Made by a program: the position numbers and the translations under genes | Notes under the pieces: model-generated | The model's input: the letters and a program-made list of their open reading frames with translations, nothing else | The model's database searches: none | What the model was told of the DNA's origin: nothing | Part shown: one piece after another, positions 1 through 64,000 of the stretch | Layout of the letters: each line of letters begins with the position of its first letter | Numbering within the stretch: position 1 is the first letter of the stretch | Assembly (NCBI GenBank): GCA_035504945.1 | Contig: DATJRH010000011.1 | Coordinates: 3,448-67,447 of the forward strand | DNA from: Candidatus Aquilonibacter sp. | Lineage (GTDB): Bacteria > Verrucomicrobiota > Verrucomicrobiia > Limisphaerales > UBA11358 | Reading direction: 5' to 3' | Length of the DNA stretch: 64,000 nt

Positions 1-923
1 CAACCTTCGCGCCAATCGTAAAAAAGAACATTCGTAATGAAGGAATAACTGGCAAACCGGACATTCGTGACGCAATCAAGCCCGGCGGTCGGGCTTATGC
101 TGACAAAGTTGGTGCTGCCACCGGTCTTTAACGAGTAATAATCGGGAGAAATCGGAGTTAGAGATTGCGCGTTAAGTGAATCTTGATAATAAATGAAAGT
201 GTTGGTGCCTGTGGAGGTGAGTGCTCCAAAGTTGGTGCCTCTGGCGGAATTGGTGATGTAAAGGTCGGCGGCATTGGCCAGATAAACTTGCCCGGTATTT
301 GAATATGCAGCCACCGTTCCCATGGCATAAGCTAGCGGCGGCAAATCGAGGATGGCCTCGGCGTTGGTGCCAATCGACAGGTTCAATGCGCCCGCGCCTG
401 AAACCGGCTGGCCAGCAAGTGAGAAAGCGGGGTTGCCAGAAGCAGTGTAGTCGTTGGCAAAAGGATCGGTGGCAGTGGTGTCATTGGTGCCTACAGCATC
501 CACCGTGGAGGCAAAGATCAAGGTTGACGAGCCTTCCCAAATGCTCTGATTGCAAAATACCGGGCCGGTGACGGTCATGGATGATGCGGAAACAAATTCC
601 ATGTTCAGATTATAAAAAATCGCGAACTCAAAAACCGGGTAGTGTTGCACGAAGCGAAAAAATTCCTGAAAATTCGCAGCCGGATAATTGGAAGCCACGC
701 TGGTCACAGTATAAGGTGCAACCGTTTCGTTCCACACAATCGGCTGAGATAAATTCGTCGTCGTTTCCAGCTCGCCAAAAAAATAGCCGTCAGCCGGATT
801 TGTCGATGAAGACACCGTGACCATGCCGTTGGTGGCGCCAATCTGTAATGTCAGTGGTATTTGAGCCATTGCGGACAATCGCAGCAGCGTCGCCAGCAGG
901 AAAATTGAAAACCATTTTCTCAT
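1..923 (-). CDS. secreted protein, partial (3' end lies beyond the window start)
   Basis: The minus-strand frame is open from ATG at 923-921 to the window edge. I hand-checked the codons at both ends. N-terminus MRKWFSIFLLATLLRLSAMAQ looks like a signal peptide. It is followed by a ~70-aa module (TTTNLSQPIVW ... FQEFFRF) like the FYR-type module of seven other proteins here. It is absent from the ORF track because no stop lies in the window. Confidence 0.6.
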   Translation of the reverse strand, partial: MRKWFSIFLLATLLRLSAMAQIPLTLQIGATNGMVTVSSSTNPADGYFFGELETTTNLSQPIVWNETVAPYTVTSVASNYPAANFQEFFRFVQHYPVFEFAIFYNLNMEFVSASSMTVTGPVFCNQSIWEGSSTLIFASTVDAVGTNDTTATDPFANDYTASGNPAFSLAGQPVSGAGALNLSIGTNAEAILDLPPLAYAMGTVAAYSNTGQVYLANAADLYITNSARGTNFGALTSTGTNTFIYYQDSLNAQSLTPISPDYYSLKTGGSTNFVSISPTAGLDCVTNVRFASYSFITNVLFYDWREG

Positions 924-1079
924 CCGATTAACTTTTCCTTCCAGCGAATGAATTTATCTCTTTTCACTTGAAGCGTCCAAACAAAATACCTTCGCAAAAC
1001 TTGTGCATCCCATCACAATGTTTGTTCACCCACAGTTTTTTCTTTTACCTTCGTGCGTTTCCGTTTTCAATTGCGCCCC

Positions 1080-3101
1080 ATGTCGCGCGATTACGTTCTT
1101 GAAAATGCCAGGCCGGAGTTTCATCCGCGGATTGACTATGCGCGCGAACTCAATCCGCAGCAGCTTGCCGCCGTCACCGCGCCGCCCGGCCCGGCGCTCG
1201 TCATCGCCGGCGCCGGTTCGGGCAAGACGCGCACGCTTACCTATCGCGTCGCGTATCTGCTCGAACAAGGCATTCCTGCCGACCGGATTTTGCTGCTCAC
1301 ATTCACGAACAAGGCCGCCGGCGAAATGATGCGGCGCGTCTCGGATTTGATCGGACGCGAATTGCGCGAGCTTTGGGGCGGCACGTTCCATTCCATTGGC
1401 GCGCGGATTTTGCGCTCGCACGCCGAGGCGCTCGGCTATCACCGTGACTTCACGATTCTCGACCGCGACGATGCGAAGGATTTGATCAAAGCCTGCGTCG
1501 CCGACGCCGGCATCGAAACCAAGGGCACGCATTTTCCGAAACCGGAGGTTCTGAACGAAATTTTTTCGCTCGCCGTCAACACGCACAAGACGACGGACGA
1601 AATTCTCGAAACGCAATTCAACTACTTCGAGCAGTTCGCGTCGCAAATCGCCGACCTCGGCCAGCGTTACACAAAACGCAAGCGCGCGACGAACGCGATG
1701 GACTTCGACGATTTGCTCGCCCTCTGGCTGAAACTGCTTCAGGAAAACACCGACGTGCGCGAACATTATCAACGCCGCTTCCAGTTCATCCTCGTGGATG
1801 AATATCAGGACACGAACAAATTGCAGGGCGACCTGATTGACCTGCTCGCCGCGCGAACCAAAAATGTCACCGTCGTTGGCGACGATGCGCAAAGCATCTA
1901 CGCCTGGCGCGGCGCGAATTTCCTGAACATCCTCGATTTTCCAAAGCGTTATCCCGGCGCGAACGTTTTCAAGATCGAAACCAATTACCGCAGCACGCCG
2001 GAAATTTTGAAGGTCGCCAACGCCGCGATTGCCGCAAATAAAAATCAATTTGCCAAGGAACTTGCGCCGTCGCGCAAGTCCGGCCTCAAGCCCGCGCTCG
2101 TCGCGTGTGTGGACGCCGCGCAACAGGCCGCGTTCATCGCGCAGCGCGTCGCCGAATTTCCCGACGAAGGCGTGAATCTCAACGAAGTCGCCGTGCTTTA
2201 CCGCTCGCACTTTCACGCGCTGGAATTGCAGCTTGAGCTGACCAAGCGCCACATTCCCTTCTCCATCACGAGCGGCATCCGCTTTTTCGAGCAGGCGCAC
2301 ATCAAGGACGCAACGGCTTATTTGAAGTTCGTCATCAATCCGCGCGATGAAATTTCCTTCAAACGCCTCGCGCAATTGCATCCGGGCATCGCCGCGAAGG
2401 GCGCCGACAAACTTTGGAAAATCTTTTCGGGGAAAATGGAAGGCAACGAGCTGGCCGTCTCAAAAAATCCAATCGCGACGGCGTTGCAAGGTTGTTCCAA
2501 AAATGTCAGCGCAAAGGCCGCGACGGCTTGGATGCAATTTGTCGCGACGATTTCCCAGCTTGAAGACGAAGCCGTCCGCAAAAGCGCGGCGAAGATGTTG
2601 CGGCTCGTGATTGACGCCGGCTACGACGATTATTTGAAGGAAAATTTTGCGAACTACCGCAACCGGTTGGAAGATTTGGAGCAGCTCGCCGTCTTCGCCT
2701 TTCAATTCAATTCCACGGAGGAATTTTTGACGCAACTCGCGCTGCTCACCAACGTCGAGGCCGAGGACGATCAGACGGCTAAGGACGACACGGAAAAAAT
2801 CAAGCTCTCGACCATTCATCAGGCGAAGGGACTGGAATTCGACGCGGTTTTTGTCATCATGCTTTGTGACGGAATGTTTCCATCGGCGCGCTCGATTGAA
2901 AGCGACGACGGCGAAGAGGAAGAGCGCCGGCTGTTTTACGTTGCCATCACACGCGCGAAGAATGAGTTGTATTTGAGCTATCCGCTGATTCGCGCCGGCT
3001 TCGGCAAGTCTGGCGGTGACGGAATGCAGCAACCGTCGCGTTTCCTGTCGGAAATTCCCGGCGACCTGTTGAACCAGTGGAATCTGCGTTCGCGCTATTA
3101 A
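1080..3101 (+). CDS. UvrD/PcrA/Rep-family ATP-dependent DNA helicase
   Basis: Walker A AGAGSGKTRTL, TFTNKAAGEM, LVDEYQDTN, GDDAQSIYAWRGA, TNYRS, LSTIHQAKGLEFD, VAITRAK. ATG at 1080 is preferred over the GTG at 1053 used by the track. Confidence 0.9.
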   Translation: MSRDYVLENARPEFHPRIDYARELNPQQLAAVTAPPGPALVIAGAGSGKTRTLTYRVAYLLEQGIPADRILLLTFTNKAAGEMMRRVSDLIGRELRELWGGTFHSIGARILRSHAEALGYHRDFTILDRDDAKDLIKACVADAGIETKGTHFPKPEVLNEIFSLAVNTHKTTDEILETQFNYFEQFASQIADLGQRYTKRKRATNAMDFDDLLALWLKLLQENTDVREHYQRRFQFILVDEYQDTNKLQGDLIDLLAARTKNVTVVGDDAQSIYAWRGANFLNILDFPKRYPGANVFKIETNYRSTPEILKVANAAIAANKNQFAKELAPSRKSGLKPALVACVDAAQQAAFIAQRVAEFPDEGVNLNEVAVLYRSHFHALELQLELTKRHIPFSITSGIRFFEQAHIKDATAYLKFVINPRDEISFKRLAQLHPGIAAKGADKLWKIFSGKMEGNELAVSKNPIATALQGCSKNVSAKAATAWMQFVATISQLEDEAVRKSAAKMLRLVIDAGYDDYLKENFANYRNRLEDLEQLAVFAFQFNSTEEFLTQLALLTNVEAEDDQTAKDDTEKIKLSTIHQAKGLEFDAVFVIMLCDGMFPSARSIESDDGEEEERRLFYVAITRAKNELYLSYPLIRAGFGKSGGDGMQQPSRFLSEIPGDLLNQWNLRSRY

Positions 3102-3640
3102 ACCGCTTCATCCCGTCGGCGACGCGGGGCGCGGTTTTTTTCACCCACGTATTGTCCCGCCTGAACGAGAATTCCCGAAACCGCCAGCACGGCGAAGATC
3201 AGCGCCCTGGCTGGCGGGTCGAGCGGAACATTTTGGGAAACTGCCGTTGCGCCGGTGAGCGAGGACAGGACAATCAAGGCCGGATCCAACAGCGTGAAAG
3301 TCAAGATCGCGCCAAGCATCGCGCCCACGGCAAACGCAGCCCACACGATGGCTTCCGGTCTGGCATGGAGCGTCGCCGACGCCAGGGCGGACAGGCAATA
3401 TCCACCGGCGAAAAATCCGGCGATACTGATGGCGATGCGTTGCAGAACAACCGAAGCGATTGCGCCGAGCAAACCCGCGCCCAAGGCGATGAGCAGTATC
3501 AGCCACTCAGGCTGCCCCTGCAAAGTATCGCGCGCTATTTGAAAACCGGCGATGAAGCCGACACACCCTACAAACAGCCAGAAAAGCCGGCGGCCAAAAA
3601 ACAGCAAAGCCGCGCCCATGAACACATTGAGCCATTCCAT
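3098..3640 (-). CDS. integral membrane protein (about 5-6 TM helices), function unknown
   Basis: 180-aa ORF, almost entirely hydrophobic helices with a basic C-terminal tail. It converges on the helicase gene with a 4-nt overlap. Coding-like composition. Confidence 0.6.
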   Translation of the reverse strand: MEWLNVFMGAALLFFGRRLFWLFVGCVGFIAGFQIARDTLQGQPEWLILLIALGAGLLGAIASVVLQRIAISIAGFFAGGYCLSALASATLHARPEAIVWAAFAVGAMLGAILTFTLLDPALIVLSSLTGATAVSQNVPLDPPARALIFAVLAVSGILVQAGQYVGEKNRAPRRRRDEAV

Positions 3641-3792
3641 GACTTTACGTTAATGCAAAATGGTCAATCGGCAAATGCCTGACACCGGCGTGAAGTCAAC
3701 TTGAATCCCAAAAGCCACCAGGATTGTCACGTCGGCTCCTGCAAAGCATAAATTAACTTCAAACGCGGGCATAAATCTGGCATCTAATCAGT

Positions 3793-6048
3793 GTGCGACG
3801 TTTCGGAATCCTTTTGCTCGCCGGCCTCTGGCTCGCGGCCTTCACTGGCTGCCGCACGCAGGCGCAACCTCCGGCTGTGCCGGCCTTTGGCAGCGGCCCG
3901 TTGTCCGCTCATCACACGCAGGTGAAATTGCTTCTGTCCGCCGGCACCGCCAAACCCGGCGACACGATTTGGGCCGGCGTGGATTTGAAAATGGAACCCG
4001 GCTGGCACACTTACTGGAAAAATCCGGGCGACGCGGGGATGGCCACGGAAATCAAATGGCAACTGCCGCCGGGAATTTCCGCCGGTGAAACCCAATGGCC
4101 GCTGCCGGAAAAATTCCAGTCCGCCGGCATCACCACTTACGGCTACGAAAACGAAACGATGCTGCTCGTGCCGCTGACGATTGAAACCAATTTTCCGACG
4201 AACCCGGGGCCGCTGGACTTGAAAGCGAACGTTTCGTGGCTCGAGTGCAAGGACGTTTGCATTCCCGCCAATCAAGACGTCGAGGCGGAGTCGAACTTAG
4301 GCGGCGAAACCAAAACCTCCACCAACGCGGCGGTGATTGAAGCGTGGAAAAGCAAGGCCCCAAAAACAAATTCCATTTATTCCGTGAGTGCGTGGTGGAA
4401 AAATTCCACAAACAAAGACACACGGCCATTGATTCTCCAGGGTTCCCAAATACCGAAACAATTCATACCGGTGGATCATTTTGATTTTTTCCCGGATGCG
4501 GCCGACAATTTCGAGGTCCAAGCGGCAACGGAAGAAATTTCCAAAACGGGCGGATTTTGTCTTCGCAAAGTGGTTAAAAAATATTCCGGCGATTGGCCAA
4601 AAACAATCTCCGGTGTGCTGGTAATGGAATCTCTAGGCCGGCGGCAAGGAATCGAAGTTGAATTTTCGATAGCCGATCAAGCTCCGGCCGGCGAGACAAT
4701 TTCGCCGGAAGCCAACACCAACGTCGCGTCCGCCGCCGGCGCTTCTGAAAACAGCCCGGCGACGGGCGCGCCGGCCCTGCCACTGATGCTGCTCTACGCC
4801 TTCATCGGCGGATTGATTTTGAACATCATGCCGTGCGTGCTGCCAGTCATCGCGCTGAAAATTCTCGGCTTCGTCAGCGAGGCGCGCAGCGAACCGCGCC
4901 GGGTCCGCAATCTTGGATTAATTTACGCGCTGGGCGTGCTCGTTTCCTTTCTCGTGCTCGCCGGAATAGCCATCGGCGTCAACGCCGCCGGACATCACGC
5001 CGGCTGGGGAATGCAATTTGGCAGCCCGGTTTTCATCGTCTGCCTGACCACGCTCGTCCTGCTCGTCACGCTGAATTTGTTCGGCGTGTTTGAAGTCACG
5101 CCCGGCGGACGAGTGCTGAACACCGCCGGCCAGCTCGCGTCAAAACATGGCGCGCCCGGCGCGTTCTTCAACGGTCTGCTGGCAACCGCGCTCGCCACGC
5201 CCTGCACCGCGCCGTTCCTCGCGCCCGCCCTCGGTTTCGCATTTACGCAAACCGCGTCCATCGTCGTTTTGATTTTTTTGTCCGCCGGGCTTGGCCTGGC
5301 CGCGCCTTACGTTTTGTTGAGCTGCAATCCGGCGCTGCTGAAATTTCTGCCCAAGCCCGGCGCGTGGATGCAAAAATTCAAAATCGCGATGGGCTTTCCG
5401 ATGCTCGCGACGGTGGTGTGGCTTTTCAACGTCGCTGCCGACGATTACGGCGCGCGCGTATTTTGGCTCGGAGTCTTTCTCGTCATCGTCGCGCTTGCCG
5501 CCTGGATTTTCGGCGAGTTCATCCAGCGCGGCCAGAAAGGCAAAGGCGTGGCGTTCGCAATCGTGCTAATTTTATTGATCGGCGGTTACGTTTACGCGCT
5601 TAAAAGCCAATTGCACTGGCGCAAGATGGCCGCAGAAACAATCGCCACCAGCACGTTGAAGCCAGCGGAGAATGGAATTGACTGGCAGCAATGGAGTCCC
5701 ACAGCCGTTGCGCAGGCGCGTGCTGCGGGCAAACCCGTGCTGGTGGACTTCACCGCCCGCTGGTGCGTGACGTGCAACGCGATTGTCAAACCGGCGCTGG
5801 AAAGCGACGCGGTGGCCGCGAAATTGAAGGAAACCGGCGCCGTGGCTTTGCTGGCGGATTACACGCGCGTGCCGACGGAAATCACCGACGAAATTTCAAA
5901 GTTCGGCGGCGCAGGCGTGCCGCTGGTTCTGGTTTTTCCGAAAAACCCGGAACAGCCGGCGATTGTGCTACCGCAGCCGTCACCGTTGCAACTGCCTTCC
6001 AGTTACAGCGAAACGATTCTGGACGCGCTCGACCGCGCCACGCGTTGA
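3793..6048 (+). CDS. dsbD: thiol:disulfide interchange protein, DsbD family
   Basis: Signal peptide. N-terminal domain with WLECKDVCIP. TM core with cysteines in MPCVLPV and TPCTAPF. C-terminal thioredoxin fold with WCVTCN. GTG start. Confidence 0.85.
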   Translation: MRRFGILLLAGLWLAAFTGCRTQAQPPAVPAFGSGPLSAHHTQVKLLLSAGTAKPGDTIWAGVDLKMEPGWHTYWKNPGDAGMATEIKWQLPPGISAGETQWPLPEKFQSAGITTYGYENETMLLVPLTIETNFPTNPGPLDLKANVSWLECKDVCIPANQDVEAESNLGGETKTSTNAAVIEAWKSKAPKTNSIYSVSAWWKNSTNKDTRPLILQGSQIPKQFIPVDHFDFFPDAADNFEVQAATEEISKTGGFCLRKVVKKYSGDWPKTISGVLVMESLGRRQGIEVEFSIADQAPAGETISPEANTNVASAAGASENSPATGAPALPLMLLYAFIGGLILNIMPCVLPVIALKILGFVSEARSEPRRVRNLGLIYALGVLVSFLVLAGIAIGVNAAGHHAGWGMQFGSPVFIVCLTTLVLLVTLNLFGVFEVTPGGRVLNTAGQLASKHGAPGAFFNGLLATALATPCTAPFLAPALGFAFTQTASIVVLIFLSAGLGLAAPYVLLSCNPALLKFLPKPGAWMQKFKIAMGFPMLATVVWLFNVAADDYGARVFWLGVFLVIVALAAWIFGEFIQRGQKGKGVAFAIVLILLIGGYVYALKSQLHWRKMAAETIATSTLKPAENGIDWQQWSPTAVAQARAAGKPVLVDFTARWCVTCNAIVKPALESDAVAAKLKETGAVALLADYTRVPTEITDEISKFGGAGVPLVLVFPKNPEQPAIVLPQPSPLQLPSSYSETILDALDRATR

Positions 6049-6097
6049 ACATTTTGTTGAAACCCGCTGTCAGAACTTCCGTCTAATTAACAAATTT

Positions 6098-6694
6098 ATG
6101 AAAACCGCCATTGCGTTGTTCGCTGTTTCCATGCTGGCCACCGCCGCCTTCGCGGTTGAAGTCGGCCAGCCCGCGCCGGATTTCACCGGCACGGACATCA
6201 ATGGCAAAACCATCAAGTTGAGCGATTACAAGGGCAAGATTGTGGTCATTGAGTCTTACAATCCCGACTGCCCGTATTGCCACAATCAATACAAAACCGG
6301 CGCGATGCAGGTTTTGCAAAAAGATTTGACCGCCAAAGGCGTTGTGTGGCTGCTCGTGGATTCGGTGAATCCGGGAAATTTCAGCCACCTTACCCATGTG
6401 CAGGCGCGGCAGGAAATGGCCGGGAAAAAAATGGACGTGACCGCGTGGATTGACGACAGTTCCGGCAAAATTGGTCATCTTTACGGCATGGAAACCACGC
6501 CGGACATGTTCGTCATCAACCAGGACGGGGTCCTGGTTTATGACGGCGCGATTGACAACGAACCCGATCCATTTCACAACCCGTTCACAGCGGACAATTA
6601 CGTCCGCGACGCCGTCAATGATTTGCTCGCCGGAAAACCCGTCGCGGTTTCGGAGACGAAGCCCTACGGTTGCAGCGTGAAATACGCGGACTGA
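6098..6694 (+). CDS. secreted thioredoxin-fold redoxin (TlpA/ResA-like)
   Basis: Signal peptide MKTAIALFAVSMLATAAFA. CPYC active-site motif in a redoxin-like fold. ATG 6098 chosen, because the track ORF start at 5963 lies inside dsbD. Confidence 0.8.
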   Translation: MKTAIALFAVSMLATAAFAVEVGQPAPDFTGTDINGKTIKLSDYKGKIVVIESYNPDCPYCHNQYKTGAMQVLQKDLTAKGVVWLLVDSVNPGNFSHLTHVQARQEMAGKKMDVTAWIDDSSGKIGHLYGMETTPDMFVINQDGVLVYDGAIDNEPDPFHNPFTADNYVRDAVNDLLAGKPVAVSETKPYGCSVKYAD

Positions 6695-6813
6695 ATTTCG
6701 CAGATTGATTTGCGCATTTTGTTTTGACACGGGTTGTTTCGCCGTTGTCGCGTGACAAGCGACAAAAAAAGGGTAAATTGTTCTCACAGTTTCAAAAGGA
6801 TGTCTTTTTCAAC

Positions 6814-9558
6814 ATGCAAAATCAGCTCGTCAAGGAGCCGGTCTGGTTGCGTTGCGCTGTGAGTTGTCATTTCCTGCGCTGGCTGGTTGCTCTTTTGGCC
6901 ACTTGTCCCCTGCTCGTTTCCGCCGCAAATTTTTACAGCGGCATTTCCCCGACGATGGTTCCCTGGACAAATGGCATTGTTCCGTATGAATTCACAAATT
7001 CGCTGACCACAAACGAGCAGACAACGTATCTCGACGGCTTGCGCGAATGGGAACTGGCCGCGCACGTCCAGTTTGTCCCGCACACCAATCAACCGAACTG
7101 GATTCTTTTCTGCTACAACACCAATTTTATTGACTACGTGAACGGCGAAAGTTACAGCCCGCAGGTAATCACCGTCTCCAGCCTGAGCCGCGCGCAGGTG
7201 TGCCATGAAATGGGCCATTCGTTCGGTTTCAACCACGAAAATATCCGGCCGGATGCGACCAATTATGTCATCGTCCTGACCAACAACATCGCCGACGAGC
7301 CGGAAGAAATCGGATTGTTTGTCGTTGATCCCACGACCGTCCCGTATGGAAATTATGATTTCGAGTCGGTGATGCATTTGGGCTGGGATTTCGATTCAAT
7401 CAATCCCGGCGTGGCTCCGACCATGCAGCCCACGCCGCCCTATTTTTCGCGCTACCAATACCGCATGGGCAATTACTGTCTCAGTCCCGGCGACCGCGCG
7501 GCGCTCGCGTATCTTTACGGCCCGCCCCTCGTGCCGCTCACCAACATCGTGACGACCACCGCCGACGTCGGCCCCGGCAGTTTGCGCGCGGCGATTTATT
7601 ACGCGACCGACCATCCCGGCACGACGATTAGCTTCGACATTCCGACGAGTGATCCCGGCTACAGTAACGGCGTGTTTAACCTCCATCTCACCGGCATGCT
7701 GCCGCCGCTGGTCACCGACGGCACCATTATTGACGGCTCCACGCAACCAGGCTTCACGGGCAAACCGCTCATCGTCGTGGACGCTTCGCAAATTTTGTCT
7801 GAAACGTTCACGTCCGACACCTTCCTGATTTACTCGGCGGACAATCAGATCAAAAACATTGCGTTCACCGGCTTCGACTGGAACGGCATGACGCTGGAAT
7901 ATGCCGACGCGACGAACAACACCATCTCCGGCTGCTGGTTCGGCCTCGATGCCACAGGCACGAACGCGGCGCCGAATGCATTCCAGGGTATTTTGATCGC
8001 CGCCGGCGCCAGCCGGAACATCATCGGCGGCACCAACGCGCTGGAGCGAAATGTTCTCTCCGGTAATTCGCAATATGGCGTCTTCATCACCGATACCAAC
8101 ACGACCGGCAACGTCGTTCTCGGCAATTACATCGGCACTGACGCCAGCGGCAGCAACGCGGTGCCCAATGGCAAGAGCGGCGTGTTCATCGGCAACGGCG
8201 CGAGTGGAAACATCATCGGCGGCACAAATATGGCGGGCGGAAATATTCTTTCCGGCAATTCGGAATACGGCATCATTCTGGCCACGAACACGACTGCCAA
8301 TGTCGTTCTCGGCAATTACATCGGCACGGACACGAGCGGCAGCTACTCGGTGGCCAACACCATCGGCGGCGTCTTTCTGGCGACCGACGCGACCGACAAT
8401 TACATCGGCGGCACCGTGCCCGGCGCGCGCAATGTCATTTCTGGCAATACCAATGGCCCCTATTACGACTACGGAGTGCTCGTGGCCGGCTCGGGCGCCA
8501 GTGGCAACGTGATCGAGGGAAACTACATCGGCCTCGACGCGGATGGATTGACGCCGGTGCCCAATTATTACGGCGTTTATTTTTACGGTGGCGCCACGAA
8601 CAACACGCTCGGCGGCACGGTCGCCGGCGCGGGCAACTACATTTCCGGCAACATTTCCTACGATGTTTTAATCAGCGATCCGGGCACCAGTGGAAATTTC
8701 GTTGAGGGCAATTTTATCGGCACCGATGCCACTGGAACCAACGGAGTCGCCGGCTTCATCAATGTTGAGTTGCAAAATGGCGCGACGGGCAACTTCATCG
8801 GCGGCGTGAATCCCGGAGCCGGCAACGTGATCACCGCCGCCAGTTTTCTCGGCGTGGTCTTATACGATGCAGGCACCACCAACAATGCCATCCGTGGCAA
8901 TTCCATTTTCAACAATTACATGGGCATTCATCTGGTCGGCAATGAATATTATCCCTATGTCACGCCCAACGATGTCGGCGACGGCGACACCGGTCCGAAC
9001 AACCTGCAAAATTTCCCTGTCATCACCGACGCCTTTGGCTATGGAACGAGCACCGTCGTTTCGGGAACCTTGAACAGTGCCACCAACGGAAGTTTCTTGA
9101 TTGATGTTTATCGCAACTTTCAGCCCGACCTCAACATCGGCGGCTACGGCGAAGGCCAGTTTTACGCCGGCACCGTCAGCGTGACCACCGACGGCTCCGG
9201 CAACGCCAGCTTCTCGCTCACCAACACCGCCGCCAACTATTCCGGCCAATACTTCACCGCCACCGCGACAGATGCCGGTGGCAACACCAGCGAATTCGAC
9301 CTGGCCGTCCTCGCCACCAACCTGCCGGTGGCGTCCGCGCAATTCGCCGCGCCGTTCGCCTGGCACGCCAGCGGATTCGTTTTCAGTCTCAACCTCGCGA
9401 CCAATTTCAGTTATCGCATCCAAGCCGCAACCAATCTGGCCGCGCCCATCTCGTGGAGCGATTTGACAAATTTCACCGCAACCAACCCTATTTTCAATTT
9501 CACCGACCTGACGGCGACAAATTCCAAAGCGCGATTCTACCGCGTCGTGTCGCCATGA
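6814..9558 (+). CDS. secreted astacin-like zinc metalloprotease fused to a long parallel beta-helix repeat region
   Basis: HEMGHSFGFNHE matches the astacin/metzincin HExxHxxGxxHE signature. It is followed by about 20 degenerate repeats (N[VI][IL]SGN...GV[FL]I....N.V.GNYIGTD). C-terminal FYR-type module ends in KARFYRVVSP. ATG 6814 is preferred to the TTG at 6724. Confidence 0.8.
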   Translation: MQNQLVKEPVWLRCAVSCHFLRWLVALLATCPLLVSAANFYSGISPTMVPWTNGIVPYEFTNSLTTNEQTTYLDGLREWELAAHVQFVPHTNQPNWILFCYNTNFIDYVNGESYSPQVITVSSLSRAQVCHEMGHSFGFNHENIRPDATNYVIVLTNNIADEPEEIGLFVVDPTTVPYGNYDFESVMHLGWDFDSINPGVAPTMQPTPPYFSRYQYRMGNYCLSPGDRAALAYLYGPPLVPLTNIVTTTADVGPGSLRAAIYYATDHPGTTISFDIPTSDPGYSNGVFNLHLTGMLPPLVTDGTIIDGSTQPGFTGKPLIVVDASQILSETFTSDTFLIYSADNQIKNIAFTGFDWNGMTLEYADATNNTISGCWFGLDATGTNAAPNAFQGILIAAGASRNIIGGTNALERNVLSGNSQYGVFITDTNTTGNVVLGNYIGTDASGSNAVPNGKSGVFIGNGASGNIIGGTNMAGGNILSGNSEYGIILATNTTANVVLGNYIGTDTSGSYSVANTIGGVFLATDATDNYIGGTVPGARNVISGNTNGPYYDYGVLVAGSGASGNVIEGNYIGLDADGLTPVPNYYGVYFYGGATNNTLGGTVAGAGNYISGNISYDVLISDPGTSGNFVEGNFIGTDATGTNGVAGFINVELQNGATGNFIGGVNPGAGNVITAASFLGVVLYDAGTTNNAIRGNSIFNNYMGIHLVGNEYYPYVTPNDVGDGDTGPNNLQNFPVITDAFGYGTSTVVSGTLNSATNGSFLIDVYRNFQPDLNIGGYGEGQFYAGTVSVTTDGSGNASFSLTNTAANYSGQYFTATATDAGGNTSEFDLAVLATNLPVASAQFAAPFAWHASGFVFSLNLATNFSYRIQAATNLAAPISWSDLTNFTATNPIFNFTDLTATNSKARFYRVVSP

Positions 9559-10301
9559 GCCGGCTGATCGGTGGGGCGAGCGTCCTCGCGAGCCGCGAAC
9601 CCATACTCCTTCAAAAAGTTTTCCGCCGGCGCGCGGATGTCCACGCGCCTTTTGGTGAACGGGTCAACGTAAGCCAGCCGCACCGCGCGCAGGCCAAGTT
9701 GAAAATTCCTTTCCGACCTGCCGTAAAGTTCGTCGCCGACCACCGGCACGCCGGCTTCAGCCAGGTGAACGCGGATTTGATGCGTGCGGCCGGTCACGGG
9801 TTTTGCCTCGACGAGTGAAAATCTTCCCCGCGTCTCCAGAATCTTGAAATGCGTCCGGGCATCTTTGCCGTGCCGCGAATCCACCTTCATTTTCCTGAAC
9901 CGCTGCTTGTCCGGCGCCAGTTTGAGTTCGCAAGTCCATTCCGCTTGCCTTGGCACGCCGGCCACGACGGCCAGATACGTCTTTTCCATTTTCCGGGTCT
10001 CGAACAATTCGGAAAACGTTTCGAGCGCGCCAAAACTTTTCGCGAAAAGCAAAATGCCGCTCGTTTCCACGTCGAGCCGATGGACATTGCGGAGAAATTT
10101 GAGCCCGCGCGAGCGCGCCCAAAAATCGCCGCCGGCGATGGAGGATTCAACGGCCGCCTGCAAATTCCATGAAGTCTTCCGCCATGTATAGGGCACGAGC
10201 ATCCACCCGCGCGGCTTGTCAATCGCGATGACCGAGCGGTCCTCGTGCAGAATCGGAATCGGCTCGCGGTCCGGCAGTTCGATGGAATTGGGTCTGGCCA
10301 T
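9537..10301 (-). CDS. RluA-family pseudouridine synthase
   Basis: HRLDVETSGILLFAK and GRTHQIRVHLA motifs. ATG at 10301 is preferred to the TTG at 10346, which reads through a conserved promoter-like cassette. Confidence 0.85.
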   Translation of the reverse strand: MARPNSIELPDREPIPILHEDRSVIAIDKPRGWMLVPYTWRKTSWNLQAAVESSIAGGDFWARSRGLKFLRNVHRLDVETSGILLFAKSFGALETFSELFETRKMEKTYLAVVAGVPRQAEWTCELKLAPDKQRFRKMKVDSRHGKDARTHFKILETRGRFSLVEAKPVTGRTHQIRVHLAEAGVPVVGDELYGRSERNFQLGLRAVRLAYVDPFTKRRVDIRAPAENFLKEYGFAAREDARPTDQPAHGDTTR

Positions 10302-10345
10302 TTGTCCGATGGTAGCAGCCGGGGTGAACCGGCTCAAACTTTTCA
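10302..10345 (-). promoter_or_regulatory. sigma70-like promoter abutting the start codon (TTGAGC-N17-TACCAT-N7-ATG) with an internal inverted repeat
   Basis: Minus strand reads GAAAAGTTTGAGCCGGTTCACCCCGGCTGCTACCATCGGACAAATG. A near-identical cassette is found at 20582-20625. AGCCGG/CCGGCT form an inverted repeat in the spacer. Confidence 0.45.
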
Positions 10346-10832
10346 AAATGCAGGCAGTGGCCCGGTTTGAAATTGCGCGATGCTTGTAACTATTCAGTTA
10401 CTGAAACGTCTGATGTATTGGTTGTATTAAGGACAAATGAAAAGTATTATGTTTACATATCCCGGATTCCAGTCCCTGCCCCGGGGCATCAAGCAAATGC
10501 TGGTGACCTCGGAAACCCATTTCTTTGGTGAAGCCGGGCCAAGTGCCGCAAATACAAATAACGCCAGACCGGGAAACGCCGGGCCGGGCAATGCAAAAAT
10601 TGCGCAGTTCCCCGCCGCGACGAGTTTGGGCAGGCCTTGGGAAGCATTAGTCGGGGCATAAAGCACGCGGAGGTTGTTATTTTAATTCAAAATTCTGGAT
10701 TCTTGAGAATCCGCACGTGGGATTTGGCAGACGGCCTATTTTTTACCACCAAGTCACTAAGACTCAAAATAAACTGAAAATCAAAACTTGGCGACTTTGT
10801 GTCTTGGTGGTTTGAAGAACAATTCCCGGCTG

Positions 10833-10928
10833 GGCGAAGACGTTAATTTTCTTACCAAGCCGTTTGAGGCCCACAAGCTCGCGCAAACCGTCAGAAATTG
10901 TTTGGATAGCTCAATGTCCGCAACCTGA
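10833..10928 (+). pseudogene. orphan C-terminal remnant of a response-regulator receiver domain
   Basis: Translates to GEDVNFLTKPFEAHKLAQTVRNCLDSSMSAT*. The FLTKPF...L...V ending is typical of receiver domains. Stops lie upstream in the same frame, and no N-terminal part is present. Confidence 0.4.
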
Positions 10929-11048
10929 GGAAAACGGCATCCACCTTCAACAAATTCCGGCACGGCCAGTCCACCATCGTTCCCGATTCCAAACCCGCCG
11001 TCATTTTATAATTGCAACCTGATTTCGTTGGGGTATAAAAATCAAATT

Positions 11049-12458
11049 ATGAAACCAGTCCCCATCTTGCTGATGACGGCGGTTTTATTGCCGGCGATAC
11101 ATGCCAGTCGGATGACGGCGCAGTCCGTCACCTTCCTTCACAATTTTACCAACAGCCCGGATGGGGCGAATCCGGCTGCGGGCCTACTTCTGGCCGGCGA
11201 CACGCTCTATGGCACCACAATGCATGGCGGCTCCAACGATGTCGGCACCGTCTTTGCCGTCAACACCGATGGCACGGGTTATACGGTGCTACACCAGTTC
11301 ACCGACGAACCGGACGGCTCGCACCCGGCCGCCGGTCTGGTGTTGTCGGGTGACACGCTTTATGGCTCGACGGCCAATGGCGGCACCAACGGCTTCGGCT
11401 GCCTGTTTTCGTTGAACACCAACGGCGATGATTATACCGTGCTATACAACTTCAACGTTTATTCCAACGGCGTTTTGCCTAGTGGGCGCATGGTTCTGGC
11501 GAGCAACACGCTGTATGGCACGGCGGGGGGCAACGGTTATGGCAGCCCCGGCTGGGGCACGGTGTTCTCCATCAACACCAACGGTAGCAATTACACCGCA
11601 CTTTATAATTTCAGCACCCCACATGGCTCACCGCTCACCAACTCGGATGGGGAACAGCCGGACAAAGGTGTGGTGTTATCGGGCGGCACACTCTATGGCG
11701 CGGCCTATGGCGGCGGCCTCTATGGTTATGGCACGGTGTATTCCATGCAGACCAACGGCAGTAATTTTATCGTGCTCCACTACTTCACCAACAATCCCGA
11801 TGGCGCTTATCTGCAAGGCGGCGTCCTCGTGGCTGACGACCGGATTTACGGCACGACGGACATCGGCGGCACCAACGGCAAGGGAACGGTGTTTGCCATG
11901 AATCTGGATGGCACCGGCTATTCCAAGCTGCACGATTTTCTGACCAACGGCGTGGATGGGATAGATCCGTGGGCGGACCTGACCTTGTCGGGCGGCACGC
12001 TCTATGGCACGACCCGGATTGGCGGCACCAGCGGCTATGGCACGATTTTTTCCATCAATACCAATGGCACCGGCTACACGGTCCTTTATGATTTTACCAA
12101 CAGCCCGGATGGGGCGAACCCGGAATCGGACCTGCTGGTTTCCGGAGGCGCGCTTTATGGCACCACGGAAGCCGGCGGCAGTTCCATCTGGGGTACGGTG
12201 TTCAGCGTGCCAATTCCCGTTCTGGAAATTACCGGCCTCACGCTGGCCGAAACCAATCTTGTGCTCAACGCGGCCAACGGCATGGACGGCGGAACCTATG
12301 TAGTGTTGACGAGCACAGATTTGACTTCGTTGTTGAGCCAGTGGACGCCCATGACAACCAACACCCCACTGACTGGTAGCGGCAATTTCACCATCACCGC
12401 CACCAACGCCGTCAATCCTGGCGCGCCCCGGCAGTTTTACCGGCTGCTGGAACAATAA
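11049..12458 (+). CDS. secreted Gloeo_Verruco (GloVer) tandem-repeat protein
   Basis: Signal peptide. About 8 repeats of the form F....DGA.P.AGL.L.G.TLYGTT..GG..G.GTVF..NTDG.GY.VL..F. C-terminal FYR-type module ends in PRQFYRLLEQ. Confidence 0.85.
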   Translation: MKPVPILLMTAVLLPAIHASRMTAQSVTFLHNFTNSPDGANPAAGLLLAGDTLYGTTMHGGSNDVGTVFAVNTDGTGYTVLHQFTDEPDGSHPAAGLVLSGDTLYGSTANGGTNGFGCLFSLNTNGDDYTVLYNFNVYSNGVLPSGRMVLASNTLYGTAGGNGYGSPGWGTVFSINTNGSNYTALYNFSTPHGSPLTNSDGEQPDKGVVLSGGTLYGAAYGGGLYGYGTVYSMQTNGSNFIVLHYFTNNPDGAYLQGGVLVADDRIYGTTDIGGTNGKGTVFAMNLDGTGYSKLHDFLTNGVDGIDPWADLTLSGGTLYGTTRIGGTSGYGTIFSINTNGTGYTVLYDFTNSPDGANPESDLLVSGGALYGTTEAGGSSIWGTVFSVPIPVLEITGLTLAETNLVLNAANGMDGGTYVVLTSTDLTSLLSQWTPMTTNTPLTGSGNFTITATNAVNPGAPRQFYRLLEQ

Positions 12459-12509
12459 TGCAAACCACACCGGCTTCTTCGCCGTCCGGTCCATCAGATC
12501 CCCTGAAAA

Positions 12510-13709
12510 CTATGGCGAAGTTGAAAGACGGAAAAAGCTGTTGCTCGCCGAAACCGGCAGCGAAACTTCATCCTGCAAGTCGGTAAGATTGAGAGCCACC
12601 TGATTCGTGACCGCCATCCACGTGAACAAGTCCGGGCTGCTTTGCAAAATGAAATTGGTTGACGGCACGAACCACGACAGCGCCACATTCCCGTTCGGTG
12701 GTGAGAAGTTGATTTGCGGCGACGGAGTCATTTGCGCCGTCCAAATGCCGCCGCCTCTTGCCACCGCCACGAGTTTGTTTCCATCCGCCGAACAGGCGAC
12801 GGACTGCCACGAATTGGTGATGGGCGCATCCGTCTTGGCCCATGTCGCCCCTGAATTGGTCGAGATATAAATCGGACCTCCGCTGCCCAGACCGGGCGTG
12901 ACTCCAATGAGCAACGTTTTGCCGTCGGCCGATGCAGCCACGGAATTGGGACCGGGCACATTGGTATGCCCCCATGTGGCTCCAGCGTCAGTGGAGAAAT
13001 AAACGCCATCCGCCATGGTATAGCCGGCGGCACAAATCAACGTGGTGCCGTCGGCCGACGAGGCAAAGGTGCGCCATGAATTATTGGCCGGCGAACCGTT
13101 GGTGAACCAGCTCGCGCCGGAATTGGTGGAGAAATTTATCGGGCCGGTCCCGAGTTGAGTTCCGGATGCGAGTCTGGTTCCGTCTGCCGACAGCGTGACC
13201 GGATTCCATGCTTGTTCCGAAGCCACTTTGGCGTTGGTCCAAGTCGCACCGGAATTGGTTGAAAGATACATCGGCCACAGTCCTCCCGGACCATCCACCG
13301 CCGCCAGTTTGGTTCCATCTGCTGATGAGGCGACGCAATTCCAATATAAAGCCGGCGCGTTGGTGGATTGCGTCCAGATGGCTCCTGAATTGGTCGAGGT
13401 GTAAATCGCGCCACCGTTGGCCACCGCCACCAGCATCGTTCCGTCCGCCGATGAAGCGCAGGAGGACCAGTTCGTGTTGACGACGTTGTTTGACACCCAG
13501 GTCGTGCCGCCGTCCGGCGAAGTATAAATGCTTCCCAACGAGTCGGGACCCGATTCGCTCACGGCAACCAGCTTTGAGCCATCAGCCGACAAGGCGACGC
13601 AATTCCAAAGATTGCTTGGCGCGATGGTTGGCATCCATGTCTGGGCAAAGGAACGGAACATGGTAAAACCGCTTAAAACCATTAATAGCAAAACCTTGAC
13701 CGGTCTCAT
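12510..13709 (-). CDS. secreted BNR/Asp-box repeat (sialidase-like beta-propeller) protein
   Basis: Six S-x-D/N-x-G-x-T/S-W boxes (SPDGGTTW, STNSGAIW, STNSGATW, STNSGASW, STDAGATW, STNSGATW). Signal peptide from the ATG at 13709. C-terminal FYR-type module ends in NSFFRLSTSP. Confidence 0.8.
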   Translation of the reverse strand: MRPVKVLLLMVLSGFTMFRSFAQTWMPTIAPSNLWNCVALSADGSKLVAVSESGPDSLGSIYTSPDGGTTWVSNNVVNTNWSSCASSADGTMLVAVANGGAIYTSTNSGAIWTQSTNAPALYWNCVASSADGTKLAAVDGPGGLWPMYLSTNSGATWTNAKVASEQAWNPVTLSADGTRLASGTQLGTGPINFSTNSGASWFTNGSPANNSWRTFASSADGTTLICAAGYTMADGVYFSTDAGATWGHTNVPGPNSVAASADGKTLLIGVTPGLGSGGPIYISTNSGATWAKTDAPITNSWQSVACSADGNKLVAVARGGGIWTAQMTPSPQINFSPPNGNVALSWFVPSTNFILQSSPDLFTWMAVTNQVALNLTDLQDEVSLPVSASNSFFRLSTSP

Positions 13710-13726
13710 TCGCTTTGGATTCTTCC

Positions 13727-13755
13727 TTATATCGCACAACGCAAAATTCTGTCAA
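13727..13755 (-). promoter_or_regulatory. candidate sigma70 promoter of the BNR gene
   Basis: Minus strand reads TTGACA-N17-ATATAA, followed by about 17 nt containing GGAAG before the ATG at 13709. Confidence 0.45.
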
Positions 13756-13936
13756 CAGATTTTGAGGTCACAAATGTGCTGCCGTCCGCGCCCGCCTATA
13801 GCATTTCAGTTTTGCCTTGGTGGCAATGAATAAACCCGCGACAATTGCCTTAAGGCCAAGCGATTGAATTATTCCAAATTAGGACACTACCAAAAATTCC
13901 ATCGCCCGCGCCGGGGTGCCCTGATATTCCTAATCT

Positions 13937-14764
13937 ATGGCCATGCGCAAACCGGTTCACGTCTCATGTGCGGCGTTCACGCTGATTGAACTGCTGGTGG
14001 TCATCGCCATCATCGCGGTCCTGGCGGCGCTGCTTCTGCCCGCGTTGAACCGCGCCCAAAGCCGCGCGCAAACCATCGCCTGCTCGAACAACCTCAAACA
14101 ACTCCAGCTCTGCGCCCATCTTTATTCCGGTGACAACAACGATTTTTTGCCGCCGAATGATTTTGTTTATGACAACAGCACCGGCCAGCCCTTTCCCGGC
14201 AACACCGGCCCGTCTTGGTGCACCAACGTTGCGCCCTTCGATACCAATGCGGCTGGCATCCAAAACGGCCTGCTCTACCGTTACAACACCTCGCCCGCCA
14301 TCTATCATTGCCCCGCCGACCATTCCAACGTCGAGACTCCTGACGGTGGCACGCTGCCGCAAATCCGCCTGCGCAGCTACAACATGAGCCAGTCCGTCAA
14401 TGGCATAGATTACGTCGGCGACGCCGCGCAATACTTTCCACATTTCTTGAAAACCTCCGCCATCCAGAATCCCTCGCCGTCCAGTTTGCTGGTTTTCATT
14501 GACGAGCACGAGGACACCATTCTGGACACCCAATTCGGCATCCCCACGGCGGCCAGCCCGGATGGCGCCGGTTATTGGTGGGACATGCCGACGAGCCGGC
14601 ACGACCAAGGATGCAATTTTTCCTTTGCAGACGGCCACGTTGAACATTGGCGCTGGGACGTGCCCAAGGTCGCAGACGCGGTGCGCGCCGAGAGCCAGCC
14701 TGTGGGCGAGGGCGAAGAAAACGATTACCAACGCATGGAAGCTGGCTTTCTCCAGAATTTTTGA
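13937..14764 (+). CDS. prepilin-type N-terminal cleavage/methylation domain protein with C-terminal H-X9-DG motif (DUF1559-like)
   Basis: [25 protein letters not shown] is a pilin-like N-terminus. [14 protein letters not shown] fits H-X9-DG exactly. Confidence 0.85.
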
Positions 14765-14765
14765 C

Positions 14766-14885
14766 CGTCCTCACCCCGGCCCTCTCCTCGCCATCCTTCG
14801 CTCGCGGGAGCGGGAGAAGGCGGTCACGCAATGCGAGACCGGATGAGGGTTGTTGGGTCAAAAACAAATTTCAACGAGGAGCGGG
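14766..14885. repeat. partial copy of the mosaic REP-like intergenic repeat family
   Basis: 14769-14787 CCTCACCCCGGCCCTCTCC is the exact reverse complement of 47205-47223. It also shares GGGAGCGGGAGA, GACCGGATGAGGG, CAAAAACAAAT and AACGAGGAG blocks with the reverse complement of 48735-48900. Confidence 0.6.
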
Positions 14886-15084
14886 AAAAACGTTTGTGCC
14901 GCTTTCAATTATTTTCTAGCACCCGACGTGAGGAGGCTTATTCTGGCAAATCCGCCATGCGCAACGAAATCGTCCTGCTAAATTTTTCCCCACCGGGTTG
15001 ATGAGGAAAGCGTCGATTCTCCGCGTTCCAAATATCACCGCATATTGTAATGGCAAATGTGGTCTGCTGGATTAGACTCGGTTC

Positions 15085-15600
15085 ATGGCACAGATGTCCA
15101 ACCGTGGACAACAACTTTTCGCACAGCTTTTTTGTTTGTTCTTCATTGTCGCCGGCGTCATCGCCTTGGGCGCATGCGTTTGGATCACGATCAAAAGCAT
15201 CCGCGCGGAACATTGGCCGGTGACAGACGGCATCGTTCAAACTGCGGAAATGAAGTCCAATATTGACAATCATGGCCACACGACGCATTCGGCGGACGTC
15301 ACTTACAGTTACCAGGTGGCGGGCACGAGTTACACGGGCGACAAGGTCTCCACCGGCGAGATGTCGTCGTCAGTGGCATACGCGCAGGGAATCCTCAACC
15401 GCTATCCCGTGGGCAAAACAGTCACCGTGCATTACGCGCCGGACGACCCGTCGGATGCGGTGTTGGAAACGGGCATCCACGGCGGCACCTGGATTTGCCT
15501 AGGCGTGGGAACAGTGTTCGCATTGGTCGGCATCCTGTTCCTGAAAATCATCAGGGCCGCAATCCGGGCGGAAATGCCGGATGCACCACGTGGCCAATGA
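15085..15600 (+). CDS. DUF3592-like membrane protein
   Basis: N-terminal TM helix, then WPVTDGIV ... YSYQVAGTSYTG ... VHYAPDDPSDAVL, then a C-terminal TM helix. TAGACT-N6-ATG lies upstream. Confidence 0.65.
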   Translation: MAQMSNRGQQLFAQLFCLFFIVAGVIALGACVWITIKSIRAEHWPVTDGIVQTAEMKSNIDNHGHTTHSADVTYSYQVAGTSYTGDKVSTGEMSSSVAYAQGILNRYPVGKTVTVHYAPDDPSDAVLETGIHGGTWICLGVGTVFALVGILFLKIIRAAIRAEMPDAPRGQ

Positions 15601-15945
15601 AGGCTGTGAACGCGAACCACGCCAAACACGCGAAATGAATTGCCGCTAAAGAACGCAACGAACGCAAAAGCTTTGTCCGCAGATTACGCGGATTACGCAG
15701 ATGGCCAAGGAAAAGCCCCATCGGAGCGGAAGATAATAGCCCAGGGTAAGGACGCGACAGCGGACGCAACCCTGGGTTCGCGTCCCACAAAACATTCCCC
15801 CTCAGCCCCCGGAGGGAGGGGAGAGGGTCAGGGTGAGGTATGGGCGATTTGCGAATCCCAGGCCGGATGAGGTGAACCGCGAAATACGCTTTCAACGCAA
15901 AAGACTTTGACACAAATTACACTAATTGACGCCAATTCAAATACG
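15601..15945 (+). repeat. mosaic REP-like repeat, copy C1 (short tandem repeats, core, GGTGAGG end, second short-repeat block)
   Basis: Contains 9-bp tandems (GATTACGCG GATTACGCA), ATAATAGCCCAGGGTAAGG, GTCCCACAAAACATTCCCCCTC and GAGGGTCAGGGTGAGGT (15823-15839). It is homologous by eye to 47036-47235, and in reverse to 17995-18200 and 48735-48998. Confidence 0.7.
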
Positions 15946-15994
15946 GGAAGGTCAGTCCCTTCGCTGCGGACGTTGTTGAGCACGCGGATGTTTT

Positions 15995-16975
15995 TCATTT
16001 TCGTTTTCCTGTGCGACTGACTTTATATGCAGGCGATTTTTCGGCCAGCACAAACGCAGTTTGATTTTCTGACTCGTATTCCACGTTCCCATTCAATTCG
16101 ATTTCGATTTCCTGCCCGTTAAAACAGGGATAAAGCGCGGCGAGCCGGGGAACCGCCTTTTGGGCGAGTTGAAAATATTCCGCATCCAATTCGAGTCCAA
16201 TGGAATTGTAACCAATCGCCTCGGCAGCGGCGATGGTCGAACCGGAACCCATGAATGGATCGAGAATCGTTCCTTCACCGAGCGGCAACAAGGCGCGCAC
16301 GATGAGGCGCATGAAATGTTGCGGCTTGAGGCAGGGATGATTGGAAATGGCTTCTTCGCGTTTCGGAGTTCGTCCGCTGGGAATCGCATCGGGCAACGGC
16401 TTGTCGAGTGAAAGACGGCGTAGCCCGCCGGTTGTCCATTTCCGCAGATTTTCGGCGACCGTTTTTGTTTCAATCGGCTTTCGAAAAAGCATCCACGGCT
16501 CGTAAGCACCTTTTGGGCTGACGCAAACTTCGGGAAATTCCGTCTCGGCATTTTTCGGGCGGTCGCCGCCGCGAAAGCTGTAATAAAGCCGCATGATGGC
16601 CGGGCGCACTTCAAACCCGGCTTCGGTCATCGCGCCTTGCACATGATGTTGAAGGATTGGGTGTCCAGCCACGCAGACATGAGCGCCGGGAACGAGCGCG
16701 TTCAAAAGCAGCTTTCCCCAATCGCGAAAATAATCACGCAAGTGTTGTTTCTGTTCGTCGGTAAGAATGGTAAATCGCGGAAGCGGATCACGATGACTGC
16801 CTCCGACTTTGGGCGGCAGGCGCCAGACGCCGCCACGTCCGATGCGAAGTTTCGCCAGTTCCTTTTCGGTAAATTCCAAGATGCCGTAGGGAGGATCGGT
16901 GCAAACGGCGTGAATCGAGCGCGCGGGGCATTGTCGCAGCCAGTCGAAGCAGTCGGTTTGTTCCAAATGAAACAT
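15995..16975 (-). CDS. DNA methyltransferase, beta class (N6-adenine or N4-cytosine)
   Basis: N-terminal VCTDPPYG (motif IV) and C-terminal ILDPFMGSGSTIAAAEAIG (motif I). Divergently paired with a nuclease gene. Confidence 0.85.
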   Translation of the reverse strand: MFHLEQTDCFDWLRQCPARSIHAVCTDPPYGILEFTEKELAKLRIGRGGVWRLPPKVGGSHRDPLPRFTILTDEQKQHLRDYFRDWGKLLLNALVPGAHVCVAGHPILQHHVQGAMTEAGFEVRPAIMRLYYSFRGGDRPKNAETEFPEVCVSPKGAYEPWMLFRKPIETKTVAENLRKWTTGGLRRLSLDKPLPDAIPSGRTPKREEAISNHPCLKPQHFMRLIVRALLPLGEGTILDPFMGSGSTIAAAEAIGYNSIGLELDAEYFQLAQKAVPRLAALYPCFNGQEIEIELNGNVEYESENQTAFVLAEKSPAYKVSRTGKRK

Positions 16976-17039
16976 GATTCAAATTTCAACTATAGGCGAA
17001 AGACAATCAAGCTCAAATCCTGTATCAACTAAAAGCGAA

Positions 17040-17924
17040 ATGGACACCAAAACTGTTTTGGGCCGCTTTGTTCGCGAACTGCGCGAACAGGCGAAGCTTA
17101 CACAAGACCAGTTGGCGCGTAAAACAGGAATCACCTATCAGTATCTTTCCAGCCTGGAAAACGGCCGGGAGAATTTTTCCATTGAGGTTTTGGATGCACT
17201 GGGAAAAGCGCTGGATACGCCGGTGCAGCAACTTGTGGCCGGAGCATTTGCCGAAAAAGATGTCACCCCGATTCCGACGGTTAATAAAGAATATTTTCAC
17301 CCGAAAGTTCCGCTGCCGCCGGGATTAAAGATTTCCCACCTCGAAGCGGCGATGAATGAATCGCAACGGATTGTGGCGGTCATCAACAGCAATTTGCGGG
17401 CGCATGGCGGAAGGCCGCTGTTCGATTACATCCAGGGAAACAATTTCAGCGGCCTCATTTCAAATATTTTATGCGATGCGATCAGTGAACATTCCCCTTA
17501 CAAGCACAATTCACATCAGGCATATCCCGATTTGATTAACCCAAAGGTCTTGGAGGACGGAAAACCGGCGGGCTTGGAGATTAAATCCACAATTCAAATC
17601 GGCAAGGGCGGAGAAAGCCACAATGGTCACTCCGGCTGGCATCTGGTTGCTTGTTATCGAATTGACCGTGAAAGCTGCCAGATCAAATTCGTTCACATTA
17701 TGATTGCAGTCTTGAATGGGCACACACATTCGCAGCCGGATTGGACTTACGTTGGCAGCAAAGTTAATGCGGTTACAGGCAGTCGGCGCACGGAAACTTA
17801 CAACACGACTTTGATTGGAACGACCAAATTGCGCGACGGTTCTATTTATCTTGATCCGGCAGTGGTTAATTTTAAGCGATGGCGCGTCAAACGGATTGGA
17901 GACAAGCCACCTCATGCGCTTTGA
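17040..17924 (+). CDS. putative type II restriction endonuclease with an N-terminal XRE-type HTH domain
   Basis: LTQDQLARKTGITYQYLSSLENGRENFS is an XRE-type HTH. The C-terminal half has a PD...E-x-K arrangement (AYPDLINP ... GLEIKST). It is visibly AT-richer than its surroundings. ATG 17040 is preferred, because the track start at 16974 would overlap the methyltransferase ATG. Confidence 0.6.
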   Translation: MDTKTVLGRFVRELREQAKLTQDQLARKTGITYQYLSSLENGRENFSIEVLDALGKALDTPVQQLVAGAFAEKDVTPIPTVNKEYFHPKVPLPPGLKISHLEAAMNESQRIVAVINSNLRAHGGRPLFDYIQGNNFSGLISNILCDAISEHSPYKHNSHQAYPDLINPKVLEDGKPAGLEIKSTIQIGKGGESHNGHSGWHLVACYRIDRESCQIKFVHIMIAVLNGHTHSQPDWTYVGSKVNAVTGSRRTETYNTTLIGTTKLRDGSIYLDPAVVNFKRWRVKRIGDKPPHAL

Positions 17925-17994
17925 AACCAGTTCGCGTTACAGGCGCGGCATGGATTGCTGATGCTTGGATGAATCCGGTCAAATCCCACGGAGG

Positions 17995-18200
17995 GACATG
18001 AAACAGATTCACCTCACCCTGACCCTCCATTGCTCGCCGACTCGCAACGCGGAGAGGGGATGAACTGCGATGTCCAGCGCGGGTTTGAACCAGCCCGGGT
18101 CGTCCAGACTGGCAGCCGTCAGGTGATGATGCCGCGTTCGGGATTTTCCGCGCCGCAGTGTGCGCCGGAAATCTGTGTTCATCTGTGTGAATCTGTGGCA
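17995..18200 (-). repeat. mosaic REP-like repeat, copy C2 (inverted relative to C1)
   Basis: 18011-18027 is the exact reverse complement of 15823-15839 (17 nt). Three decamers lie at the outer end: AATCTGTGTT CATCTGTGTG AATCTGTGGC (18170-18199). Confidence 0.65.
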
Positions 18201-18313
18201 AAAATTTAATGCCCGCCGTGTCCGCCGCCGTGATGGATGCCCAAATTCCAGCATGATCCCGATTCGTGTAACCTTGAAAATTAAAATGCGTCTGAATCCG
18301 CACGATAACTTCC

Positions 18314-19090
18314 ATGACCTCACGAATCCTGATTCTGCTCGCCACTGTCGCCGCCGCTGTCGGCCATCCAACACGCGCCGCGGCCGCGGATGCCGAAAAA
18401 CCGCAGTATTACGAAGTGCGGATTTATGCCACCCAATCAGCCGGGCAGCAGCAGCAGGTCAACGACTATTGGCAAAACGCGGCCATTCCCGCCTACAACC
18501 GCATGGGCATCCAGCCGGTCGGGGTCTTCACCGAGTTGCAGGATTCCCCGACCAACAACATTTATGTGCTCATCCCGTTCGACTCGCTGGAAGACTTCGC
18601 CGCCATCCCGGCCAGGCTCGCCGCCGACGCCGTCTACCAGAAGGCCGCCGCCGGATTTTTGAACGCGCCGAAATCAAATCCGGCGTTCGTCCGTTTTGAA
18701 AGTTCCCTGCTCGTCGCTTTCGACGGCATGAAGCGGATGTCCTTGCCGCCGGCGGACAAGAAGCCGGATGTCTTTGAACTGCGCACTTATTTGAGTTCCA
18801 GCGAGGGCAAGGACTTGAATAAAATCAAGATGTTCGAGAGTGGTGAAATCCCGTTGATGAAGGAAGTCGGGCTGGCCCCGATCTTTTACGGGCGGACGAT
18901 TGCCGGGCTGAACATGCCCTGCCTGGTCTACATGACCTGCGGCGTAAGCCTGGACGCGCACAAGCAACACTGGAAGGCATTCAACGCGTCCCCCGTCTGG
19001 AAACAGTTGAAGGCCGATCCGCAATACAAGGACAACGTGTCCCGCGTCATCAGCATCATGCTCAAGCGAACCGCCGCCTCGCAAATCTGA
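18314..19090 (+). CDS. NIPSNAP-family protein (two NIPSNAP-like halves) with signal peptide
   Basis: Repeated halves begin YYEVRIY and VFELRTY. N-terminal MTSRILILLATVAAAVG...AAAAD. Confidence 0.65.
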   Translation: MTSRILILLATVAAAVGHPTRAAAADAEKPQYYEVRIYATQSAGQQQQVNDYWQNAAIPAYNRMGIQPVGVFTELQDSPTNNIYVLIPFDSLEDFAAIPARLAADAVYQKAAAGFLNAPKSNPAFVRFESSLLVAFDGMKRMSLPPADKKPDVFELRTYLSSSEGKDLNKIKMFESGEIPLMKEVGLAPIFYGRTIAGLNMPCLVYMTCGVSLDAHKQHWKAFNASPVWKQLKADPQYKDNVSRVISIMLKRTAASQI

Positions 19091-19546
19091 AAGCTGCCTG
19101 TGTTGAGTCCGTCGCGTCTTCAGGGTAATTGAATTCACGTTGATTCCTGCCGTGCCAAAAACATTTTCGGCAGGGCGCGTCACTCCGTGCGCGCCGCCTT
19201 TGGTATTTGAAGGAGCGGCGGCAGTTCGTGAAATTCGTGTCCAACCCGCTTCCCTGTCTCTTTTTGACCATCCACAACGGCCCCCGAACGGTCAAAACCG
19301 ATTTTTTTTGAAGTTTTTTGCGGTTTTTTGGCCGTCCGACGCTGTTCCCGGCCAATTTGACGCCTTTCCCGCCTCGTCCGACGACGTTCCCGGTTGCTCC
19401 GCCGGCTCTCCCGCGCGGAATGATTTTGGCTCCGACCCGGACAGGACGTGGCGCAGACCTTTCGGTCTGCGGGTGGGCGGGACATTCCTGTCCGCGGAAT
19501 CTAGCAACTGGAAAGCTGCCTCAACCCGCAGGCTCGAAAACCTGCG

Positions 19547-20581
19547 CTACGACCGCAAGTGGATGCCAATTGCCTCCAATTGCGCGGCAATCTCCGCGTG
19601 GATGGGGATTCCTTCGGCAAGATTGTGTTCGCGTGTCTGCCAGCCGCGTTCGCCCGGCAGAGTGATGGCCAGGCTGGGTTCGGTCTGATGCAGCCATGCA
19701 ATCAAATTTTCCACCCGTTGGCCAAACCGTTCCGCATCCACAAATGCCGAGATGTCGAGCGCCAAAAATAATTTGGAGGAACCGGCATCAAGCCCCGATG
19801 GATCGGCCCGGCAGATTTCCGCGGAAAGCATTCCGCCTGCCAGCGCGCCGGTGAGCAATTCCATCATGAACGCCAGTCCCGCGCCCTTGTGCCCGCCGAA
19901 GGGCAGGACTTTTTTTCCGGCGAGAATCGCCGCCGGGTCATCGGACGGCTGGCCGGCGGCGTCCAGTCCCCAGCCGGACGGCACTTTCTTCCCTTCGCGC
20001 AGATAAGTTCCAATCTTGCCCACCGCCGCCTGGCTCATCGCCATGTCGAGGACGATGGGTTCCCGTCCGTGTTCGCGCGGCACGGCGATGGCGAGCGGAT
20101 TGTTGCCCAGCAACGGCAACGTCGAATCCCACGCCACCATGTTGGGAATGGCGTTTGTCGTGCAAATGCCGATCACGCCCGCTTGCGCGGCGCGGCACGC
20201 ATACGCGTGGGCGCGGCCCCAATGCGTCACGCGCGTGGCCAGGCACGCGCCGACGCCCGCGCGCTTCGCCCGCTCGACGGCGTGCTGCATCGCCTGCACG
20301 GAAACAAACCGCCCCGGCCCGTTGTCGCCATCGAGCACACAGGACGCGGGCCGTTCGCGGATGATTTTGATTTGCGGATTCGCCGTCACGCGGCCTTCGC
20401 GGATGCCCTTCACCAAACCGGGCAACATACGGACGCCGTGCGACGGGACGCCGAGCAAATCCGCCTCGGCCATCACCTCGGCTTCAACCGCGCAAACGTG
20501 CGCCGGCACGCCGGCGTCGGCCAAAGCTTTGGTGATAATGCCGAGGAGTTGAGTGTGTTGGATTCTTATTCCGTTGGACAT
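19547..20581 (-). CDS. Ldh2-family (malate/L-lactate/sulfolactate-type) dehydrogenase
   Basis: GVPSHGV and PFGGHKGAGLAFMMELL motifs. ATG 20581 is preferred to the upstream extension, which reads through the promoter cassette. Confidence 0.8.
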   Translation of the reverse strand: MSNGIRIQHTQLLGIITKALADAGVPAHVCAVEAEVMAEADLLGVPSHGVRMLPGLVKGIREGRVTANPQIKIIRERPASCVLDGDNGPGRFVSVQAMQHAVERAKRAGVGACLATRVTHWGRAHAYACRAAQAGVIGICTTNAIPNMVAWDSTLPLLGNNPLAIAVPREHGREPIVLDMAMSQAAVGKIGTYLREGKKVPSGWGLDAAGQPSDDPAAILAGKKVLPFGGHKGAGLAFMMELLTGALAGGMLSAEICRADPSGLDAGSSKLFLALDISAFVDAERFGQRVENLIAWLHQTEPSLAITLPGERGWQTREHNLAEGIPIHAEIAAQLEAIGIHLRS

Positions 20582-20625
20582 TTGCGCAATGGTAGCAGCC
20601 GATATGAACCGGCTCAAACTTTTCG
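20582..20625 (-). promoter_or_regulatory. second copy of the TTGAGC-N17-TACCAT-N7-ATG cassette
   Basis: Minus strand reads GAAAAGTTTGAGCCGGTTCATATCGGCTGCTACCATTGCGCAAATG. About 40 of 46 positions match 10302-10345. Confidence 0.45.
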
Positions 20626-20652
20626 GCAAGGCGGACAAAATAAAATGCAGTT

Positions 20653-21313
20653 ATGTCCGCGACATTGACACAAACTAAATCGTCATCTAGCTTGCACGCA
20701 ATGGTTAAAGGATTTTTCCCCATCGCGATTTTTAAGCTGTTTTTGACGGTGAGTATGCCGCTTATGGCACAGACTTTCACCACACTTCACAATTTTAGCA
20801 ATACAGACGGGCAATTTCCGACTGCGGGTTTAGTTTTGGCGAGCAATGTTCTTTACGGAACAACATCCCAAAGCGGCAGCCAGAGTAACGGCACGGTGTT
20901 TGCCATGAATATTGATGGCAGTAATTTCAGGGTGCTTCACAGTTTCACAGCCACGGATCCTGTGACCGGAACAAATTGGGACGGAGCTTTTCCAAGCGCA
21001 GGGTTGGTGTTATGGAACAGCGACTTTTGGCGGCAATCAAGGCTGCGGCACAGTGTTCAGTTTGCAACTTCCTTCGTTCAGTTTGCAACTTCCTTCGATT
21101 TCCGGAATTACTTGTAATCAGGACGGCAGCGTAACGATTAATTTCATCGGTGGCGCTAATACCAACTTGGTGCAAGTCAGCACCAACTTGTCTTCTCCAG
21201 CCTTTTGGCAAACCATATCGACGAATGTCGCGGAAATAAACGGCCAATGGCAATTCACGGACACCAACCTGAACAATTACCCGGTCCGATTTTATCGTTC
21301 CGCCACGCCATAG
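20653..21313 (+). pseudogene. short GloVer-repeat protein disrupted by a frameshift
   Basis: Frame 1 (20653..) encodes a signal peptide and GloVer repeats up to AGLVL. The expected continuation YGTATFGGNQGCGTVFSLQLP and the FYR-type module (ends PVRFYRSATP, stop 21313) are in another frame. The shift lies near 21008-21013. A 21-bp tandem duplication lies at 21058-21099. Confidence 0.6.
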
Positions 21314-21374
21314 GTCTTTTTGACAAACGGCCAATCAGCACTTCCGCCATTCGGTGTTCAACGATTCCAGCAAA

Positions 21375-21390
21375 CCTTGCGCGCGCAAGG
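21375..21390. terminator. GC-rich perfect palindrome between convergent genes
   Basis: CCTTGCGCGCGCAAGG, a 16-bp perfect palindrome between the stops at 21313 (+) and 21420 (-). No obvious U-tract. Confidence 0.3.
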
Positions 21391-21419
21391 CGGTTCGTCA
21401 AAAGCCAGCCGGGCGACCA

Positions 21420-21764
21420 TCAATGTTTCCACAAATAAACGCACAGCGCCGTCCCGAACGCGGCGGTGGCCCCCAGCAGACAGAGCAGCACGTCGAAACC
21501 GCCGGTCATGTTTAATGCCTTGACGACGCCGGCAACGCCGGCCAGCAAACACCCGATGACCGCGCAAACCATCACGGATTCCCGGCTGAAATGGTGTTTG
21601 GATAATTCCGCAGCCAGAGTGAAGGCGATGATTTCGTTGGCCACCCGCGTGCCGTCCATCCCGCAAACCGGACAGGCAACTCTCCCCGGCATCCGGCCGC
21701 AGACTGGCTCAATGTCGAAGGCATACCGTTGGCCGCAACCGCATTGAATTTTAACCGGTATCAT
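21420..21764 (-). CDS. small zinc-ribbon protein with C-terminal TM helices
   Basis: CGCG...CPVCG cysteine pairs at the N-terminus and a hydrophobic C-terminal half. Preceded by GGAG-N5-ATG. Confidence 0.6.
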   Translation of the reverse strand: MIPVKIQCGCGQRYAFDIEPVCGRMPGRVACPVCGMDGTRVANEIIAFTLAAELSKHHFSRESVMVCAVIGCLLAGVAGVVKALNMTGGFDVLLCLLGATAAFGTALCVYLWKH

Positions 21765-21937
21765 ATATACTCCGGGTTAATTGTTCTGCGGTTATTCCCT
21801 CCGCATGGCTTGTGCCAAATAATTTTTCCTGAAAATCCAGCGTTTCTCCCTGGCTGACACCCATCTCGCGTGCGCTTTTTCACGCCTGGCGCGTGACTTT
21901 CACGCAATAAGACGATGCCGGCAAACTTCCCGCTTGT

Positions 21938-22900
21938 TCAACGCTTGCGCCACTCGGTCTTCGGCGGTTCGGGCAAGCCCTGTGCGCGCAGGGCGGTGCG
22001 GAAATGCATCTTTGCCACGTTAGGTAAATTTTCGACACCGTGTTTCGCAATAAATTCTTTTGCCGCTGCATCAACCAATGGGCCCGCCCCTTTAGGCAAT
22101 TTCATTTCAAATTGTTTTTCAAGTTTTTCGAGGCGCTCCACAAATTCATTCCGTGCCAAAATCGAAGCAGCAGCCACGGCAATATCTTCCTCCGCTTTAT
22201 GTCGCTGCACCAACTCAATCTCTCTTCCTAATGGCATCAAAGCTCTCGCAACAACATGTTTGCTTGCTGCAAATTGATCGCTAATTGCTCGAACGGGCAA
22301 AGGGTTCATTTCACTTTTACGCATCATCAGGCTCTCAATAGCTCTTGCATGTCCCCAAGCGAGCACACGGTTGATGCTCCTGTTTCTTTGATAAAGTTCA
22401 TTATATTTTGGGTTTCCAATTGGCACCACTTTCGCAATGCATTTTGGCGTATGCAGAATTAAATCCGCCAAATCTTTAATTTTATTATCGCTCGAAATGT
22501 TTTTGGAATCCTTAATCCCTGCGTCTTCCCAATATTTGATTACAGCCTCGTTCACATAAACGCCAGCGATGCAGAGCGGCCCGAAGAAATCGCCCTTGCC
22601 GCTTTCGTCCACGCCGATGCGCGGCAGGAGCAAATCGGGATTCAGCACTGTTTCGTAGCCGAGCCTGGCCTGCTTGAGAATTTCCGGTTCGAGCAGGAAC
22701 TCGATGAATTCCTGCGTGCCCTTGCCTTGCACGACCAGCTTGCCGCTCTCGTAAAACACGATGTTCGTCTTGTCGGACTCGAACGCAAACCGCGCATACG
22801 GCACCTCGCGCGGCTTCCAGTTCCGCGCGCGCAATGCCGCTTCGAGCGCCGACGCTTGTTCGTCGGTCAGCTTGCAAGTGTGGGAAGTCAGCGGCTTCAT
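21938..22900 (-). CDS. rnhC: ribonuclease HIII
   Basis: N-terminal domain (CKLTDEQASALEAAL...IVFYESGKLVVQGKG) plus RNase HII/HIII core GVDESGKGDFFGPL. ATG at 22900. Confidence 0.85.
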   Translation of the reverse strand: MKPLTSHTCKLTDEQASALEAALRARNWKPREVPYARFAFESDKTNIVFYESGKLVVQGKGTQEFIEFLLEPEILKQARLGYETVLNPDLLLPRIGVDESGKGDFFGPLCIAGVYVNEAVIKYWEDAGIKDSKNISSDNKIKDLADLILHTPKCIAKVVPIGNPKYNELYQRNRSINRVLAWGHARAIESLMMRKSEMNPLPVRAISDQFAASKHVVARALMPLGREIELVQRHKAEEDIAVAAASILARNEFVERLEKLEKQFEMKLPKGAGPLVDAAAKEFIAKHGVENLPNVAKMHFRTALRAQGLPEPPKTEWRKR

Positions 22901-22915
22901 GTAAAAAAGTTTAGC

Positions 22916-22939
22916 CGCAAAGGCACAAAGGCACAAAGG
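22916..22939. repeat. 3 x 8-bp tandem repeat 16 nt upstream of the rnhC start
   Basis: CGCAAAGG CACAAAGG CACAAAGG. Confidence 0.8.
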
Positions 22940-23011
22940 TTTTGCAGGCCATCAAAACATTTGAAACTGCGGAACAGCGCCCGAAATCCATGAATATCCA
23001 TTCCAATTTTT

Positions 23012-23566
23012 TCAATATAATACCGCGCGATAAAACTGCTGCTCGTGCTGGTTCATATCGTTTGCCGTGAATACGAATGGCGCGGTGTTGGTCATCATAG
23101 GAGCCCAATGCGTCAAATCCGCGGACGCTTCCACCACATATAGGCGGCCGTTTATCCCTGAAACTGTGAAGCTGAACTGCCCGTTGAAACTTGCCGGTGA
23201 CGCAAGAATCGCCAGGGAGTTGGACGGATTCAGTGGAACGGTGTATGAAATTTCATTTGAGAAGGGGCTTTGGCCATCGTCATGGGCTGTGGCCGCAAAA
23301 TAATATGTGACGCCTTCCACCAGGTTGGAAATAGTGACGTTGGTGTTGTCGCCGGCGGATATCTCGTTGTCATACACTCCACTCGCCACGCCGTAATAAA
23401 CGTCATAACCGGTGATGTCGGGGCTCGTGCTGGGATTCCAAGCCAACGTCACGCTGCCGGTCGCAAATGCCGGAGGCATTGTCATGCCCAAAACACAGAG
23501 GAAGGAAATGGTCCACATCCACTTTCCTGCCCACGTGAGGGCTGGTTGATTCAACACGCGTTTCAT
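23012..23566 (-). CDS. secreted fibronectin type III domain protein with C-terminal FYR-type module
   Basis: Signal peptide from the ATG at 23566. SVTLAWNPSTSPDITGYDVYYG...TYYFAATAHD is FN3-like. Ends in QQFYRAVLY. Confidence 0.75.
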   Translation of the reverse strand: MKRVLNQPALTWAGKWMWTISFLCVLGMTMPPAFATGSVTLAWNPSTSPDITGYDVYYGVASGVYDNEISAGDNTNVTISNLVEGVTYYFAATAHDDGQSPFSNEISYTVPLNPSNSLAILASPASFNGQFSFTVSGINGRLYVVEASADLTHWAPMMTNTAPFVFTANDMNQHEQQFYRAVLY

Positions 23567-23765
23567 ACCAGCACTCTTTCTTTTGAATGCCTGGGCTTGC
23601 TGGTGTTGAATCCCCGCGCCGCACAAGCCGCAGGACATTCTTCAATAGTTTGACAGCCTCGTCTCTGCAAATGCTCAAGTGAAAATTGTGACATTACCAG
23701 CCGGCTTAAGACGTCAGGAGGCGTTTTGATTGCTCTCTTAACCAAATGCACCCAAAATAGAAAGC

Positions 23766-24893
23766 GTGCGAAGAACACACGCCATTGTTAGAGCCGTTTT
23801 AAGCTGGTTTTCCAAAAACGCCCGCGACCTGCCGTGGCGGCGCACGCGCGATCCTTACGCGATCTGGGTTTCCGAAATCATGCTCCAGCAAACGCAGGTC
23901 AAAACGGTGCTGCCGTATTGGAAACGCTGGATGCGCGAACTGCCGACGATTGAATCGGTTGCAAACGCGCGTGTGGACAAAATCCACAAGCTTTGGGAAG
24001 GGCTTGGTTATTACACGCGCGTGCGGAATTTGCAAAAGGCGGCCCAAATAATTTTGGAAAAGCACGGCGGGAAATTTCCGCAAAAATTCGACGACGTGCT
24101 CGTGCTGCCGGGAATCGGCCGCTACACCGCCGGTGCGATTTGCAGCATCGCCTTCAACCAGCCGACACCGATTTTGGATGGAAATGTCATTCGCGTATTG
24201 ACGCGGATTTTCGGCGTCGCAGAAAATCCGCGCGAAAAAGAAACCAACAGGCTGCTTTGGGAAATCGCCAAGGAACTGGTTTTTCGCGCAAAGAGCGCGA
24301 AGGAAGCGAAGACAAAAAAATCTTCGCGCACGTTGCGGCCCCCGCGCGAAGCAAATGCCTGTTCATTTTTAAATCAATCGCTGATGGAGCTTGGCGCGCT
24401 GGTTTGCACGCCGCGGAATCCGCACTGCTCGATTTGCCCGGCGCAGAAACTTTGCGTCGCGTTCAAGGAAAGCCGCGTGGAGGAATTGCCCAATCTTGGG
24501 AGGCGCGAGAAAGCAACAGCGCGGCATTTCGTCGCGTTCGTCGTTGAGCATGACGGGAAATTTCTGGTTCGCCGGCGGCCCGCCGGGATTGTGAACGCGC
24601 ACCTGTGGGAATTCCCAAATTTTGAAACCAACGGCAAAAAAAAAGGCGCAAGGGAAATTTTCAGGTCGGTTTATAATTTTGAACCGGAAGAATTTAATCC
24701 ACTTTGCACGGTGAAACATTCCATCACGCGCTATCGCATCACTTTGGAGGCATTTCGCGTCCAGTTAAAAAAATCTCCAAAAGTGTCCGGTGGAATTTGG
24801 CTGCCGCGTTCGAAGTTTGATTCGCTTGCCTTCACCGCCGCCCACAAAAAACTCGCCAGTTTTGCGGCAAATCGTATCTTAACCCGCCCATGA
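23766..24893 (+). CDS. mutY: A/G-specific adenine DNA glycosylase
   Basis: WVSEIMLQQTQV, GLGYYTRVRNL, Fe-S cluster cysteines CTPRNPHCSICPAQKLC, NUDIX-like C-terminal domain. GTG start. Confidence 0.9.
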   Translation: MRRTHAIVRAVLSWFSKNARDLPWRRTRDPYAIWVSEIMLQQTQVKTVLPYWKRWMRELPTIESVANARVDKIHKLWEGLGYYTRVRNLQKAAQIILEKHGGKFPQKFDDVLVLPGIGRYTAGAICSIAFNQPTPILDGNVIRVLTRIFGVAENPREKETNRLLWEIAKELVFRAKSAKEAKTKKSSRTLRPPREANACSFLNQSLMELGALVCTPRNPHCSICPAQKLCVAFKESRVEELPNLGRREKATARHFVAFVVEHDGKFLVRRRPAGIVNAHLWEFPNFETNGKKKGAREIFRSVYNFEPEEFNPLCTVKHSITRYRITLEAFRVQLKKSPKVSGGIWLPRSKFDSLAFTAAHKKLASFAANRILTRP

Positions 24894-26029
24894 TTTACTT
24901 TGATTACAACGCCACCGCGCCGGTGATGCGCGAGGCGCGCGAAGCCTGGCTGGGCGCCACCGAACGCATCGGCGGCAATCCGTCGTCCATGCACCAGTTC
25001 GGCGCGAAGGCGGCGGCGGCGCTGGCCGAGGCGCGGGAAAAACTCGCGGCGTTTCTTGGTTGTCATCCAACGGAAATCGTCTGGACGAGCGGCGCAACGG
25101 AGGCGAACAACACCGTCATGCATCACTTTGCCGAAAAGCTCGGCGCGACGGGGCAGGTTTGGATTTCTTCCATCGAGCATCCGTGCGTGAACGATTCCGC
25201 GGAACATTATTTCGGCAAACGCGCCCGAAAAATTCCCGTCACGCACGACGGCGTGATTGATTTGGAATGGCTCACGGTGGAACTGGCCGACGCGCGCCCC
25301 GGACTCATCGGCGTCATGGCCGCGAACAACGAGACCGGCGTCATCCAGCCGTGGCGCGAGATTCACTCGATCTGCCAGAGCTACGAGGTTCCGTTTTTCA
25401 CCGACGCGGTGCAATGGCTCGGCAAAATGCCGGCGCTCGGTTTGGGCGACTGCGATTTTGTCAGCGGCGCGGCGCACAAATTCGGCGGGCCGCGCGGCGT
25501 GGGCTTTTTGAAAGTGCCGCGCAAGACGGAAATTACGCCGCTGCTGTTCGGCGGCAAACAGGAGCGCGGCCGGCGCGCAGGAACGGAAAATATCGCGACG
25601 ATTGTCGCGATGCTCGCGGCTTTGGAAATCCGCGAGAAACAAATCGGGCACAGCCAGCATCTTTTGCGCGGCGTATGGCGCGACAATTTTGAGCGCGAAT
25701 TTCTGCGCGCAGTTCCCGAAGCAACGATTTTAGGCGCGAAAGTACCGCGGTTGTGGAACACCGTTTCCGCGCTCATGCCCGACGGCGACCGCAAGCACGA
25801 ATGGGTAGTGCGGTTGGACAAGGCGGGTTTTGCGGTTTCCACCGGCTCGGCCTGCACGACGGGCAAGGAAGAGCCGAGCCACGTGCTCGCCGCGATGGGA
25901 TTCAAGCCCGCGCAAGCAATGCGTGCGGTGCGTTTCAGCGCCGGCTGGGAAACGACAGAGGCAGATTGGGACGCGCTGGCAAAGGCGTTGGCCAAACTCC
26001 ACGGTGAAACTCATCACATTAAAGATTAA
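24890..26029 (+). CDS. cysteine desulfurase (class V aminotransferase, NifS/IscS-like)
   Basis: MIYFDYNATAP, PLP-lysine region SGAAHKFGGPRGVGFL, active-site STGSACTTG. ATGA overlap with mutY. Confidence 0.85.
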   Translation: MIYFDYNATAPVMREAREAWLGATERIGGNPSSMHQFGAKAAAALAEAREKLAAFLGCHPTEIVWTSGATEANNTVMHHFAEKLGATGQVWISSIEHPCVNDSAEHYFGKRARKIPVTHDGVIDLEWLTVELADARPGLIGVMAANNETGVIQPWREIHSICQSYEVPFFTDAVQWLGKMPALGLGDCDFVSGAAHKFGGPRGVGFLKVPRKTEITPLLFGGKQERGRRAGTENIATIVAMLAALEIREKQIGHSQHLLRGVWRDNFEREFLRAVPEATILGAKVPRLWNTVSALMPDGDRKHEWVVRLDKAGFAVSTGSACTTGKEEPSHVLAAMGFKPAQAMRAVRFSAGWETTEADWDALAKALAKLHGETHHIKD

Positions 26030-26106
26030 ATGACGCGCCCATGGCGTGAAACGCAAGCCGGCCAGTCGTGCGATAATGGCAGGGGAATTTTGCCGTGAGC
26101 GATTGA

Positions 26107-27288
26107 TTAACTCTGGCTCAAGCGTTGCGCGGGTTTCTCAAAAAACATCCGGTGTGCTTCTTCGAGAATGTCCGGGATGCGATTGGCGAAAGGGCTGTTC
26201 TTCAACGCAGGTCGCAAATCCACCTCGCGCACTTTCGCGGCGTTCACCCCGGGAAACCAGTGCTCAGCCTGGCCGAGCAGATTGTAGCGCATCTTGCCCC
26301 AAGCGAGCAGGTCGAGCGGCTTGGCGTAAGTCCAGAGCCGCAAAATTTCCGAGACATTGATCTGGCCGGGAATGTCGTGGTAATTCGGCAAACCTTCGGG
26401 CCAGCGGGCGCACCAGTCCGCACCGAGAGCTTTTCCCATTTCCGCGCGAAGCCGCTTTTCAATCGGCGCCATTGTTTGCGGAATTTCATCGTATAATTTC
26501 AACGCGGCGACGTGTTCATCAAAATCCGTCGGTTTGGAAACGCCGCAGCTCAACGTGTGAACTTCCTGGCGGTTCAAACAGTAAAGGTCGTTGAATTGCA
26601 TCGGCGTAAGCGGCGCGCAAAGCGATTTGATTTTCGGCCCCGGCTCCTGAAGCTTGCCGCCTTTGTCGTTCGGACTGATGATGAAGACGCCCATGTCGTG
26701 CCGGCGCGCGGCCTCGACCGCCGGCCAGTTCAGGTCGTTGACAAAATACCAATGGACGTTGATGTAATCGAACTCGCCGGTATGCACCGCGTCGAGAATG
26801 ACATCGGTCGTGGCGTGCGTGGAAAAGCCGATGAAGCGGCAGCGGCCCTGCTTTTGCAACTGGCGCGCCGCGCCCAGACAACCGCCCTTTTTCAACGACC
26901 AATCGAGCAACTCGCGATTGTTGATGCCATGCAGTGAAAGCAAATCCACCTGGTCGAGCTTCAAGTATTTCATCGAAGTCTCGAACGTCTCCAGAAATTC
27001 CTTCGCGGTGGCGCGCGGCGTGACCTTCGTCTGGACAATCATTTTGTCGCGCGGCAATTTCGGCAGGAGATTGCCCAGTTGCATCTCCGACGTGCCATAG
27101 CCGCGCGCGGTTTCGATGTGGTTGATGCCGAGCGCGAGCGCGCGATGGATGCAGGCTTCGAGATTTTCCTGGCTGACACGCGGGATGTCCTGCGGCGGCA
27201 CGTCCTGCCACTTGTGCTGATAACGCATGCCACCGCAGGAAATTACCGGCATCTGCAATTCCGTCCGGCCAAAACGACGATATTTCAT
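26107..27288 (-). CDS. aldo/keto reductase family oxidoreductase
   Basis: [22 protein letters not shown]...[18 protein letters not shown] at 27288. The 184 upstream residues of the track ORF overlap dapL antisense and are rejected. Confidence 0.8.
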
Positions 27289-27367
27289 TGCATCGAAAAT
27301 AAATGGCGCGCGCGGCGAACGCAAGCGACGAGGAAATGTCGCGCGAACCAACGCACTCAAAGTTTTA

Positions 27368-27398
27368 CATCCGTGTTCATCCGTGTTTATCTGTGGTT
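27368..27398. repeat. 3 x 10-bp tandem repeat ending 4 nt before the dapL ATG
   Basis: CATCCGTGTT CATCCGTGTT TATCTGTGGTT, the same decamer family as 18170-18199 and 53252-53281. Confidence 0.8.
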
Positions 27399-27402
27399 GA
27401 AC

Positions 27403-28641
27403 ATGGCGTTTCTCAATGACAATTATCTCAAACTGAAAGCCGGCTATCTTTTTCCCGAAATTGCCCGGCGCGTGAAGGTTTTTTGCGAGGCAAATCCTGA
27501 AGCCGCGAAAAGATTGATTCGCTGCGGCATCGGCGACGTGACCGAGCCGCTGCCAGCCGCGGCCGTCGCCGCGATGCACAAGGCCGTGGACGAAATGTCC
27601 GCGCGCGAAACGTTTCATGGCTACGGCCCGGAACAGGGTTATGAATGGCTGCGCGCCGCCATCGCCAAAAATGATTTCCGCGACCGCGGCTGCGACGTGG
27701 AGGATGATGAAGTGTTTGTCAGCGACGGAACAAAATGTGACACCGGCAACATTCTCGACATTCTCGGCGCGAAAAACAAAATTGCCATCAGCGATCCGGT
27801 TTATCCGGTTTATGTGGACACGAACGTCATGGCCGGCCACACGGGCGAGGCGAACGAAGCCGGCGCGTTTGCAAAATTGGTTTATCTGCCGTGCAAACCG
27901 TCAAATGGTTTCATTCCTGAACCGCCGAAGCGGCACGTGGACATGATTTATCTTTGCTCGCCGAATAATCCGACTGGCGCAGCGGCGAATCGTCCGCAGC
28001 TCGAAGCGTGGGTGAAATACGCGCTCGAAAACAAATCCGTGATTTTGTTTGATGCGGCTTACGAGGCTTACATCACCGACGCGAACCTGCCGCATTCGAT
28101 TTACGAAATTCCCGGTGCCCGCGAATGTGCGATTGAATTCCGCAGCTTTTCTAAAAACGGTGGCTTCACCGGCACGCGCTGCGCATTTACCGTCGTTCCG
28201 AAAACGCTCAACGCGCAGACGAAATCCGGCGAATTCAAACCGTTGCATCCGCTATGGGCGCGGCGGCAGACGACAAAATTCAACGGCGTGAGTTATGTGA
28301 TTCAACGCGCCGCTGAAGCACTTTATTCGCCGGAAGGAAAGCAACAAGTCCGCGCGCTCGTTGACTTTTATCTCGGCAACGCAAAAATTTTGCGCGACGG
28401 AGCGAAGAAGGCCGGGCTGAAAGTTTTCGGCGGCGTCAACGCGCCTTACATCTGGGTGCGCACGCCCAAAGGCGTCACGAGCTGGCAGGCGTTCGACAAA
28501 ATTTTAAGCGACGCAAACGTCGTGATCACGCCCGGCAGTGGATTTGGCTCCAAGGGCGAGGGTTATTTCCGCATCAGCGCGTTTAACAGCCGCGCCAACG
28601 CCGAGGAAGTCGCGTGCCGATTGCAGGAATTGAAGTGGTAA
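27403..28641 (+). CDS. dapL: LL-diaminopimelate aminotransferase
   Basis: N-terminus [24 protein letters not shown] is characteristic of DapL. Class I aminotransferase body ([13 protein letters not shown]). Confidence 0.85.
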
Positions 28642-28717
28642 ATTCGTCATTGCAGCAAGGCTTTGTTTTGCTATCCTTGCCCCTCGTTTTTACTGAAAAT
28701 TTAACCGAAGAAAATTT

Positions 28718-28873
28718 ATGTCACAGCATCGCAGTCTGCGCGCGGCGTCCGTGTTGGGCGGCAAGCGCAATGTCCTCAAGCGCTTCGAGCGCGTCGAGTT
28801 GCTCAAAAAGCGCGGCCAATGGAAAGCCGGCGACCGCATCACGGGCTTGCGCAAGACCAAGCCGGAGGCGTAA
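28718..28873 (+). CDS. small basic protein (51 aa), absent from the ORF track
   Basis: ATG 28718 to TAA 28871-28873. MSQHRSLRAASVLGGKRNVLKRFERVELLKKRGQWKAGDRITGLRKTKPEA. From memory it resembles the 'small basic protein' family seen in PVC and spirochaete genomes. Sits 3 nt upstream of the rluB-like gene. Confidence 0.6.
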   Translation: MSQHRSLRAASVLGGKRNVLKRFERVELLKKRGQWKAGDRITGLRKTKPEA

Positions 28874-28876
28874 GCC

Positions 28877-29590
28877 TTGCTGGTTCGGCTTCAGAAATTT
28901 CTCGCGGACGCGGGTGTGGCTTCGCGGCGCGCCGGCGAGCAGTTCATTTTGGACGGGCGCGTTTCGGTCAACGACAAACAAGTCCGTTTGCTCGGAACGA
29001 AAGTGGATCCGCTCCACGACAAGGTTGCCGTGGATGGAAAAATTCTCCGCGCGAAACGGAAGCTTTACATCGCCCTGCACAAGCCGCCCGGTTACGTTTG
29101 TTCACACCAGGACGAATTGAACCGCCCGACGATTTATCATTTGTTGCCCAAAGAGTGGCAAATCGCGAGTTCTGTCGGGCGTTTGGATTTCAACAGCGAA
29201 GGATTGATTTTTCTGACGAATGATGGACAATTCGCCTTGCGCCTCACTCATCCGCGTTACGGTGTCCGCAAAAAATACGTGGCGATGATCGAGGGCGAAG
29301 TGACAACGGAAATGGCACGGCAGTTCACGCGGGGCATTTTTGACCGCGGCGACAAATTAACGGCGTTGTCGGCGAAAATCATTTCGGCCAGCCGCGCGTG
29401 GAGCGTGGTGGAACTGGAGCTGGCTGAGGGCAAAAACCGCGAGGTGCGGCGGCTGTTTGAGTCGCAGAATTTGTCCGTGAAAAAATTGCAGCGGACACAG
29501 ATTGGAAAAATCAAACTCGGCGAGTTGAAGCCAGGCAAATGGCGGATATTGACAGAAACGGAAATTAAAACTTTACTCTTGAAATCATGA
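28877..29590 (+). CDS. RsuA/RluB-family pseudouridine synthase with S4 domain
   Basis: RLQKFLADAGVASRR (S4 domain), GRLDFNSEGLIFLTNDG, EGKNREVRR. TTG start. Confidence 0.85.
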   Translation: MLVRLQKFLADAGVASRRAGEQFILDGRVSVNDKQVRLLGTKVDPLHDKVAVDGKILRAKRKLYIALHKPPGYVCSHQDELNRPTIYHLLPKEWQIASSVGRLDFNSEGLIFLTNDGQFALRLTHPRYGVRKKYVAMIEGEVTTEMARQFTRGIFDRGDKLTALSAKIISASRAWSVVELELAEGKNREVRRLFESQNLSVKKLQRTQIGKIKLGELKPGKWRILTETEIKTLLLKS

Positions 29591-30735
29591 AAACGATTTG
29601 TTGGACGATTTTGGCCGCGATGGCCGCAACCGGCGCCGTCGCGCAGGACACAAATACTTTGCCGCCCATTCCCGCGCCGGTAACTTCACCGGCGCAGGAG
29701 ACCGCGCCCGCACCGGCAGTGGCGCCGGCGCCGAGCACGCCGGCCACCCGGCCAACCGCGCACCGGAAACGCGCCGCCACGCCAAGAAGGGCCGCGTTAG
29801 TGGAGCCAACCGTCACGCTCGTCCCCGGACCAGCGGAAGTCACCGCCAAGAATCTGAACGTCCGCGGCCAGGCCGGATTGCAAGGCGAATATCTCCTGCA
29901 CCTGAGTGTCGGTGATTCTGTCACGGTTTTGAGCGAAATCACGCTGGGCAAACACCGGGCCGACGAACCGGCACAGTGGGCGAAAATTTCCTTCCCAACC
30001 AACGGCCATGTTTGGGTCAGCGCACGATATATTGACCCGACGAATGACACGGTTCTGGCGAGGAAGTTGAATTTGCGCGCCGGGCCGGGTGAAAATTACA
30101 GCGTTCTCGGCATCATCGAGCGCGGCACACCTGTTTCCGAAATCACCCAGCGTGACGGCTGGATGCAAATCGAGCCGCCGCCGAACGCTTACGCCTTTGT
30201 CGCTGCGATGTATCTGAAACAAGAAGCTTCGGAAACTTTCGTGACCAATCCGCCGCCCTCGACGGAAACGGAAACAGAAGTGCCGATGACGACCAACGCC
30301 GTTCCCGAGCCGGAACCTGTTGTGGCCGGGCAAACGACCGAAACCAACACGCCTGCCACGACGGAGGCGAATTCCGGCGAGCCGGAAGCAACTGAAACGA
30401 ACACGACCAGCGCGGAAATTGATACAAACCTCCCGCCGCGCGTCGTGACGCATGAAGGTGTCGTTCGTCAGACCGGCAGCCTGATCACGCCGACAGAATA
30501 TGAATTGTATAACCCTTCCACGGATGTGAATGTGGATTTTCTTTACACGACTGCGACCAACCTGGATTTAGGCCGCTATGTCGGCATGAGAATCAACGTC
30601 ACCGGCACGGAGGGTCTGGCGGCGCGGTGGCCGGATGTTCCCGTCCTGACCATCCAGCGCATTCTGGTGATTGACACAAATGCCGTACAACAATTCATCA
30701 ACCGAAGCCCCAAGGGTGCAGAGCAACATCGTTGA
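29587..30735 (+). CDS. secreted protein with two bacterial SH3-like domains and a Pro/Thr/Glu-rich linker
   Basis: Signal peptide. KNLNVRGQAGLQGEYLLHLSVGDSV and RKLNLRAGPGENYSVLGIIERGTPV are SH3_3-like. Confidence 0.7.
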   Translation: MKTICWTILAAMAATGAVAQDTNTLPPIPAPVTSPAQETAPAPAVAPAPSTPATRPTAHRKRAATPRRAALVEPTVTLVPGPAEVTAKNLNVRGQAGLQGEYLLHLSVGDSVTVLSEITLGKHRADEPAQWAKISFPTNGHVWVSARYIDPTNDTVLARKLNLRAGPGENYSVLGIIERGTPVSEITQRDGWMQIEPPPNAYAFVAAMYLKQEASETFVTNPPPSTETETEVPMTTNAVPEPEPVVAGQTTETNTPATTEANSGEPEATETNTTSAEIDTNLPPRVVTHEGVVRQTGSLITPTEYELYNPSTDVNVDFLYTTATNLDLGRYVGMRINVTGTEGLAARWPDVPVLTIQRILVIDTNAVQQFINRSPKGAEQHR

Positions 30736-31630
30736 TGGCCGCGCCATCGCCGCGCAAATCCTGCGCGAACTGGCACAACGAGTGGTGACGTTGAAACAAC
30801 GCGGCGTCGCGCCCGGCCTCGCGTTCGTCCGCGTTGGCGAAGACGCCGCCTCCAAAATTTACGTCGGGCGCAAGGAAAAAGCCTGCGCCGAGCTTGGCAT
30901 TTTTTCAGAAACCAAAGTTCTGCCGGAAACCGCGACTGAAAACGAATTGCTCGCGCTCATCGGAAAATTGAATTCCGATTCACGCCTGCATGGGATCCTG
31001 GTCCAAGCACCGTTGCCCAAACACATTTCCGAGGCGAAAATCTATTCTGCTGTTTCGCCGGAAAAGGATGTGGACGGCTTTCATCCGGTCAACGTCGGCA
31101 AATTGATGCTTGGCGATGAAACCGGCTTCAAACCCTGCACGCCAGCGGGCATCGTCGAACTGCTCGCGCGCTCGGACGTGAAAACCAGCGGCGCGGAAGT
31201 GGTTATCCTCGGACGCGGCAACATTGTCGGCAAACCGATGGCTGCGATGCTTTGCCAGAAAGGCAAAAACGCGAATGCGACGGTGACGATCTGCCATTCC
31301 GCCACGCGCGACATCGAATCACATTGCCGCCGCGCGGACATTTTAATCGCCGCGATGGGCGTCGCCAATTTTGTCAAAGCCGAGATGGTCAAGCCCGGCG
31401 CGGCGGTGATGGATGTCGGCGTCAACCGCGTGGACGGAAAAATTGTCGGCGACGTGGATTTTGCCGCGGTCCAAAAAATTGCCGGAAAAATCACACCGAA
31501 TCCCGGCGGCGTTGGCCCGATGACGATTGCCATGCTCGTGTCGAACACGGTTCGTGCAGCCGAACGATCTTTGGTTAATGAACCCGTCATCACAATTGAA
31601 GGCCCAATTTCAAAACCCGTTCAGACATAA
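30716..31630 (+). CDS. folD: bifunctional methylenetetrahydrofolate dehydrogenase/cyclohydrolase
   Basis: IVDGRAIAAQI, LHGILVQAPLPKHI, DVDGFHP, GRGNIVGKPMA, TPNPGGVGPMTIAML. The GTG start at 30716 is inferred, and the track start at 30671 is possible. Confidence 0.85.
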   Translation: MQSNIVDGRAIAAQILRELAQRVVTLKQRGVAPGLAFVRVGEDAASKIYVGRKEKACAELGIFSETKVLPETATENELLALIGKLNSDSRLHGILVQAPLPKHISEAKIYSAVSPEKDVDGFHPVNVGKLMLGDETGFKPCTPAGIVELLARSDVKTSGAEVVILGRGNIVGKPMAAMLCQKGKNANATVTICHSATRDIESHCRRADILIAAMGVANFVKAEMVKPGAAVMDVGVNRVDGKIVGDVDFAAVQKIAGKITPNPGGVGPMTIAMLVSNTVRAAERSLVNEPVITIEGPISKPVQT

Positions 31631-31633
31631 TTT

Positions 31634-32062
31634 ATGCAAGCCACCCGAATTCTCCCCGACCTGCAGTCCTCGCTCTTGTGCGAGGAAGTCCGGCAGGAAG
31701 CCAACGGCAATCTTTTCCTCATCGGCGTCATCAACGTCATCCGCGTGCCGCAACTGCCCGTCGTGGCCGGACGGCTCTGCGTCTTCAACCGCTGGACCAC
31801 AGGCGTTGGCCAGTTCACCGAAACCATCCGGTTCATCGCGCCCGACCAGACAACCGTGATCCGCAAAGGCGAAGTTAAGTTGGAATTGCGCGACCCGTCG
31901 GTGCAGGCCACGAATGTCATGGTCTTCGGCCAGGTCGAGTTCAAGTCCGCCGGCACTTATTTCATCGAAGTCCTTGTGGACGACGTGATGAAGTTGCGTT
32001 ATCCGGTTCCCGTCATCCATACGCCGCCGCCAAATCAAAATCCTCCGCCGGAAAAGAAATGA
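31634..32062 (+). CDS. hypothetical protein
   Basis: 142-aa ORF starting 4 nt after folD, with coding-like composition. No motif recognised. Confidence 0.6.
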   Translation: MQATRILPDLQSSLLCEEVRQEANGNLFLIGVINVIRVPQLPVVAGRLCVFNRWTTGVGQFTETIRFIAPDQTTVIRKGEVKLELRDPSVQATNVMVFGQVEFKSAGTYFIEVLVDDVMKLRYPVPVIHTPPPNQNPPPEKK

Positions 32063-32133
32063 CGTTGAAGCGCGAAGGTTCGATTTGCTTCAACCGTTCA
32101 GCGCTTTAACCCTTCACCAAATTTGGTAATGTC

Positions 32134-32946
32134 GTGGCGATGAGCGCCTTCGCTTCCACTTTTGCCGAGCCAATCACGCCGCGCGGCGTCGCGGCGTTTG
32201 CCCGCGCGAAATTCAGCCGGCTGCTCCTCACCCAGCTGGCCGTTGCGCTGCTTGGCGCTGCGTCGGTTGCCTGCTTTCTTGACGGCAGTTGCTTTCCGGT
32301 CATTCGCGCCGCGATTGAAAAACTGCCCGTCGCGGGGAAAATCTCTTCGGGCGAACTGGACTGGGGCGGCAACTCGCCGCAAATGCTCGCGGAAGGAAAT
32401 TTTCTGGCGTTCGACGTGGACCTGGATCATTCCGGCCAAATCCACTCGACCACCGCCGGCGTGCAAATTGAATTCGGCAAAAATTCCATCCGCGTTTTCT
32501 CATTGCTCGGTTACACGGAATTTTTTTACCCACCAGACCGATTCGCGCCGTTCAACCGTCCGGAGCTTGAGCCGCTTTGGGGCGCGTGGTCGGCGGAAAT
32601 TTTATTCATCGCCGCTGCTGTAACTTTTCTCGGCTTGCTTTTAAGCTGGTGGTTTCTGGCAACAATCTATTTTTTGCCGGTCTGGCTGCTCGGATTTTTT
32701 GCGAACCGCGACTTGAATTTCCGCGCCTGCTGGAAATTGTCCGCCGCCGCGCTGCTGCCCGGCGCGCTGCTGATGGCCGCGGGCATTGTGCTTTACGATT
32801 TCGGATTTCTACAGCTGGTCTCGTTTGGATTTGTCTTCGCGGCGCATTTCGTTCTTGGCTGGATTTATGCGTTTGTCAGCCTGCTGTTCGTGCCGGGGAT
32901 TTCCGAAACGAAACCGAAAGGAAATCCGTTCCAGCCGCGCAAATAA
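32134..32946 (+). CDS. hypothetical integral membrane protein
   Basis: Several TM helices (LLLTQLAVALLGAASVACF, FIAAAVTFLGLLLSWWFLATIYFLPVWLLGFF, and others). GTG 32134 or ATG 32140. Confidence 0.6.
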   Translation: MAMSAFASTFAEPITPRGVAAFARAKFSRLLLTQLAVALLGAASVACFLDGSCFPVIRAAIEKLPVAGKISSGELDWGGNSPQMLAEGNFLAFDVDLDHSGQIHSTTAGVQIEFGKNSIRVFSLLGYTEFFYPPDRFAPFNRPELEPLWGAWSAEILFIAAAVTFLGLLLSWWFLATIYFLPVWLLGFFANRDLNFRACWKLSAAALLPGALLMAAGIVLYDFGFLQLVSFGFVFAAHFVLGWIYAFVSLLFVPGISETKPKGNPFQPRK

Positions 32947-32999
32947 ACACCGGCTCTGGCGAAAATCAGTTGTCCTCTGGACTGAATCCGATTGCGGGC

Positions 33000-33249
33000 G
33001 ATATTATTTTCGCCGAAGCCGGCGTTATCTTCACCGAGACCGATGTTAATTACCTTGAGTGCAATCTTATTTTCACCGAGACCGATGTTATTTTCATCGG
33101 GCTTGACGATTTTACGTCAAACATGAAGTTATTTTCATCACGTGCGACGTTAATCACGTCGAGGCCGGGGTAATTTCATCGGTTTCGAGCTTAATTACGT
33201 CAAAGCCACCGTTAATATCGTCGAATTCGATATTATTTTCCCCGAAGAT
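33000..33249. repeat. degenerate 21-bp tandem array, about 12 units
   Basis: Units include GATATTATTTTCGCCGAAGCC, GGCGTTATCTTCACCGAGACC, GATGTTAATTACCTTGAGTGC and AATCTTATTTTCACCGAGACC, ending in GATATTATTTTCCCCGAAGAT. Two units are 20 nt. Lies between convergent genes. Confidence 0.8.
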
Positions 33250-33318
33250 AACATTCTAAACCTCTGTTTTACAGATGTTTGTCACAAATCCACCCAAAAT
33301 TATCGTGCGGTGGTCGTT

Positions 33319-33906
33319 TTACGCCTTTGTCCCGGTGACGGTGGGAGTGACCGGCGTGGCATGAGGATGGCCGGGGAAACGGGCTTTGAGATCATCATAA
33401 ATGGCTTGCGCGCCGGGCACGTTGCGCTTGGCCGCCATTTGCACGCTTTGATAGAACGACAAATCCGGCAGGTAAATCTGATGCGAGAGCACCATCTCGG
33501 TGTCGTTGAGCGGTTGATAAACGTCAAAGAGCGCGTGCATGATGTCGGCCACGTCCGTCCATCCCGCGCGATCCTGGCCGAGTTGAGTCATGTCCACAAA
33601 ACCGGGGATCAAATCCGGCCGGCTGGCCATGTAACTGGCGCACTTCTGTTCAAAGCCGACGGTCTTGTCGCCCAGCTTGAGCATTTTTTTGCGCTGCTCA
33701 TCCGTCAGGCCGATGGTGAAAGTCAGCGCCGCTTTCAAGCCGGCAATCTGGGCGAGGATGGCGGCTTTTTGGTCGGGCGTAATGACGACGGAAACGGGCG
33801 TGTCCGTTGCCAATGGAGTTGGCGCGGCGGCGGCTGGCGCGGCTGTCGAAGCGGGCTTGGACGGTTGGCGTATGGTTTGGATTTTTTTGGTTTGGGTTGT
33901 TTTCAT
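33319..33906 (-). CDS. hypothetical protein
   Basis: 195-aa ORF with coding-like composition. Ala/Pro-rich N-terminus, then LTDEQRKKMLKLGDKTVGFEQKCASYMASRPDLIPGFVD. No function recognised. Confidence 0.55.
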   Translation of the reverse strand: MKTTQTKKIQTIRQPSKPASTAAPAAAAPTPLATDTPVSVVITPDQKAAILAQIAGLKAALTFTIGLTDEQRKKMLKLGDKTVGFEQKCASYMASRPDLIPGFVDMTQLGQDRAGWTDVADIMHALFDVYQPLNDTEMVLSHQIYLPDLSFYQSVQMAAKRNVPGAQAIYDDLKARFPGHPHATPVTPTVTGTKA

Positions 33907-34140
33907 GCGGAAAGTGGAACAGATCTTTCAAAAGAATGCTTTCCATCCTTTGCCAGACTTAAACCATTTATTGCCCCGCATTTTTGCGGAAAAATGAGTC
34001 GTGCGCGTTGAGCCAGCGCCGTGGCCGCGAAATCTTTGTAGCGCGTGAATTGAATTTTCCAAAAGTTCTGTGGGAACGAAATCCGTAGCGTCGGACTGTC
34101 ACCGACGACAACCCGGCGCTGACACAGCGCCGCTACAGCG

Positions 34141-34480
34141 GAAGATGCCGCCCCGACGGGGCTTGAATTTGATTTGGGTGGTGGTTCTACAAAGATGCCG
34201 CGCCGACGGCGCTGTGGAGTGCGGCGATAATAGCCCGGCCTTTCAAGGCTGGGTTAAAATGCAAAAATAAATTAGTCCCGCAGGGACGGCAGACAATGTG
34301 TCGGCCGTCTGCAAAGACCTTTCGTCCTTGACGGGACTTTGAAAATTTCCAAATCGTGAACCCAGCCATGAATGGCTGGGCTATCGTCAAAGACAGATGC
34401 CGCCCCGCGCAATAACTGGAATTTGGTTTGGGTTGTGGTTCTACAAAGATGTCGCGCCTACGGCGCTACGGCAGGCCGCA
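34141..34480. repeat. REP-like structured intergenic block with a ~75-bp direct repeat pair and several hairpins
   Basis: 34141-34225 and 34393-34480 share AGATGCCGCCCC...GAATTTG.TTTGGGT.GTGGTTCTACAAAGATG.CGCGCC.ACGGCGCT. Hairpins: GACGGC..GCCGTC, and CCCAGCCAT-GA-ATGGCTGGG (9-bp perfect stem). Confidence 0.6.
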
Positions 34481-34698
34481 AACGTCGCGCAGGCGTTTGG
34501 TCATGACGAACAGGCATGGGCGATATATCAACGTCCATTCCACACGGGGATTTTCAACGGGGACGACGGACGATTTTCCTTTGATTGTCGGAGCTTGTCC
34601 CAAGTAATGACCAAAACCGGGTCTAATGCGGTTTTTAGTTGCATTTATTCTGGTTGAGGTGTAAATCGGCAGCGGTAAGAGGCGAAAGGAATCCATTT

Positions 34699-36297
34699 AT
34701 GAAAATCAAACTGCAATATCTCTGCATCTTGCTGGCGTTGCTCGCCGGCATTCATCAAGCCGTTGCCCAAGGCACGACGGCGTTCACTTATCAAGGCCAG
34801 CTCCACGATGGCGGCACCAACGCCAACGGCACTTACACGATGATTTTCAAACTTTACGATTCCAGCACCAGCGGGAATCAGATTGGCAGCACCATCACCA
34901 CCAGCCCCACGCTCGCCAACGGACTTTTCTCCGTGAATCTGGATTTTGGCGCGGGTTCTTTCAACGGCAGTGCGCGTTATCTGGACATCACCGTGCAGAG
35001 CGGCAGCGACAGCGAGGAACTATCGCCGCGCGTGCAGGTGTTGCCCGCGCCGTATGCGCTTTATTCCGCCGTCGCAGCCACGGTGACAAATGGCGCAATT
35101 ATGAACGCACAACTGGCCGGTAACGCGGTGAATACTACCAATATTCAAACCAACGCCATCACGTCAGAACAATTGGCATCAGATTCTGCAAGCCTTTCCC
35201 AAGTGTCAGGAGGCACAGTTTACGTCCAAAGCAACAGCATGGTTTCATTTACCGGAGGCGGGGTAACCTTGTCGGAGAATTTCGGAGTAGAAGTTCCACC
35301 TTCTACATGGAATATCGTGAACGGCTACTCCTACACTGAAAACGAGGATGGTTTTGACCCCGGTTATTTTGTTGATTTGTTGTCGTTCGTCGGTTCAAGC
35401 GGAGACGTTCCACTGCAAATCCTGGATGAGCAGCAAACCGGCTGGTCTGGCATTTCAACCCCAAATCTTTATGCGGATACTGTTTACGCCAGTAACGTCG
35501 TCGCCGCGGGCACGTTTTACGGCGACGGCAGTGGTTTGACTAATTTGAGCGTAAGTCCGGTTCCATGCATGCAGGTTTTCGACACGCCTGGAACTTATCA
35601 ATTCACTGTTCCCCAAAACGTAACAAAAATCATGGTTGAGGTGTGGGGCGGCGGCGGTGGCGGCGGCAACGCCTTCGAATATCCCTATGAAACTTTTCTT
35701 AGCGGCGAGCAAGGGAGTCCTTCTACCGGATACGTGCCTGGAAGCGGTGGTGGAGCGGGCGGATACGGGAAAGGAGTATTTGTTGTCACTCCCGGAGAGA
35801 CAATTACGATGACAGTTGGATTGGGCGGCTCTCCAGGCGCCAATGGCGGCACTTCCAGTGTTGTGGATGGTTCCGAGAATACTCTCATCAGTTCTACAGG
35901 AGGCTTTGGGGCAACTACCAATTCTTTTTTTGGGGTGGCATCTGGAAATTACTGGTCTGTAACTGAATGGTCTGTTCCGGGAGCGGGAGGCACCAATGGC
36001 TCTCCTATAAACATAACAGGGGGTAGTGGTAGTCTCGCTAATTATAATAATGCTGGTAATGTTGATAGCGGTGGTGACGGTGGAAGCGCAGGTCGCGGCG
36101 GCAGCGGTGGCAAAGGTGACGGATTTACTTATTATTCTCGTTCGGATTCGGAATATGTGAATGGATCATCCGGAGCTGGTGCTGGCCAATTTCCTGGCGG
36201 TGGAGGTGGTGGGGGGGCATATAATTCACTTCCATATCCTGTCGTGTTAGACCCAGGTGCTTCAGGCGGAAATGGGGAAGTGGTTATCTATTACTGA
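34699..36297 (+). CDS. secreted tail-fibre-like protein with C-terminal glycine-rich domain
   Basis: Signal peptide MKIKLQYLCILLALLAGIHQAVAQG. N-terminal FTYQGQL.DGG..ANG.Y...FKLYD....G...G module. C-terminal PGTYQFTVPQNVTKIMVEVWGGGGGGG...GGGAGGYG...GG glycine-rich domain. Confidence 0.75.
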   Translation: MKIKLQYLCILLALLAGIHQAVAQGTTAFTYQGQLHDGGTNANGTYTMIFKLYDSSTSGNQIGSTITTSPTLANGLFSVNLDFGAGSFNGSARYLDITVQSGSDSEELSPRVQVLPAPYALYSAVAATVTNGAIMNAQLAGNAVNTTNIQTNAITSEQLASDSASLSQVSGGTVYVQSNSMVSFTGGGVTLSENFGVEVPPSTWNIVNGYSYTENEDGFDPGYFVDLLSFVGSSGDVPLQILDEQQTGWSGISTPNLYADTVYASNVVAAGTFYGDGSGLTNLSVSPVPCMQVFDTPGTYQFTVPQNVTKIMVEVWGGGGGGGNAFEYPYETFLSGEQGSPSTGYVPGSGGGAGGYGKGVFVVTPGETITMTVGLGGSPGANGGTSSVVDGSENTLISSTGGFGATTNSFFGVASGNYWSVTEWSVPGAGGTNGSPINITGGSGSLANYNNAGNVDSGGDGGSAGRGGSGGKGDGFTYYSRSDSEYVNGSSGAGAGQFPGGGGGGGAYNSLPYPVVLDPGASGGNGEVVIYY

Positions 36298-36305
36298 TAA
36301 ATGCA

Positions 36306-36740
36306 ATGAGAATTTTTCTCTTATTTCTGTTTGTTTTCGTTTCGGCTACTGGTTTTGCCCAAAGCAGCAGCCGTTTCACCATCACTCGCAGCGTGATTGC
36401 CGGTGGCGGCACGACATTTAGCAGCGGCGCGCGGTTTCAACTGGGCAGCACCGTCGCGCAACCGTTGGCCGCCGTGCCGAGCAGCGCGCGATTTTCCATC
36501 CAGGGCGGCTTTTGGATTCGTCCCGCGCCCATCTTCTTTGCGCCAACCGCCGTGAACGGCAACTTCATGGTTTCGATTCAAAGTGAACCCGGCGAAAATT
36601 ACATTGTCAGCTACGCCAATTCCCTTTCCAGCCAAAGCTGGCAGACTCTCACCAACATCACGGGCAACGGCTCGGTGATCACCGTGACCAATTCCGCACC
36701 CGGCGTCACTAGCAGATTTTTCCGCCTCATCCAGCAATAG
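36306..36740 (+). CDS. small secreted protein consisting mainly of an FYR-type module
   Basis: Signal peptide MRIFLLFLFVFVSATGFAQS. RFTITRSVIAGGG...RFSIQGGFW. Ends in TSRFFRLIQQ. Starts 9 nt after the previous gene. Confidence 0.7.
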   Translation: MRIFLLFLFVFVSATGFAQSSSRFTITRSVIAGGGTTFSSGARFQLGSTVAQPLAAVPSSARFSIQGGFWIRPAPIFFAPTAVNGNFMVSIQSEPGENYIVSYANSLSSQSWQTLTNITGNGSVITVTNSAPGVTSRFFRLIQQ

Positions 36741-36746
36741 GATAAT

Positions 36747-37154
36747 TCACGCCAGCTTCTTCGCAATGTGCTCGTCGAGGATTTCCTGCACGGTCAGGGC
36801 GACGATGACTTTGTGGCTACGCTTGAAGAAGGATTCAATTTCGCGCAAGGCGTCGTCGGAATAATCAAACGACACGAAGAAACCTTTCTCGCAATCTTCG
36901 CGCATCATCATGGCTTCAAAGGAATCAATGTCGGGACGACCGACTTTGTCTTTTTGTTTCACTTGAATCGGATACCAGCGTTCTTTCAGGGCGAGTTCGC
37001 CTTCCTGTTTTTTGCGGGGCGTGGCGGCGGAACTCACGGGATAAATGCGGCCATCCACGCCCATGTCACCGACCTGGACTTTGTTCGGGATGCCGCCGAG
37101 AGCGATGACGGCCCGGTTTTCAAATTCAAATGGCGGAATGGCGTCACTTTGCAT
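36747..37154 (-). pseudogene. C-terminal Mrr-like nuclease-domain remnant of a methyltransferase-nuclease fusion (locus A)
   Basis: FEFENRAVIALGGIPNKVQVGDMGVDGRIY...WYPIQVKQKDKVGRPDIDSF aligns by eye with YQFQWWALGLVGARPVEQKKGADHGIDGKIL...IIIQVKGGKTGVKDVRDL of 57714..58574. The methyltransferase part is missing. Confidence 0.6.
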
Positions 37155-38577
37155 TTTTCTTTCCAGACGAACGTTTGCGTGGAATCCGGTAAACAATTTT
37201 TTGAGGATGTTGTGGAAGTTTCCATTTTGCCGGCTTGTCCCTCAATGCAACGACGTTTGGTTGTGACTCAAACTCCAGTGTGTTGGCAGTTCGATAAAGA
37301 CAAAAATTTTCAGCAATTCCGTTGGTTGTGGTTTCCTGCTCAACATTTGTGTTTGTGTTGCTGCCGAAAAGCTCCAAATGATTTTCCGCAACGGTCTTTC
37401 TTTTCTTCGTAACGTAATCGCCCATTGGCCGGCTGCCAAAGCGCAGTCGGTTGACGATTGCGCCAATTGCTTCATTGCTGTTATCAATTCCAATCCACCG
37501 TCGCCCTAAATTCCCGGCGGCAATCAGCGTTGTTCCCGAACCAGCAAAACAATCCAACACCAAGTCTCCCGGATTGGAGGATGCGCTGATAATTTGTTCC
37601 AGCATCTCGATGTTCTTCTCGGTTGGATAGCCCGTAATTTCGATGTTCTGGTTGTGAGCATCTTTGAAATCCAGCCAGATGTCTTGGACGGGAATCCCAT
37701 TGCTGTCGTCCAGGTAGATTTTTCGTCGGGGATTGCCGTTTGAGGACCAGAAGATTTCTCCTCTTCGATCCATTTCCTCCAGAACACTCGGCGGGAACTG
37801 CCAGTGCTTGCCGGGCGGCGGCAAAACACCGCGCCAAGGCTTCCCCGTTTCACCATTTCGGATGCCGGGCGCATGAATGGGAACTTTTTTGAATCTGCGT
37901 CCGGTTGATGCTTCCTCGTAAGTATATTCTTTTTTGGCGGTTTCTTCCGACCAGGCAATCACGGGACGATTCCAGATGTAAGTTTCTGTCTTTGAGTAAA
38001 ACAAAATATAATCGGAAATGTTTCCGTAAGTGCGGCGGGTGTAATTCTTGGTGTTGCACTTCTTTCGAGTGATAAAGTTTCTGAAATTTGCAGCGCCAAA
38101 AACTTCGTCCATCACGATCTTCATTGGAAATGCCATGTTTTCGTCAAGGTGGACATAGATTGAGCCGCGCGCCGAAAGTAATTCGCGGAGCAGAACCAAA
38201 CGTTCCCGAAGGAATTCGACAAACGCCGAGCCGGACAGCAAATCATGGTAGGCAATTTTCTGCTCGCGGGATTCAAAGACACTGTTCGTTGAATAGGGTG
38301 GATCAATATAAACGAGCGACACTTGCCCCCGAACAGCGGAATCATCCAAAAGAGTTCCGAGAATTTCCACATTGTCGCCGAAATAGAGCCTGTTTGCCCA
38401 CCCCTGCGAATGTCTTGGCGGCTGGGCGACGGTTAATTTTGCCTTCGGGCAATCGGCAATGATTTCAGAAGCCGTTCGCTTACCCTCATAATCCAAATTA
38501 AACTGACCACTTGTTCGCTGGTCGTGGCGATTTTCGACCGAGCCATTGGTTTTTGATTTTGGAATGCCGGTTGCCAT
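37144..38577 (-). CDS. DNA methyltransferase, beta class (DPPY)
   Basis: SLVYIDPPYSTNS (motif IV) and VLDCFAGSGTTLIAAGNLGRRWIGIDN (motif I). Visibly AT-richer than the flanks. Confidence 0.85.
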   Translation of the reverse strand: MATGIPKSKTNGSVENRHDQRTSGQFNLDYEGKRTASEIIADCPKAKLTVAQPPRHSQGWANRLYFGDNVEILGTLLDDSAVRGQVSLVYIDPPYSTNSVFESREQKIAYHDLLSGSAFVEFLRERLVLLRELLSARGSIYVHLDENMAFPMKIVMDEVFGAANFRNFITRKKCNTKNYTRRTYGNISDYILFYSKTETYIWNRPVIAWSEETAKKEYTYEEASTGRRFKKVPIHAPGIRNGETGKPWRGVLPPPGKHWQFPPSVLEEMDRRGEIFWSSNGNPRRKIYLDDSNGIPVQDIWLDFKDAHNQNIEITGYPTEKNIEMLEQIISASSNPGDLVLDCFAGSGTTLIAAGNLGRRWIGIDNSNEAIGAIVNRLRFGSRPMGDYVTKKRKTVAENHLELFGSNTNTNVEQETTTNGIAENFCLYRTANTLEFESQPNVVALRDKPAKWKLPQHPQKIVYRIPRKRSSGKKNAK

Positions 38578-38586
38578 GGGAGATTT

Positions 38587-39483
38587 TCAGTTTCGCAACC
38601 AATCGAGAGACAGGCGTTCTGGAATCATTCGCAAAGTTAACACCACGATTCTGCCCTTCTGACTTTGCTCAAGCCGCGCGTAATCATCCCACATGGAGCC
38701 GAGCAAAAGACCCGGACCGTCGTTTAAGAAAATCAATTTGGTTCGAAGCTTGTTGAGCTTCGTATACATGAACAACTCCTGCGCGCAGTTAAAATAACCG
38801 CCGGTGCGATCATCCTCTTGAGCGCCTCCCCGGTCAGAATCGTATCGCGCCAAACCGATTGCCAGAATCGAAGTTTTATCCTCATCGTATATGACGAAAT
38901 CCACGGGGCGGGAAAGATTCGGATAGCCGGTGAAAATATCGTGAAGCAGAATATCTTTGCCAGCGCCTTCCGGTCCTTTAACTGTCAGGGAGGGAAATTT
39001 CTCACGCAGCGTTTTGAAAAGTTTTGCGGTGAGGTCATACCCCTTTTTGCCTCGATCTTTGTATTCCCAAAGAACCGCACAAAGAGCCTCGTCTGGAATC
39101 GGGCGGGTTTTATACGCCTTTTGGACCTCTTGAACTGGCCGGAATTCTTTCCCGAAATATTCGATGATTTTTTCGCACGACGTCTTTTTTTTTAACATTT
39201 CCACCGGAGTATTGGGACTGACATATTTGCGAAAAACCCGCGCAAGTTGAATTCGCATCCAGCCTTCGGAAACGTCGCAAATCTGCCGGAACAAAGCCGC
39301 AGAAGATTCAGATGATTGGATGAATTGGCCAAATAGAATGAGAACCGGTTTATACAACTCGCAGGCTTGGGGCAAAATATCGGGGTAGAATTCGCCAGTG
39401 GCGAGCGTGATCCAATTATGCGCGTCTTTTTTGTAATCGCCGAAATTCGTTCTGATCGTTTTGTTTTTTTGGTTCAAGCGCAT
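38587..39483 (-). CDS. putative type II restriction endonuclease (possibly DpnII/MboI-like)
   Basis: 298-aa ORF 9 nt upstream of the methyltransferase on the same strand. RGKKGYDLTAKLF and PVDFVIYDEDKTSILAIGLARYDSDRGG resemble, from memory, the DpnII-family blocks (FDFVI...IE.NFY..GSK). Family assignment is unverified. Confidence 0.5.
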   Translation of the reverse strand: MRLNQKNKTIRTNFGDYKKDAHNWITLATGEFYPDILPQACELYKPVLILFGQFIQSSESSAALFRQICDVSEGWMRIQLARVFRKYVSPNTPVEMLKKKTSCEKIIEYFGKEFRPVQEVQKAYKTRPIPDEALCAVLWEYKDRGKKGYDLTAKLFKTLREKFPSLTVKGPEGAGKDILLHDIFTGYPNLSRPVDFVIYDEDKTSILAIGLARYDSDRGGAQEDDRTGGYFNCAQELFMYTKLNKLRTKLIFLNDGPGLLLGSMWDDYARLEQSQKGRIVVLTLRMIPERLSLDWLRN

Positions 39484-39489
39484 TGAGAT

Positions 39490-39852
39490 TTAACAGATTT
39501 GCCCGACCGGCACGAGAGCGTTTTGAAAATTATTTTCGCCGAAAATCTGGTCGAGCATGACTTTGACGTAGTGACTGGCGTGCCAGTCGCAGTGGTAATA
39601 AAAGCTGCCGGTCTTTTTGAGGACGCGGGCCAGTTGCACGCAGCGCGGGCGTCCCGCAGTCGCGGGATAAATCAAATCCACGCAGGCGTCGGGCAATTTG
39701 GCGAGCTGTTCCAGATTGTCGCCGCAATAAATGACGCGGGTGTCGAGGAGGCTGCTGGCGCGTAGCGGCGTTCGGGAGAGCGCCGCTGATTTCCGGCTTT
39801 TGGGCTTCACCGGCGGACTGCCGTCCGCCGCTACGTCCGATTTCTTTGCCAT
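39490..39852 (-). pseudogene. N-terminal remnant of a methyltransferase-nuclease fusion (locus A), with an internal deletion
   Basis: VIYCGDNLEQLAKLPDACVDLIY is followed directly by ...RPRCVQLARVLKKTGSFYYHCDWHASHYVKVMLDQIFGENNFQN, then an unrelated tail and a stop. The DPPF motif IV block expected after DLIY is missing. Confidence 0.6.
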
Positions 39853-39923
39853 GCGGCGAAGTTTGCGCGGGAAAACTATCGGCGTCAATTCCCGTCAAGT
39901 TAGGTATTTTCGCGCAAATAAAA

Positions 39924-39958
39924 TTGCAACTGTTGCACACGAACTTTAATTTGCGCCC
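39924..39958 (+). promoter_or_regulatory. sigma70-like promoter abutting the lolC/E start (TTGCAA-N17-TAATTT-N6-ATG)
   Basis: TTGCAA at 39924-39929, a 17-nt spacer, TAATTT at 39947-39952, 6 nt, ATG at 39959. No SD-like element fits in the gap. Confidence 0.5.
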
Positions 39959-41254
39959 ATGTCGAAACTGCCGTTTGAACTGCTGCTGGCGCTGCGCTAT
40001 TTGCGCCCCAAACGGACGTTCGTTTCCATCATCACGCTCATCTCCATCGTCGGCGTCGCGCTCGGCGTCGCCGTGCTCATCATCGTCATCAGCGTCATGA
40101 GCGGCTTCGACCACGACTTGCGCTCGAAAATTCTCGGTTTCCAATCACATTTGAGAATTTACGCCCTCGACTCGTCGGGAAGAATGGAAGCGATGGATAA
40201 TTACCGCGACGTGATGAACCTCGTGTCCTCGAACAAAAACGTCCGCGGCGTCGCGCCGTTCGTGCTCGGCCAGGTGCTGGTCGAAACCGAACCGCAGGAC
40301 ACGAACACGCAGGAATCGCTCACCGCCGCGCCGTGGTTGCGCGGCGTGGACCCGGCCCACGAAGCCGACGTCAGCATGCTGCCCCAAAGCATCACCAACG
40401 GCTCGTTCGATTTGAGCGGAGAAGGCGTGGTCATCGGCAAGGATTTCGCCGAGAACATGAATCTTTCCGTCGGCGACCACATTTCGATTTATTCGCCAGC
40501 CGATTTGAAAAAAATGAAGGAGCAGCAGGGCAAGCCCGGCGAGGAGGCCATTCTGCCCGACGACTACACCGTGACCGGAATTTTTGATGTCGGCTATTAT
40601 GATTTTGACGCCGATTTCATTTTGGTTTCGCTCGAAAACGCGCAGGACATTTACAATCTGGGCGACAGTGTTCACGGCTTGATGGTCATGCTCAACAATC
40701 CGTATCAAGCTGATGAGGTGCAGCAACAACTTATGCAAACGCTCGGACCTAATTTCGACATCACGACATGGATGGAGGACAATTCCGCAATCCTCGGCGC
40801 GCTGGTCGTCGAAAAAAACGTCATGTTTTACCTGCTCTTCTTCATCGTGCTTGTTGCCGCGCTTTGCATCTTGAGCGCGCAGATCACTTTTGTCGTTCAA
40901 AAGACGCGCGAAATCGGGATGTTAAAGGCGCTCGGCGCGACCAACCTTCAAATCTCCGGCATTTTCCTGAGCCAAAGCACCATCATCGGCGTGTTGGGCG
41001 TGCTGGCCGGTTGCGGCCTCGGCATTCTGGCCGTGGCGTATCGCAATGAATTTCTTGAATTCATGCGCCGAGCAACCGGCTGGCAGCTCTTTCCCGAATC
41101 CATTTACGGCTTCACCAAATTGCCGGCGATCATTGACGCCCACGACATCACCATCATTTGTGGATGTTCATTTGTGATTTGCATTCTTGGCGGCGTGCTG
41201 CCTGCGATTCGCGCCGGCCGGCTCAAACCCGTGGAGGCGCTGCGCCATGAGTGA
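39959..41254 (+). CDS. lipoprotein-releasing ABC transporter permease, LolC/LolE family
   Basis: MSKLPFELLLALRYLRPKR, large periplasmic domain, C-terminal FtsX-like TM bundle ending in [11 protein letters not shown]. Confidence 0.85.
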   Translation: MSKLPFELLLALRYLRPKRTFVSIITLISIVGVALGVAVLIIVISVMSGFDHDLRSKILGFQSHLRIYALDSSGRMEAMDNYRDVMNLVSSNKNVRGVAPFVLGQVLVETEPQDTNTQESLTAAPWLRGVDPAHEADVSMLPQSITNGSFDLSGEGVVIGKDFAENMNLSVGDHISIYSPADLKKMKEQQGKPGEEAILPDDYTVTGIFDVGYYDFDADFILVSLENAQDIYNLGDSVHGLMVMLNNPYQADEVQQQLMQTLGPNFDITTWMEDNSAILGALVVEKNVMFYLLFFIVLVAALCILSAQITFVVQKTREIGMLKALGATNLQISGIFLSQSTIIGVLGVLAGCGLGILAVAYRNEFLEFMRRATGWQLFPESIYGFTKLPAIIDAHDITIICGCSFVICILGGVLPAIRAGRLKPVEALRHE

Positions 41255-41921
41255 ACCGCTGCTCTCGGCCCGCAACCTCGCGAAAAGTTACGCAATGGGC
41301 AGGCGCACACTGGAGGTTCTCTGCGACGTGAATCTCGACGTCGCACGCGGGGAATTTCTCGTGCTGCGCGGCGCGTCCGGCGCGGGCAAAAGCACCCTGC
41401 TCCACCTGATTGGCGGGCTCGACTCGCCCAACGCCGGGGAGATTATTTTCGACGGCCGGGACCTCGCAAAATTTTCCGAAAGCGAACTGACCTATTTTCG
41501 CAACCGCCGCGTTGGCTTCATTTTTCAAGCCTACCACCTGTTGCCCGAACTCACGGCGCTCGAAAACATCTGCCTGCCCGCGCGCGTCGCCAGAACTTCC
41601 GCCGCGCAGGTTGAAAAACGCGGACGCGAACTGCTCGCCCGCGTCGGCCTGGCGGAACGCGCCGAGCACAAGCCGTTTGAGCTTTCCGGCGGCGAACAGC
41701 AGCGCGTCGCCGTCGCCCGCGCGCTCATCAACGAGCCGGAACTGCTGCTGGCCGACGAGCCGACCGGCAACCTCGATTCACGCACCGGCGGCGAAATTAT
41801 TGAACTCCTTAAAACACTTTCTGTCGAAAGACAGACGACGCTGGTTATTGCCACACACGATGCTAAAATCGGCGCGCAAGCGCGGCGCGTCATCGAATTG
41901 GCGGACGGGCGCATCGCTTGA
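41247..41921 (+). CDS. lolD: lipoprotein-releasing ABC transporter ATP-binding protein
   Basis: [11 protein letters not shown] (Walker A), [15 protein letters not shown] (signature), [12 protein letters not shown] (Walker B). Overlaps the permease stop. Confidence 0.85.
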
Positions 41922-41953
41922 AAAATTTTCCGCCGCGTTTAGTTTGATTTGCC

Positions 41954-42841
41954 ATGCTTGAAGATCGCGATTATATGCGCCAGCCGGTTTACCACGAACC
42001 GCGCGTCTCGTTCACCATTGCGTTGTTGATTGTCAACGCGGCGGTCTTTCTCGTCCAGCTCGTGGCCTGGCACACGCCAAATGGCGCGGACATCCAGGAC
42101 AAGTATTTCGCCTTGAGCCTCGACGGTTTGAAAAGCGGTTACATCTGGCAACTGCTTACCTTTCAATTCATGCACGCCGGTTGGATGCACATTCTTTTCA
42201 ATTCGCTCGCCATCTTCTTTTTCGGACGGCCGGTCGAAAACTTTTTCGGCCGCGGCAAATTTCTGGCGCTTTATTTTTCCAGCGGCGTCATCGGCGGCCT
42301 CGTGCAAATGCTCTTTGCGCTTTTATTTCCGTCATTCGACGGCGCGGTTGTCGGCGCGTCGGCGGGCGCGGTTGGTCTTCTCGCGGCCTTTGCCGCTCTG
42401 TATTGGGCGGAACGATTCACGCTGTTTTTTTATTTCATTCCCATTTCCATGCGTGGAAGAACCCTTTTCTGGGCCAGTCTCGCGCTGGTGGCGGCCGGCA
42501 TGTTGACTCCCTACAGCCACATCGCCAACGCCGCGCATCTGGGTGGCATCCTCACCGGATTTCTTTGCGCGCGCCTGATGCTCCACGGACGCTGGCCGCA
42601 ATGGAAACTTCCCTCGCGCCGCAGTGAGCCGCGCGAATTTGCCGCCGCCGGCAACAATAAAAAAAGTTTCTGGCGTTCGTCGGCTGCCGCCAAGCCCGAC
42701 GAAGATTTGTCTGCCGACGAATTTTTACAGCGGGAAGTGGACCCCATCCTCGACAAAATTTCCGCGCACGGCATCCAAAGCCTGACCGCCCGTGAGCGCG
42801 AAATCCTCGAAAATGCCCGTTCAAAAATGGGGAAGCGCTAG
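41954..42841 (+). CDS. rhomboid-family intramembrane serine protease
   Basis: FMHAGWMHILFN, catalytic GASAGAVGLLAAF, and AHLGGILTG histidine helix, in a six-TM-helix pattern. Confidence 0.8.
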   Translation: MLEDRDYMRQPVYHEPRVSFTIALLIVNAAVFLVQLVAWHTPNGADIQDKYFALSLDGLKSGYIWQLLTFQFMHAGWMHILFNSLAIFFFGRPVENFFGRGKFLALYFSSGVIGGLVQMLFALLFPSFDGAVVGASAGAVGLLAAFAALYWAERFTLFFYFIPISMRGRTLFWASLALVAAGMLTPYSHIANAAHLGGILTGFLCARLMLHGRWPQWKLPSRRSEPREFAAAGNNKKSFWRSSAAAKPDEDLSADEFLQREVDPILDKISAHGIQSLTAREREILENARSKMGKR

Positions 42842-42872
42842 TTCGTCGAGGGTCGAAGGAAATTCTTCCGTC

Positions 42873-42900
42873 ACTCGACTCTCGACTCCCGACCCCCGAC
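42873..42900. repeat. 4 x 7-bp tandem repeat 16 nt upstream of the purB ATG
   Basis: ACTCGAC TCTCGAC TCCCGAC CCCCGAC. Confidence 0.8.
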
Positions 42901-42916
42901 TTTCTAACCTGCCGCC

Positions 42917-44251
<1,335 letters not shown>

Positions 44252-44271
44252 GCAACCACAGACCAACACGA

Positions 44272-44787
44272 ATGAACCCTCCCCGCTGCATCGTCATTGC
44301 CGGACCGAATGGCGCGGGCAAAACGACTTTTGCGCGGGAATTCCTGCCAAAGGATGCGGGCGTTATTCATTTCGTGAACGCCGACCTCATCGCCGCCGGG
44401 CTGTCCCCGCTGCGACCGGAACTGGCCGCGCTTGCCGGGGGTCGCCTGCTGTTGACGGAACTGGATCGTCTGGCCAAAGCCAGGACAGACTTTGCGTTCG
44501 AAAGCACGTTAAGCGGGCTGGGCTATTTGGGACGATTGCAGAAATGGAAGGCCGCCGGCTATCGCATTGAAATGGTTTTCCTGCGGCTGCACTCGCCGCA
44601 ACTGGCTTTGCGGCGCATTGCCGTCCGCGTGAAACAAGGCGGGCATGATGTTCCGCGCGCCGATGTATTGCGCCGTTTTGCACGCGGCTGGCGGAATTTT
44701 GAGGCCAGCTACAAACCGCTGGCGGATGCGTGGGCGGTGTATGATAATTCCGGGGATCAACCTCAATTATTGGAGACAAAACGATGA
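44272..44787 (+). CDS. zeta-toxin-like P-loop ATPase (COG4185-type)
   Basis: IVIAGPNGAGKTTFAREFLP Walker A, and HDVPRADVLRRF typical of the family. An alternative GTG at 44248 overlaps the purB stop. Confidence 0.7.
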   Translation: MNPPRCIVIAGPNGAGKTTFAREFLPKDAGVIHFVNADLIAAGLSPLRPELAALAGGRLLLTELDRLAKARTDFAFESTLSGLGYLGRLQKWKAAGYRIEMVFLRLHSPQLALRRIAVRVKQGGHDVPRADVLRRFARGWRNFEASYKPLADAWAVYDNSGDQPQLLETKR

Positions 44788-44936
44788 AAGCAAAGCATGG
44801 CAGACAAGAAGCGTTTGCGACCACGGTAGGCCGGGCGCTCCGGCGCGCGGGCCTGGCCGCTCGCAAAACTGCCCGCGCCCACGGCACGCCGATTTATGTC
44901 TGGCGCGGGGGCAAAGTAGTGGCCCAGAAACCCTGA
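44784..44936 (+). CDS. small basic ORF (50 aa) translationally coupled to the zeta-like gene, a possible antitoxin or partner
   Basis: ATGA overlap with the upstream stop. MKAKHGRQEAFATTVGRALRRAGLAARKTARAHGTPIYVWRGGKVVAQKP. Below the track length cut-off. Confidence 0.45.
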   Translation: MKAKHGRQEAFATTVGRALRRAGLAARKTARAHGTPIYVWRGGKVVAQKP

Positions 44937-44948
44937 CCTCCTGCCGTG

Positions 44949-45044
44949 GCGAAACATTTCAAGCCGGGCGAACTGGAAAAACTCTGTTCGCTCGACTTCC
45001 ATTTCAAGGAAGTGAAGAACCGGTTCAAGAAACTGGGGCTTTGA
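44949..45044 (+). repeat. duplicated (relic) purB 3' end
   Basis: By hand alignment 83 of 96 nt match 44156-44251, including the stop codon. It encodes AKHFKPGELEKLCSLDFHFKEVKNRFKKLGL*, versus AKHFAKGELEKLCSLDFHFKEVKSRFKKLGL* in purB. Confidence 0.8.
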
Positions 45045-45168
45045 GACGCGGTTTCACGGATTTGCCAGATTGAAATGCGCATCCGCGTCAATTCGCCAAA
45101 TTCGTGTCAGCTTCGTTAAATAATTATAAGGTTGTGACATCTCACACTTGGGGGCGCAAACTGTCAGA

Positions 45169-46002
45169 ATGGATCAGGCCATGAAATTGCCGCCAGAAAA
45201 AAAGAAGTCCGGGCTGGAGACGATGTTTTTTCGTTCGATCTGGATTTCGGACGTTCATTTGGGAATGCGGCACGCGCAGGTGGACGCTTTGCTGGATTTC
45301 CTGCGCCGGAGCGAGTGCCAGAACCTTTACATCGTGGGCGACCTCATTGACGGCTGGCAGTTGAAGCACAAGTGGTTCTGGCGCGATGAATATAACATCC
45401 TGATCCAAAAACTGCTTCGCAAAAGCCGTCATCGGACGCAAATCACCTACATCACCGGCAATCACGACGAATTTCTGGAGAATTTTGGCGAACTGAATCT
45501 GGGCAGCCTCAAACTGGCGCAACAGGCCGTCCACATCGGCGCTGATGGCAAACGTTATCTGGTCATCCACGGCCACCAGTGCGACGGCCTGGCGCATTTC
45601 AACCGGCTGCTCGACCACGTTGGCGCGCGGATTTACAACGGGCTGCTTTATTTGAACAGCTATTCCAATCGAATCCGCCGCATGTTCGGCTTCGGTTACT
45701 GGTCATTGGCGGCCTACCTCAAGTCCAAGGCCAAGTCGGCGGTCAACGTGGCCTCCGATTTCGAGCGCGTGCTGGCGCAGATGGCCCGGAATGAAAAAGC
45801 CGACGGCGTCATTTGCGGACACATCCACCGCGCCGAAATCCGGGACGTGGACGGCATTCTCTACATGAACTGCGGCGACTGGGTGGAAAGCTGCACGGCG
45901 CTCGTGGAAGACATGGACGGGAAATTTCGCCTGTTGCATCTGCGCGAGGATCAGGCTGCAAAGCGGGATTTGACTGACAAATCACACAACAAGCTACAGT
46001 GA
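45169..46002 (+). CDS. metallophosphoesterase, LpxH-like (UDP-2,3-diacylglucosamine diphosphatase family)
   Basis: WISDVHLG, LYIVGDLIDGW, ITGNHDEF, VIHGHQ, ICGHIH metal-binding blocks. Confidence 0.7.
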   Translation: MDQAMKLPPEKKKSGLETMFFRSIWISDVHLGMRHAQVDALLDFLRRSECQNLYIVGDLIDGWQLKHKWFWRDEYNILIQKLLRKSRHRTQITYITGNHDEFLENFGELNLGSLKLAQQAVHIGADGKRYLVIHGHQCDGLAHFNRLLDHVGARIYNGLLYLNSYSNRIRRMFGFGYWSLAAYLKSKAKSAVNVASDFERVLAQMARNEKADGVICGHIHRAEIRDVDGILYMNCGDWVESCTALVEDMDGKFRLLHLREDQAAKRDLTDKSHNKLQ

Positions 46003-46204
46003 ACGTGCTCGTATTGGAAGTCTTCCGGCTTGATGAGATGGCAACTAACTTTCATCGAATCACTCATAAATCAAATCTGCCGTCCCGTTTATCCCAACGG
46101 GATTCAAAACAGCAGCAACCACCAGGGCCGCTACAGCGCAATTTCCAACTGAAACTGGTATTAACCATTGAACTTGCAAACATTTCCGCCATCTTCATTC
46201 TAAA

Positions 46205-47023
46205 ATGAAAACCGTGCTCATCACCGGCTGTAGCTCCGGCATCGGCAGGGCCGCCGCAAAATTCTTTGCCGCAAATGACTGGAACGTCATCGCCACCCTG
46301 CGCTCGCCCGAAAAAGAAAATGAATTGATTGGCTCCAGCAACTTGCTGGTCACCCGGCTCGACGTTCAAGACCACGACCGCATTGCCCGCGCGATTGAAG
46401 CTGGCCTCGCGCGCTTTGGCCGCATTGACGCGCTCATCAACAACGCCGGCTTCAGCCTCGGCGGCGTGTTCGAGGGGATTCCGCGCGAAAAAATCCAGGA
46501 ACAATTCGCCGTCAACGTCTTTGGCGTGATGGAGGTCACCCGCGCGCTGCTTCCGCATTTCCGCAAAAACCAGAGCGGTCTCGTCATCAACCTCAGCTCG
46601 CGCGCCGGGCTGGTCGGCCTGCCGCTGAACACGCTCTATTGCGCCAGCAAATTCGCGCTGGAAGGATTCTCCGAAGCGCTCGCCTACGAACTCGCGTCGC
46701 AAAACATCATCGTCAAGCTCGTGGAACCCAGCGGCGGCGTGAGCAGCACCGATTTTGGGAAACGTGTGGCCGCCGAACGCGCGCAAACCGTTTCGCTGTC
46801 CGATTACGATGGATTCATCGCGCGCGCCAGTGCTGCATACTCCGGCATGGCCGCCAAGCGCATGGCCAGCGCCGATGAAATTGCGCAGGTGATTTACGCC
46901 GCGGCCACCGACGGCACGAACCGGCTACGTTACTTTTGCGGCGAAGACACCGGCGGTCTGATCAAAGCTAGACGCGAAATGAGCGAGGAACAATTTGTTG
47001 AATTCATGCGCTCACGTTTCTAG
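46205..47023 (+). CDS. short-chain dehydrogenase/reductase (SDR)
   Basis: MKTVLITGCSSGIGRAAA (TGxxxGIG), NNAG, YCASKFALEG (YxxxK). Confidence 0.85.
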   Translation: MKTVLITGCSSGIGRAAAKFFAANDWNVIATLRSPEKENELIGSSNLLVTRLDVQDHDRIARAIEAGLARFGRIDALINNAGFSLGGVFEGIPREKIQEQFAVNVFGVMEVTRALLPHFRKNQSGLVINLSSRAGLVGLPLNTLYCASKFALEGFSEALAYELASQNIIVKLVEPSGGVSSTDFGKRVAAERAQTVSLSDYDGFIARASAAYSGMAAKRMASADEIAQVIYAAATDGTNRLRYFCGEDTGGLIKARREMSEEQFVEFMRSRF

Positions 47024-47035
47024 CCGGAACCTTGA

Positions 47036-47235
47036 CACGAATTACACGAATTAACGCAAATTCACGGGATGCCAAATCAAAGCCCTGAAAGGGCGACAGA
47101 CATTAGCCCAGGGTCAGGACGCGCCGGTGGCCGTGCGCAAGCACTCACCATGGGAAAATGTCCCACAAAATAATTCTCCCTCGCCTCGTCCCGCCCTGCG
47201 GGAAGGAGAGGGCCGGGGTGAGGATTTCAGAGTTC
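47036..47235 (+). repeat. mosaic REP-like repeat, copy C3
   Basis: CACGAATTA x2-3, AAAGCCCTGAAAGGGCGACAGACATTAGCCCAGGGTCAGG, GGTGGCCGTGCGCAAGCAC, GTCCCACAAAATAATTCTCCCTCGCC, GGAGAGGGCCGGGGTGAGG (47205-47223). Confidence 0.7.
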
Positions 47236-47255
47236 ATCATCAGTTCAGTCCGGAT

Positions 47256-48503
47256 TCAATGCGAACGACCTCCCATTATCAGCATAATCACCCACAAAAG
47301 AATAATGGCAATGATCAAAATAATTCTTCTGTGCTGGCGAATCTTGTCCATGAAACCATATTTGCGAATGACGGGAGAAATGAGTTCGGTAGACTTTTTA
47401 CTTGCCGGCATGAAAGATGGTTTGGGTTTAACGATTGGTGGCAGTTCACCAAAACCAGCGGGTGTGGTCGGACGAGGATAACCCGCGCGAAGACTCAATA
47501 TACGGCTGCACGTGCTTGCCACTTTTTCCACGAAAGTTATATGTTCTTCAATCGACTCCGGAGGCACGGCGTCCGCCCTGGTTTGCAGTGCCAGACGCAT
47601 GGTGAAATGACCCGGGCCACCCCGATCGGTGCGGCTGATGGCGGCGAAATCAGTGCTGATGTCGGTGCGCGGCTCTTTTAACTTCACGCGGACAATGCTG
47701 CGATTGTCAATGTCAGCAACGTAATTGATGGCGCAGGGATACGGCAGCAAAAACGGGTTGTGGCGCTCATCCTCCTTGGGCGGCATCGGCAAAACGGTGT
47801 TGAGCCAGTTCCCGGGCATTTGGAATACGACCAGTTTGGGGTTGGCATGTTTGCCCAGCTTGAATTCAATCTCAAAAACCTCGGTCAGGACAAAAACATT
47901 GGCGTCACGGTCATCCTGACATTTGAGCTCACCGACACGCTTGGCGCTGCGATAACGATTGACCATGGCCTGCAATCGTTGTTTGCCCCATTCTTCCAGT
48001 CCGAGCTTTTCGAATTGGATGCGGTGCAGGTCGGCTTGATGGCCCTCGACTTGCAAGGTGACGGCCATCAGAGAAGAACCATTTCTTGTGTCGAGCAAAA
48101 CATGCTCATGTAAATCAAACAGATTGGAGATTTCCAGCTTTGGCGCTTCAACCAAACTGGTGGCCGCCGCATCCACCGGCAGGCCGTAGTCGTAAGCGGG
48201 AATAAAACGATTGAAAGCACCGCCCCCCTGTTGTTTTAACGTGGTGTCAATCCAGCGCCGTTTGCCGTCCACTTCCAATTCCACGATGGCATGGTTGAAC
48301 AAGGATGGCATGGGCATGAAATTTCGAACCGATTGGCGCAAGAATGTATTTACCAGCAGCGGCCGGGCGTGGACGCGCGCCGGGCGGAACTGATAGCAGC
48401 ACGTCCCGCCACGGCAGATGACGTGGCGGCCTGGGTGGAGGCGGTGCATGGACAAAATGGACGGAGTGGACGGACCAACCAGAGTGGACGCGGCGAAAAA
48501 CAA
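47256..48503 (-). pseudogene. 5'-truncated or corrupted transglutaminase-like (DUF3857/3858-type) protein gene with a C-terminal TM helix
   Basis: Only ...ARPLLVNTFLR....FNHAIVELEVDGKRRWIDTT remains of the transglutaminase core. The expected Cys-containing block upstream is garbled, and no credible N-terminus or signal peptide is present. Confidence 0.4.
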
Positions 48504-48545
48504 AAGTCCATCCAGTCCACAGTGTCCACACGGCCCACCTATCCA

Positions 48546-48683
48546 GAGATAGCCGCCAATGGCGCACTGGCGCTCATCATGGTGGCCAGCAGTTTATTGA
48601 GCCGTCAGGTGGCAGCGCAGGCGGCGGCTTTTGAAAAGGAAGGCGGTTTCACGGAGCGTCTTTACCGCGTGCGCAAACGAAGG
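48546..48683 (+). pseudogene. C-terminal remnant of a four-helix-bundle (23S rRNA IVS-type) protein
   Basis: EIAANGALALIMVASSLLSRQVAAQAAAFEKEGGFTERLYRVRKRR resembles the family suffix ...EEGGFTERLYR. No upstream part. Preceded by GTCCA-type short repeats. Confidence 0.4.
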
Positions 48684-48734
48684 TGCTCAAATAAGTTTAT
48701 GTGGCAACCATTTTTACTTTTTGCCGGATGTATC

Positions 48735-48998
48735 GACACCTCACCCTAACCCTCTCCTCGTTTTTGATTTGTTTTCTCCCGGATGACCCTCATCCGGTCT
48801 GCGGCCATGCATTTGTTTTTGCCCCACGTCCCTCACCTGTCCTGCGGACATCCTCTCCCGCTCCCACGGGCGAGGAATTTATTTTGTTGGACGTTTTCCC
48901 GGCGTAGGTGCTTGCGCACGGCCACCACGCACCAACACCGGGCTGGTTGATTAAATCCCGTTGGGATTTTCAGCGTATTTGAATTCGCGTCAATTCGT
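48735..48998 (-). repeat. mosaic REP-like repeat, copy C4 (inverted relative to C3)
   Basis: The reverse complement reads CACGAATTGACGCGAATTCAAATACG ... GGTGGCCGTGCGCAAGCAC ... GTCCAACAAAATAAATTCCTCGCC ... GAGAGGGTTAGGGTGAGG, in the same module order as 47036-47235. Confidence 0.65.
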
Positions 48999-49140
48999 GA
49001 AATGGACTCGCTCGCGCCCGCGCGCTCGGCCCTCGCGGGCTTTCGGCTTTGCCAAACTCCTTTCGCCGTTTCCCAAACGGCTCAAGTCATGTCAAAGCCC
49101 TTTGAACCTGCGTTTCGTCTGCGGGCATCTGTGGCCAAAA

Positions 49141-49766
49141 CTATTGCACCCGCGCGCTGACGGGCTGGCTCCAAGGTCCCTGGCCGTGGGCGTTGCTGGC
49201 GGCCACTCGGAACCAGCATTTGGCCCCGCTTTTCAGCCTGGTTACATCGCAGGTTTGTTTGACGCAGATGGCCGCCTGTTTCCAGCCAACCCGAGCCGCG
49301 CGGTCGGTGGTCGTCTGGATAATGAAGATGCAACGGCGGACGGGCCGTTTCCAGTGCAGCCGCACCCGGCCTTCGTAATCCGTGGAGATGACGCGCAACC
49401 GAGCGGGCGCGCCCCGGCACACCCACCGGCTGTTTGTCCTTCACCACCCCCAAGCCCGCCGCCAGCAGCGCCGCCGGTTCGCCCCCGGTGGGCAATCATC
49501 AGCCCGGTGGCGGCGGCGGTCGTGCGCTCGCGCATCGCGGACACCTTGTCCGCCCGACGGGCGAGTGCCGCCTTCAACGCGGTCTTCAACGATTCCACCT
49601 CCGCATGGGCTGCGACCGCCTCGGCCACACTGTCCGTCACAAGATTGGCAGCGATGTATTTCCGGTGCGCGGCGGGCAGCTTGGCGATGCCGGTCGCCAC
49701 GCGACGGCAGACGGCAATTTGTTCAAGAATCGTCTTGTTTCCGAAGCCGAGTTTGAAGCGTTTCAT
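49141..49766 (-). pseudogene. helical-N-terminus plus fibronectin-III protein gene with two frameshifts
   Basis: Three minus-strand frames join into MKRFKLGFGNKTILEQIAVCRRV...TTAAATGLMIA / GGEPAALLAAGLGVVKDKQPVGVP / APARLRVISTDYEGRVRLHWKRP...WFRVAASNAHGQGPWSQPVSARVQ*. The shifts lie near 49490 and 49415. Confidence 0.55.
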
Positions 49767-50379
49767 GGTTTTTTAACAATGTTGCGGACGGACATGGCCA
49801 ATTCTCCCGGCAAAACAACAAAGTCGGCAGGAATCCGGGGCAATTCCGCCCGGAAAGCGGTTAATTCCGTCAAAGAGTTGGTTAAATCGCATAAAAACCT
49901 GATTAACTCGCTTTCAGACTTAACCAAGTCATAGACCTTTTTTGGCAGTAATCAATTTTTATTTCCATCATTGTTTTGGAAAGAAGGAAGGTCCGAAAGA
50001 AACAAGCCAAGAAACTTGAGGGAAAAGCAAAGAAACCCCGGCAACAAGCAAAGAAAATCCGCCGATCAACCCAAGTCGCTCACGAACATTACAGGAAACC
50101 TTGCGGACAAGGGAAGAAAAGCCGCGAAAATTCCCCAGTCCGTCGCGTTCCTTCGGATGTCCGACGGCAACTATGGCATTAAAAATTGTTTATTGCCAAA
50201 GTTGAAGCCGGACTCTGTGGAAAATTCGCAGGATTTTTGGGGTGCGGATCCTCATGCTTGACGCAAAAGCGGGTTTAGCCGTTCTGAAATCCTTTTGCGC
50301 CTGCCGGGGTGCGTGGATTATTCTGCGTTATGGCCTGGCGCATGCGTCCTCCAGTTGACGGCGAATTTCAGGAGTGGAA

Positions 50380-50889
50380 ATGAACGACCGACAGGAAATT
50401 ATCCGGGTCACCGAGGCGGATTTGCCGGCCATTTCCTTGCTGGCCGATGTCATCTGGCGCGCATGTTATCCGGGCATCATCACGTCCGAGCAGATTGATT
50501 ACATGCTGGCGCGGATGTATGCGCTGGACACGATGCGCGATGAGATTCTATCGCAGGGAATCCGCTACGACCGGCTGCTCGCCAGCAGCGAGTTGGCTGG
50601 TTTCGCGGCCCATGGCCCGACGGAGCAAGAAATGGTCTTCAAGCTGCACAAAATTTATCTCCACCCGGATTGGCAGGGCCGTGGGCTGGGCAGCCGCTTG
50701 TTGCAACACTGCGAGCAGCAAGCCCGCGCTGCCGGAGCGCGCCGGCTGATTCTCTCCGTGAACAAACGCAACGTCAAAGCCATCGCCGCTTACCAGAGAA
50801 ACGGTTTTGTCATCGCCGAATCCGTCGTCAACGATATCGGGCACGGTTTCGTCATGGACGATTTTATCATGGCGAAGGAATTGGCGTAG
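50380..50889 (+). CDS. GNAT-family N-acetyltransferase
   Basis: IYLHPDWQGRGLGSRLLQHCEQQARAAGARRLILSVNKRNVKAIAAYQRNGF. AGGAG-N5-ATG supports the start at 50380. Confidence 0.8.
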   Translation: MNDRQEIIRVTEADLPAISLLADVIWRACYPGIITSEQIDYMLARMYALDTMRDEILSQGIRYDRLLASSELAGFAAHGPTEQEMVFKLHKIYLHPDWQGRGLGSRLLQHCEQQARAAGARRLILSVNKRNVKAIAAYQRNGFVIAESVVNDIGHGFVMDDFIMAKELA

Positions 50890-50893
50890 CCGC

Positions 50894-52366
50894 TCAAAGC
50901 GAACCGGCCACGCGGCGGAAATGGTAGCCCATGATGGCCAGCTCGATGGCGTGCGGAAACTGGCGCGGTCGCCGGATGAGCGTGCCCCAGAACAGCCGCC
51001 AATAACCCACGCGCCCCCGGTGCCACACACCCAGCACCCAGAGGGATTTCAGGAAGGCCTTGAAATCCGCGTGCGACAGCCGCAGCCTCGGCCCAGCCTG
51101 ACGGTGGTTCTTGAGAAACGTCCGGGTGCGCCGGTAATAATTTCCCGGCTCGTAAAGTTTCTTCACCAGTTCGCGGTAACCGGATTGCAGGAAGTCGCGG
51201 TTTAGTTTCGGCTTGAAGTTCAGCTCGGCGTCGGTGTTGTTGCCGGTGCTTTCGGTTTCCAGCCGGCCCTCGCGTTTCAGCCGCTGCCACAAGCGCGTCT
51301 GCGGCAGGGCGGTCAGCAATCCCACCATCGCCGTCGCCACGCCGGAGCGCTGGATGAATTCAAACTGCCGCTTGAAGATGTCGCTCTTGTCGCTGTCGAA
51401 GCCGACGATGAATCCGGCCATGACCTCCAGCCCGGCGCGTTGCAGCGTCTGCACGGCGGCCACAAGGTCGCGGTTCCGGTTCTGGAGCTTGTGGCATTCT
51501 TCCAGCGCCTCGACCGACGGCGTCTCGATGCCGACGAAAACTTTTTTGAACCCGGCCTCGACCATCAGCGCGCACAATTCCGGGTCGTCGGCCAGGTTGA
51601 CGGACGCCTCGGTGAGAAAACCGAAGCCGGGCCGCACGTGCCGCCGCCATTCGATCAATTCGCGCAGCAGCGCCTTCGTCCGCTGTTTGTTGCCGATGAA
51701 ATTATCGTCCACGATGAAGACCATGTCCTTCCATCCGCGCTGGCGCAGCGCGTCCAGCTCGGCAATCAATTGCGCCGGCGTTTTCGTACGGGGCACGCGC
51801 CCGTTCATCACGATGATGTCGCAAAACTCGCAATCGAATGGACAGCCGCGCGAAAATTGCACGGACATGGTGACGTAATGCCGGAAATTGAGGAGGTCCC
51901 AGCGCGGCGCCGGCGTGTCAGCGATGTTCGGTCGGTTCACGGCGTGATAAACGGGCTGCAGCCGGCCGTTCCGCATGTCCTCCACGACCTGTGGCATTAC
52001 TTCCTCGGCCTCGCCGAGAACGAAATGTTGAATTTCGGGAAAGGCTTCGTGACCGGTGGTGAACAGCGGCCCGCCGGCGATGACGGTTTTCTTCAGCGCT
52101 ATGCAACGCTTCATGATTTCGTGGACGGATTCCTTTTGCACGAGCATCGCACCGATCAGCACGTAATCCGCCCAGCGCAGGTCTTCGTCCTTGAGCCGCG
52201 AGACATTCAGGTCCACCAGCTTGAGTTGCCAGTCCGGCGGCAGCATCGCCGCCACCGTCAACAAGCCCAACGGCGCCATGGACGCCTTGCGGGAAACAAA
52301 TCGCACAACGTGCTTGAAGCTCCAAAACGTGTCGGGCGTCTGCGGACTGACGAGAAGTATTTTCAT
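50894..52366 (-). CDS. B12-binding domain-containing radical SAM protein
   Basis: N-terminal B12-binding-like domain (MKILLVSPQ...), FSRGCPFDCEFCDI CxxxCxxC cluster motif, long C-terminal extension. ATG at 52366. Confidence 0.8.
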   Translation of the reverse strand: MKILLVSPQTPDTFWSFKHVVRFVSRKASMAPLGLLTVAAMLPPDWQLKLVDLNVSRLKDEDLRWADYVLIGAMLVQKESVHEIMKRCIALKKTVIAGGPLFTTGHEAFPEIQHFVLGEAEEVMPQVVEDMRNGRLQPVYHAVNRPNIADTPAPRWDLLNFRHYVTMSVQFSRGCPFDCEFCDIIVMNGRVPRTKTPAQLIAELDALRQRGWKDMVFIVDDNFIGNKQRTKALLRELIEWRRHVRPGFGFLTEASVNLADDPELCALMVEAGFKKVFVGIETPSVEALEECHKLQNRNRDLVAAVQTLQRAGLEVMAGFIVGFDSDKSDIFKRQFEFIQRSGVATAMVGLLTALPQTRLWQRLKREGRLETESTGNNTDAELNFKPKLNRDFLQSGYRELVKKLYEPGNYYRRTRTFLKNHRQAGPRLRLSHADFKAFLKSLWVLGVWHRGRVGYWRLFWGTLIRRPRQFPHAIELAIMGYHFRRVAGSL

Positions 52367-52480
52367 GACGAATTTGAAATTGTGAAAATCGAACAACCCA
52401 ATCTAGTCCTTCCATAAATTTCCGCGAACTAAATCTCGGATAATCCGAATCGCGCCGCCAAACCTTTTCGGGCGCGGGAA

Positions 52481-53233
52481 TTATTTGATTTCGATGCCGA
52501 CGGGACAATGGTCGCTGCCCAAAACGTCGGGCTGGATAAAAGCACGCTCGAGACGTGGCCGTAGCGCTTTTGAAATCAGGAAGTAATCAATGCGCCAGCC
52601 GACATTGCGGGAGCGCGCGCCACCCATCACGCTCCACCAACTGTAATGTCCCCCGCCCTTTTCGAATTCGCGGAAGGTGTCGAGGAAACCGGCGTTCACA
52701 AATGCCGTGAAGCCATTGCGCTCCTCAATCGTGAAGCCGTGGTTGTGAATGTTCGCGCGCGGATTGGCGAGGTCAATTTCCGTATGCGCCACGTTGAGGT
52801 CACCGCAAAAGACTACCGGCTTTTTCTTCTCCAGCTTTTTCAGGTAAGCCAGAAAATCGCGGTCCCATTTCTGGCGGTAAGTGAGCCGCGACAAATCGCG
52901 CTTGGAATTCGGCACATAAACGTTCACGAGAGAGAAATCTTCATACTCGGCGGCCAGCACGCGGCCTTCCCTGTCGTGCTCGGCGATGTCAATGTGCGGT
53001 GTAACTTTTAGCGGCCGTGTCTTCGTGAAAATCGCCGTGCCGGAATAACCCTTTTTTTCCGCGCAATTCCAATAAGTCGAATAATGCCGCGGCCAGAGCT
53101 GTTCCACGTCGTCGGGTGTGCATTTGGTTTCCTGAAGACAAAGCACATCGGGTTGCTCCGCGTCGAGAAATTCCAGAAAGCTTTTCTTCAGCACGGCGCG
53201 CAGGCCGTTGACGTTCCAGGAAATCAGTTTCAC
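52481..53233 (-). CDS. xth: exodeoxyribonuclease III
   Basis: MKLISWNVNGLRA, LCLQETK, GDLNVAH, SDHCPV. GTG start. Confidence 0.9.
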   Translation of the reverse strand: MKLISWNVNGLRAVLKKSFLEFLDAEQPDVLCLQETKCTPDDVEQLWPRHYSTYWNCAEKKGYSGTAIFTKTRPLKVTPHIDIAEHDREGRVLAAEYEDFSLVNVYVPNSKRDLSRLTYRQKWDRDFLAYLKKLEKKKPVVFCGDLNVAHTEIDLANPRANIHNHGFTIEERNGFTAFVNAGFLDTFREFEKGGGHYSWWSVMGGARSRNVGWRIDYFLISKALRPRLERAFIQPDVLGSDHCPVGIEIK

Positions 53234-53281
53234 GGCACAAGATTATAAAAACCCACAAATGAACACGAATGATTTGATTGC
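53234..53281 (-). promoter_or_regulatory. TATAAT-N8-GTG promoter of xth, preceded by decamer repeats
   Basis: Minus strand reads CATTCGTGTT CATTTGTGGG TTTT TATAAT CTTGTGCC GTG. The TATAAT corresponds to 53242-53247. Confidence 0.5.
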
Positions 53282-53316
53282 AAGGACGCAAGCGTCTAAC
53301 TTGTTGGGAATCGAAA

Positions 53317-53700
53317 ATGATTGCCAACATTGCCAGCAAACCAGCGACCGCGCCAAATTTTCGGGTGGGTGACGAGCGGCTCGTCAAACTCACGGCAAAC
53401 GCCGCGCAAAAAGTGTCGTCGCTGCTGACCAAGCAGGGCCGCCCGAACGGCGTGCTGCGTGTGTCCGTCATCGGCGGCGGTTGCTCCGGCTTGCAATACA
53501 AGATGGATTTGCAGGACGGCCCGGCGAATCGTGACATTCTTGTCGAGAGCGGCGGCGTGCGCGTGGTGGTTGATCCCAAGAGCGCGCTTTACGTCACCGG
53601 CAGCGAACTCGATTATATCGGCGCGCTCGATGGTGGCTTCAAGGTGAAAAACCCAAACGCCGCGACGACCTGTTCCTGCGGCGAAAGTTTCAGTGCGTGA
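53317..53700 (+). CDS. HesB/IscA/ErpA-family iron-sulfur cluster insertion protein
   Basis: GGGCSGLQY and C-terminal CSCGESFSA cysteine ligands. Confidence 0.85.
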   Translation: MIANIASKPATAPNFRVGDERLVKLTANAAQKVSSLLTKQGRPNGVLRVSVIGGGCSGLQYKMDLQDGPANRDILVESGGVRVVVDPKSALYVTGSELDYIGALDGGFKVKNPNAATTCSCGESFSA

Positions 53701-54302
53701 CCGATTATTTTGCCCTGCTCGATGAACCGCGTCGTCCGTGGCTCGACGCGGATTTACTCAAGCAAAAATTTCTCGCACTTTCGACGAGTCTTCATCCGGA
53801 CAAAATTCATGCCGTGGACAATTCACAAAAAACTGCGGCGGCGAAAACATTTGCGGAACTGAATGCCGCTTATAATTGTCTTGCCGAGCCGAAGCTGCGG
53901 CTGCTGCATTTGCTGGAACTCGAACTGGGCGCGAAGCCGAAGGAAATCCAGCAGATTCCGCCCGCGCTGGCCGATTTGTTCGCCGAAGTCGCGGTGAATT
54001 GCCGGAATGCCGACGCCTTTCTTGCGGAAAAAGGCCAGGCGACCTCGCCGCTGCTGCAAGTGCAATTGTTCGAGCGAGGACAGGACTGGGTTGAAAAACT
54101 AAATAGTTTGCAAAAAAAACTGAATGAGTTGCGCGGCCAATTGACCGGCGAATTAAAATCGCTCGATGAAAAATGGATGGCCGCCGGCGACGATTCGCGC
54201 GAGGAAATTTTGCGAAAGCTGGAGGAACTTTACCGGCTGTTCGGCTACTTCAACCGCTGGAACAGCCAGATTCAGGAGCGCGTCGTTCAACTCTCGCTCT
54301 GA
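53697..54302 (+). CDS. hscB: Fe-S cluster co-chaperone HscB-like (J-domain protein)
   Basis: DYFALLDEPRRPWLDADLLKQKFLALSTSLHPDK (J domain with HPD), helical C-terminal domain. GTG start overlaps the upstream stop. Confidence 0.7.
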   Translation: MTDYFALLDEPRRPWLDADLLKQKFLALSTSLHPDKIHAVDNSQKTAAAKTFAELNAAYNCLAEPKLRLLHLLELELGAKPKEIQQIPPALADLFAEVAVNCRNADAFLAEKGQATSPLLQVQLFERGQDWVEKLNSLQKKLNELRGQLTGELKSLDEKWMAAGDDSREEILRKLEELYRLFGYFNRWNSQIQERVVQLSL

Positions 54303-56539
54303 AACACGCTCACGCTCAAAGGCGGCAGATAAAATTCCGCCGAGTTTTGCTGGCTGTGGCACGGAACATTTTCCGCCGTGACGCCACCCAAATTTCCCTT
54401 GTTGCCGCCGCAATAAATCCCGGCGTCGCTGTTCAACATTTCGCGCCACTTGCCGGCGCGCGGCAGGCCAAGACGGTATTTTTCGCGCGGCACGGGTGTG
54501 AGATTCAAAATAACGGCGAGCTGACTCGTAAAATCAGAATTTTGCCGGACAAATGAGAGCACACTGTTCTCAGTGTCGTTGCAATCAATCCAAAAAAATC
54601 CGGCGTGATCGTAATCCGCCTGCCACAACGCAGGTGATTTGGTGTAAAGCCGGTTCAAATCCTCGACAAATTTTTGCAAGCCACGATGAAACGGTCCGGC
54701 GTCAAGCAGCCACCAGTCGAGTTGCGCGTTTTCGTTCCATTCGACGCTCTGGCCGAATTCGCCGCCCATAAACAGTAATTTTTTTCCGGGGAAAAGCCAT
54801 TGGTAGCCGAGCAGCGCGCGCAGGTTCGCAAATTTCTGCCAGTCGTCGCCGGGCATCCGGCCAATCAATGAACGTTTGCCGTGGACGACTTCGTCGTGCG
54901 AGAGTGGCAGAATGAAATTCTCGTGATGGTGGTAGAGCATCGCGAAGGTGAGGTCGTTCTGATGATATTTGCGGTGAACCGGTTCATGCTGGAAATAGCC
55001 GAGCGTGTCGTGCATCCAGCCCATGTTCCATTTAAACGAAAAGCCAAGCCCGCCGAGATGCGGCGGGCGTGTGACGAGCGGCCAAGCGGTGGATTCCTCG
55101 GCGATGGTCACGATGCCGGGAAATTCCGAGTGCGCGATGTGGTTAAATTTTTTTAGAAATTCAATCGCCTCGAGATTTTCGCGCCCGCCGTATTGGTTTG
55201 GAATCCACTCGCCGGGTTTGCGCGAGTAATCGAGGTAGAGCATCGAGGCGACGGCATCCACGCGCAGGCCATCAATGTGAAACCGGTCGCACCAGAACAG
55301 CGCGTTGGCGACGAGAAAATTGTTCACCTCGTTGCGGCCAAAATTGAAAATCAGCGTGCCCCAATCTTGATGTGCGCCCTTCCGTGGGTCCTCATGCTCA
55401 AACAGCGCCGTGCCGTCGAATTTGGCGAGCGCCCACTCGTCGCGCGGAAAATGCGCCGGCACCCAATCCACGATGACGCCGATGCCGGCCTCGTGCAGCG
55501 CATTGACGAGAAATTGGAAATCGTCCGGCGTGCCGAAGCGGCTGGTCGGCGCATAAAAGCCGGTAACTTGATAACCCCACGACGGATAAAAGGCGTGCTC
55601 GGCCACGGGCAGAAATTCGACATGCGTGAAACCCATCCGCTTGACGTAAAGCACGAGCGGCTCGGCAAGTTCGCGGTAGCTCCAGGATTCCGTCGCGGAT
55701 TTTTTTTGCCACGAGCCGGCGTGGACTTCATAAATGCTCATTGGCGAGCGCAGGGCGTCGCGTTCGCGACGTTTTTTCAGCCAGGCAGCATCGCTCCATT
55801 TGAATTTTTTGGTGTCCCAAACGATGGCGGCATTTTTCGGCGGGACTTCAAAGAAAAATCCGAACGGGTCGGTGTTGAGCTTGATGTTTCCGTGCGCGTC
55901 GCGGATTTCAAATTTATAATGCGCGCCCTGCCCCACGCCGGGAACAAAAATTTCCCAGACGCCGGACGCGCCGAGCAGCCGCAGGGGATGAAAACGGCCA
56001 TCCCAATTATTGAAATCGCCGACGACGCTGACGCGCTGCGCGTTCGGCGCCCAGACGGCAAAGCTCGCACCGGGAACGCCGTCAATGATCCGCAAATGCG
56101 CGCCGAGCTTGTCGTAGATTTTCCGTTCGTCGCCCTTGCCGAAGAGGAACAAATCGGACTCACCGAGCGTCGGCAGAAAAGAGAACGCATCGCGCGTGCG
56201 GCGCACACGGCCTTGATGATCGGTGATGACCAGGTCATAGGCGTAAACCTTGTTTGCGGATTTGGTGACGCCTTCAAATACATCGGTGTCGGGAATCCGC
56301 TTCAGTTCGAGTTTTGGTTTGTCTTTTTCGTGAGTGGGCTGGATTTCAACTTTGGCGGCGTCGGGAAGAAGCGCGCGGACGACGAGACCGGATTTATCGC
56401 CGAGCGGGTGCATGCCGAGCAGCGTGTGGGGTGATTGATGGATCAACTCAACCAAGCTGTGTAGTTCTTCGCGCGAAAGAATCATTGCGGCGAGGATAGC
56501 AACCACGGGCGAAAGCAGCGATATAATTTCAAATGACAT
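54287..56539 (-). CDS. glgB: 1,4-alpha-glucan branching enzyme
   Basis: FAVWAPNAQRVSVVGDFNNWDG, GIGVIVDWVPAHF, HIDGLRVDAVASMLY, AEESTAWP, LSHDEVVHGK. Start is ATG 56539 or 56485. The track extension to 56797 is rejected. Confidence 0.9.
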   Translation of the reverse strand: MSFEIISLLSPVVAILAAMILSREELHSLVELIHQSPHTLLGMHPLGDKSGLVVRALLPDAAKVEIQPTHEKDKPKLELKRIPDTDVFEGVTKSANKVYAYDLVITDHQGRVRRTRDAFSFLPTLGESDLFLFGKGDERKIYDKLGAHLRIIDGVPGASFAVWAPNAQRVSVVGDFNNWDGRFHPLRLLGASGVWEIFVPGVGQGAHYKFEIRDAHGNIKLNTDPFGFFFEVPPKNAAIVWDTKKFKWSDAAWLKKRRERDALRSPMSIYEVHAGSWQKKSATESWSYRELAEPLVLYVKRMGFTHVEFLPVAEHAFYPSWGYQVTGFYAPTSRFGTPDDFQFLVNALHEAGIGVIVDWVPAHFPRDEWALAKFDGTALFEHEDPRKGAHQDWGTLIFNFGRNEVNNFLVANALFWCDRFHIDGLRVDAVASMLYLDYSRKPGEWIPNQYGGRENLEAIEFLKKFNHIAHSEFPGIVTIAEESTAWPLVTRPPHLGGLGFSFKWNMGWMHDTLGYFQHEPVHRKYHQNDLTFAMLYHHHENFILPLSHDEVVHGKRSLIGRMPGDDWQKFANLRALLGYQWLFPGKKLLFMGGEFGQSVEWNENAQLDWWLLDAGPFHRGLQKFVEDLNRLYTKSPALWQADYDHAGFFWIDCNDTENSVLSFVRQNSDFTSQLAVILNLTPVPREKYRLGLPRAGKWREMLNSDAGIYCGGNKGNLGGVTAENVPCHSQQNSAEFYLPPLSVSVFQSES

Positions 56540-57347
56540 AATCGTGGACGCCGGCGAACGGCGCGTGGCCGTTTGAAAAATTGGTTGGATTAGCTTGGAT
56601 TGGGTCGGATTTAGTTGGACTGGGTTTGGTTTCAGCCGGTGCATCCGGTCCGCGATTGTCCATCCGCGCCCAATCGGGCATGGACAAGCCATGCTGAACT
56701 CGAACGAGCCAATCGGCCCATTTTTTGCCGTATTCGCCGCCGCCAAGGGTCTCCGCCAGCAAACTCTTTTCGTGTATCGCAAAGAACCTATCGACACGGC
56801 TTTTTATTTCTTCCTTTTCCCTACGCTTGTCCGCCTCCTCGTCCTCATCTGCCATTTGCCGGTTCCAACGCTCGCGTTTGATCAACGTTCGCACGGCACG
56901 GTGGCCGTCGCACTGCAATTGGGACAATTTCGGGAGCACTTCGTAAATAATTTTGCAGCGTTTTTCCGTATCGGTCTCCTTTTTCAAACGTGCGCTGGTC
57001 ACGCATATAAGTTCCGCCGCGATCACACTGGCAAAACGGTCGCTGATTTCCATGCCATCAGCCGCCTCGTCCAAATCTTCAGCCTGCTCGGTCAGATTGC
57101 TCACGAGAAGCCGCGTTTCCTGCTGCTGCAACCACTCCGGATAACCGCGCTGCTTCCATTCGGAAAGATTCTGTTCGGTGATGGGACGTCCCTCAAACTG
57201 CTCTTGCAATAAATGCAGCGCGTCCGGTTCGCAATTGAGCCATTTCACCAGTTCCCTGCCCGGTTCACCGTCCTCGATGCGGCGATTCAACTGGTCGCGG
57301 ATGTATTTGGGCAAGCGTCCGATTTTGCCGACGTGAGTGGTGCTCAT
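56529..57347 (-). CDS. hypothetical protein with N-terminal RLPKYIRDQLNRRIEDGE (possibly DNA-binding) and a coiled-coil, charged middle
   Basis: ATG 57347 lies 8 nt after the KTSC gene. The C-terminal ~30 aa read through a 10-bp tandem repeat and may not be genuine protein. Confidence 0.55.
   Translation of the reverse strand: MSTTHVGKIGRLPKYIRDQLNRRIEDGEPGRELVKWLNCEPDALHLLQEQFEGRPITEQNLSEWKQRGYPEWLQQQETRLLVSNLTEQAEDLDEAADGMEISDRFASVIAAELICVTSARLKKETDTEKRCKIIYEVLPKLSQLQCDGHRAVRTLIKRERWNRQMADEDEEADKRREKEEIKSRVDRFFAIHEKSLLAETLGGGEYGKKWADWLVRVQHGLSMPDWARMDNRGPDAPAETKPSPTKSDPIQANPTNFSNGHAPFAGVHDYVI
56581..56630. repeat. 5 x 10-bp tandem repeat upstream of glgB
   Basis: TTGGTTGGAT TAGCTTGGAT TGGGTCGGAT TTAGTTGGAC TGGGTTTGGT. 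Confidence 0.75.
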
Positions 57348-57354
57348 AATTTTG

Positions 57355-57546
57355 TCAATGGTAGCGACCGCGAATATGCTGGTTGTAATACGACCCCATG
57401 GACGAAGCATTCATGAATTCCCGATAGACCGTTGGCGGCACGCCGGGATGGTCGTAAATGCGGCCGGTGTGGAATTCGACGGTGAGCGTGTAGCCATCGT
57501 AGCCAACGGCGCGAATCGAACTTGAATTTACGGGCATCATGCTCAT
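57355..57546 (-). CDS. KTSC domain-containing small protein
   Basis: VNSSSIRAVGYDGYTLTVEFHTGRIYDHPGVPPTVYREFMNASSMGSYYNQHIRGRY fits the KTSC pattern. TTTAAT-N8-ATG lies upstream. Confidence 0.7.
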   Translation of the reverse strand: MSMMPVNSSSIRAVGYDGYTLTVEFHTGRIYDHPGVPPTVYREFMNASSMGSYYNQHIRGRYH

Positions 57547-57713
57547 ATTGCGCGATTAAAGCACAATTCCTCCATTTTTAATTGGCGACCATCGCGGATT
57601 ATTTCATTTCCAAATGCAAGTTGTTGCAACGGAACGAAATAAAAACGCATTATTTCGAATTCATGGGCAAAAATTCGATTGCGACCCGAGTCGGAAGATG
57701 TGTTTGGAGAGTT

Positions 57714-58574
57714 TTACAACTCCAACGCTTTTTGTTCGTGCTGTTTCCTTTTTGATTCCGGGGCTTTTTTGAAGGTTTCGTCCAAGGCGGCGACGGTGGA
57801 CGGGCGTTCGATGCCTTTGCCGTCCATCAATTCTTTCACGGTGCGGAGCTGGAGGCGCGGGTATTTCTGCCGGTTCAGCTTGTGCTCGTAGAATCCGGCG
57901 CTGGCGGCCTCGGCCTGCATCTCGCGCGTGGGTGGTTGCAGGGAAATCAGAACGCCGATGGCGGCTTGCTCGCGGTCCAGCACGCCGCGCAAATCCCGCA
58001 CGTCCTTCACGCCGGTCTTGCCGCCCTTGACCTGGATGATGATTTGCTCCGGCTTGGCCACGGTGAGGTCGTCGCGGAAAAGGATTTTGCCGTCAATACC
58101 GTGGTCCGCGCCTTTCTTCTGCTCGACGGGGCGCGCGCCGACGAGGCCGAGCGCCCACCATTGGAACTGATATTTGTCATCCTCGGCGAGTTGCGCGGCT
58201 TCGTTGGGCGTGGTGGGTTCGCCGATGATGCGGACGGTCGAAGTTCGACTTCCCATTTCGGTAGGAGTCGAGGTAACGAGACTCTGACTATTTTCGGGCC
58301 GAGAAGTTTGAGCCTCCTCACGTCGGCTCCTACTGGATTCAGAAAGAGAACCGCTCACGAATTTCAGGCGGCTGCCGTAGGCGTCTTGCAGGCGGTTTTT
58401 GATGAGGGAAATGGCCAGTTGCGTCACGTCAATGCCAATCCAGTCGCGGCCGAGTTTTTCGGCGGCGTCAATCGTCGTGCCGCAGCCGCAGAACGGGTCG
58501 AGAACCACGTCGCCGGGATTGGAACTTTGCTTGATGATGCGTTCCAAAAGCGTTCCTGTTCTTAATTGCTCCAT
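57714..58574 (-). pseudogene. C-terminal part of a methyltransferase-Mrr fusion (locus B): motif I region plus nuclease domain
   Basis: Begins at ...LLERIIKQSSNPGDVVLDPFCGCGTTIDAAEKLGRDWIGID (motif I), then GADHGIDGKILF...IIIQVKGGKTGVKDVRDLRGV (Mrr-like). It lacks motif IV, which lies in the 60522..60908 fragment. Confidence 0.65.
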
Positions 58575-59563
58575 CCGCGTAACTTTTGACCAAATTCCAA
58601 GTATTCAGGCAAAGGATAGATTTGCTTCTTTGCCGGCAATAAAATTTCATCCCGCAATGCTGCCTTGAACTCGGTTTCACCGCCATGCCAACCGATCATA
58701 CGCAACCGCAGAAATTCTTTTTCGCTGCAAATTATTGCATAATTTGGTTGAACCGTAATTAGAGCGTGGTCAAACGCGCGATGGTGGAGAGCGCAAAGAG
58801 AAAGCCCATTTTTGATTTCATCTGTCCCGCGTTCATGCTCCACAGGAACGATGTGCGCTGCGTCCAACAAATCCAACTGAACACCACAAACGCAGCAGCG
58901 ATGACTGTATGCCTTCAAAACATTTGCCCGAAAACGAGCGTCGCGAATTTTTCGATTCACAGTCTGCAAAACTTGCCGCCGCTCTTTTGGTTCGATGTCG
59001 TCAAGGTCAAAGTCCACCGCCTCTTCGCGCGAGATTCGTTCTAATGCTTTGGTTTCGAGAACTGCGGCTGACGTTTGGTGCAGTTCCGATGAGCCTAAAA
59101 CGTATGAGGTGAAGAAATCAGGGCGAAATGCAATCGCGACTTCTTGATTGTCCCGGGCCTGTGGCGCGAATCCGTTCCTGACCGCTTTTTCCAACGCCTC
59201 GCGTTTTATTTGAATTGATGGCGACCGCCCCTCCATCGAAATTTGATGTTTGGTTGCGTCGAAGCCCGCAAAAACTCTCAAAGCATCTGACCATCCCAAA
59301 AGCAGCGTTTTCCAACCTTCACGAAGTTCAATTTGGCTAACGCCAGTTACCTGAATACGAAACTCATTCGGGTCTCGCGGAAATCCACCGTGCGTCAAAT
59401 TCCAGATATAAACCAGCAACGAAACCTTTGTATCTCCTTTGAAAATGGATAACGCAAACGGATGGTCGTCGCGTGATGATAAAATCAAAACGTCCCATCC
59501 ACATGCGTGAATAGCTTCAATGACGAGATCGAGCAGTCTTGGTTTTTGTAGGATTTTTGCCAT
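58562..59563 (-). CDS. HNH-family restriction endonuclease candidate
   Basis: CCVCGVQLDLLDAAHIVPVEHERGTDEIKNGLSLCALHHRAFD (HNH_2-type motif) in the C-terminal third, with a ~200-aa N-terminal domain of unknown specificity. Adjacent to a methyltransferase. Confidence 0.7.
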   Translation of the reverse strand: MAKILQKPRLLDLVIEAIHACGWDVLILSSRDDHPFALSIFKGDTKVSLLVYIWNLTHGGFPRDPNEFRIQVTGVSQIELREGWKTLLLGWSDALRVFAGFDATKHQISMEGRSPSIQIKREALEKAVRNGFAPQARDNQEVAIAFRPDFFTSYVLGSSELHQTSAAVLETKALERISREEAVDFDLDDIEPKERRQVLQTVNRKIRDARFRANVLKAYSHRCCVCGVQLDLLDAAHIVPVEHERGTDEIKNGLSLCALHHRAFDHALITVQPNYAIICSEKEFLRLRMIGWHGGETEFKAALRDEILLPAKKQIYPLPEYLEFGQKLRGWSN

Positions 59564-60479
59564 AGGGGATAGATGCCTCCTTTAAGAGGAGTGGTTGTTC
59601 GTCTTCCTGAAATCTCATTTTTGAACCTCGGATGTAATCTTCATTGATTTCCATTGTCATCCAATACCGCGCCATGTGTTCCGCAGCCTCACCAGCCGAG
59701 CCAGAACCGCCGAAGGGATCAAGCACCATGTCGCCTTCGTCGGTGAGAAAGCGGATGAAAAATTCGGCAAATGCAACCGGAAACCGCGCCGGGTGCAATT
59801 GCAAATTGTTTTCTTTGCACCGCCGAATGTAACCGCTGTTGCTTTCGGAATTTGCCAACGCCAGAACATTGGGTGCAATAGCTCCTCCGTTGTTTGTCAG
59901 AAACGAGGTTGGGCTGATGTCGTGCTCCGATGGTCTGCGACCGGCGTTGTAAGATTTGCGATTCAGCAAATCTTGCATCGCGTCGCTGTAAGCCAACAAA
60001 ACTTTCCGATTGTCGCTCTTGGGGTTTTCTGTCTTGCTTAACCACCAAACAACGTTGACAGAATCTTTCAGCCGGACGCGGCGAACCGTAACCCACTCGG
60101 CAGGCGTAGGCAGGCGCGTTGGATTGTAGTGAAACAATTCTTGCGCCAGATGAAATCCTCCCTCGTTGCACAGTTTGATCAACAGTTCATATTGGTAAAG
60201 CGAGCGCGTCGGCGCGCCTTTGCGGTATGCACCTCCCAAATCCAAAACGAAACTTCCGTCACTTTTCAAAATTCGGTGAATTTCGTTCGCAAACGGCATG
60301 AACCATTGAACATATTCGTGGTCTTCTTTATTTCCGTAGGCTTTTTTCCGGGTGAGCGCGAATGGTGGAGAGGTTACGACCAAATTGATTGATTCATCAG
60401 GAAGTTCTTTCATCAATTCCAGCGAATCGCCCAAAAGAGCTTTCCCGTATTCGGTCTCGAAATATGGTTCGGTTTGCAT
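59517..60479 (-). CDS. DNA methyltransferase, beta class (SPPF, so N4-cytosine or N6-adenine)
   Basis: NLVVTSPPFAL (motif IV) and VLDPFGGSGSAGEAAE (motif I). 47-nt overlap with the HNH gene. Confidence 0.85.
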   Translation of the reverse strand: MQTEPYFETEYGKALLGDSLELMKELPDESINLVVTSPPFALTRKKAYGNKEDHEYVQWFMPFANEIHRILKSDGSFVLDLGGAYRKGAPTRSLYQYELLIKLCNEGGFHLAQELFHYNPTRLPTPAEWVTVRRVRLKDSVNVVWWLSKTENPKSDNRKVLLAYSDAMQDLLNRKSYNAGRRPSEHDISPTSFLTNNGGAIAPNVLALANSESNSGYIRRCKENNLQLHPARFPVAFAEFFIRFLTDEGDMVLDPFGGSGSAGEAAEHMARYWMTMEINEDYIRGSKMRFQEDEQPLLLKEASIPYGKNPTKTKTARSRH

Positions 60480-60521
60480 CAGCGATTTGATTTTACTCGC
60501 AGGGAATTGAATGGTCGAGCT

Positions 60522-60908
60522 TTAGGCGGTCGGGTCGCAGTGGAGATAAAGCGAGCCGGTGGGTTTGAGGACGCGGCGGAGTTCGACCAGGCGCGGGCAC
60601 ATCATGGCGAGGTAGGCCATCATGTCGTTGGTGCCGAGAAAGGTTTTGAACGCCTGCATGACTTCGCCGACCTTGCCGGGCTGGAGAATCAGTTCCTCAT
60701 AAACGCGCTGGCTTTCCTGATTCCACGTCCAGGTGTCCTCAAAGGCGCGAATCTGGCTGGCGGCGGCGGAGCCGTCCTTTTCCTGAAAGAAGGCGTTGTA
60801 GTTCTGGGCGGAGTTGAAGGGCGGATCGAGATAAACGAGGTCAACGGATTCATCCTTGAGGTAACGCCGGAGGATGTCGAGGTTGTCGCCGTAATAAAGC
60901 GTGCCCAT
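60522..60908 (-). pseudogene. N-terminal part of a methyltransferase-Mrr fusion (locus B)
   Basis: MGTLYYGDNLDILRRYLKDESVDLVYLDPPFNS...MCPRLVELRRVLKPTGSLYLHCDPTA, then TAA where homologues (compare 39490..39852) continue SHY.K..LD.IFG. Confidence 0.65.
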
Positions 60909-60920
60909 TTGAGAGTGGAT

Positions 60921-60969
60921 GGTTGAGGGTTGAGAGTTGAGAGTCAAGGCGGAAGGCGGAGAGCGGCGC
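60921..60969. repeat. 7 x 7-bp tandem repeat 12 nt upstream of the 60908 start
   Basis: GGTTGAG GGTTGAG AGTTGAG AGTCAAG GCGGAAG GCGGAGA GCGGCGC. Confidence 0.75.
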
Positions 60970-60998
60970 AGGGGAAGCGAGGGCTGGGAGCCAGCGGC

Positions 60999-61033
60999 TT
61001 GAAGTCCGGGCAAAACGTGACAAAATTAGAGGA
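60999..61033 (+). promoter_or_regulatory. TTGAAG-N16-CAAAAT-N7-GTG promoter abutting the start of 61034..61780
   Basis: TTGAAG at 60999-61004, CAAAAT at 61021-61026, GTG at 61034. Confidence 0.45.
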
Positions 61034-61780
61034 GTGAGCATAAAAGCCATCGGATTCTTCATTTTGCTGTCCGCCGCCCTTCCGGCCCGGGCGGAGACAA
61101 ATCAAACGCTGTTTTGCTGCCGGAACCCCATCCGCATCTTCAACGAAAGCGAGACGGTGAACCTGACACCGCTGTTCCAATGGTGGAAGCAGCAGGCCGG
61201 CGGAAAACCGGGCGCGACGGCGGAAGCGGATTATGCGGAGGGGAACCGGCCGCTGTCGGCCTGGAAACGGGTGACGGGCGTGAAGGTGCGCCAAACAGAA
61301 TACGCCTGGGTGATGAACGCGGAGGTGGCCACCAGCCCCACGATCCGCACGAACGAATGGATCATTCTTCAGCATCCGCCGACGGCGGAGGAACAACGGT
61401 ATAACAATTTGAAGCCATTGCCGGACGAATACAACCGGCAGATCACGAACGACGAGCACACCTATCAAACCGATTTGAAGGCGGAACAAGCCGCGGAAAC
61501 CCGCGCCAAAACAGACGCCCGTTCGTGGGGCTGGAAGACCCGGTTGAGGGCAAACGGTTACGACCAACAGGCGGAGGAGGAACGCGCGGCGGCGGACGCC
61601 GCGTTGAACGACGAGAAGCAAACGCAAGAGGCGCTGGAGCGGACGCAAAAGGAGCTGGACGCCATTCCCAGCGTCAACGGCCAATATCAGGTGGATTGTT
61701 TTGCGCTGGAAACCGGGCGGAACAGCCAGGGGCTGCCCATTTTCGACCCGGGCGAGGTGGCGAGCGCGAATGCGCCCTGA
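61034..61780 (+). CDS. secreted hypothetical protein with a charged coiled-coil C-terminal half
   Basis: Signal peptide MSIKAIGFFILLSAALPARA. Coding-like composition. No motif recognised. Confidence 0.6.
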   Translation: MSIKAIGFFILLSAALPARAETNQTLFCCRNPIRIFNESETVNLTPLFQWWKQQAGGKPGATAEADYAEGNRPLSAWKRVTGVKVRQTEYAWVMNAEVATSPTIRTNEWIILQHPPTAEEQRYNNLKPLPDEYNRQITNDEHTYQTDLKAEQAAETRAKTDARSWGWKTRLRANGYDQQAEEERAAADAALNDEKQTQEALERTQKELDAIPSVNGQYQVDCFALETGRNSQGLPIFDPGEVASANAP

Positions 61781-61858
61781 ACGCCAGACACGGCGGCAAA
61801 TTGGCCGCAGAGAATTAAGCTGAGGATTGACAGTTGAAGGAATAGCGCCTGCTTAACA

Positions 61859-62452
61859 TCAAATCCGGGAAAGCACCCGTTCGACCTGCTCCGCGTGCAA
61901 GGCCGGCGACCCATCCGTCCAAATCACAAAATGCGAGCGCGCAATTTTTCCCTCCACGGGCAACTGGGCGGCGATGCGCTGTTGAATTTGTCCGGACGGC
62001 CAGCCGCGGGCGAGCAGGCGTTCGCGCTGGACGGCGGCGGAACAGGCGACACAAATGATTTTGTCGAAGTGCGATTCGGCTTTGGTTTCAAACAGCAGGG
62101 GAATCACGACCACCGCCAGCGGATAATTTTCCCCGCGCCAAGCTTCGATTTGGGCGAGCCAGCGTTCGCGGATTCTGGGATGAAGTATGGCCTCCAATTG
62201 TTTGCGGGCGGCGGCATCGGCGAAAACAAGGTTCGCCAGCTCGCCACGGCGCAACTGGCCGCCGGCAGCAATAACTTCCTTGCCGAAAGCATTCTGAATT
62301 TCGGCCAGCGCCGGTTGGCCGGGCTGAACCAACCGGCGGGCAAGTTCGTCGGTGTCCACCACCTGCGCGCCACGGGCGCGGAGAAATTCCGCGGCGGTGG
62401 ATTTGCCCATGCCCACGCCGCCGGTCAGACCGCAAACTTTCATTGGCGGCAA
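61859..62452 (-). CDS. coaE: dephospho-CoA kinase
   Basis: VCGLTGGVGMGKSTAAEFL P-loop and family-typical length. Lies 5 nt downstream of the peptidase gene. Confidence 0.85.
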   Translation of the reverse strand: MPPMKVCGLTGGVGMGKSTAAEFLRARGAQVVDTDELARRLVQPGQPALAEIQNAFGKEVIAAGGQLRRGELANLVFADAAARKQLEAILHPRIRERWLAQIEAWRGENYPLAVVVIPLLFETKAESHFDKIICVACSAAVQRERLLARGWPSGQIQQRIAAQLPVEGKIARSHFVIWTDGSPALHAEQVERVLSRI

Positions 62453-62457
62453 GGGCT

Positions 62458-64000
62458 TTACGGCCCGAGCACCGCGCGGTAGAAGCGCTCGCGGTAATTG
62501 GTTGAATCCAGATTAGTGAACGTGAACGGCGAGGTGAACGGCGGAGCGCTGGTGTAAATATTCACCCAATCGGCAGAAAGCAAATTAGTGGAAGCCTGAA
62601 TAATGACAGAGGTGGCGGTGTTATTTGAAATCGTGAGCGCGAAGCCACCGTTGGCGGCGCGGAAATCGCCCGAAATCTGCAGACTGGGCGACACGACATT
62701 GATGGTGGCGGTGGCAAAGCTGTCATCGGAATCCGGGTCGGGCGTGTCGGCACTGACGATGGCGGTGTTCGGGATCGCGCCCAGACTGTTTGCCTCCATC
62801 GTCAATGCCAGTTGCGCGCCAGCACCGACAAAGAGCGTGCCGACGTTCCAAGTCAACTGAGAGGGGGTGTTGTTGACAGAACCCTGCGAACTGGTGCTGG
62901 AAAGAGGCGTGACGCCGGAGGGCAGAACATCCGACACGACCACGTTGCTGGAAATCGAAGGCCCATAATTGGTCACCGTGATGACATAAACGAAATTGCT
63001 GCCAACCAGAAGACTGGCGGGGGTGGCCGTCATCGAAAGCGCGGTGTCAGCCGCCGAGCCAACCGGGCTGCCCAAGGTCAGGGTGACGGACCAGCCATTG
63101 GAAATAATGCCGCCGTTATCCGGCGCGTCGCCCTGCACAAAAAGCTCCCAGTCGCCGTTGGGATTGCCGCCCGACAAGGCGGCCAGATTGGTGCCATAGG
63201 AAGGAAGGGGAAGGGGGGCGGAAACCTGAAGGGGGAAATTTCCGGCGGTGGCCGCGAGGGCATTGATCAAATTCATCCCGTTGGGGGTACCCAGTCCGGT
63301 ACAAAGGTCGTAACCATTGGTGGCGTAAAACAAATTCGGGCTGCCGTTCCAAGTATTATTGCCAGTCGTGATGTCATGAAAACAGTTTGTGTAGCTGGCG
63401 CTGTTCGCAATCGCATAAATAGCCGGATTGAGAAAGCCAATGGAAGCATGACCGTCGATGGCAGCCTGCTGGTTGGCCAACGCCAGAAAGCCGGCCCACA
63501 ACGGCGCGGCGCAACTGGTGCCACCCACGCTATAGTCCACGCCACCGTCAGCGACGACCAGCACGTTATCCGCCGTCAAGGCGACATCAGGCGTATTGCG
63601 CATGGTTAGCGAACCACCCACAGCGGCCATATTGATGTTCGTCTGCCAACTGGGAATCGAATAATAGCTGCTGATGCCACCGCTGCTGCCAATGCCGTCA
63701 AGGCCATATTCAACCCCCCAATTCCAGACGGTTTCCGAGGCATAAGAGGCGCCTACGCCGTTCATGGTCAAGGTCGTGCCGCCCACCTGGGTGATATACG
63801 GACTGTCAGAGGGAGCATTGAAGGTATTGGGATTGTCAACGCCATTGACCGAACCGGCTCCAGCGGTGAATGCATCGCCATCGCCGGAGGCATTGAAATA
63901 TGTTTGCCCCTGCAAAGCCATCTGCTGAAAAATTTGATCCGTCGTCGCGCTGGGACCACCCAGCCAACCCCACGAAGAACTGAGCTGCCGAGCCGCATCA
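62458..64000 (-). CDS. S53 (sedolisin/kumamolisin-like) serine peptidase with DUF11-like and FYR-type C-terminal modules, partial (5' end beyond the window)
   Basis: GGTSCAAPLWAGFLALANQ catalytic serine block. The frame is open to position 64000 (hand-checked: ...AARQLSSSWGWLGGPSATTDQIFQQMALQGQTYF). Ends in RERFYRAVLGP. Confidence 0.8.
   Translation of the reverse strand, partial: DAARQLSSSWGWLGGPSATTDQIFQQMALQGQTYFNASGDGDAFTAGAGSVNGVDNPNTFNAPSDSPYITQVGGTTLTMNGVGASYASETVWNWGVEYGLDGIGSSGGISSYYSIPSWQTNINMAAVGGSLTMRNTPDVALTADNVLVVADGGVDYSVGGTSCAAPLWAGFLALANQQAAIDGHASIGFLNPAIYAIANSASYTNCFHDITTGNNTWNGSPNLFYATNGYDLCTGLGTPNGMNLINALAATAGNFPLQVSAPLPLPSYGTNLAALSGGNPNGDWELFVQGDAPDNGGIISNGWSVTLTLGSPVGSAADTALSMTATPASLLVGSNFVYVITVTNYGPSISSNVVVSDVLPSGVTPLSSTSSQGSVNNTPSQLTWNVGTLFVGAGAQLALTMEANSLGAIPNTAIVSADTPDPDSDDSFATATINVVSPSLQISGDFRAANGGFALTISNNTATSVIIQASTNLLSADWVNIYTSAPPFTSPFTFTNLDSTNYRERFYRAVLGP

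What the first reader, a model, noticed from the sequence alone, without database searches (positions are those of the whole stretch)
36747..39888. Second nested R-M: DPPY methyltransferase + candidate DpnII-like nuclease replace the core of a paralogous methyltransferase-Mrr gene (locus A)
Seen: the minus-strand fragment 39490..39852 has VIYCGDNLEQL...VDLIY fused directly to ...RPRCVQLARVLKKTGSFYYHCDWHASHYVKVMLDQIFGENNFQN. The DPPF block has been deleted, and the frame then breaks. Fragment 36747..37154 keeps only the Mrr-like domain (GVDGRIYP...WYPIQVKQKDKVGRPDIDSF). That domain aligns by eye with the locus B C-terminus. Between the fragments lie an intact nuclease candidate (38587..39483) and a methyltransferase (37144..38577) in R-then-M order, in visibly AT-richer DNA. 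Inference: the same kind of event as at locus B, but older, because the host gene is more decayed.
Basis: partly seen in the sequence, partly recalled or inferred. Interest (0 to 1): 0.7.

Follow-up and report, generated by a model that had tools for sequence, protein, structure and literature searches.

The report
Restriction system nested inside methylase gene
A complete BstEII-type restriction-modification gene pair has replaced the middle of a methyltransferase-nuclease (Mrr) fusion gene, and in related bacteria the same slot of that gene family holds at least eight different inserts, most with restriction- or defence-type genes, so the gene's two conserved ends behave like a reusable docking site.

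Summary
On the minus strand, 39852..39519 and 37143..36747 are the N- and C-terminal ends of one ~510-550 aa N6_N4_Mtase+Mrr_cat gene family. About 245 codons between them are replaced by a 2375-bp, AT-richer cassette (37144..39518) holding an intact nuclease and an intact beta-class DPPY methyltransferase.

The nuclease is not DpnII-like. It is a full-length homolog of BstEII (PDB 9ibq, E 1e-85, 51% identity), and all 80 related loci examined pair it with this methyltransferase.

The junctions are real. An independent read-set contig is identical across both, and metagenome/MAG relatives (L095, L004, L005, L008) share them. L095 still has the DPPF block, so that deletion is a private secondary lesion. 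The "older than locus B" inference is unsupported.

The larger result is that at least eight different inserts occupy the same slot in the same family. They include Eco29kI R-M, EcoRI-type MTase+GmrSD/HNH, a defence-type kinase, another R-M, an HNH nuclease and an IS200-like pair. They are co-oriented with the host gene and mostly trimmed to their ORFs. Five of 57 assessable alleles are interrupted.

R-M insertion into R-M genes and cassette exchange between conserved anchors are known. An intragenic slot is a new variant.

The parts
39519..39852 (-). N-terminal arm of the disrupted host gene (N6_N4_Mtase+Mrr_cat family). The ATG is at 39852. The ORF runs on into cassette leader sequence to the stop at 39490.
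   Evidence: tblastn of the family reference: residues 13-136. blastn homology to intact alleles ends at 39519. The last 135 nt are 99% identical to intact allele L103.
39652..39666 (-). Scar of a secondary in-frame deletion that removed the catalytic DPPF block (38 residues replaced by PATAG).
   Evidence: Alignment to the reference. L095, with the same cassette, keeps IDPPFNSNRNYEVFWGETKEKRAFEDRHENTKAYIDYL.
37144..39518 (-). The inserted cassette as a whole (2375 bp): a 35-nt leader, R, a 9-nt spacer and M. It has no flanking repeats.
   Evidence: Boundaries from blastn to intact alleles. GC 0.479, the window minimum. No target duplication or terminal inverted repeats.
38587..39483 (-). Restriction endonuclease, BstEII family (298 aa). 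The predicted site is GGTNACC.
   Evidence: PDB 9ibq_A BstEII, E 9.6e-86, query 12-298 vs chain 3-287, 51% identity. 80 homologous genome loci. dN/dS 0.02-0.05 vs close relatives.
37144..38577 (-). Cognate beta-class DNA methyltransferase (477 aa; DPPY motif IV before FAGSGTT motif I).
   Evidence: PF01555 E 2.3e-46. PADLOC MTase_II PDLC03354 E 6e-142. A homolog lies next to the nuclease gene in all 80 loci. The 477-aa length, including the C-tail, is conserved in L004-L008. dN/dS 0.05-0.09.
36747..37155 (-). C-terminal arm: an intact Mrr_cat ORF. The ATG at 37155 overlaps the last codons of M; an alternative TTG start lies at 37196. It retains the D...QxK motif (GVDG...IQVK).
   Evidence: PF04471 E 8e-6. 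92% identical to family residues 381-511. Host homology resumes at 37143. dN/dS 0.08-0.13 vs other alleles.
34469..34542 (-). Remnant of a second, almost completely deleted copy of the same host family (codes WIGIDISPTACRVMAKRLRDVCGLP, with indels).
   Evidence: 84-87% nt identity to L003/L002. It lies where syntenic contig L106 has an intact 549-aa host gene divergent from the Gly-rich ORF.
57714..61013 (-). Locus B: the same kind of event in a distant paralog. N fragment 60522..61013, N6_N4 MTase 59517..60479, MTaX1+HNH_2 nuclease 58562..59563, C fragment (motif I + Mrr_cat) 57714..58574.
   Evidence: ORFs. Pfam. Intact ~575-aa homologs up to 88% identical.

Best explanation
SHOWN: Locus A is a compact Type IIP restriction-modification cassette. 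It holds a BstEII-family endonuclease followed by its beta-class DPPY methyltransferase. It has substituted for about 245 central codons of a chromosomal gene encoding an N6_N4 methyltransferase fused to a C-terminal Mrr-type nuclease domain. The substitution is a derived state that was not made in this genome: the same two junctions are found in other, non-syntenic genomes, where the host-gene remnants are eroded to different degrees. A later private deletion removed the DPPF motif from the N-terminal remnant. The same slot of the same gene family carries at least eight unrelated inserts in other metagenome contigs. Their junctions cluster within about 55 nt on the left. On the right, three inserts fall within about 15 nt and the others lie elsewhere. 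All fully sequenced inserts are co-oriented with the host gene, and six of seven are trimmed to within a few bases of their ORFs. INFERRED: (1) The pair works as an ordinary R-M system: M methylates GGTNACC and R cuts unmethylated sites. (2) The cassette has almost no sequence of its own outside the ORFs, so it is probably transcribed from the host gene's promoter as one operon (N remnant, R, M, Mrr ORF). The Mrr ORF would be translationally coupled to M through the overlapping ATG. (3) Each cassette first entered by illegitimate, possibly microhomology-assisted, recombination. (4) Once nested, the conserved arms act as portable homology arms. The cassette can then be moved into, or its arms refreshed from, resident intact alleles by homologous recombination. 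This mirrors alternative cassettes at a defence hotspot, except that the anchors are the two ends of one gene.
For: Nuclease identity. R-M pairing in 80 of 80 loci, and purifying selection on both genes. Both fragments map colinearly on one intact family. Independent confirmation of both junctions. Shared junctions in L095, L004, L005 and L008, with graded erosion and no synteny. No repeats, tRNA or recombinase. Other inserts in the same slot: L085 Eco29kI R-M; L098 EcoRI-type MTase + GmrSD_N/HNH, L105 kinase (PADLOC mad6/PD-T4-6), L117 ORF + MTase, L090 ORF + IS200-like; L182 HNH and L184 unknown. Tally: 50 intact, 5 interrupted, 2 internally deleted of 57 alleles; 5 of 19 in the closest subclade. 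Junction clustering, co-orientation and compaction (leaders 13-68 nt; trailers -11 to +12 nt in 6 of 7). For the homology-arm inference: between the window and L095 (same junctions) the synonymous differences are pS 0.62 (R) and 0.70 (M) but 0.20 (N arm) and 0.43 (C arm). The window's N arm is 99% identical to intact allele L103 but 95% to L095, and the nearest relatives change along the C arm. Arms are 85-91% identical in protein to L106 while syntenic neighbour genes are 60-64%. In intact alleles the arms are conserved (81% and 78%) and the middle is variable (59.5%).
Against: No activity, methylation or transcript data exist. GGTNACC is not depleted in the window (9 sites vs 8.15 expected), so long-term restriction pressure is not visible. 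The promoter scan is uninformative for this phylum. The lower synonymous divergence of the arms could partly reflect their higher GC3 (0.65-0.72 vs 0.52-0.53) and the small number of sites (25-85 synonymous sites). The mosaic analysis uses 100-135-nt segments and has no formal recombination test. No syntenic empty site for locus A itself was found; the only syntenic contig, L106, matches the other, deleted copy. Most other interrupted alleles rest on single metagenome contigs. Why junctions cluster is not explained by the homology-arm model alone.
Confidence: 0.75

Rival explanations
1. Passive wreckage. The host gene is simply a dispensable, frequently transferred gene in which independent illegitimate insertions are tolerated. 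The arms have no role in spreading cassettes and are remnants that have not yet decayed. Junction clustering reflects only AT-rich patches (GAAAATAATTT; GAAGAAAAATTG...TTTGAATTTGA) that favour microhomology joins with AT-rich foreign DNA.
For: Junctions are not at a single nucleotide. N arms are damaged in the window (deletion) and in L105 (frameshift). L004, L005 and L008 show progressive erosion. In-frame and out-of-frame deletion variants of the family are common (P0006, P0014, P0064, L133, L160, L183). The M 3' end (GAAAGAAAAATGC) resembles the host sequence at the right junction (GAAGAAAAATTGC).
Against: The C-arm ORF is intact with a start codon in all seven fully sequenced cassette-bearing alleles, with dN/dS ~0.08-0.13. 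All cassettes are co-oriented and six of seven are trimmed to their ORFs. Arm divergence is far lower than cassette divergence across a shared junction.
Confidence: 0.3
2. Functional module. The Mrr-type C arm is a working stand-alone nuclease, for example a methylation-dependent or back-up effector. It is deliberately kept and co-expressed with whichever cassette sits upstream, so N remnant-R-M-Mrr is a selected operon and not a broken gene.
For: Intact C-arm ORFs of 117-194 aa with start codons overlapping or abutting the last cassette gene. dN/dS ~0.08 between two cassette-bearing alleles with the same junction. The D...QxK residues are retained (sequence). Natural in-frame deletion variants always keep the Mrr domain. 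A large cluster (323 members) of one such ORF exists.
Against: The low dN/dS could be inherited through recombination with intact alleles. L004-L007 carry the cassette without any Mrr ORF, and L008's copy is decayed (55% identity, dN/dS 0.22). No PADLOC model matches the fragment. An isolated Mrr_cat domain without a DNA-binding partner domain has no known activity (general knowledge).
Confidence: 0.2
3. The 477-aa methyltransferase and the Mrr fragment are one frameshifted M-Mrr fusion gene, so only the N fragment is foreign to it and nothing was 'nested'.
For: The two ORFs overlap (37144..37196). The cassette methyltransferase is itself a 34%-identical relative of the host methyltransferase.
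Against: The Mrr fragment is 92% identical to the host family while M is only 34%. M's full 477-aa length and C-tail are conserved in relatives with no Mrr downstream (L004-L007), and none of the 80 BstEII-type loci outside this subclade has an Mrr domain after M. N and C fragments map to one gene.
Confidence: 0.03
4. [quoted passage not shown]
For: R-M units are known to move in these ways (PMC2853133). L090's insert carries an IS200-like transposase. One relative (L084) has the host gene beside an integrase. Partial 3' copies of the host gene recur downstream of intact genes.
Against: There is no target duplication, terminal repeat, tRNA or recombinase at locus A. The target lost ~245 codons instead of being duplicated. 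Junctions differ by up to 55 nt between cassettes. GGTNACC occurs in the replaced segment of only 5 of 67 intact alleles (13 sites expected), so BstEII-driven homing has no target.
Confidence: 0.05
5. Assembly or binning artefact joining unrelated DNA at repeated host-gene sequence.
For: The arms are repeated across community members. The Logan unitig ends inside both arms.
Against: Two independent assemblies are identical across both junctions. The same junctions occur, with sequence divergence, in four other contigs from different projects.
Confidence: 0.02

Closest known systems
BstEII restriction-modification system (Type IIP, GGTNACC; PDB 9ibq/9ic8)
   Same: The nuclease aligns over its whole length (E 1e-85, 51% identity). 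A beta-class methyltransferase lies immediately downstream, as in all 80 homologous loci.
   Different: It is only 51% identical, so the specificity is inferred and not shown. It lies inside another gene with almost no flanking DNA of its own.
R-M units inserted into other R-M or methyltransferase genes in Helicobacter pylori (Furuta, Abe and Kobayashi 2010, PMC2853133)
   Same: A complete R-M pair lies within a Type II/IIG/III methyltransferase gene, with later decay of the target gene.
   Different: Those cases are insertions flanked by long target duplications. Here there is no duplication, ~245 codons are substituted, and the same slot is reused by many unrelated cassettes in one gene family.
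Alternative cassettes between conserved anchors (S. pneumoniae DpnI/DpnII/DpnIII locus; E. coli immigration control region yjiA-yjiN; core and prophage defence hotspots; PMC12707154, PMC10250203, PMC9122126)
   Same: Unrelated restriction/defence cassettes occupy one position bounded by conserved sequence. Exchange by homologous recombination in the flanks is the accepted mechanism there and the inferred one here.
   Different: The anchors here are the two ends of a single protein-coding gene that exists intact in most relatives, so occupancy destroys the gene. The slot travels with the gene between unrelated chromosomal contexts.
Target-recognition-domain swapping in Type I, IIG and III methyltransferases ('domain movement', PMC3467074)
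   Same: Conserved ends and a hypervariable middle in a methyltransferase gene (arms 78-81% vs middle 59.5% identity), consistent with recombination in the arms.
   Different: What is swapped in here is not another recognition domain but whole foreign genes.
Integron gene cassettes
   Same: Compact, promoter-less, co-oriented ORF-sized units that are probably expressed from an upstream resident promoter.
   Different: There is no integrase, no attC/attI sites and no array. The junctions are not sequence-specific.

Membership tests
BstEII-family Type IIP restriction endonuclease | Full-length sequence homology to BstEII | tested here: met
   phmmer vs PDB: 9ibq_A, E 9.6e-86, query 12-298 / chain 3-287, 144 of 284 identical.
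BstEII-family Type IIP restriction endonuclease | Adjacent cognate methyltransferase gene | tested here: met
   A homolog of the 477-aa methyltransferase lies next to the nuclease homolog in all 80 genome loci.
BstEII-family Type IIP restriction endonuclease | Recognition and cleavage of GGTNACC, blocked by the cognate methylation | not testable with these tools
   Only site counts could be made: 9 observed vs 8.15 expected, none inside the locus.
   No Pfam or NCBIfam family at E<=0.1. The only PDB match at E<=10 is BstEII.
Beta-class N6-adenine/N4-cytosine DNA methyltransferase (PF01555) | Profile match with motif IV (DPPY) N-terminal to motif I (FxGxG) | tested here: met
   PF01555 E 2.3e-46 over residues 86-373. 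The sequence shows IDPPYSTN before FAGSGTT. Nearest structures are Type III Mod, M.MboIIA and DpnA. The methylated base (m6A vs m4C) was not determined.
Host family: N6_N4 methyltransferase fused to C-terminal Mrr_cat nuclease domain | Both domains in one uninterrupted ORF | tested here: not met
   Met by relatives (e.g. L106 549 aa; 50 of 57 metagenome alleles; 16 of 16 viral-contig alleles). The window copy is split, lacks residues ~137-380 and the DPPF block, and is therefore a disrupted member.
Host family: N6_N4 methyltransferase fused to C-terminal Mrr_cat nuclease domain | Both window fragments belong to the same family and are colinear with it | tested here: met
   The N fragment matches reference residues 13-136. 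The C fragment matches residues 381-511 at 92% identity. DNA identity to intact alleles is 89-93%.
R-M insertion with long target duplication (Nobusato/Furuta/Kobayashi) | Direct repeats flanking the R-M unit that correspond to a single-copy target in the empty site | tested here: not met
   No direct repeat at 39519/37143. The target lost ~245 codons.
Transposon or integrase-borne island | Recombinase gene, terminal repeats, or att/tRNA target | tested here: not met
   No such ORF beside the locus, no terminal repeats, no tRNA in 64 kb.
Defence hotspot with alternative cassettes between conserved anchors | Unrelated cassettes at one position bounded by conserved sequence in different genomes | tested here: met
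   At least eight insert types between the same two arms.
Defence hotspot with alternative cassettes between conserved anchors | Exchange by homologous recombination in the anchors | tested here: inconclusive
   Arm pS 0.20 and 0.43 vs cassette pS 0.62 and 0.70 across a shared junction. Arms are mosaic (99% to intact L103 vs 95% to L095). Arms are much more conserved than syntenic neighbours. No formal recombination test was run, and composition may contribute.
Defence hotspot with alternative cassettes between conserved anchors | Anchors are separate, intact core genes | tested here: not met
   The anchors are the two ends of one gene that is intact in most relatives.

The most novel reading that the evidence does not exclude
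The conserved ends of this methyltransferase-Mrr gene family, and of a distant paralog in the same genome, form a portable intragenic docking site. Whole restriction or defence cassettes replace the variable methyltransferase core. They are expressed from the resident promoter. They keep a functional stand-alone Mrr nuclease downstream. They spread between unrelated genomes by homologous recombination with resident intact alleles, which inactivates the resident enzyme at the moment the newcomer is installed.
Probability: 0.3. Interest if true: 0.75.

Novelty: new variant of a known kind. Interest (0 to 1): 0.6.

Why it matters
R-M systems are regarded as selfish mobile units, but how compact ones without any mobility gene move is poorly understood. 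This locus suggests one route: riding inside a widely shared, highly conserved gene whose two ends supply homology for recombination. The route is reused by at least eight different inserts, including four predicted or candidate methyltransferase-nuclease pairs and a defence-type kinase, and appears twice in one 64-kb window. If confirmed, it would add an intragenic class to defence hotspots. It would give a simple search rule for new defence genes: whatever sits between the two arms, for example the unannotated 311-aa, 181-aa and 132-aa ORFs found here. It would also offer a natural example of conflict between a resident methyltransferase-Mrr enzyme and incoming methylation systems. On its own, the BstEII-type pair is an ordinary new member of a known enzyme family.

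Tried and rejected
1. DpnII-like identity: rejected by profile searches and the BstEII match.
2. M plus Mrr fragment as one frameshifted fusion: rejected.
3. Assembly artefact: rejected.
4. Target duplication, terminal repeats, tRNA or recombinase at locus A: none found.
5. Homing by BstEII cleavage of the empty allele: GGTNACC is under-represented, not enriched, in the replaced segment of intact alleles (5 sites vs 13 expected).
6. GGTNACC avoidance in the window as a sign of activity: none.
7. Promoter/terminator scan: no signal above chance, and not informative for this phylum.
8. A conserved partner gene next to intact host genes: none.
9. The third fragment (34469..34542) as a product of the same insertion or of a long target duplication: rejected. 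Synteny with L106 shows it is the remnant of a separate copy.
10. Large clusters of 168-aa Mrr-only proteins as evidence for many more cassettes: rejected. They start at an internal Met of frameshifted genes.
11. Content between host genes and downstream partial copies in relatives: heterogeneous ordinary genes, not pursued.
12. No syntenic empty site for locus A itself could be found among the fetched loci.


Full report
OBSERVATION. On the minus strand the window contains four tightly packed ORFs:
- 39888..39490 (132 aa);
- 39483..38587 (298 aa);
- 38577..37144 (477 aa);
- 37196..36747 (149 aa; an in-frame ATG at 37155 overlaps the last codons of the preceding gene).

Pfam gives N6_N4_Mtase for the first (partial, E 1.7e-4) and the third (E 2.3e-46), Mrr_cat for the fourth (E 8e-6), and nothing for the second. 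The 2375 bp between the outer fragments has 47.9% GC. That is the lowest of any stretch of that size in the window, where the mean is 55.4% and the sd is 2.4 (profile).

THE FLANKING FRAGMENTS ARE TWO ENDS OF ONE GENE. A query made of the two fragments retrieved more than 3000 proteins. Many are about 420 aa with N6_N4_Mtase plus Mrr_cat and are more than 90% identical to the fragments. I built a 511-aa composite reference from two of them. It maps onto the window as follows:
- Residues 13-136 map to 39783..39511. Here 38 residues (IDPPF...YIDYM) are replaced by PATAG.
- Residues 381-511 map to 37142..36750 at 92% identity.
- Residues ~137-380 are absent.

At the DNA level, homology to intact alleles ends at 39519 and resumes at 37143. 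An uninterrupted 549-aa member exists in L106. Of 57 assessable metagenome alleles, 50 are intact and colinear, as are 16 of 16 alleles on predicted viral contigs.

In intact alleles the two arms are conserved (81% and 78% mean identity to the reference) and the middle is variable (59.5%). No gene is consistently found beside the intact gene.

THE INSERT IS A BstEII-TYPE R-M PAIR, NOT DpnII-LIKE. The 298-aa protein has a single match among solved structures: BstEII (9ibq_A), E 9.6e-86, aligned from residue 12 to the end, with 144 of 284 positions identical. No DpnII or other nuclease profile matched.

A scan of one genome per species found 80 loci encoding relatives (45-94% identity). In every one, a homolog of the 477-aa methyltransferase lies next to the nuclease gene. 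That methyltransferase is beta-class, with IDPPY before FAGSGTT. Its best PADLOC model is a Type II MTase at E 6e-142.

Both genes are under strong purifying selection against close relatives (dN/dS 0.02-0.09). I infer an ordinary, probably active Type IIP system recognising GGTNACC. That specificity, and whether the modified base is m6A or m4C, were not testable. The site is not depleted in the window (9 observed vs 8.15 expected).

THE JUNCTIONS ARE REAL, SHARED AND NOT MADE IN THIS GENOME. A contig assembled independently from run SRR8879135 is 100% identical over 39561..37026 and spans both junctions. The five closest nuclease relatives (90-94%) were compared at the DNA level, with these results:
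- L004 shares the N-arm sequence and the identical left junction (...GAAAATAATTTTCAAAAC|GCTCTCGT...).
- L005 and L008 keep only about 25-30 decayed bases of host sequence at that junction.
- L008 also keeps a decayed Mrr ORF starting at the same right junction. It shares the unusual FEFENRAV (consensus W replaced by R) with the window.
- L005 and L004 keep about 30 and 15 bases there.
- L006 and L007 have no host remnant.

Metagenome contig L095 has the whole arrangement with the DPPF block intact. The flanking genes of the window, L005 and L008 are unrelated.

A single ancestral substitution therefore gave rise to a composite that now sits in different contexts with differently eroded arms. 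The DPPF deletion is a later, private lesion, so it says nothing about age relative to locus B.

No direct or inverted repeats bracket the cassette. There is no tRNA in the window and no recombinase nearby. The 'long target duplication' signature described for mobile R-M units (PMC2853133) is absent. This is a substitution.

THE SAME SLOT IS REUSED BY UNRELATED INSERTS. Looking up truncated family members and scanning metagenomes with the C arm gave the following inserts between the same arms:
- L085: a C5 methyltransferase plus an Eco29kI endonuclease.
- L098: an EcoRI-type methyltransferase plus a GmrSD_N/HNH protein.
- L105: a 763-aa protein kinase matching the defence kinases mad6 / PD-T4-6.
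- L117: an unannotated 311-aa ORF plus an N6_N4 methyltransferase.
- L090: an unannotated ORF plus an IS200-like transposase.
- L182: an HNH nuclease gene whose stop overlaps the C-arm ORF start. That C-arm form heads a 323-member protein cluster.
- L184: unknown ORFs.

With the BstEII pair this makes at least eight insert types. The last two were seen only at their right ends, on short contigs.

Five of the 57 assessable metagenome alleles are interrupted, and all five lie in the subclade closest to the window (5 of 19, against 0 of 38 further away).

The junctions are not at one nucleotide:
- Left junctions spread over about 55 nt, from HCDWHA| to FGENNFQNEI|.
- Right junctions of three inserts fall within about 15 nt at (A)IPPFEFEN.
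- One right junction lies 48 nt further on, and two lie about 120 nt upstream.

All seven fully sequenced inserts, and the one at locus B, are co-oriented with the host gene. Leaders are 13-68 nt. Trailers are -11 to +12 nt in six of seven. In all seven the C arm remains an intact ORF of 117-194 aa with a start codon.

Locus B (57714..61013) is the same kind of event in a paralog only 28-35% identical to the locus A family. Its N fragment ends at HCDPTA, the same structural position as L090's junction. The insert there is an N6_N4 methyltransferase plus an MTaX1/HNH_2 nuclease. Intact ~575-aa homologs of that paralog are common and are labelled Verrucomicrobiota where a label exists.

HOW IT PROBABLY WORKS AND SPREADS (INFERENCE). 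The cassette brings almost nothing but its ORFs. The gaps are 6 nt between the N-remnant stop and the R start and 9 nt between R and M, and the M stop overlaps the Mrr ORF. No consensus sigma-70-type promoter was found on the minus strand, and the one terminator-like hit there (inside M) is at chance level, although the scan is weak for this phylum. Read-through from the host gene's promoter as a single operon is therefore the simplest reading.

Three results bear on spread:
- Between the window and L095, which share both junctions, the proportion of synonymous differences is 0.62 (R) and 0.70 (M). It is only 0.20 in the junction-proximal N arm and 0.43 in the C arm.
- The window's N arm is 99% identical to an intact allele (L103) but only 95% to L095, and the nearest relatives change along the C arm.
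- Against the partly syntenic contig L106, the arms are 85-91% identical in protein while the neighbouring chromosomal genes are 60-64%.

Together these suggest that the arms are exchanged or refreshed by homologous recombination with intact alleles circulating in the community. The cassette would then ride on them as homology arms. This is the logic of alternative cassettes at the pneumococcal DpnI/DpnII locus or the E. coli immigration control region (PMC12707154), but with the anchors inside one gene.

Several caveats apply. The arms have higher GC3 and few synonymous sites. No formal recombination test was run. The model does not by itself explain why first entries cluster at the inner edges of the arms. 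AT-rich microhomology is a possible contributor, for example M's 3' GAAAGAAAAATGC against the host's GAAGAAAAATTGC. Selection for keeping the Mrr ORF translatable is another.

RIVALS.
- A purely passive reading (a dispensable gene collecting junk) is not excluded. However, it fits poorly with the intact, constrained C-arm ORFs (dN/dS 0.08-0.13), the uniform orientation and the compaction.
- A reading in which the Mrr ORF is a working partner is possible, but it is weakened by relatives that lack it (L004-L007) or let it decay (L008, dN/dS 0.22).
- A frameshifted M-Mrr fusion, an assembly artefact and a dedicated mobility mechanism are each contradicted (21, 22; 71-73).
- Homing driven by BstEII cleavage has no target. 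GGTNACC occurs in the replaced segment of only 5 of 67 intact alleles, with 13 sites expected.

COMPARISON WITH WHAT IS KNOWN, AND VERDICT. BstEII-type enzymes, beta-class methyltransferases and Mrr domains are all known. R-M pairs inserted into Type II, IIG and III methyltransferase genes were described in H. pylori, and allelic substitution of R-M systems is documented (PMC2853133). Defence hotspots with exchangeable cassettes between conserved anchor genes are well established (PMC12707154, PMC10250203, PMC9122126). In the searches made I found no description of an intragenic slot in one conserved methyltransferase-nuclease gene family that is repeatedly occupied by unrelated, ORF-trimmed, co-oriented cassettes.

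I therefore rate the locus itself as an ordinary new member of the BstEII family in an unusual but precedented position. The recurrent slot I rate as a new variant of a known kind. The source organism is probably a member of the Verrucomicrobiota. This is an inference from the labels of the closest loci and proteins.

Noticed in passing
window 34469..34542 (-); L106 4846..8393: A 74-nt remnant of a second copy of the host family (84-87% identical to intact alleles, with indels). It lies where the syntenic contig L106 has an intact 549-aa host gene divergent from the Gly-rich ORF. The window therefore once had two copies, and one was almost completely deleted.
   Followed up: yes
window 34000..34470: Repeat-rich DNA directly after the remnant. 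It has two copies of ...GGCGCG(A/G)CATCTTTGTAGAACCAC(A/C)ACCCAAA(C/T)CAAATT... and hairpins such as AGCCCAGCCATTCATGGCTGGGT (REP-like). Similar elements abut the right junction of L090's insert, which carries an IS200/RAYT-like transposase.
   Followed up: partly
window 57714..61013 (-): Locus B: an N6_N4 methyltransferase (59517..60479) plus an MTaX1+HNH_2 nuclease (58562..59563) replace the core of a distant methyltransferase-Mrr paralog. Intact ~575-aa relatives are common. Its left junction (HCDPTA|) is at the same structural position as L090's (HCDWHA|).
   Followed up: partly
L002 3534..3600; L092 9738..10316; L093 4576..5845; L099 1126..1215; L107 1835..1947; L108 3333..3557: Partial copies of the host gene's 3' part lie 0.7-2.2 kb downstream of a host gene, separated by heterogeneous ORFs. 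Most start around reference residues 326-344 (in L002 and the first L093 piece only the last ~20-23 residues). They could reflect tandem decayed copies or single-crossover integrations. This was not resolved.
   Followed up: partly
proteins P0006 (253 aa), P0014 (310 aa), P0064 (216 aa); loci L133, L160: Natural in-frame internal deletions of the host family. They fuse the N arm directly to the Mrr domain, with right breakpoints again near ...AIPPFEFENW. The Mrr domain is consistently kept while the methyltransferase core is lost.
   Followed up: no
L084 6302..12911: A host-family gene with well-conserved arms but a middle full of stops and frameshifts. It sits next to a Phage_integrase gene and a Toprim/DUF5906 primase-like gene, which suggests carriage on an integrative element. 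Sixteen intact copies were also found on IMG/VR viral contigs.
   Followed up: partly
window 56529..57410 (-); L117 4665..5363; L118 82..948: An unannotated ORF family (MxxxGKIxRLPxxIRDxLNRR...) occurs near host-family genes in three places, including just downstream of locus B. No Pfam match.
   Followed up: no
L117 599..1534; L090 203..748; L184 265..663: Unannotated ORFs (311, 181 and 132 aa) occupy the slot. The first lies upstream of a methyltransferase and is a candidate new restriction endonuclease. No Pfam or PADLOC match for the first two; the third (L184 265..663) was not scanned here and has no precomputed Pfam hit.
   Followed up: no
window 36768..37412 (+) and equivalents in L085, L090, L095, L098, L105, L117: A long antisense ORF stays open across the C arm in every allele examined. 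It is probably a shadow ORF of a GC-rich coding region, but its persistence parallels the low synonymous divergence of the arms.
   Followed up: no
L001 (= window 39561..37026): The independent Logan unitig stops inside both arms, 43 and 117 bases beyond the junctions. This is expected if the arm sequence is shared by several alleles in that sample, so that the assembly graph branches there.
   Followed up: no

Follow-up and report, generated by a model that had tools for sequence, protein, structure and literature searches.

Two loci in a 64,000-nucleotide stretch of DNA from Candidatus Aquilonibacter sp. (referred to as the window), termed loci A and B, are probably instances of one transferred methylase-nuclease gene family that acts as a recurrent landing pad, although this reading is only slightly preferred. 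A first-pass annotation had considered that the family was hit twice by restriction-modification (R-M) cassettes, a count that proved too low: a third nested R-M instance was found in the source genome (G000), together with dozens of broken copies elsewhere.

The host family is a beta-class N6/N4 DNA methyltransferase fused in one polypeptide to a C-terminal Mrr_cat nuclease. In the intact A-type paralogue of the source genome (C47, 528 aa), DPPF (motif IV) precedes FCGCGT (motif I), which is followed by GVDG...IQVKQ, the D...QxK signature. Pfam N6_N4_Mtase and Mrr_cat were also found on the fragments of loci A and B and on a frameshifted paralogue (C8) in the same genome, and the fragments can be aligned to intact relatives, which places them in a family characterized by DPPF before FxGxG and by Mrr_cat with D...QxK. 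Its members have three parts: an N-terminal block that is strongly conserved (amino-acid identity of 80-94% across phyla, DNA identity of 90-97% within the genus), a middle that varies naturally and constitutes the target-recognition module, and a C-terminal part that is again conserved. Among intact genes with differing middles, DNA homology is lost at reference positions 692-702 and regained at 951-1116, limits that lie near the cargo boundaries. The family is horizontally transferred, itself mobile and multi-copy, and is present in many phyla; its copies occupy differing chromosomal sites rather than one syntenic site and make up about 0.1% of a genome. The hosts at A and B had been regarded as paralogues, and they do belong to this one family, but to distant subfamilies termed A-type and B-type: the two sets of fragments match each other in BLASTP only at 2e-8 (N) and 0.004 (C), and identity between the intact relatives C47 and G018:C13 is 38% across aa 43-489.

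All eight ORFs of the two loci exist on the minus strand, as earlier described. At locus A, the promoter-proximal N-fragment is A-type and displays host homology from 39523 to 39888 (ORF 39490-39888), including a weak Pfam N6_N4_Mtase N-terminal piece; blastn aligns it to C47 in two blocks of 96-97% identity, ending in AATAATTTTCAA. Alignment to intact relatives places the left junction at 39523, directly after GAAAATAATTTTCAA, and not at about 39490 as first read. The methyltransferase core is indeed lost at both loci, as had been noticed, but the absence of motif IV (DPPF) in A is due to a separate deletion of 118 bp inside the N-fragment and not to the cassette. The first cargo gene (38587-39483), whose start codon lies 40 nt past the junction, encodes a BstEII-like Type II restriction endonuclease of 298 aa (PDB 9ibq, E 9.6e-86) instead of the DpnII-like enzyme initially suggested; this nuclease gave no match in Pfam, PADLOC or NCBIfam, and both G020 and G017 have free-standing homologues at 68% identity. 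The second cargo gene encodes a beta-class N6/N4 methyltransferase with DPPY (Pfam N6_N4_Mtase 2e-46; PADLOC MTase_II, 471 bits), the native part of which covers 37300-38577, with the annotated ORF running on to 37144. Homologues of this 477-aa protein align only as far as aa 402-427. Its ORF reads through decayed host sequence at 37144-37440 on the minus strand, comprising a motif I trace and a piece of the conserved C-block with a hairpin; a permissive local alignment of this DNA to C47 starts at reference position ~1161 and scores 68, compared with 38.9 ± 6.5 for shuffled sequences, none of 300 scoring as high. The right junction thus falls within ~37300-37440, up to which the host remains extend, rather than at ~37150, and the last ~75-100 codons of the methylase are therefore read-through of host debris. 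The C-fragment at 36747-37143 (ORF 36747-37196) retains the Mrr_cat nuclease domain with D...QxK (Pfam 8e-6) and shows 84% DNA identity to C47 at reference positions 1409-1803, the final 176 nt matching a host remnant on contig C43 of the same genome at 90% identity. Downstream of locus A, past two plus-strand genes, a second and older C-block remnant is found in the same orientation (34462-34537, minus strand; nhmmer E 4.9e-19; blastn 86% identity to reference positions 1271-1334), which is a 2-nt-deleted variant also present in C43, G012 and G136.

Locus B resides in a variable island between glgB and coaE (56487-61911), which additionally contains KTSC, 293-aa and 248-aa ORFs; the glgB-coaE spacing is 70-320 bp in G002, G001, G003, G016, G004, G013, G008 and G022, and 12-17 kb in G011 and G014. 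The B-type N-fragment (60525-61013; ORF 60522-61013) carries the Pfam N6_N4_Mtase N-terminus with DPPF kept, and shares 80% amino-acid identity with the intact orthologue G018:C13 and 95% with G022:C24. Its left junction was set at 60525, between HCDPTA and TAA, by alignment to relatives, and its right junction at 58546-58562, with DNA homology to relatives beginning at 58503-58546. The first cargo gene, starting 46 nt past the junction, encodes a beta-class N6/N4 methyltransferase with SPPF (59517-60479; Pfam N6_N4_Mtase 1e-35; PADLOC MTase_II 372 bits), free-standing homologues of which exist in G144, G041 and G051 with 83-89% identity. The second gene (58562-59563) specifies an MTaX1 + HNH_2 restriction endonuclease (Pfam MTaX1 1.5e-27, HNH_2 1e-12; PADLOC HNH), consistent with the HNH type previously assigned. 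The C-fragment, whose ORF start overlaps the HNH stop, is an uninterrupted 286-aa ORF (57714-58574) with motif I FCGCGT and Mrr_cat (Pfam N6_N4_Mtase C-terminus 1.4e-17, Mrr_cat 1.9e-8), which from aa 9 on is 67-79% identical to intact orthologues. The reported differences between the two cassettes in methyltransferase motif and in gene order (R-M in A, M-R in B) hold, and both cargos, each made up of adjacent separate methyltransferase and endonuclease genes, are predicted to be orthodox Type II R-M systems. Homologues of both cassettes stand free beside housekeeping genes in other species.

Pfam and NCBIfam profile searches of the island ORFs at loci A and B disclosed no integrase, transposase or other mobility domain, as the first reading had also held, and a repeat search at both loci detected no target duplication, flanking direct repeat or terminal inverted repeat. 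A transposon or insertion sequence is ruled out, since neither a transposase nor terminal inverted repeats nor a target-site duplication are present. R-M insertion with long target duplication (the Nobusato/Furuta type) was rejected as well, there being no duplication and the host sequence between the junctions being deleted; a homing endonuclease gene, intron or intein was discarded in view of the destroyed host frame, the decaying fragments and the many cargos that include no nuclease gene.

The third nested R-M instance of the source genome, on contig C43, consists of an XhoI nuclease and an N6_N4 methylase between N- and C-remnants of the host family. In a genus survey of 163 genomes, 61 of which had family matches, many N-block matches end at query positions 134-139. 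All of the 20 genus loci that were fetched by where the match ended, a choice that introduces selection bias, continue as unrelated DNA from reference positions 658-685 onward, and in most of them a same-strand ORF begins within 12-70 nt. A cross-phylum sample of 80 loci from at least eight phyla, picked on the N-block only, gave left breakpoints at aa 101, 105, 127, 131, 133, 134, 135, 135, 136, 137, 138, 138, 141, 148, 206 and 279, breakpoints before aa ~100 being under-sampled by the queries used. In dozens of copies the break falls within a single zone (residues ~127-160 of 528), from which the replaced stretch extends to residues ~295-350 or beyond, that is, the middle and a bit of each conserved block, and the methylase core is lost in every broken copy. 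The junction of locus B coincides with the cross-phylum mode and that of locus A with the genus mode, and two B-type loci with other cargo (L176 and L042; vsr..., AbiU2) are broken within 7-15 nt of the locus B break. In this larger survey the family is broken with no recombinase close by, and the breakpoints are clustered rather than random. Because a family that takes up only about 0.1% of a genome is broken with cargo in dozens of other loci, besides the third cassette of the source genome, chance does not account for the double hit.

Between the N- and C-parts of the host family, at least 20 types of cargo were recognized. R-M systems are numerous, accounting for about half of the types, but the phenomenon also embraces AbiU2, ATPase systems and ankyrin, Sel1, LRR and beta-lactamase-like genes. 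The N-fragment keeps its promoter, and its stop codon sits just ahead of the cargo, which starts 5-96 nt past the junction and lies on the strand of the host gene in about 30 of 35 loci; the cargo is compact, looks promoterless and has the stop-start spacing expected of coupled genes. A 2.03-kb methylase and nuclease cassette (85.6% DNA identity) is shared by the A-type loci L053 and L063 and the B-type locus L186 with identical ends (~17 nt before ATG and the stop codon), and its occurrence in two subfamilies at differing host breakpoints implies that the primary insertion was not homologous.

Recombination between copies is nevertheless supported, with the conserved N- and C-blocks of the host gene behaving as homology arms. 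The N-fragment of locus A is 96-97% identical to C47, whereas its C-fragment reaches 84%; housekeeping flanks between these species are only 65-86% identical. Copies from one genome pair in the N-block tree, and 5 of 15 loci have a single N-fragment with two or three C-parts behind it in the same orientation. The suggestion that conserved methyltransferase motifs serve as recombination anchors is thereby upheld for exchange between copies of the host gene, but not for the primary insertion, no sign of host-cargo methylase homology having been seen at the junctions.

To explain these observations, we propose that a promoter-bearing "slot" gene would be overwritten by illegitimate, break-associated recombination biased to one zone, and that survivors would be favoured by expression of the cargo from the host promoter together with inactivation of the resident methylase-nuclease. 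Homologous recombination at the conserved ends would then carry loaded alleles from copy to copy and from species to species and homogenise them, and N-block-anchored replacement would stack older C-part remnants downstream.

Several known systems come close to the landing-pad pattern. In the minimal mobile elements of Neisseria and in cassette-like R-M loci (the pneumococcal dpn locus and the E. coli immigration control region), different whole-gene cassettes, often R-M, replace one another between conserved flanks in the absence of a mobility gene, an exchange attributed to recombination between the homologous flanks (PMC1797815, PMC3082526, PMC4471560). The present loci likewise accommodate different cassettes between the same conserved flanks without mobility genes, but their flanks are halves of one mobile multi-copy gene rather than core genes at one site, and the same cassette was encountered in two subfamilies without common flanks. 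R-M mobility has been classified by Furuta, Abe and Kobayashi (2010) into insertion with long target duplication, allelic substitution and TRD substitution in Type IIG genes; some H. pylori insertions targeted a Type IIG R-M gene, and in 'domain movement' recognition domains are swapped between conserved parts of R-M genes (PMC2853133, PMC3077401, PMC3467074). R-M units move here, too, without linked mobility genes, and intact family members show swapped middles, whereas target duplication is absent, the host middle is deleted and not duplicated, and whole operons and non-R-M genes fill the recognition-domain slot, with recurrence across phyla. Homology-facilitated illegitimate recombination in natural transformation combines one homologous anchor with an illegitimate joint; anchoring in the N-block would leave a single N-fragment with older C-part remnants stacked behind it, the arrangement seen here, but offers no account of new cargo joining the same end of the anchor.

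Coincidence of two unrelated insertions is already refuted by the survey, and an assembly artefact, in the form of chimeric joins at repeated methylase sequences, is scarcely credible: the source assembly is a 49-contig MAG, in which multi-copy N-blocks of 90-97% identity could mislead assemblers, yet the same architecture is seen in dozens of independent assemblies, including G097, G136 and G153 with 7-10 contigs and NCBI MAGs of other phyla, and G156 has a pair of junctions within tens of nucleotides of those of locus B but around different cargo. Somewhat less improbable, though still unlikely, is the conflict-driven selection contemplated at first, according to which an incoming R-M methylase would make the chromosome a substrate of the resident Mrr-type enzyme, so that the only survivors would be recipients that had lost this gene to the incomer, and insertions in it would be enriched. 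Mrr and McrBC do not tolerate foreign methylases (reviewed in PMC2993543), the host C-domain carries the Mrr/MspJI-type D...QxK motif, and with about half of the cargo types being R-M systems and the methylase core always lost, knock-out of a conflicting enzyme is plausible for R-M cargo. However, ankyrin, Sel1, LRR, beta-lactamase-like and Abi cargo adds no methylation, the genome that contains locus A has kept the closely related intact paralogue C47, and the Mrr-domain ORF stays intact in locus B and its relatives; moreover, such selection predicts breaks anywhere and in either orientation, not a narrow N-proximal zone with co-orientation.

Break-associated overwriting of the slot gene is challenged by the junctions themselves: in the genus, the left junctions of at least 12 unrelated cargos fall within about 5 nt of one another without a common leader, which points to an aimed mechanism and is hard to fit with founder junctions and homologous spread, and the N-block tree is poorly resolved, with no strongly supported branches against a single origin of the 673-677 junction. 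A dedicated, undescribed capture system would load cassettes newest-first beside an N-block end that functions like integron attI with a promoter, the C-block piece being the other boundary. Such a system would be in keeping with the clustered junctions of many unrelated cargos, the coupling-type spacing of co-oriented cargo, the identical cassette ends in A-type and B-type hosts, the arrays of one N-fragment and several C-parts, the small palindromes in both junction zones, and the short conserved C-block piece that survives in otherwise erased remnants, a frameshifted variant of which is common to several loci and genomes. Like integron cassettes, including the defence cassettes of sedentary chromosomal integrons (10.1101/2024.07.02.601686), the cargo is compact, promoterless-looking and co-oriented, appears to be expressed from an upstream conserved segment, and comprises many defence systems in array-like stacks. 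Site-specific recombination, however, would not spread the breakpoints over ~90 nt at the left end and >150 nt at the right, as is the case here, and the left-hand scatter excludes a single recombination site; the single-strand structure of the junction regions is not significant (z -0.3 to -1.6). Nor is the cargo an integron cassette: it has no precise crossover point, its right ends abut the last stop codon and so leave no room for attC, and attC-like core pairs (RYYYAAC...GTTRRRY) amount to 77 per Mb in 208 kb of cargo loci versus 75 per Mb of background, the same scan finding such pairs between every cassette of a genuine integron array in G150. Integron integrases (matched at E <= 1e-60) are frequent in the genus, occurring in 79 of 163 genomes, but their association with the family is weak (40 of 61 genomes with family matches versus 47 of 102 without, kinship uncorrected); the near-complete G097 possesses a cargo locus and no integron integrase match at that cut-off, and the two integrases of the source genome lie elsewhere, intI being on other contigs or 50 kb off and facing the wrong way.

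It is a tentative possibility, to which we give roughly half the credence of the slot-gene explanation, that cassettes are captured across phyla by an undescribed system in which the methyltransferase-Mrr gene serves as docking module, with an attI/Pc-like, promoter-bearing N-block next to which the cassettes, mostly defence, are loaded serially; the capture activity may be self-cleavage by the gene's own Mrr-type nuclease or a factor in trans. If this were true, the unusual cross-phylum conservation of the gene would turn it into a universal landing pad for the horizontal transfer of defence genes.

Within the gene family encoding a beta-class DNA methyltransferase fused to an Mrr-type nuclease, a real and recurrent hot spot is found, at which the middle of the host gene gives way to cassettes of other genes. 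Both restriction-modification (R-M) cassettes of the window were confirmed to lie in broken members of this family, although details of the first-pass annotation had to be corrected. Locus A is read on the minus strand and opens with an N-fragment of the host gene (39888-39523), which was delimited by alignment to an intact 528-aa paralogue on contig C47 of the same genome, whose gene serves as the reference for all "ref" positions (ATG at ref 219). The left junction falls at window 39523, or ref 677, directly after FGENNFQ, and the same alignment revealed that the DPPF motif of the N-fragment was removed by a separate deletion of 118 bp. After a 40-nt leader follows a nuclease of 298 aa (39483-38587), formerly described as DpnII-like and now recognized as a BstEII homologue (PDB 9ibq, E 9.6e-86), and a cargo methyltransferase starting at 38577, which PADLOC assigned to Type II; host-gene debris and an Mrr_cat C-fragment extend down to 36747. 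A permissive alignment disclosed decayed host sequence at 37143-37440, with its onset near motif I (score 68 versus 38.9±6.5 for shuffles), so that the right junction is placed near 37300-37440 instead of about 37150, and the last part of the "477-aa" methylase is explained by read-through. No clean empty site was found for locus A, whose neighbouring module is multi-copy and rearranged in the relatives, and in genome G008 its position is held by an unrelated 383-aa minus-strand ORF, possibly an SppA-type peptidase as judged by eye. This module (34639-36740) consists of a 552-aa Gly_rich_2 protein and a 144-aa partner, and is located between locus A and an older C-block remnant (34462-34537); G018:C7 contains two or three copies of the pair, and in G018:C14 it is inverted beside lolC.

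Locus B, also on the minus strand, is composed of an N-fragment (61013-60525) that ends with HCDPTA followed by TAA, a 46-nt leader, an SPPF methyltransferase of 320 aa (60479-59517; Type II according to PADLOC), an MTaX1-HNH nuclease (59563-58562), and a C-fragment (58574-57714), which is an intact 286-aa ORF retaining motif I and Mrr_cat. The 1977 bp of the window correspond to 531-624 bp in the intact B-type orthologues of G018 and G021, and eight relatives lack the whole 5.4-kb stretch 56487-61911 that separates glgB from coaE in the window. Across the genus, this intergenic region is a site of variable islands, with a length of 70-320 bp in the eight relatives just mentioned; G017 and G018 have 2-4 kb there, and G014 and G011 have 12-17 kb, with B-type C-fragment debris in G011 as well.

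That the same host-gene family had been struck more than once was borne out by the rest of the genome (G000, 49 contigs), which harbors three further members, on contigs C47, C8, and C43. The third nested R-M system was disclosed on C43, where an XhoI-family nuclease and an N6_N4 methylase lie between the 5' and 3' remnants of an A-type gene. In G000:C43:50699-55254, the 5' remnant, the nuclease (263 aa), the methylase (322 aa, SPPY), and the 3' remnant are followed by a 187-aa ORF, a 430-aa ORF, and a second C-block remnant. The hosts of loci A and B had been called paralogues, which holds in that they belong to one family, but the two subfamilies are distant, with 38% identity between intact members and BLASTP values of 2e-8 and 0.004 for the fragments. 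The C8 copy is B-like and split by a frameshift in a run of ten G (G000:C8:72835-72844, or 1933-1942 of the fetched locus L010; context SIFC-GGGGGGGGGG-DFKIEIIW), which looks like a slipped-strand phase-variation tract and sits exactly on the codons forming the cargo hot zone in other subfamilies. In family proteins from other samples (P0034, P0105, and P0112), the frame is lost directly after motif I (FCGCGTA|) or at ...SPTAC|RVMAKRL, points that fall in the right junction zone, which is perhaps a GC-rich repeat prone to indels (GCGGTTGCGGCACGGCG).

The survey of breakpoints and cargo in related genomes that had been proposed at the outset was carried out, and the breakpoints proved to be clustered, both in the genus and among 80 loci from other phyla. 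A search of 163 genomes of the genus with 261 nt of sequence from across the A junction gave matches in 61 of them. About nine matches continue through the junction, while about twenty end 12-25 nt past it; twelve of the latter were fetched, of which seven proved intact but differ in their middle part, and five proved broken (L078, L083, L085, L086, and L087). A further two dozen or so end at query positions 134-139, and in all 20 loci fetched from this class, which were a biased choice, unrelated DNA begins at ref 658-685, with a same-strand ORF starting 12-70 nt downstream in 17-18 of them; two more loci in G012 follow the same pattern. Host homology returns at ref 1231-1262 in many genus loci and farther along in others. 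Among 20 B-type loci, there were 13 intact genes, two frameshifted ones, and three with cargo. In G156, the break lies 15 nt before the left junction of locus B and homology is back within about 40 nt of its right junction, with cargo that starts with a vsr gene, unlike locus B, and in G021, a break 7 nt from the locus B junction leads into AbiU2.

The cross-phylum sample was drawn from GTDB representatives with the N-block alone (aa 41-153) as bait, and covered Planctomycetota, Verrucomicrobiota, Acidobacteriota, Chloroflexota, Actinomycetes, Ignavibacteria, Poribacteria, and others, across most of which the N-block is 80-94% identical at the protein level. Over 579 copies of the family occur in these GTDB representatives, and some 45 of the 80 genes sampled are intact. 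In the broken ones, the left breakpoints were located at aa 101, 105, 127, 131, 133, 134, 135, 135, 136, 137, 138, 138, 141, 148, 206, and 279, and the right breakpoints at aa 349-454; only two of the 16 left breakpoints lie beyond aa 160, that is, in the roughly 70% of the gene against which the bait holds no bias. The modal left junction across phyla is that of locus B (after HCDPTA), and the mode in the genus is that of locus A (after FGENNFQ). A score-ranked list of homologous proteins, inspected for truncated lengths, consisted mainly of contig-end partials among the matches listed.

R-M systems are the commonest cargo, including BstEII-like and XhoI systems, a HaeII-like nuclease, BglII with an N6_N4 or MT-A70 methylase, a C5 methylase fused to BsuBI/PstI, an EcoRI-like methylase with GmrSD-HNH, and two unnamed pairs. 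Other defence-type cargo is represented by AbiU2, an AAA_15/21 ATPase with DUF3226, and a HerA-like ATPase, and non-defence cargo by ankyrin, Sel1, and LRR proteins and a beta-lactamase-like protein. The ATPase (AAA_15/AAA_21, 371 aa) and the DUF3226 protein (222 aa) occupy the same junction in two planctomycete MAGs (L138, JAZDKM010000150.1; L142, CAYLLT010000037.1) and constitute a candidate defence pair. In about 30 of 35 loci, the first cargo gene is on the strand of the host gene, and a stop codon closes the N-fragment ORF shortly upstream of the cargo start.

DNA homology between the C47 gene and intact members with other specificity modules breaks off at ref 692-702 and is restored at 951-1116; hence the cargo fills the stretch that varies naturally and takes up a further 20-150 nt of each conserved block. 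The N-fragment of locus A is 96-97% identical to C47, versus 84% for its C-fragment, which is partly closer to the C43 remnant. Between species, N-blocks are 90-97% identical, as against 65-86% for the glgB and lolC genes of the same species, and copies from one genome form pairs in the N-block tree, whose branches are poorly resolved as to single or many junction origins and blurred by recombination. Two or three co-oriented C-parts follow one N-fragment in five of 15 loci; such stacks are seen in the window (36747-37143 and 34462-34537) and likewise on C43, and a 2-nt-deleted variant of a C-block piece is common to loci in three genomes. The copy-to-copy identity, the stacked C-parts, and the common deleted variant fit a replacement anchored in the N-block, by which a new allele would displace older remnants downstream.

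The primary loading of cassettes is not homologous, since the same cassette has the same ends in both subfamilies while the host breakpoints differ. A methylase-nuclease cassette of 2.03 kb (85.6% DNA identity), present in A-type genes of G041 and G018 and in a B-type gene of G150, ends alike in both settings (about 17 nt before the ATG, and at the stop codon), with unlike host breakpoints. Homologues of cassettes A and B stand free beside housekeeping genes in other species, and related cassettes (50% protein identity) sit at different junctions in the family members of a planctomycete and of a verrucomicrobium. The family accounts for a third or more of the cassette sightings, which amounts to a large enrichment because it makes up only about 0.1% of a genome.

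Several explanations of the hot spot were weighed. The first interpretation was upheld only in part. A crossover at methylase motifs shared by host and cargo gained no support: the cargo methylases retain their N-termini, which can be aligned from residue 1 with free-standing homologues, and the single 13-nt match between the locus A junction and the R gene is at chance level. Breathing of AT-rich DNA fits the genus junction (GAAAATAATTTT) and fails at the cross-phylum one (CACTGCGACTGGCAC). Transposition and insertion with target duplication were both rejected, for neither island contains a mobility-domain gene, as had been noted for integrases and transposases beside the cassettes, and neither cassette has direct or inverted flanking repeats. 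An assembly artefact is contradicted by the recurrence of the same architecture in many independent, contiguous assemblies. A dedicated capture mechanism is considered unlikely as the basis of the hot spot.

An identity as integron cassettes was rejected. The lineage is integron-rich, with integron integrases in 79 of the 163 genus genomes, but the loci show no attC and no adjacent intI, and their association with intI is only weak. In 208 kb of cargo loci, the density of attC-like core pairs equals the background, and no structure was found in the junction regions. A true integron array in G150, with attC-like core pairs between every cassette, lies 10 kb from a family gene, which is outside the array, and the near-complete G097 is IntI-negative, yet has a cargo locus. 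This textbook-looking array (L203, G150:C10:98000-117500, positions 3000-5900) adjoins intI and comprises at least six small ORFs on one strand, with an attC-like site behind each; two ORFs that interrupt it resemble transposases as judged by eye from the N-termini, and several of its cassettes begin with an identical attC-encoded peptide, LALAVPLSRFTSRVGGGSAFFVR. The genome of the window possesses two integron integrases above the TIGR02249 curated cut-off, both at contig starts (G000:C27:26-961 and G000:C43:820-1806), and its RYYYAAC...GTTRRRY pairs are densely clustered elsewhere, in G000:C8:20-25 kb, C10:0-10 kb, C25:10-15 kb, and C16:0-5 kb.

The movement of R-M units without mobility genes, allelic substitution, and insertion into Type IIG R-M genes have been described (PMC2853133), cassette exchange between conserved flanks is known for the minimal mobile elements of Neisseria and the pneumococcal dpn locus (PMC1797815, PMC3082526, PMC4471560), the movement of recognition domains has been reported (PMC3077401, PMC3467074), and the conflict of Mrr-type enzymes with foreign methylases has been reviewed (PMC2993543). 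The hot spot is akin to these cassette-exchange and defence-hotspot phenomena, as a variant of them; full-text literature searches found no account of one mobile gene whose interior provides a landing pad across phyla. Even on a conservative reading, annotation pipelines will label the remnants as "partial methyltransferases" and join cargo ORFs to host debris, as in the 477-aa methylase of locus A. Family N-fragments would offer a practical bait for cassettes that are compact and probably expressed, of which several are uncharacterised, and the movement of "naked" R-M units is now directly testable, since donor, target, and junctions are defined. If the same promoter-equipped slot is indeed used in Verrucomicrobiota, Planctomycetota, Acidobacteriota, Chloroflexota, and other phyla, it would represent a route, free of transposase and integrase, by which accessory genes, those for defence among them, would pass from one bacterium to a distantly related one.

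What the first reader, a model, noticed from the sequence alone, without database searches (positions are those of the whole stretch)
57714..61013. Complete R-M cassette (SPPF methyltransferase + HNH nuclease) nested inside a split methyltransferase-Mrr fusion gene (locus B)
Seen: all four ORFs are on the minus strand. ORF 60522..60908 encodes the N-terminal third of a PF01555-type methyltransferase (YYGDNLDIL, VDLVYLDPPFNS, LYLHCDPTA). It then hits TAA exactly where the paralogue at 39490..39852 continues SHYVKVMLDQIFG. ORF 57714..58574 resumes at ...LLERIIKQSSNPGDVVLDPFCGCGTT (motif I) and runs into an Mrr-like nuclease domain (GIDGKILF...IIIQVKGGK). The roughly 2 kb between them carries an intact methyltransferase (59517..60479) and an HNH protein (58562..59563). 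The HNH stop codon sits on the junction. This stretch looks AT-richer than the flanks. Established: R-M gene complexes behave as selfish mobile units and have been described inserted into other R-M genes. Inference: an incoming R-M cassette replaced the catalytic core of a resident methyltransferase-nuclease and inactivated it.
Basis: partly seen in the sequence, partly recalled or inferred. Interest (0 to 1): 0.7.

Follow-up and report, generated by a model that had tools for sequence, protein, structure and literature searches.

The report
Restriction cassette nested in dead restriction gene
A small, foreign two-gene restriction-modification unit has replaced the middle of a resident one-protein methylase-nuclease gene, and relatives of this unit sit inside other restriction genes in many genomes, still carrying a scrap of an earlier host gene that now serves as part of their promoter.

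Summary
ORF 60525..60908(-) is codons 1-128 of a ~575-aa methyltransferase-Mrr fusion, and 57714..58550(-) is codons 305-575 of the same family. More than 8000 intact homologues exist. The missing 176 codons are replaced by about 1.97 kb. This insert holds a promoter, an M.PvuII-family N4-cytosine methyltransferase and an MTaX1-HNH nuclease. Its GC is 0.48 against 0.58-0.59 in the remnants. The same junctions appear in two other assemblies.

About 88%-identical cassettes lie co-oriented inside split methyltransferase-Mrr, MmeI-like and Eco57I-like genes elsewhere. An unrelated BstEII-type cassette does the same at window locus A and inside an MmeI-like gene elsewhere.

The cassette's -35 box (CTCGACC) is a relic of methyltransferase-Mrr coding sequence (..SHYVKVMLDQ). 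It is read in the host frame in L123 and is still recognisable in an intergenic copy (L014).

Best model: a cassette lineage that lives in single-chain R-M genes and spreads partly by recombination through their conserved ends. No repeats, integrase or target duplication were found. This is a new variant of known R-M mobility and is moderately interesting.

The parts
60525..60908 (-). 5' remnant of the resident methyltransferase-Mrr gene. It covers codons 1-128, includes motif IV (DPPF) and ends ..LYLHCDPTA.
   Evidence: 96.9% aa identity to P0001 residues 1-128. 96.6% nt identity to the intact gene in L004, nt 1-385. dN/dS against intact genes is 0.07-0.08, like intact-versus-intact at 0.057.
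60480..60524 (-). Cassette leader. TAAAGCTCGACC (60524..60513) supplies the stop codon of the N-fragment and holds the -35-like TCGACC (60518..60513). A 17-nt spacer follows, then -10 TAAAAT (60495..60490), then 10 nt to the M start codon.
   Evidence: Promoter scan hit TCGACC-17-TAAAAT. The same motif, spacing and -10 box occur in cassettes from unrelated contexts. The motif is a relic of methyltransferase-Mrr coding sequence.
59517..60479 (-). Cassette methyltransferase, 320 aa, of the M.PvuII family (N4-cytosine, beta class). It has SPPF and DPFGGSGS motifs.
   Evidence: PF01555 positions 1-219 of 221, E 1e-35. PDB 1BOO (M.PvuII) E 4e-100 over residues 4-293. PADLOC MTase_II E 7e-112.
58562..59563 (-). 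Cassette nuclease, 333 aa, with an N-terminal MTaX1 domain and a C-terminal HNH_2 domain. It overlaps the end of M by 47 nt.
   Evidence: MTaX1 E 1.5e-27 and HNH_2 E 1e-12. 1371 homologues, mostly 330-335 aa; residues such as H237, N252, H260 and H261 are invariant. It is linked to an M homologue in nearly all of 80 genome loci.
58551..58561 (-). 11-nt joint between the HNH stop codon and the first recognisable base of the 3' remnant. Its origin is uncertain.
   Evidence: Comparison with intact genes in L004 and L006. tblastn limit at 58550.
57714..58550 (-). 3' remnant of the resident gene, codons 305-575 plus the stop. It runs ..LLERII, motif I DPFCGCGTT, linker, Mrr-type PD-(D/E)xK nuclease domain. 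An ATG at 58574..58572 overlaps the HNH stop and opens this frame.
   Evidence: 88.1% aa identity to P0001 residues 305-575. Pfam PF01555 positions 170-219, Mrr_cat and NA-iREase1. No stop or frameshift in 837 nt. dN/dS 0.20-0.29 against 0.15 for intact pairs.
39490..39888 (-). Second instance (locus A): 5' remnant of a second methyltransferase-Mrr gene of another subfamily. It ends ..MLDQIFGENNFQN and also carries an internal deletion of about 38 codons that removes DPPF.
   Evidence: Intact homologue P0364 (510 aa) covers it: residues 2-123 at 60% identity. Alignment.
38587..39483 (-). Locus A cassette gene 1: BstEII-family restriction endonuclease, 298 aa.
   Evidence: 3485 homologues; several NCBI entries are named bstEII. 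GC 0.474.
37144..38577 (-). Locus A cassette gene 2: methyltransferase, 477 aa, with its native stop codon.
   Evidence: PF01555 E 2e-46. Homology to cassettes in L118 and L120 ends at the same stop.
36747..37151 (-). Locus A: 3' remnant (Mrr nuclease domain) of the second methyltransferase-Mrr gene. It resumes at IPPFEFEN within 6 nt of the cassette's stop codon.
   Evidence: 69% identity to P0364 residues 377-510. Mrr_cat E 8e-6.

Best explanation
Shown:
- The resident gene was a single-chain methyltransferase-Mrr nuclease (PF01555 + Mrr_cat, ~575 aa). This is a very common stand-alone gene in Verrucomicrobiota-type metagenomes.
- Its codons 129-304 have been replaced by a self-contained, horizontally acquired Type II restriction-modification cassette. 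The cassette consists of its own promoter, an M.PvuII-family N4-cytosine methyltransferase and an MTaX1-HNH nuclease.
- The resident gene is therefore dead. Both its activities were lost in one step, and the cassette is the working system at this locus.
- The cassette belongs to a lineage that repeatedly sits, always co-oriented, inside single-chain R-M genes (methyltransferase-Mrr, MmeI-like, Eco57I-like).
- Its -35 box is a relic of the ..SHYVKVMLDQ codons of an earlier methyltransferase-Mrr host.

Inferred:
- The cassette most likely entered this gene by recombination between the resident gene and the short homologous arms of a donor allele that already carried the cassette. The left joint lies in the conserved ..LYLHCDPTA block, in homologous register with the relic.
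- Jumps to unrelated genes and to intergenic sites occur by illegitimate recombination that drags along a few to tens of bases of the old host.
- Single-chain R-M genes tolerate this because nuclease and methylase disappear together.
For: Split of one gene:
- Both fragments map collinearly on one protein, with residues 129-304 absent.

Foreign cassette:
- GC 0.47-0.49 against 0.58-0.59 in the remnants.
- The same cassette keeps GC 0.45-0.49 in seven loci whose flanks are 0.54-0.61; two short contigs (L096, L100) have AT-rich flanks of 0.45-0.48.

Cassette intact:
- Full-length Pfam and M.PvuII matches, and conserved HNH residues.

Real junctions:
- L002 is identical across both junctions. An NCBI MAG holds the identical M and HNH proteins and a 128-aa N-fragment in the same 90% cluster.

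No transposon features:
- No flanking direct or inverted repeats. No integrase or transposase among neighbours.

Own promoter:
- TCGACC-17-TAAAAT, conserved in position across contexts.

Recurrent nesting of cassettes that are 79-92% identical (aa):
- MmeI_N(+hel) | cassette | MmeI_C in L008 and L011/L012/L098.
- Eco57I/N6_Mtase truncated just before NPPY | cassette | C-terminal tail in L020.
- Methyltransferase-Mrr remnants in L104/L105, L095, L123 and L103.
- L100 carries 77 nt and 52 nt of L011-type arms into a new site.

Relic:
- In L123 the host frame reads ..DWHASHYAKVMLDQ through ATGCTCGACCAA into the leader.
- Intergenic L014 keeps TTACTACG-AAAGTCATTCTCGACC, matching host CACTACGTCAAAGTCATGCTCGACC.
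- The motif is absent from all but one of the cassettes at 40-58% identity.

Recent event, or arms supplied by the recipient:
- The N-fragment is 96.6% identical in nt to an intact gene elsewhere, with dN/dS 0.08.

Generality:
- An unrelated BstEII-type cassette is nested in a second methyltransferase-Mrr gene in this window and in an MmeI-like gene in L115.
Against: - No syntenic uninterrupted allele from a close relative and no donor allele were found, so the direction and the recombination route are inferred from anatomy.
- In the window itself the relic is only 11-12 nt. The argument for it rests on L123 and L014.
- Arm-mediated recombination cannot explain why MmeI-like and Eco57I-like genes are also hit, by both cassette types.
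- Cassettes differ by about 20% in nt, so non-coding ends carried along long ago would no longer be recognisable. 'Minimal unit' is firm only where host remnants define the edges.
- Both remnants are still open reading frames. The 3' remnant has an ATG overlapping the HNH stop, so some residual function is not excluded.
- All sequences are metagenome assemblies, and some taxonomic labels conflict.
Confidence: 0.7

Rival explanations
1. De novo illegitimate insertion-deletion. It survived because a single-chain R-M gene is a safe place to land: it is non-essential, and nuclease and methylase are lost together. The relic-like motif is simply the cassette's promoter.
For: - No repeats or target duplication.
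- Non-homologous substitution of 528 bp by 1.97 kb.
- The same cassette also lies between housekeeping genes in L014, L017, L019, L026, L097, L102 and L108.
- It also lies in genes with no similarity to methyltransferase-Mrr, namely MmeI-like and Eco57I-like.
- L100 shows imprecise ends being dragged along.
Against: - The left joint lies in the conserved HCDPTA block, in register with the relic of the homologous block of another subfamily.
- Four left joints in methyltransferase-Mrr genes fall within about 28 codons of a 1.7-kb gene.
- All nested copies are co-oriented with the host gene.
Confidence: 0.2
2. The arrangement is functional rather than a wreck. The remnants, especially the 3' piece with motif I plus the Mrr nuclease, are kept and expressed with the cassette by translational coupling, for example as an extra stand-alone nuclease.
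For: - Both remnants are uninterrupted ORFs.
- The N-fragment shows dN/dS 0.07-0.08.
- The ATG at 58574 overlaps the HNH stop.
- Similar ATGs lie within about 13 nt of the last stop codon at locus A, L011 and L020.
Against: - The stretch between SHYLK.. and ..YPTQKP, which I take to include the target-recognition region, is gone, so the methylase cannot work.
- Other nested copies show decaying remnants: internal deletions in the locus A N-fragment and in L123, a 65-aa Mrr stub in L095, and deletions in L098.
- dN/dS of the 3' piece is raised (0.20-0.29 against 0.15).
- The ATG observation is post hoc.
Confidence: 0.07
3. Artefact: a chimeric metagenome assembly, or two unrelated gene remnants that merely flank an R-M pair in a defence island.
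For: The source is a short-read metagenome contig. The N- and C-fragments differ in divergence from L004 (dS 0.13 against 0.42).
Against: - An independent Logan contig is identical across both junctions.
- A third assembly in NCBI holds the identical M and HNH proteins and a 128-aa N-fragment in the same 90% cluster.
- The fragments are co-oriented, non-overlapping, in order, and best matched by the same intact protein.
- The family is mosaic in general: L004 against L006 gives dS 0.41 and 0.80 for the two parts.
Confidence: 0.03

Closest known systems
PvuII restriction-modification system (M.PvuII, PDB 1BOO)
   Same: The cassette methyltransferase aligns with M.PvuII over its whole length (E 4e-100; more than half of the aligned positions are identical by eye), including the SPPF motif. 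It is a small two-gene Type II unit.
   Different: The nuclease is an MTaX1-HNH protein, not the PD-(D/E)xK enzyme R.PvuII; its best PDB match is only the HNH part of TagI. There is no C-protein in the close clade. The recognition sequence is unknown.
Mobile forms and allelic substitution of R-M systems (Furuta, Abe and Kobayashi 2010, PMC2853133)
   Same: R-M units that move without classical mobility genes. Substitution of one R-M allele by another between conserved flanks. Exchange of the target-recognition region inside Type IIG genes.
   Different: In the window the conserved 'flanks' are the two ends of one R-M gene, and the incoming allele is a whole two-gene system. No long target duplication, inverted repeats or integrase are present. 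In the passages of that paper I searched I did not find a case of a Type II pair nested inside a single-chain R-M gene.
R-M systems acting as mobile elements without transposon structures in Candidatus Endomicrobium trichonymphae (Zheng et al. 2016, PMC4760077)
   Same: Insertions of R-M genes with no repeats or mobility genes, often followed by decay into pseudogenes.
   Different: That paper reports insertions linked to genome rearrangements in an endosymbiont. The part I read does not mention a preference for other R-M genes, co-orientation or a host-derived promoter relic.
Homology-facilitated illegitimate recombination and allele replacement through conserved arms (general bacterial genetics, from my own knowledge)
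   Same: A foreign segment enters when one or both sides find homology in the recipient. This fits a joint in the conserved HCDPTA block and remnants that look like the recipient's own gene.
   Different: This was not demonstrated here. No donor allele or empty site was recovered.
Homing endonuclease genes (free-standing HNH)
   Same: An HNH nuclease gene sits inside a conserved host gene and spreads among homologous genes.
   Different: The nuclease is paired with a protective methylase as an R-M system. The host gene is destroyed, not spliced back. There is no evidence that the enzyme targets the intact allele.

Membership tests
Type II restriction-modification system (separate M and R genes) | Complete DNA methyltransferase with SAM-binding and catalytic motifs | tested here: met
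   PF01555 positions 1-219 of 221. Full-length alignment to M.PvuII with SPPF and DPFGGSGS.
Type II restriction-modification system (separate M and R genes) | Adjacent nuclease gene with an intact catalytic motif | tested here: met
   HNH_2 E 1e-12. Invariant H237, N252, H260 and H261 in a 36-sequence alignment headed by the window protein.
Type II restriction-modification system (separate M and R genes) | M and R genes kept together across unrelated genomes | tested here: met
   An M homologue lies directly upstream of the HNH gene in nearly all of 80 genome loci from several phyla wherever the contig allows.
Type II restriction-modification system (separate M and R genes) | Nuclease cuts the unmethylated site, and the cognate methylation protects | not testable with these tools
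   This needs enzyme assays or methylome data. Note that HNH_2 relatives in the PDB and NCBIfam are modification-dependent enzymes, so the direction of discrimination is inferred from the conserved pairing.
PvuII system proper | R.PvuII-type PD-(D/E)xK nuclease partner | tested here: not met
   The partner is MTaX1-HNH. The PDB search gave no R.PvuII match.
Methyltransferase-Mrr single-chain fusion (PF01555 + PF04471), the resident gene | N- and C-terminal parts collinear with one intact family member | tested here: met
   P0001 residues 1-128 and 305-575.
Methyltransferase-Mrr single-chain fusion (PF01555 + PF04471), the resident gene | Uninterrupted reading frame including the central region | tested here: not met
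   Residues 129-304 are absent and replaced by the cassette. The gene is a remnant, not a member in working order.
Repeat-flanked or integrase-linked mobile R-M units (Furuta et al. 2010 classes) | Long target duplication, short target duplication with terminal inverted repeats, or a linked integrase or transposase | tested here: not met
   No repeat pair brackets 58551..60524. No mobility gene in 20 kb around the locus.
Allelic substitution of R-M loci | Same chromosomal position holds a different R-M content in a close relative, with conserved flanks | tested here: inconclusive
   Within the gene, the conserved ends are retained and the middle is exchanged. No syntenic relative was recovered; the intact genes found lie in other contexts.
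Homing endonuclease gene | Nuclease specifically cleaves the uninterrupted allele and is copied into it | not tested
   There is no way to test cleavage here. CAGCTG is absent from the two intact genes examined, which gives no support.

The most novel reading that the evidence does not exclude
Small Type II R-M cassettes in this bacterial group may be specialised parasites of other restriction genes. They would preferentially replace the core of single-chain R-M enzymes (methyltransferase-Mrr, MmeI-like, Eco57I-like), always in the sense orientation. They would use the conserved gene ends as a portable landing platform and recycle host codons as their promoter. This would amount to targeted warfare between defence systems, perhaps helped by breaks made by the incoming nuclease or by selection against a competing methylase, rather than passive landing in dispensable DNA.
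Probability: 0.2. Interest if true: 0.8.

Novelty: new variant of a known kind. Interest (0 to 1): 0.55.

Why it matters
R-M systems are known to behave as selfish, mobile units, but how units without any mobility gene find new sites is poorly understood. This locus and its relatives contribute four things:

1. They give a concrete trail. The same cassette lineage sits in three unrelated families of single-chain R-M genes. A second, unrelated cassette does the same, and a molecular fossil (host codons turned into the -35 box) records an earlier host.
2. They suggest that abundant single-chain R-M genes with conserved ends and a variable middle act as exchange platforms for whole defence systems. 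If so, turnover of defence repertoires may involve one system overwriting another.
3. For annotation, they explain many short 'methyltransferase' and 'restriction endonuclease' fragments in metagenomes.
4. They make a testable prediction for methylomes: 4mC from the cassette, and loss of the resident enzyme's mark.

Tried and rejected
- **Transposon-like or integrative mobility.** There are no direct or inverted repeats bracketing the insert. The only long inverted pair (57705-57732 with 58546-58573, 71%) brackets the C-fragment and is at chance level. No integrase or transposase lies nearby.
- **Syntenic empty site.** The intact homologues I could place (P0002, P0005) lie in unrelated neighbourhoods.
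- **General rule for the whole M + MTaX1-HNH family.** Same-strand flanks of the 70-odd genome loci that had adequate flanking sequence, mostly at 40-58% identity, are mostly housekeeping genes. Five carry an HTH regulator. Nesting is therefore a property of the close clade, not of the family.
- **'Defined cassette ends'.** I first read the sharp ATG-to-stop homology among cassettes as fixed ends. I rejected this because copies differ by about 20% in nt, so neutral flanks would be unrecognisable. L097/L019 and L011/L100 also share extra bases beyond the core.
- **Homing by the cassette nuclease at a PvuII site in the intact gene.** CAGCTG is absent from the two intact genes examined.
- **Literature.** MTaX1 is mentioned only as a methylase-associated domain possibly discriminating modified DNA (PMC10853773). 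The literature searches I ran and the passages of PMC2853133, PMC4615327 and PMC4760077 that I read turned up no description of a Type II pair nested in a Type IIG-like gene.
- **Neighbouring proteins.** The 293-aa and 248-aa neighbours gave no match in Pfam or NCBIfam, and the 293-aa protein gave none in PADLOC.
- **Not attempted.** Structure prediction was judged unnecessary.

Full report
**1. Observation**

Pfam gives the following:
- 60522..60908: PF01555 positions 1-55.
- 59517..60479: a full PF01555 domain.
- 58562..59563: MTaX1 plus HNH_2.
- 57714..58574: PF01555 positions 170-219 followed by Mrr_cat.

GC falls from about 0.58 to about 0.48 between roughly 58500 and 60500. Gene by gene, GC is 0.487 (M) and 0.473 (HNH) against 0.584 and 0.591 for the two fragments. 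GC3 is 0.46-0.53 against 0.72-0.79.

**2. The resident gene**

A search with the two fragments joined returned 8000 proteins, the cap of the tool. The listed best hits are roughly 490-660 aa, and nearly all carry PF01555 + Mrr_cat + NA-iREase1. Where they are named, the label is Verrucomicrobiota.

The intact 575-aa P0001 maps with residues 1-128 on 60908..60525 (96.9%) and residues 305-575 on 58550..57717 (88.1%). So one gene has lost residues 129-304.
- The lost stretch runs from SHYLK.. to ..YPTQKP and covers the most variable part of the family alignment. I take it to include the target-recognition region; that is an inference.
- Motif IV (DPPF) and motif I (DPFCGCGTT) survive in the remnants, so 'catalytic core replaced' is slightly off.

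Intact genes stand alone among housekeeping genes in unrelated neighbourhoods. I know of no biochemical study of this fusion. Calling it a single-chain R-M enzyme is an inference from its domains.

**3. The insert**

The methyltransferase aligns with M.PvuII (PDB 1BOO) over residues 4-293, E 4e-100, including SPPF.

The nuclease has 1371 homologues, mostly 330-335 aa, with invariant His/Asn/His positions. Its only PDB matches are the HNH parts of TagI and another HNH enzyme. MTaX1 is described as a methylase-associated domain possibly discriminating modified DNA (PMC10853773).

The M-HNH pair is conserved in 80 genome loci from Verrucomicrobiota, Nitrospirota, Chloroflexota, Bacteroidota and others. 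It is therefore a bona fide Type II-style pair, although the cleavage specificity is untested.

**4. Not an artefact**

- The window is ENA ERZ27256528 contig k141_934762.
- A Logan contig from run SRR8879135 is 100% identical over 58443..60576, across both junctions.
- The identical M and HNH proteins, and a 128-aa N-fragment protein in the same 90% cluster as the window's, also occur with adjacent accessions (HTX20883-HTX20885) in an NCBI TPA MAG. That MAG is labelled Candidatus Aquilonibacter. This label disagrees with the Verrucomicrobiota labels of most relatives, so I leave the organism open.

**5. Junction anatomy**

*Left joint.*
- Intact genes read ..GACCCGACCGCC TCGCATTATCTC.. The window reads ..GACCCGACCGCC TAAAGCTCGACCattc...
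- The N-fragment is 96.6% identical in nt to the L004 gene up to nt 385.
- The 45-nt leader holds TCGACC, a 17-nt spacer and TAAAAT, ending 10 nt before the ATG. The promoter scan finds this site.

*Right joint.*
- The HNH stop is followed by 11 nt of uncertain origin and then ..CTTTTGGAACGCATC (LLERI).

*Overall.*
- In total, 528 bp were exchanged for about 1974 bp.
- No direct or inverted repeat brackets the insert, and no mobility gene is near.
- dN/dS of the N-fragment against intact genes (0.07-0.08) equals that between intact genes (0.057). For the C-fragment it is somewhat raised (0.20-0.29 against 0.15).
- The event is therefore young relative to the divergence of the family, or the arms are the recipient's own sequence.

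**6. The same cassette elsewhere**

Cassettes with 79-92% aa identity (about 79% nt) share homology only from just upstream of the M start to the HNH stop. In seven loci whose flanks are 0.54-0.61 GC they keep 0.45-0.49; two short contigs (L096, L100) have flanks of 0.45-0.48.

*Confirmed by Pfam as nested, co-oriented with a split gene:*
- L008 (= L016): MmeI_N + MmeI_hel | cassette | MmeI_C.
- L011/L012: MmeI_N | cassette | MmeI_C (L098 carries the same arms by blastx).
- L020: Eco57I/N6_Mtase ending at ..FDVVIG just before NPPY | cassette | C-terminal tail ..IDERVYELYALTPEEI.

*By sequence comparison only:*
- L104/L105: a methyltransferase-Mrr N-fragment ending 27 nt earlier than in the window, followed by the same TAAAGCTCGACC.
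- L095: a 65-aa Mrr stub after the stop codon.
- L100: 77 nt and 52 nt of L011-type arms carried into a new place that ends in a Type IIG-like tail.
- L103: a 15-codon methylase N-terminus.
- L123 group (see section 7).

*Between housekeeping genes:* L014, L017, L019, L026, L097, L102, L108, L131 and probably L007.

That makes about nine of roughly twenty-two distinct contexts inside R-M genes, all in the sense orientation. Such genes are a tiny part of a genome; this is my estimate, not a measurement.

Distant family members (40-58% identity) sit mostly between housekeeping genes. Nesting therefore characterises this clade, not the whole family.

**7. A fossil in the promoter**

In L123 the host reading frame runs ..SSLLDIRVVFGGDWHASHYAKVMLDQ. 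The codons ATG CTC GAC CAA are at the same time the CTCGACC box, 17 nt before TAAAAT of the cassette.

The window's own locus A gene gives the intact version, CACTACGTCAAAGTCATGCTCGACCAG (SHYVKVMLDQ).

L014 lies between a membrane-protein gene and lpxD and has no R-M remnant in its flanks. It still carries TTACTACG-AAAGTCATTCTCGACC at the same place.

The box is present in nearly all close-clade cassettes and in only one of the cassettes at 40-58% identity, L039. A 7-mer in exact register would match by chance about 6e-5 of the time, and L014 adds some 14 further matching bases.

I conclude that the close clade descends from a copy nested in a methyltransferase-Mrr gene right after MLDQ, and that host codons became its -35 box.

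In the window, the resident P0001-type sequence ends at ..HCDPTA and the relic follows in the homologous register. This is what recombination between the resident gene and a short donor arm would leave.

The left joints in methyltransferase-Mrr genes lie within about 28 codons of one another:
- L104: after TGS.
- Window locus B: after CDPTA.
- L123: after MLDQ.
- Window locus A: after FGENNFQN.

**8. Locus A**

At 36747..39888 a second fusion gene of another subfamily is split in the same way. The intact homologue is P0364, 510 aa.

The insert is an unrelated cassette: a BstEII-family nuclease plus a 477-aa methylase, with GC 0.47-0.48. Its right joint lies within 6 nt of the methylase stop codon.

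Relatives of this cassette are nested between MmeI_N/hel and MmeI_C in L115, and lie between rpoD and a GH172 gene in L118 and L120. The MmeI arms of L115 and L011 are homologous (70-78% nt). So one MmeI subfamily has been hit by both cassette types.

**9. Mechanism and rivals**

*Shown:*
- Substitution of the gene's middle by a foreign, self-promoted R-M pair.
- Recurrence in three host families with two cassette types.
- Sense orientation throughout.
- The relic.
- Imprecise carry-over of old arms (L100).
- No transposon features.

*Inferred:*
- Spread among methyltransferase-Mrr genes by recombination through conserved ends.
- Illegitimate recombination for the other jumps.
- Tolerance of the host-gene loss because nuclease and methylase are lost together.

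*Rivals:*
- De novo illegitimate insertion without arms: 0.2.
- Retained function of the remnants: 0.07. This is not exclusive of the main model. ATGs overlap or abut the last stop codon in the window's loci A and B, in L011 and in L020.
- Artefact: 0.03.

*Unexplained:*
- Why MmeI-like and Eco57I-like genes are also targets.
- Why orientation is always sense. Read-through compatibility is a guess.

**10. Comparison with what is known**

R-M units moving without mobility genes, allelic substitution and exchange of target-recognition regions in Type IIG genes are described in PMC2853133. Repeat-free R-M insertions are described in PMC4760077. I found no description of Type II pairs nested recurrently in single-chain R-M genes, nor of a host-derived promoter relic, but the library searched is incomplete.

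Verdict: a real feature, with the interpretation supported. It is a new variant of a known kind, of moderate interest (0.55).

**11. Limits**

- All data are metagenome assemblies.
- No empty site or donor allele was recovered.
- Specificities and expression are untested.
- Independence of the nested events is judged from different hosts and joints, not from a phylogeny.

Noticed in passing
window 36747..39888: A second split methyltransferase-Mrr gene of another subfamily (intact homologue P0364). It carries a BstEII-family nuclease plus a 477-aa methylase in its middle. Its N-fragment also has an internal deletion of about 38 codons that removes DPPF.
   Followed up: yes
window 15995..17924: A third Type II-like pair. 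A 326-aa PF01555-type methylase (DPPY, DPFMGSGST) lies on the minus strand. Divergent from it is a 316-aa protein with an N-terminal Cro/C1-like HTH and a C-terminal part that looks like a PD-(D/E)xK nuclease. It was seen only by ORF listing and a weak tblastn hit.
   Followed up: partly
whole window: There is strong avoidance of several 6-bp palindromes against a Markov expectation: GTCGAC 0 against 13.5, ATCGAT 0 against 8.0, GAGCTC 1 against 8.1, CTCGAG 3 against 19.4, CAGCTG 2 against 12.2. GGTNACC is not avoided (9 against 12.6). The sample is only 64 kb.
   Followed up: partly
window 56529..57546; L008 10809..12315; L011 8892..9837; L012 5837..6432: A KTSC-domain gene and a following 155-293-aa protein with no Pfam, NCBIfam or PADLOC match recur downstream of the split R-M genes in the window, L008 and L011; L012 shows only the weak nucleotide similarity (no KTSC call). 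They may be part of a larger unit that carries the R-M fusion genes.
   Followed up: partly
window 58572..58574; 37152..37154; L011 7006; L020 7003: The 3' host remnant has an in-frame ATG overlapping, or within a few bases of, the stop codon of the cassette's last gene in four of six nested loci with a known right flank. This suggests translational coupling of the remnant. It is a post hoc observation.
   Followed up: no
L012 1838..2801: In this strain the cassette methylase is split by a frameshift (127 + 153 aa) while the HNH gene is intact. This would be dangerous unless another copy supplies methylation, or the nuclease is inactive.
   Followed up: no
L123 3188..5730: Right of the cassette lie a 121-aa ORF, a fragment of a D12-class (Dam-like) methylase, a 211-aa ORF, an Eco57I-type gene on the other strand, and cas1. 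This looks like a stack of R-M remnants in a defence island.
   Followed up: no
protein clusters: Most of the 150 best database relatives of the locus A Mrr fragment are proteins of only 70-200 aa. The 90% cluster of the window's N-fragment holds 14 members of 81-202 aa. These gene families are very often seen as fragments, either from contig ends or from further disruptions of the same kind.
   Followed up: no
window 60909..60945: A short imperfect repeat, CTCAACYCTCAAC.., lies directly upstream of the methyltransferase-Mrr start codon (D7). A similar leader precedes the homologous N-fragment in L104. It may be a conserved 5' element of the fusion-gene family.
   Followed up: no
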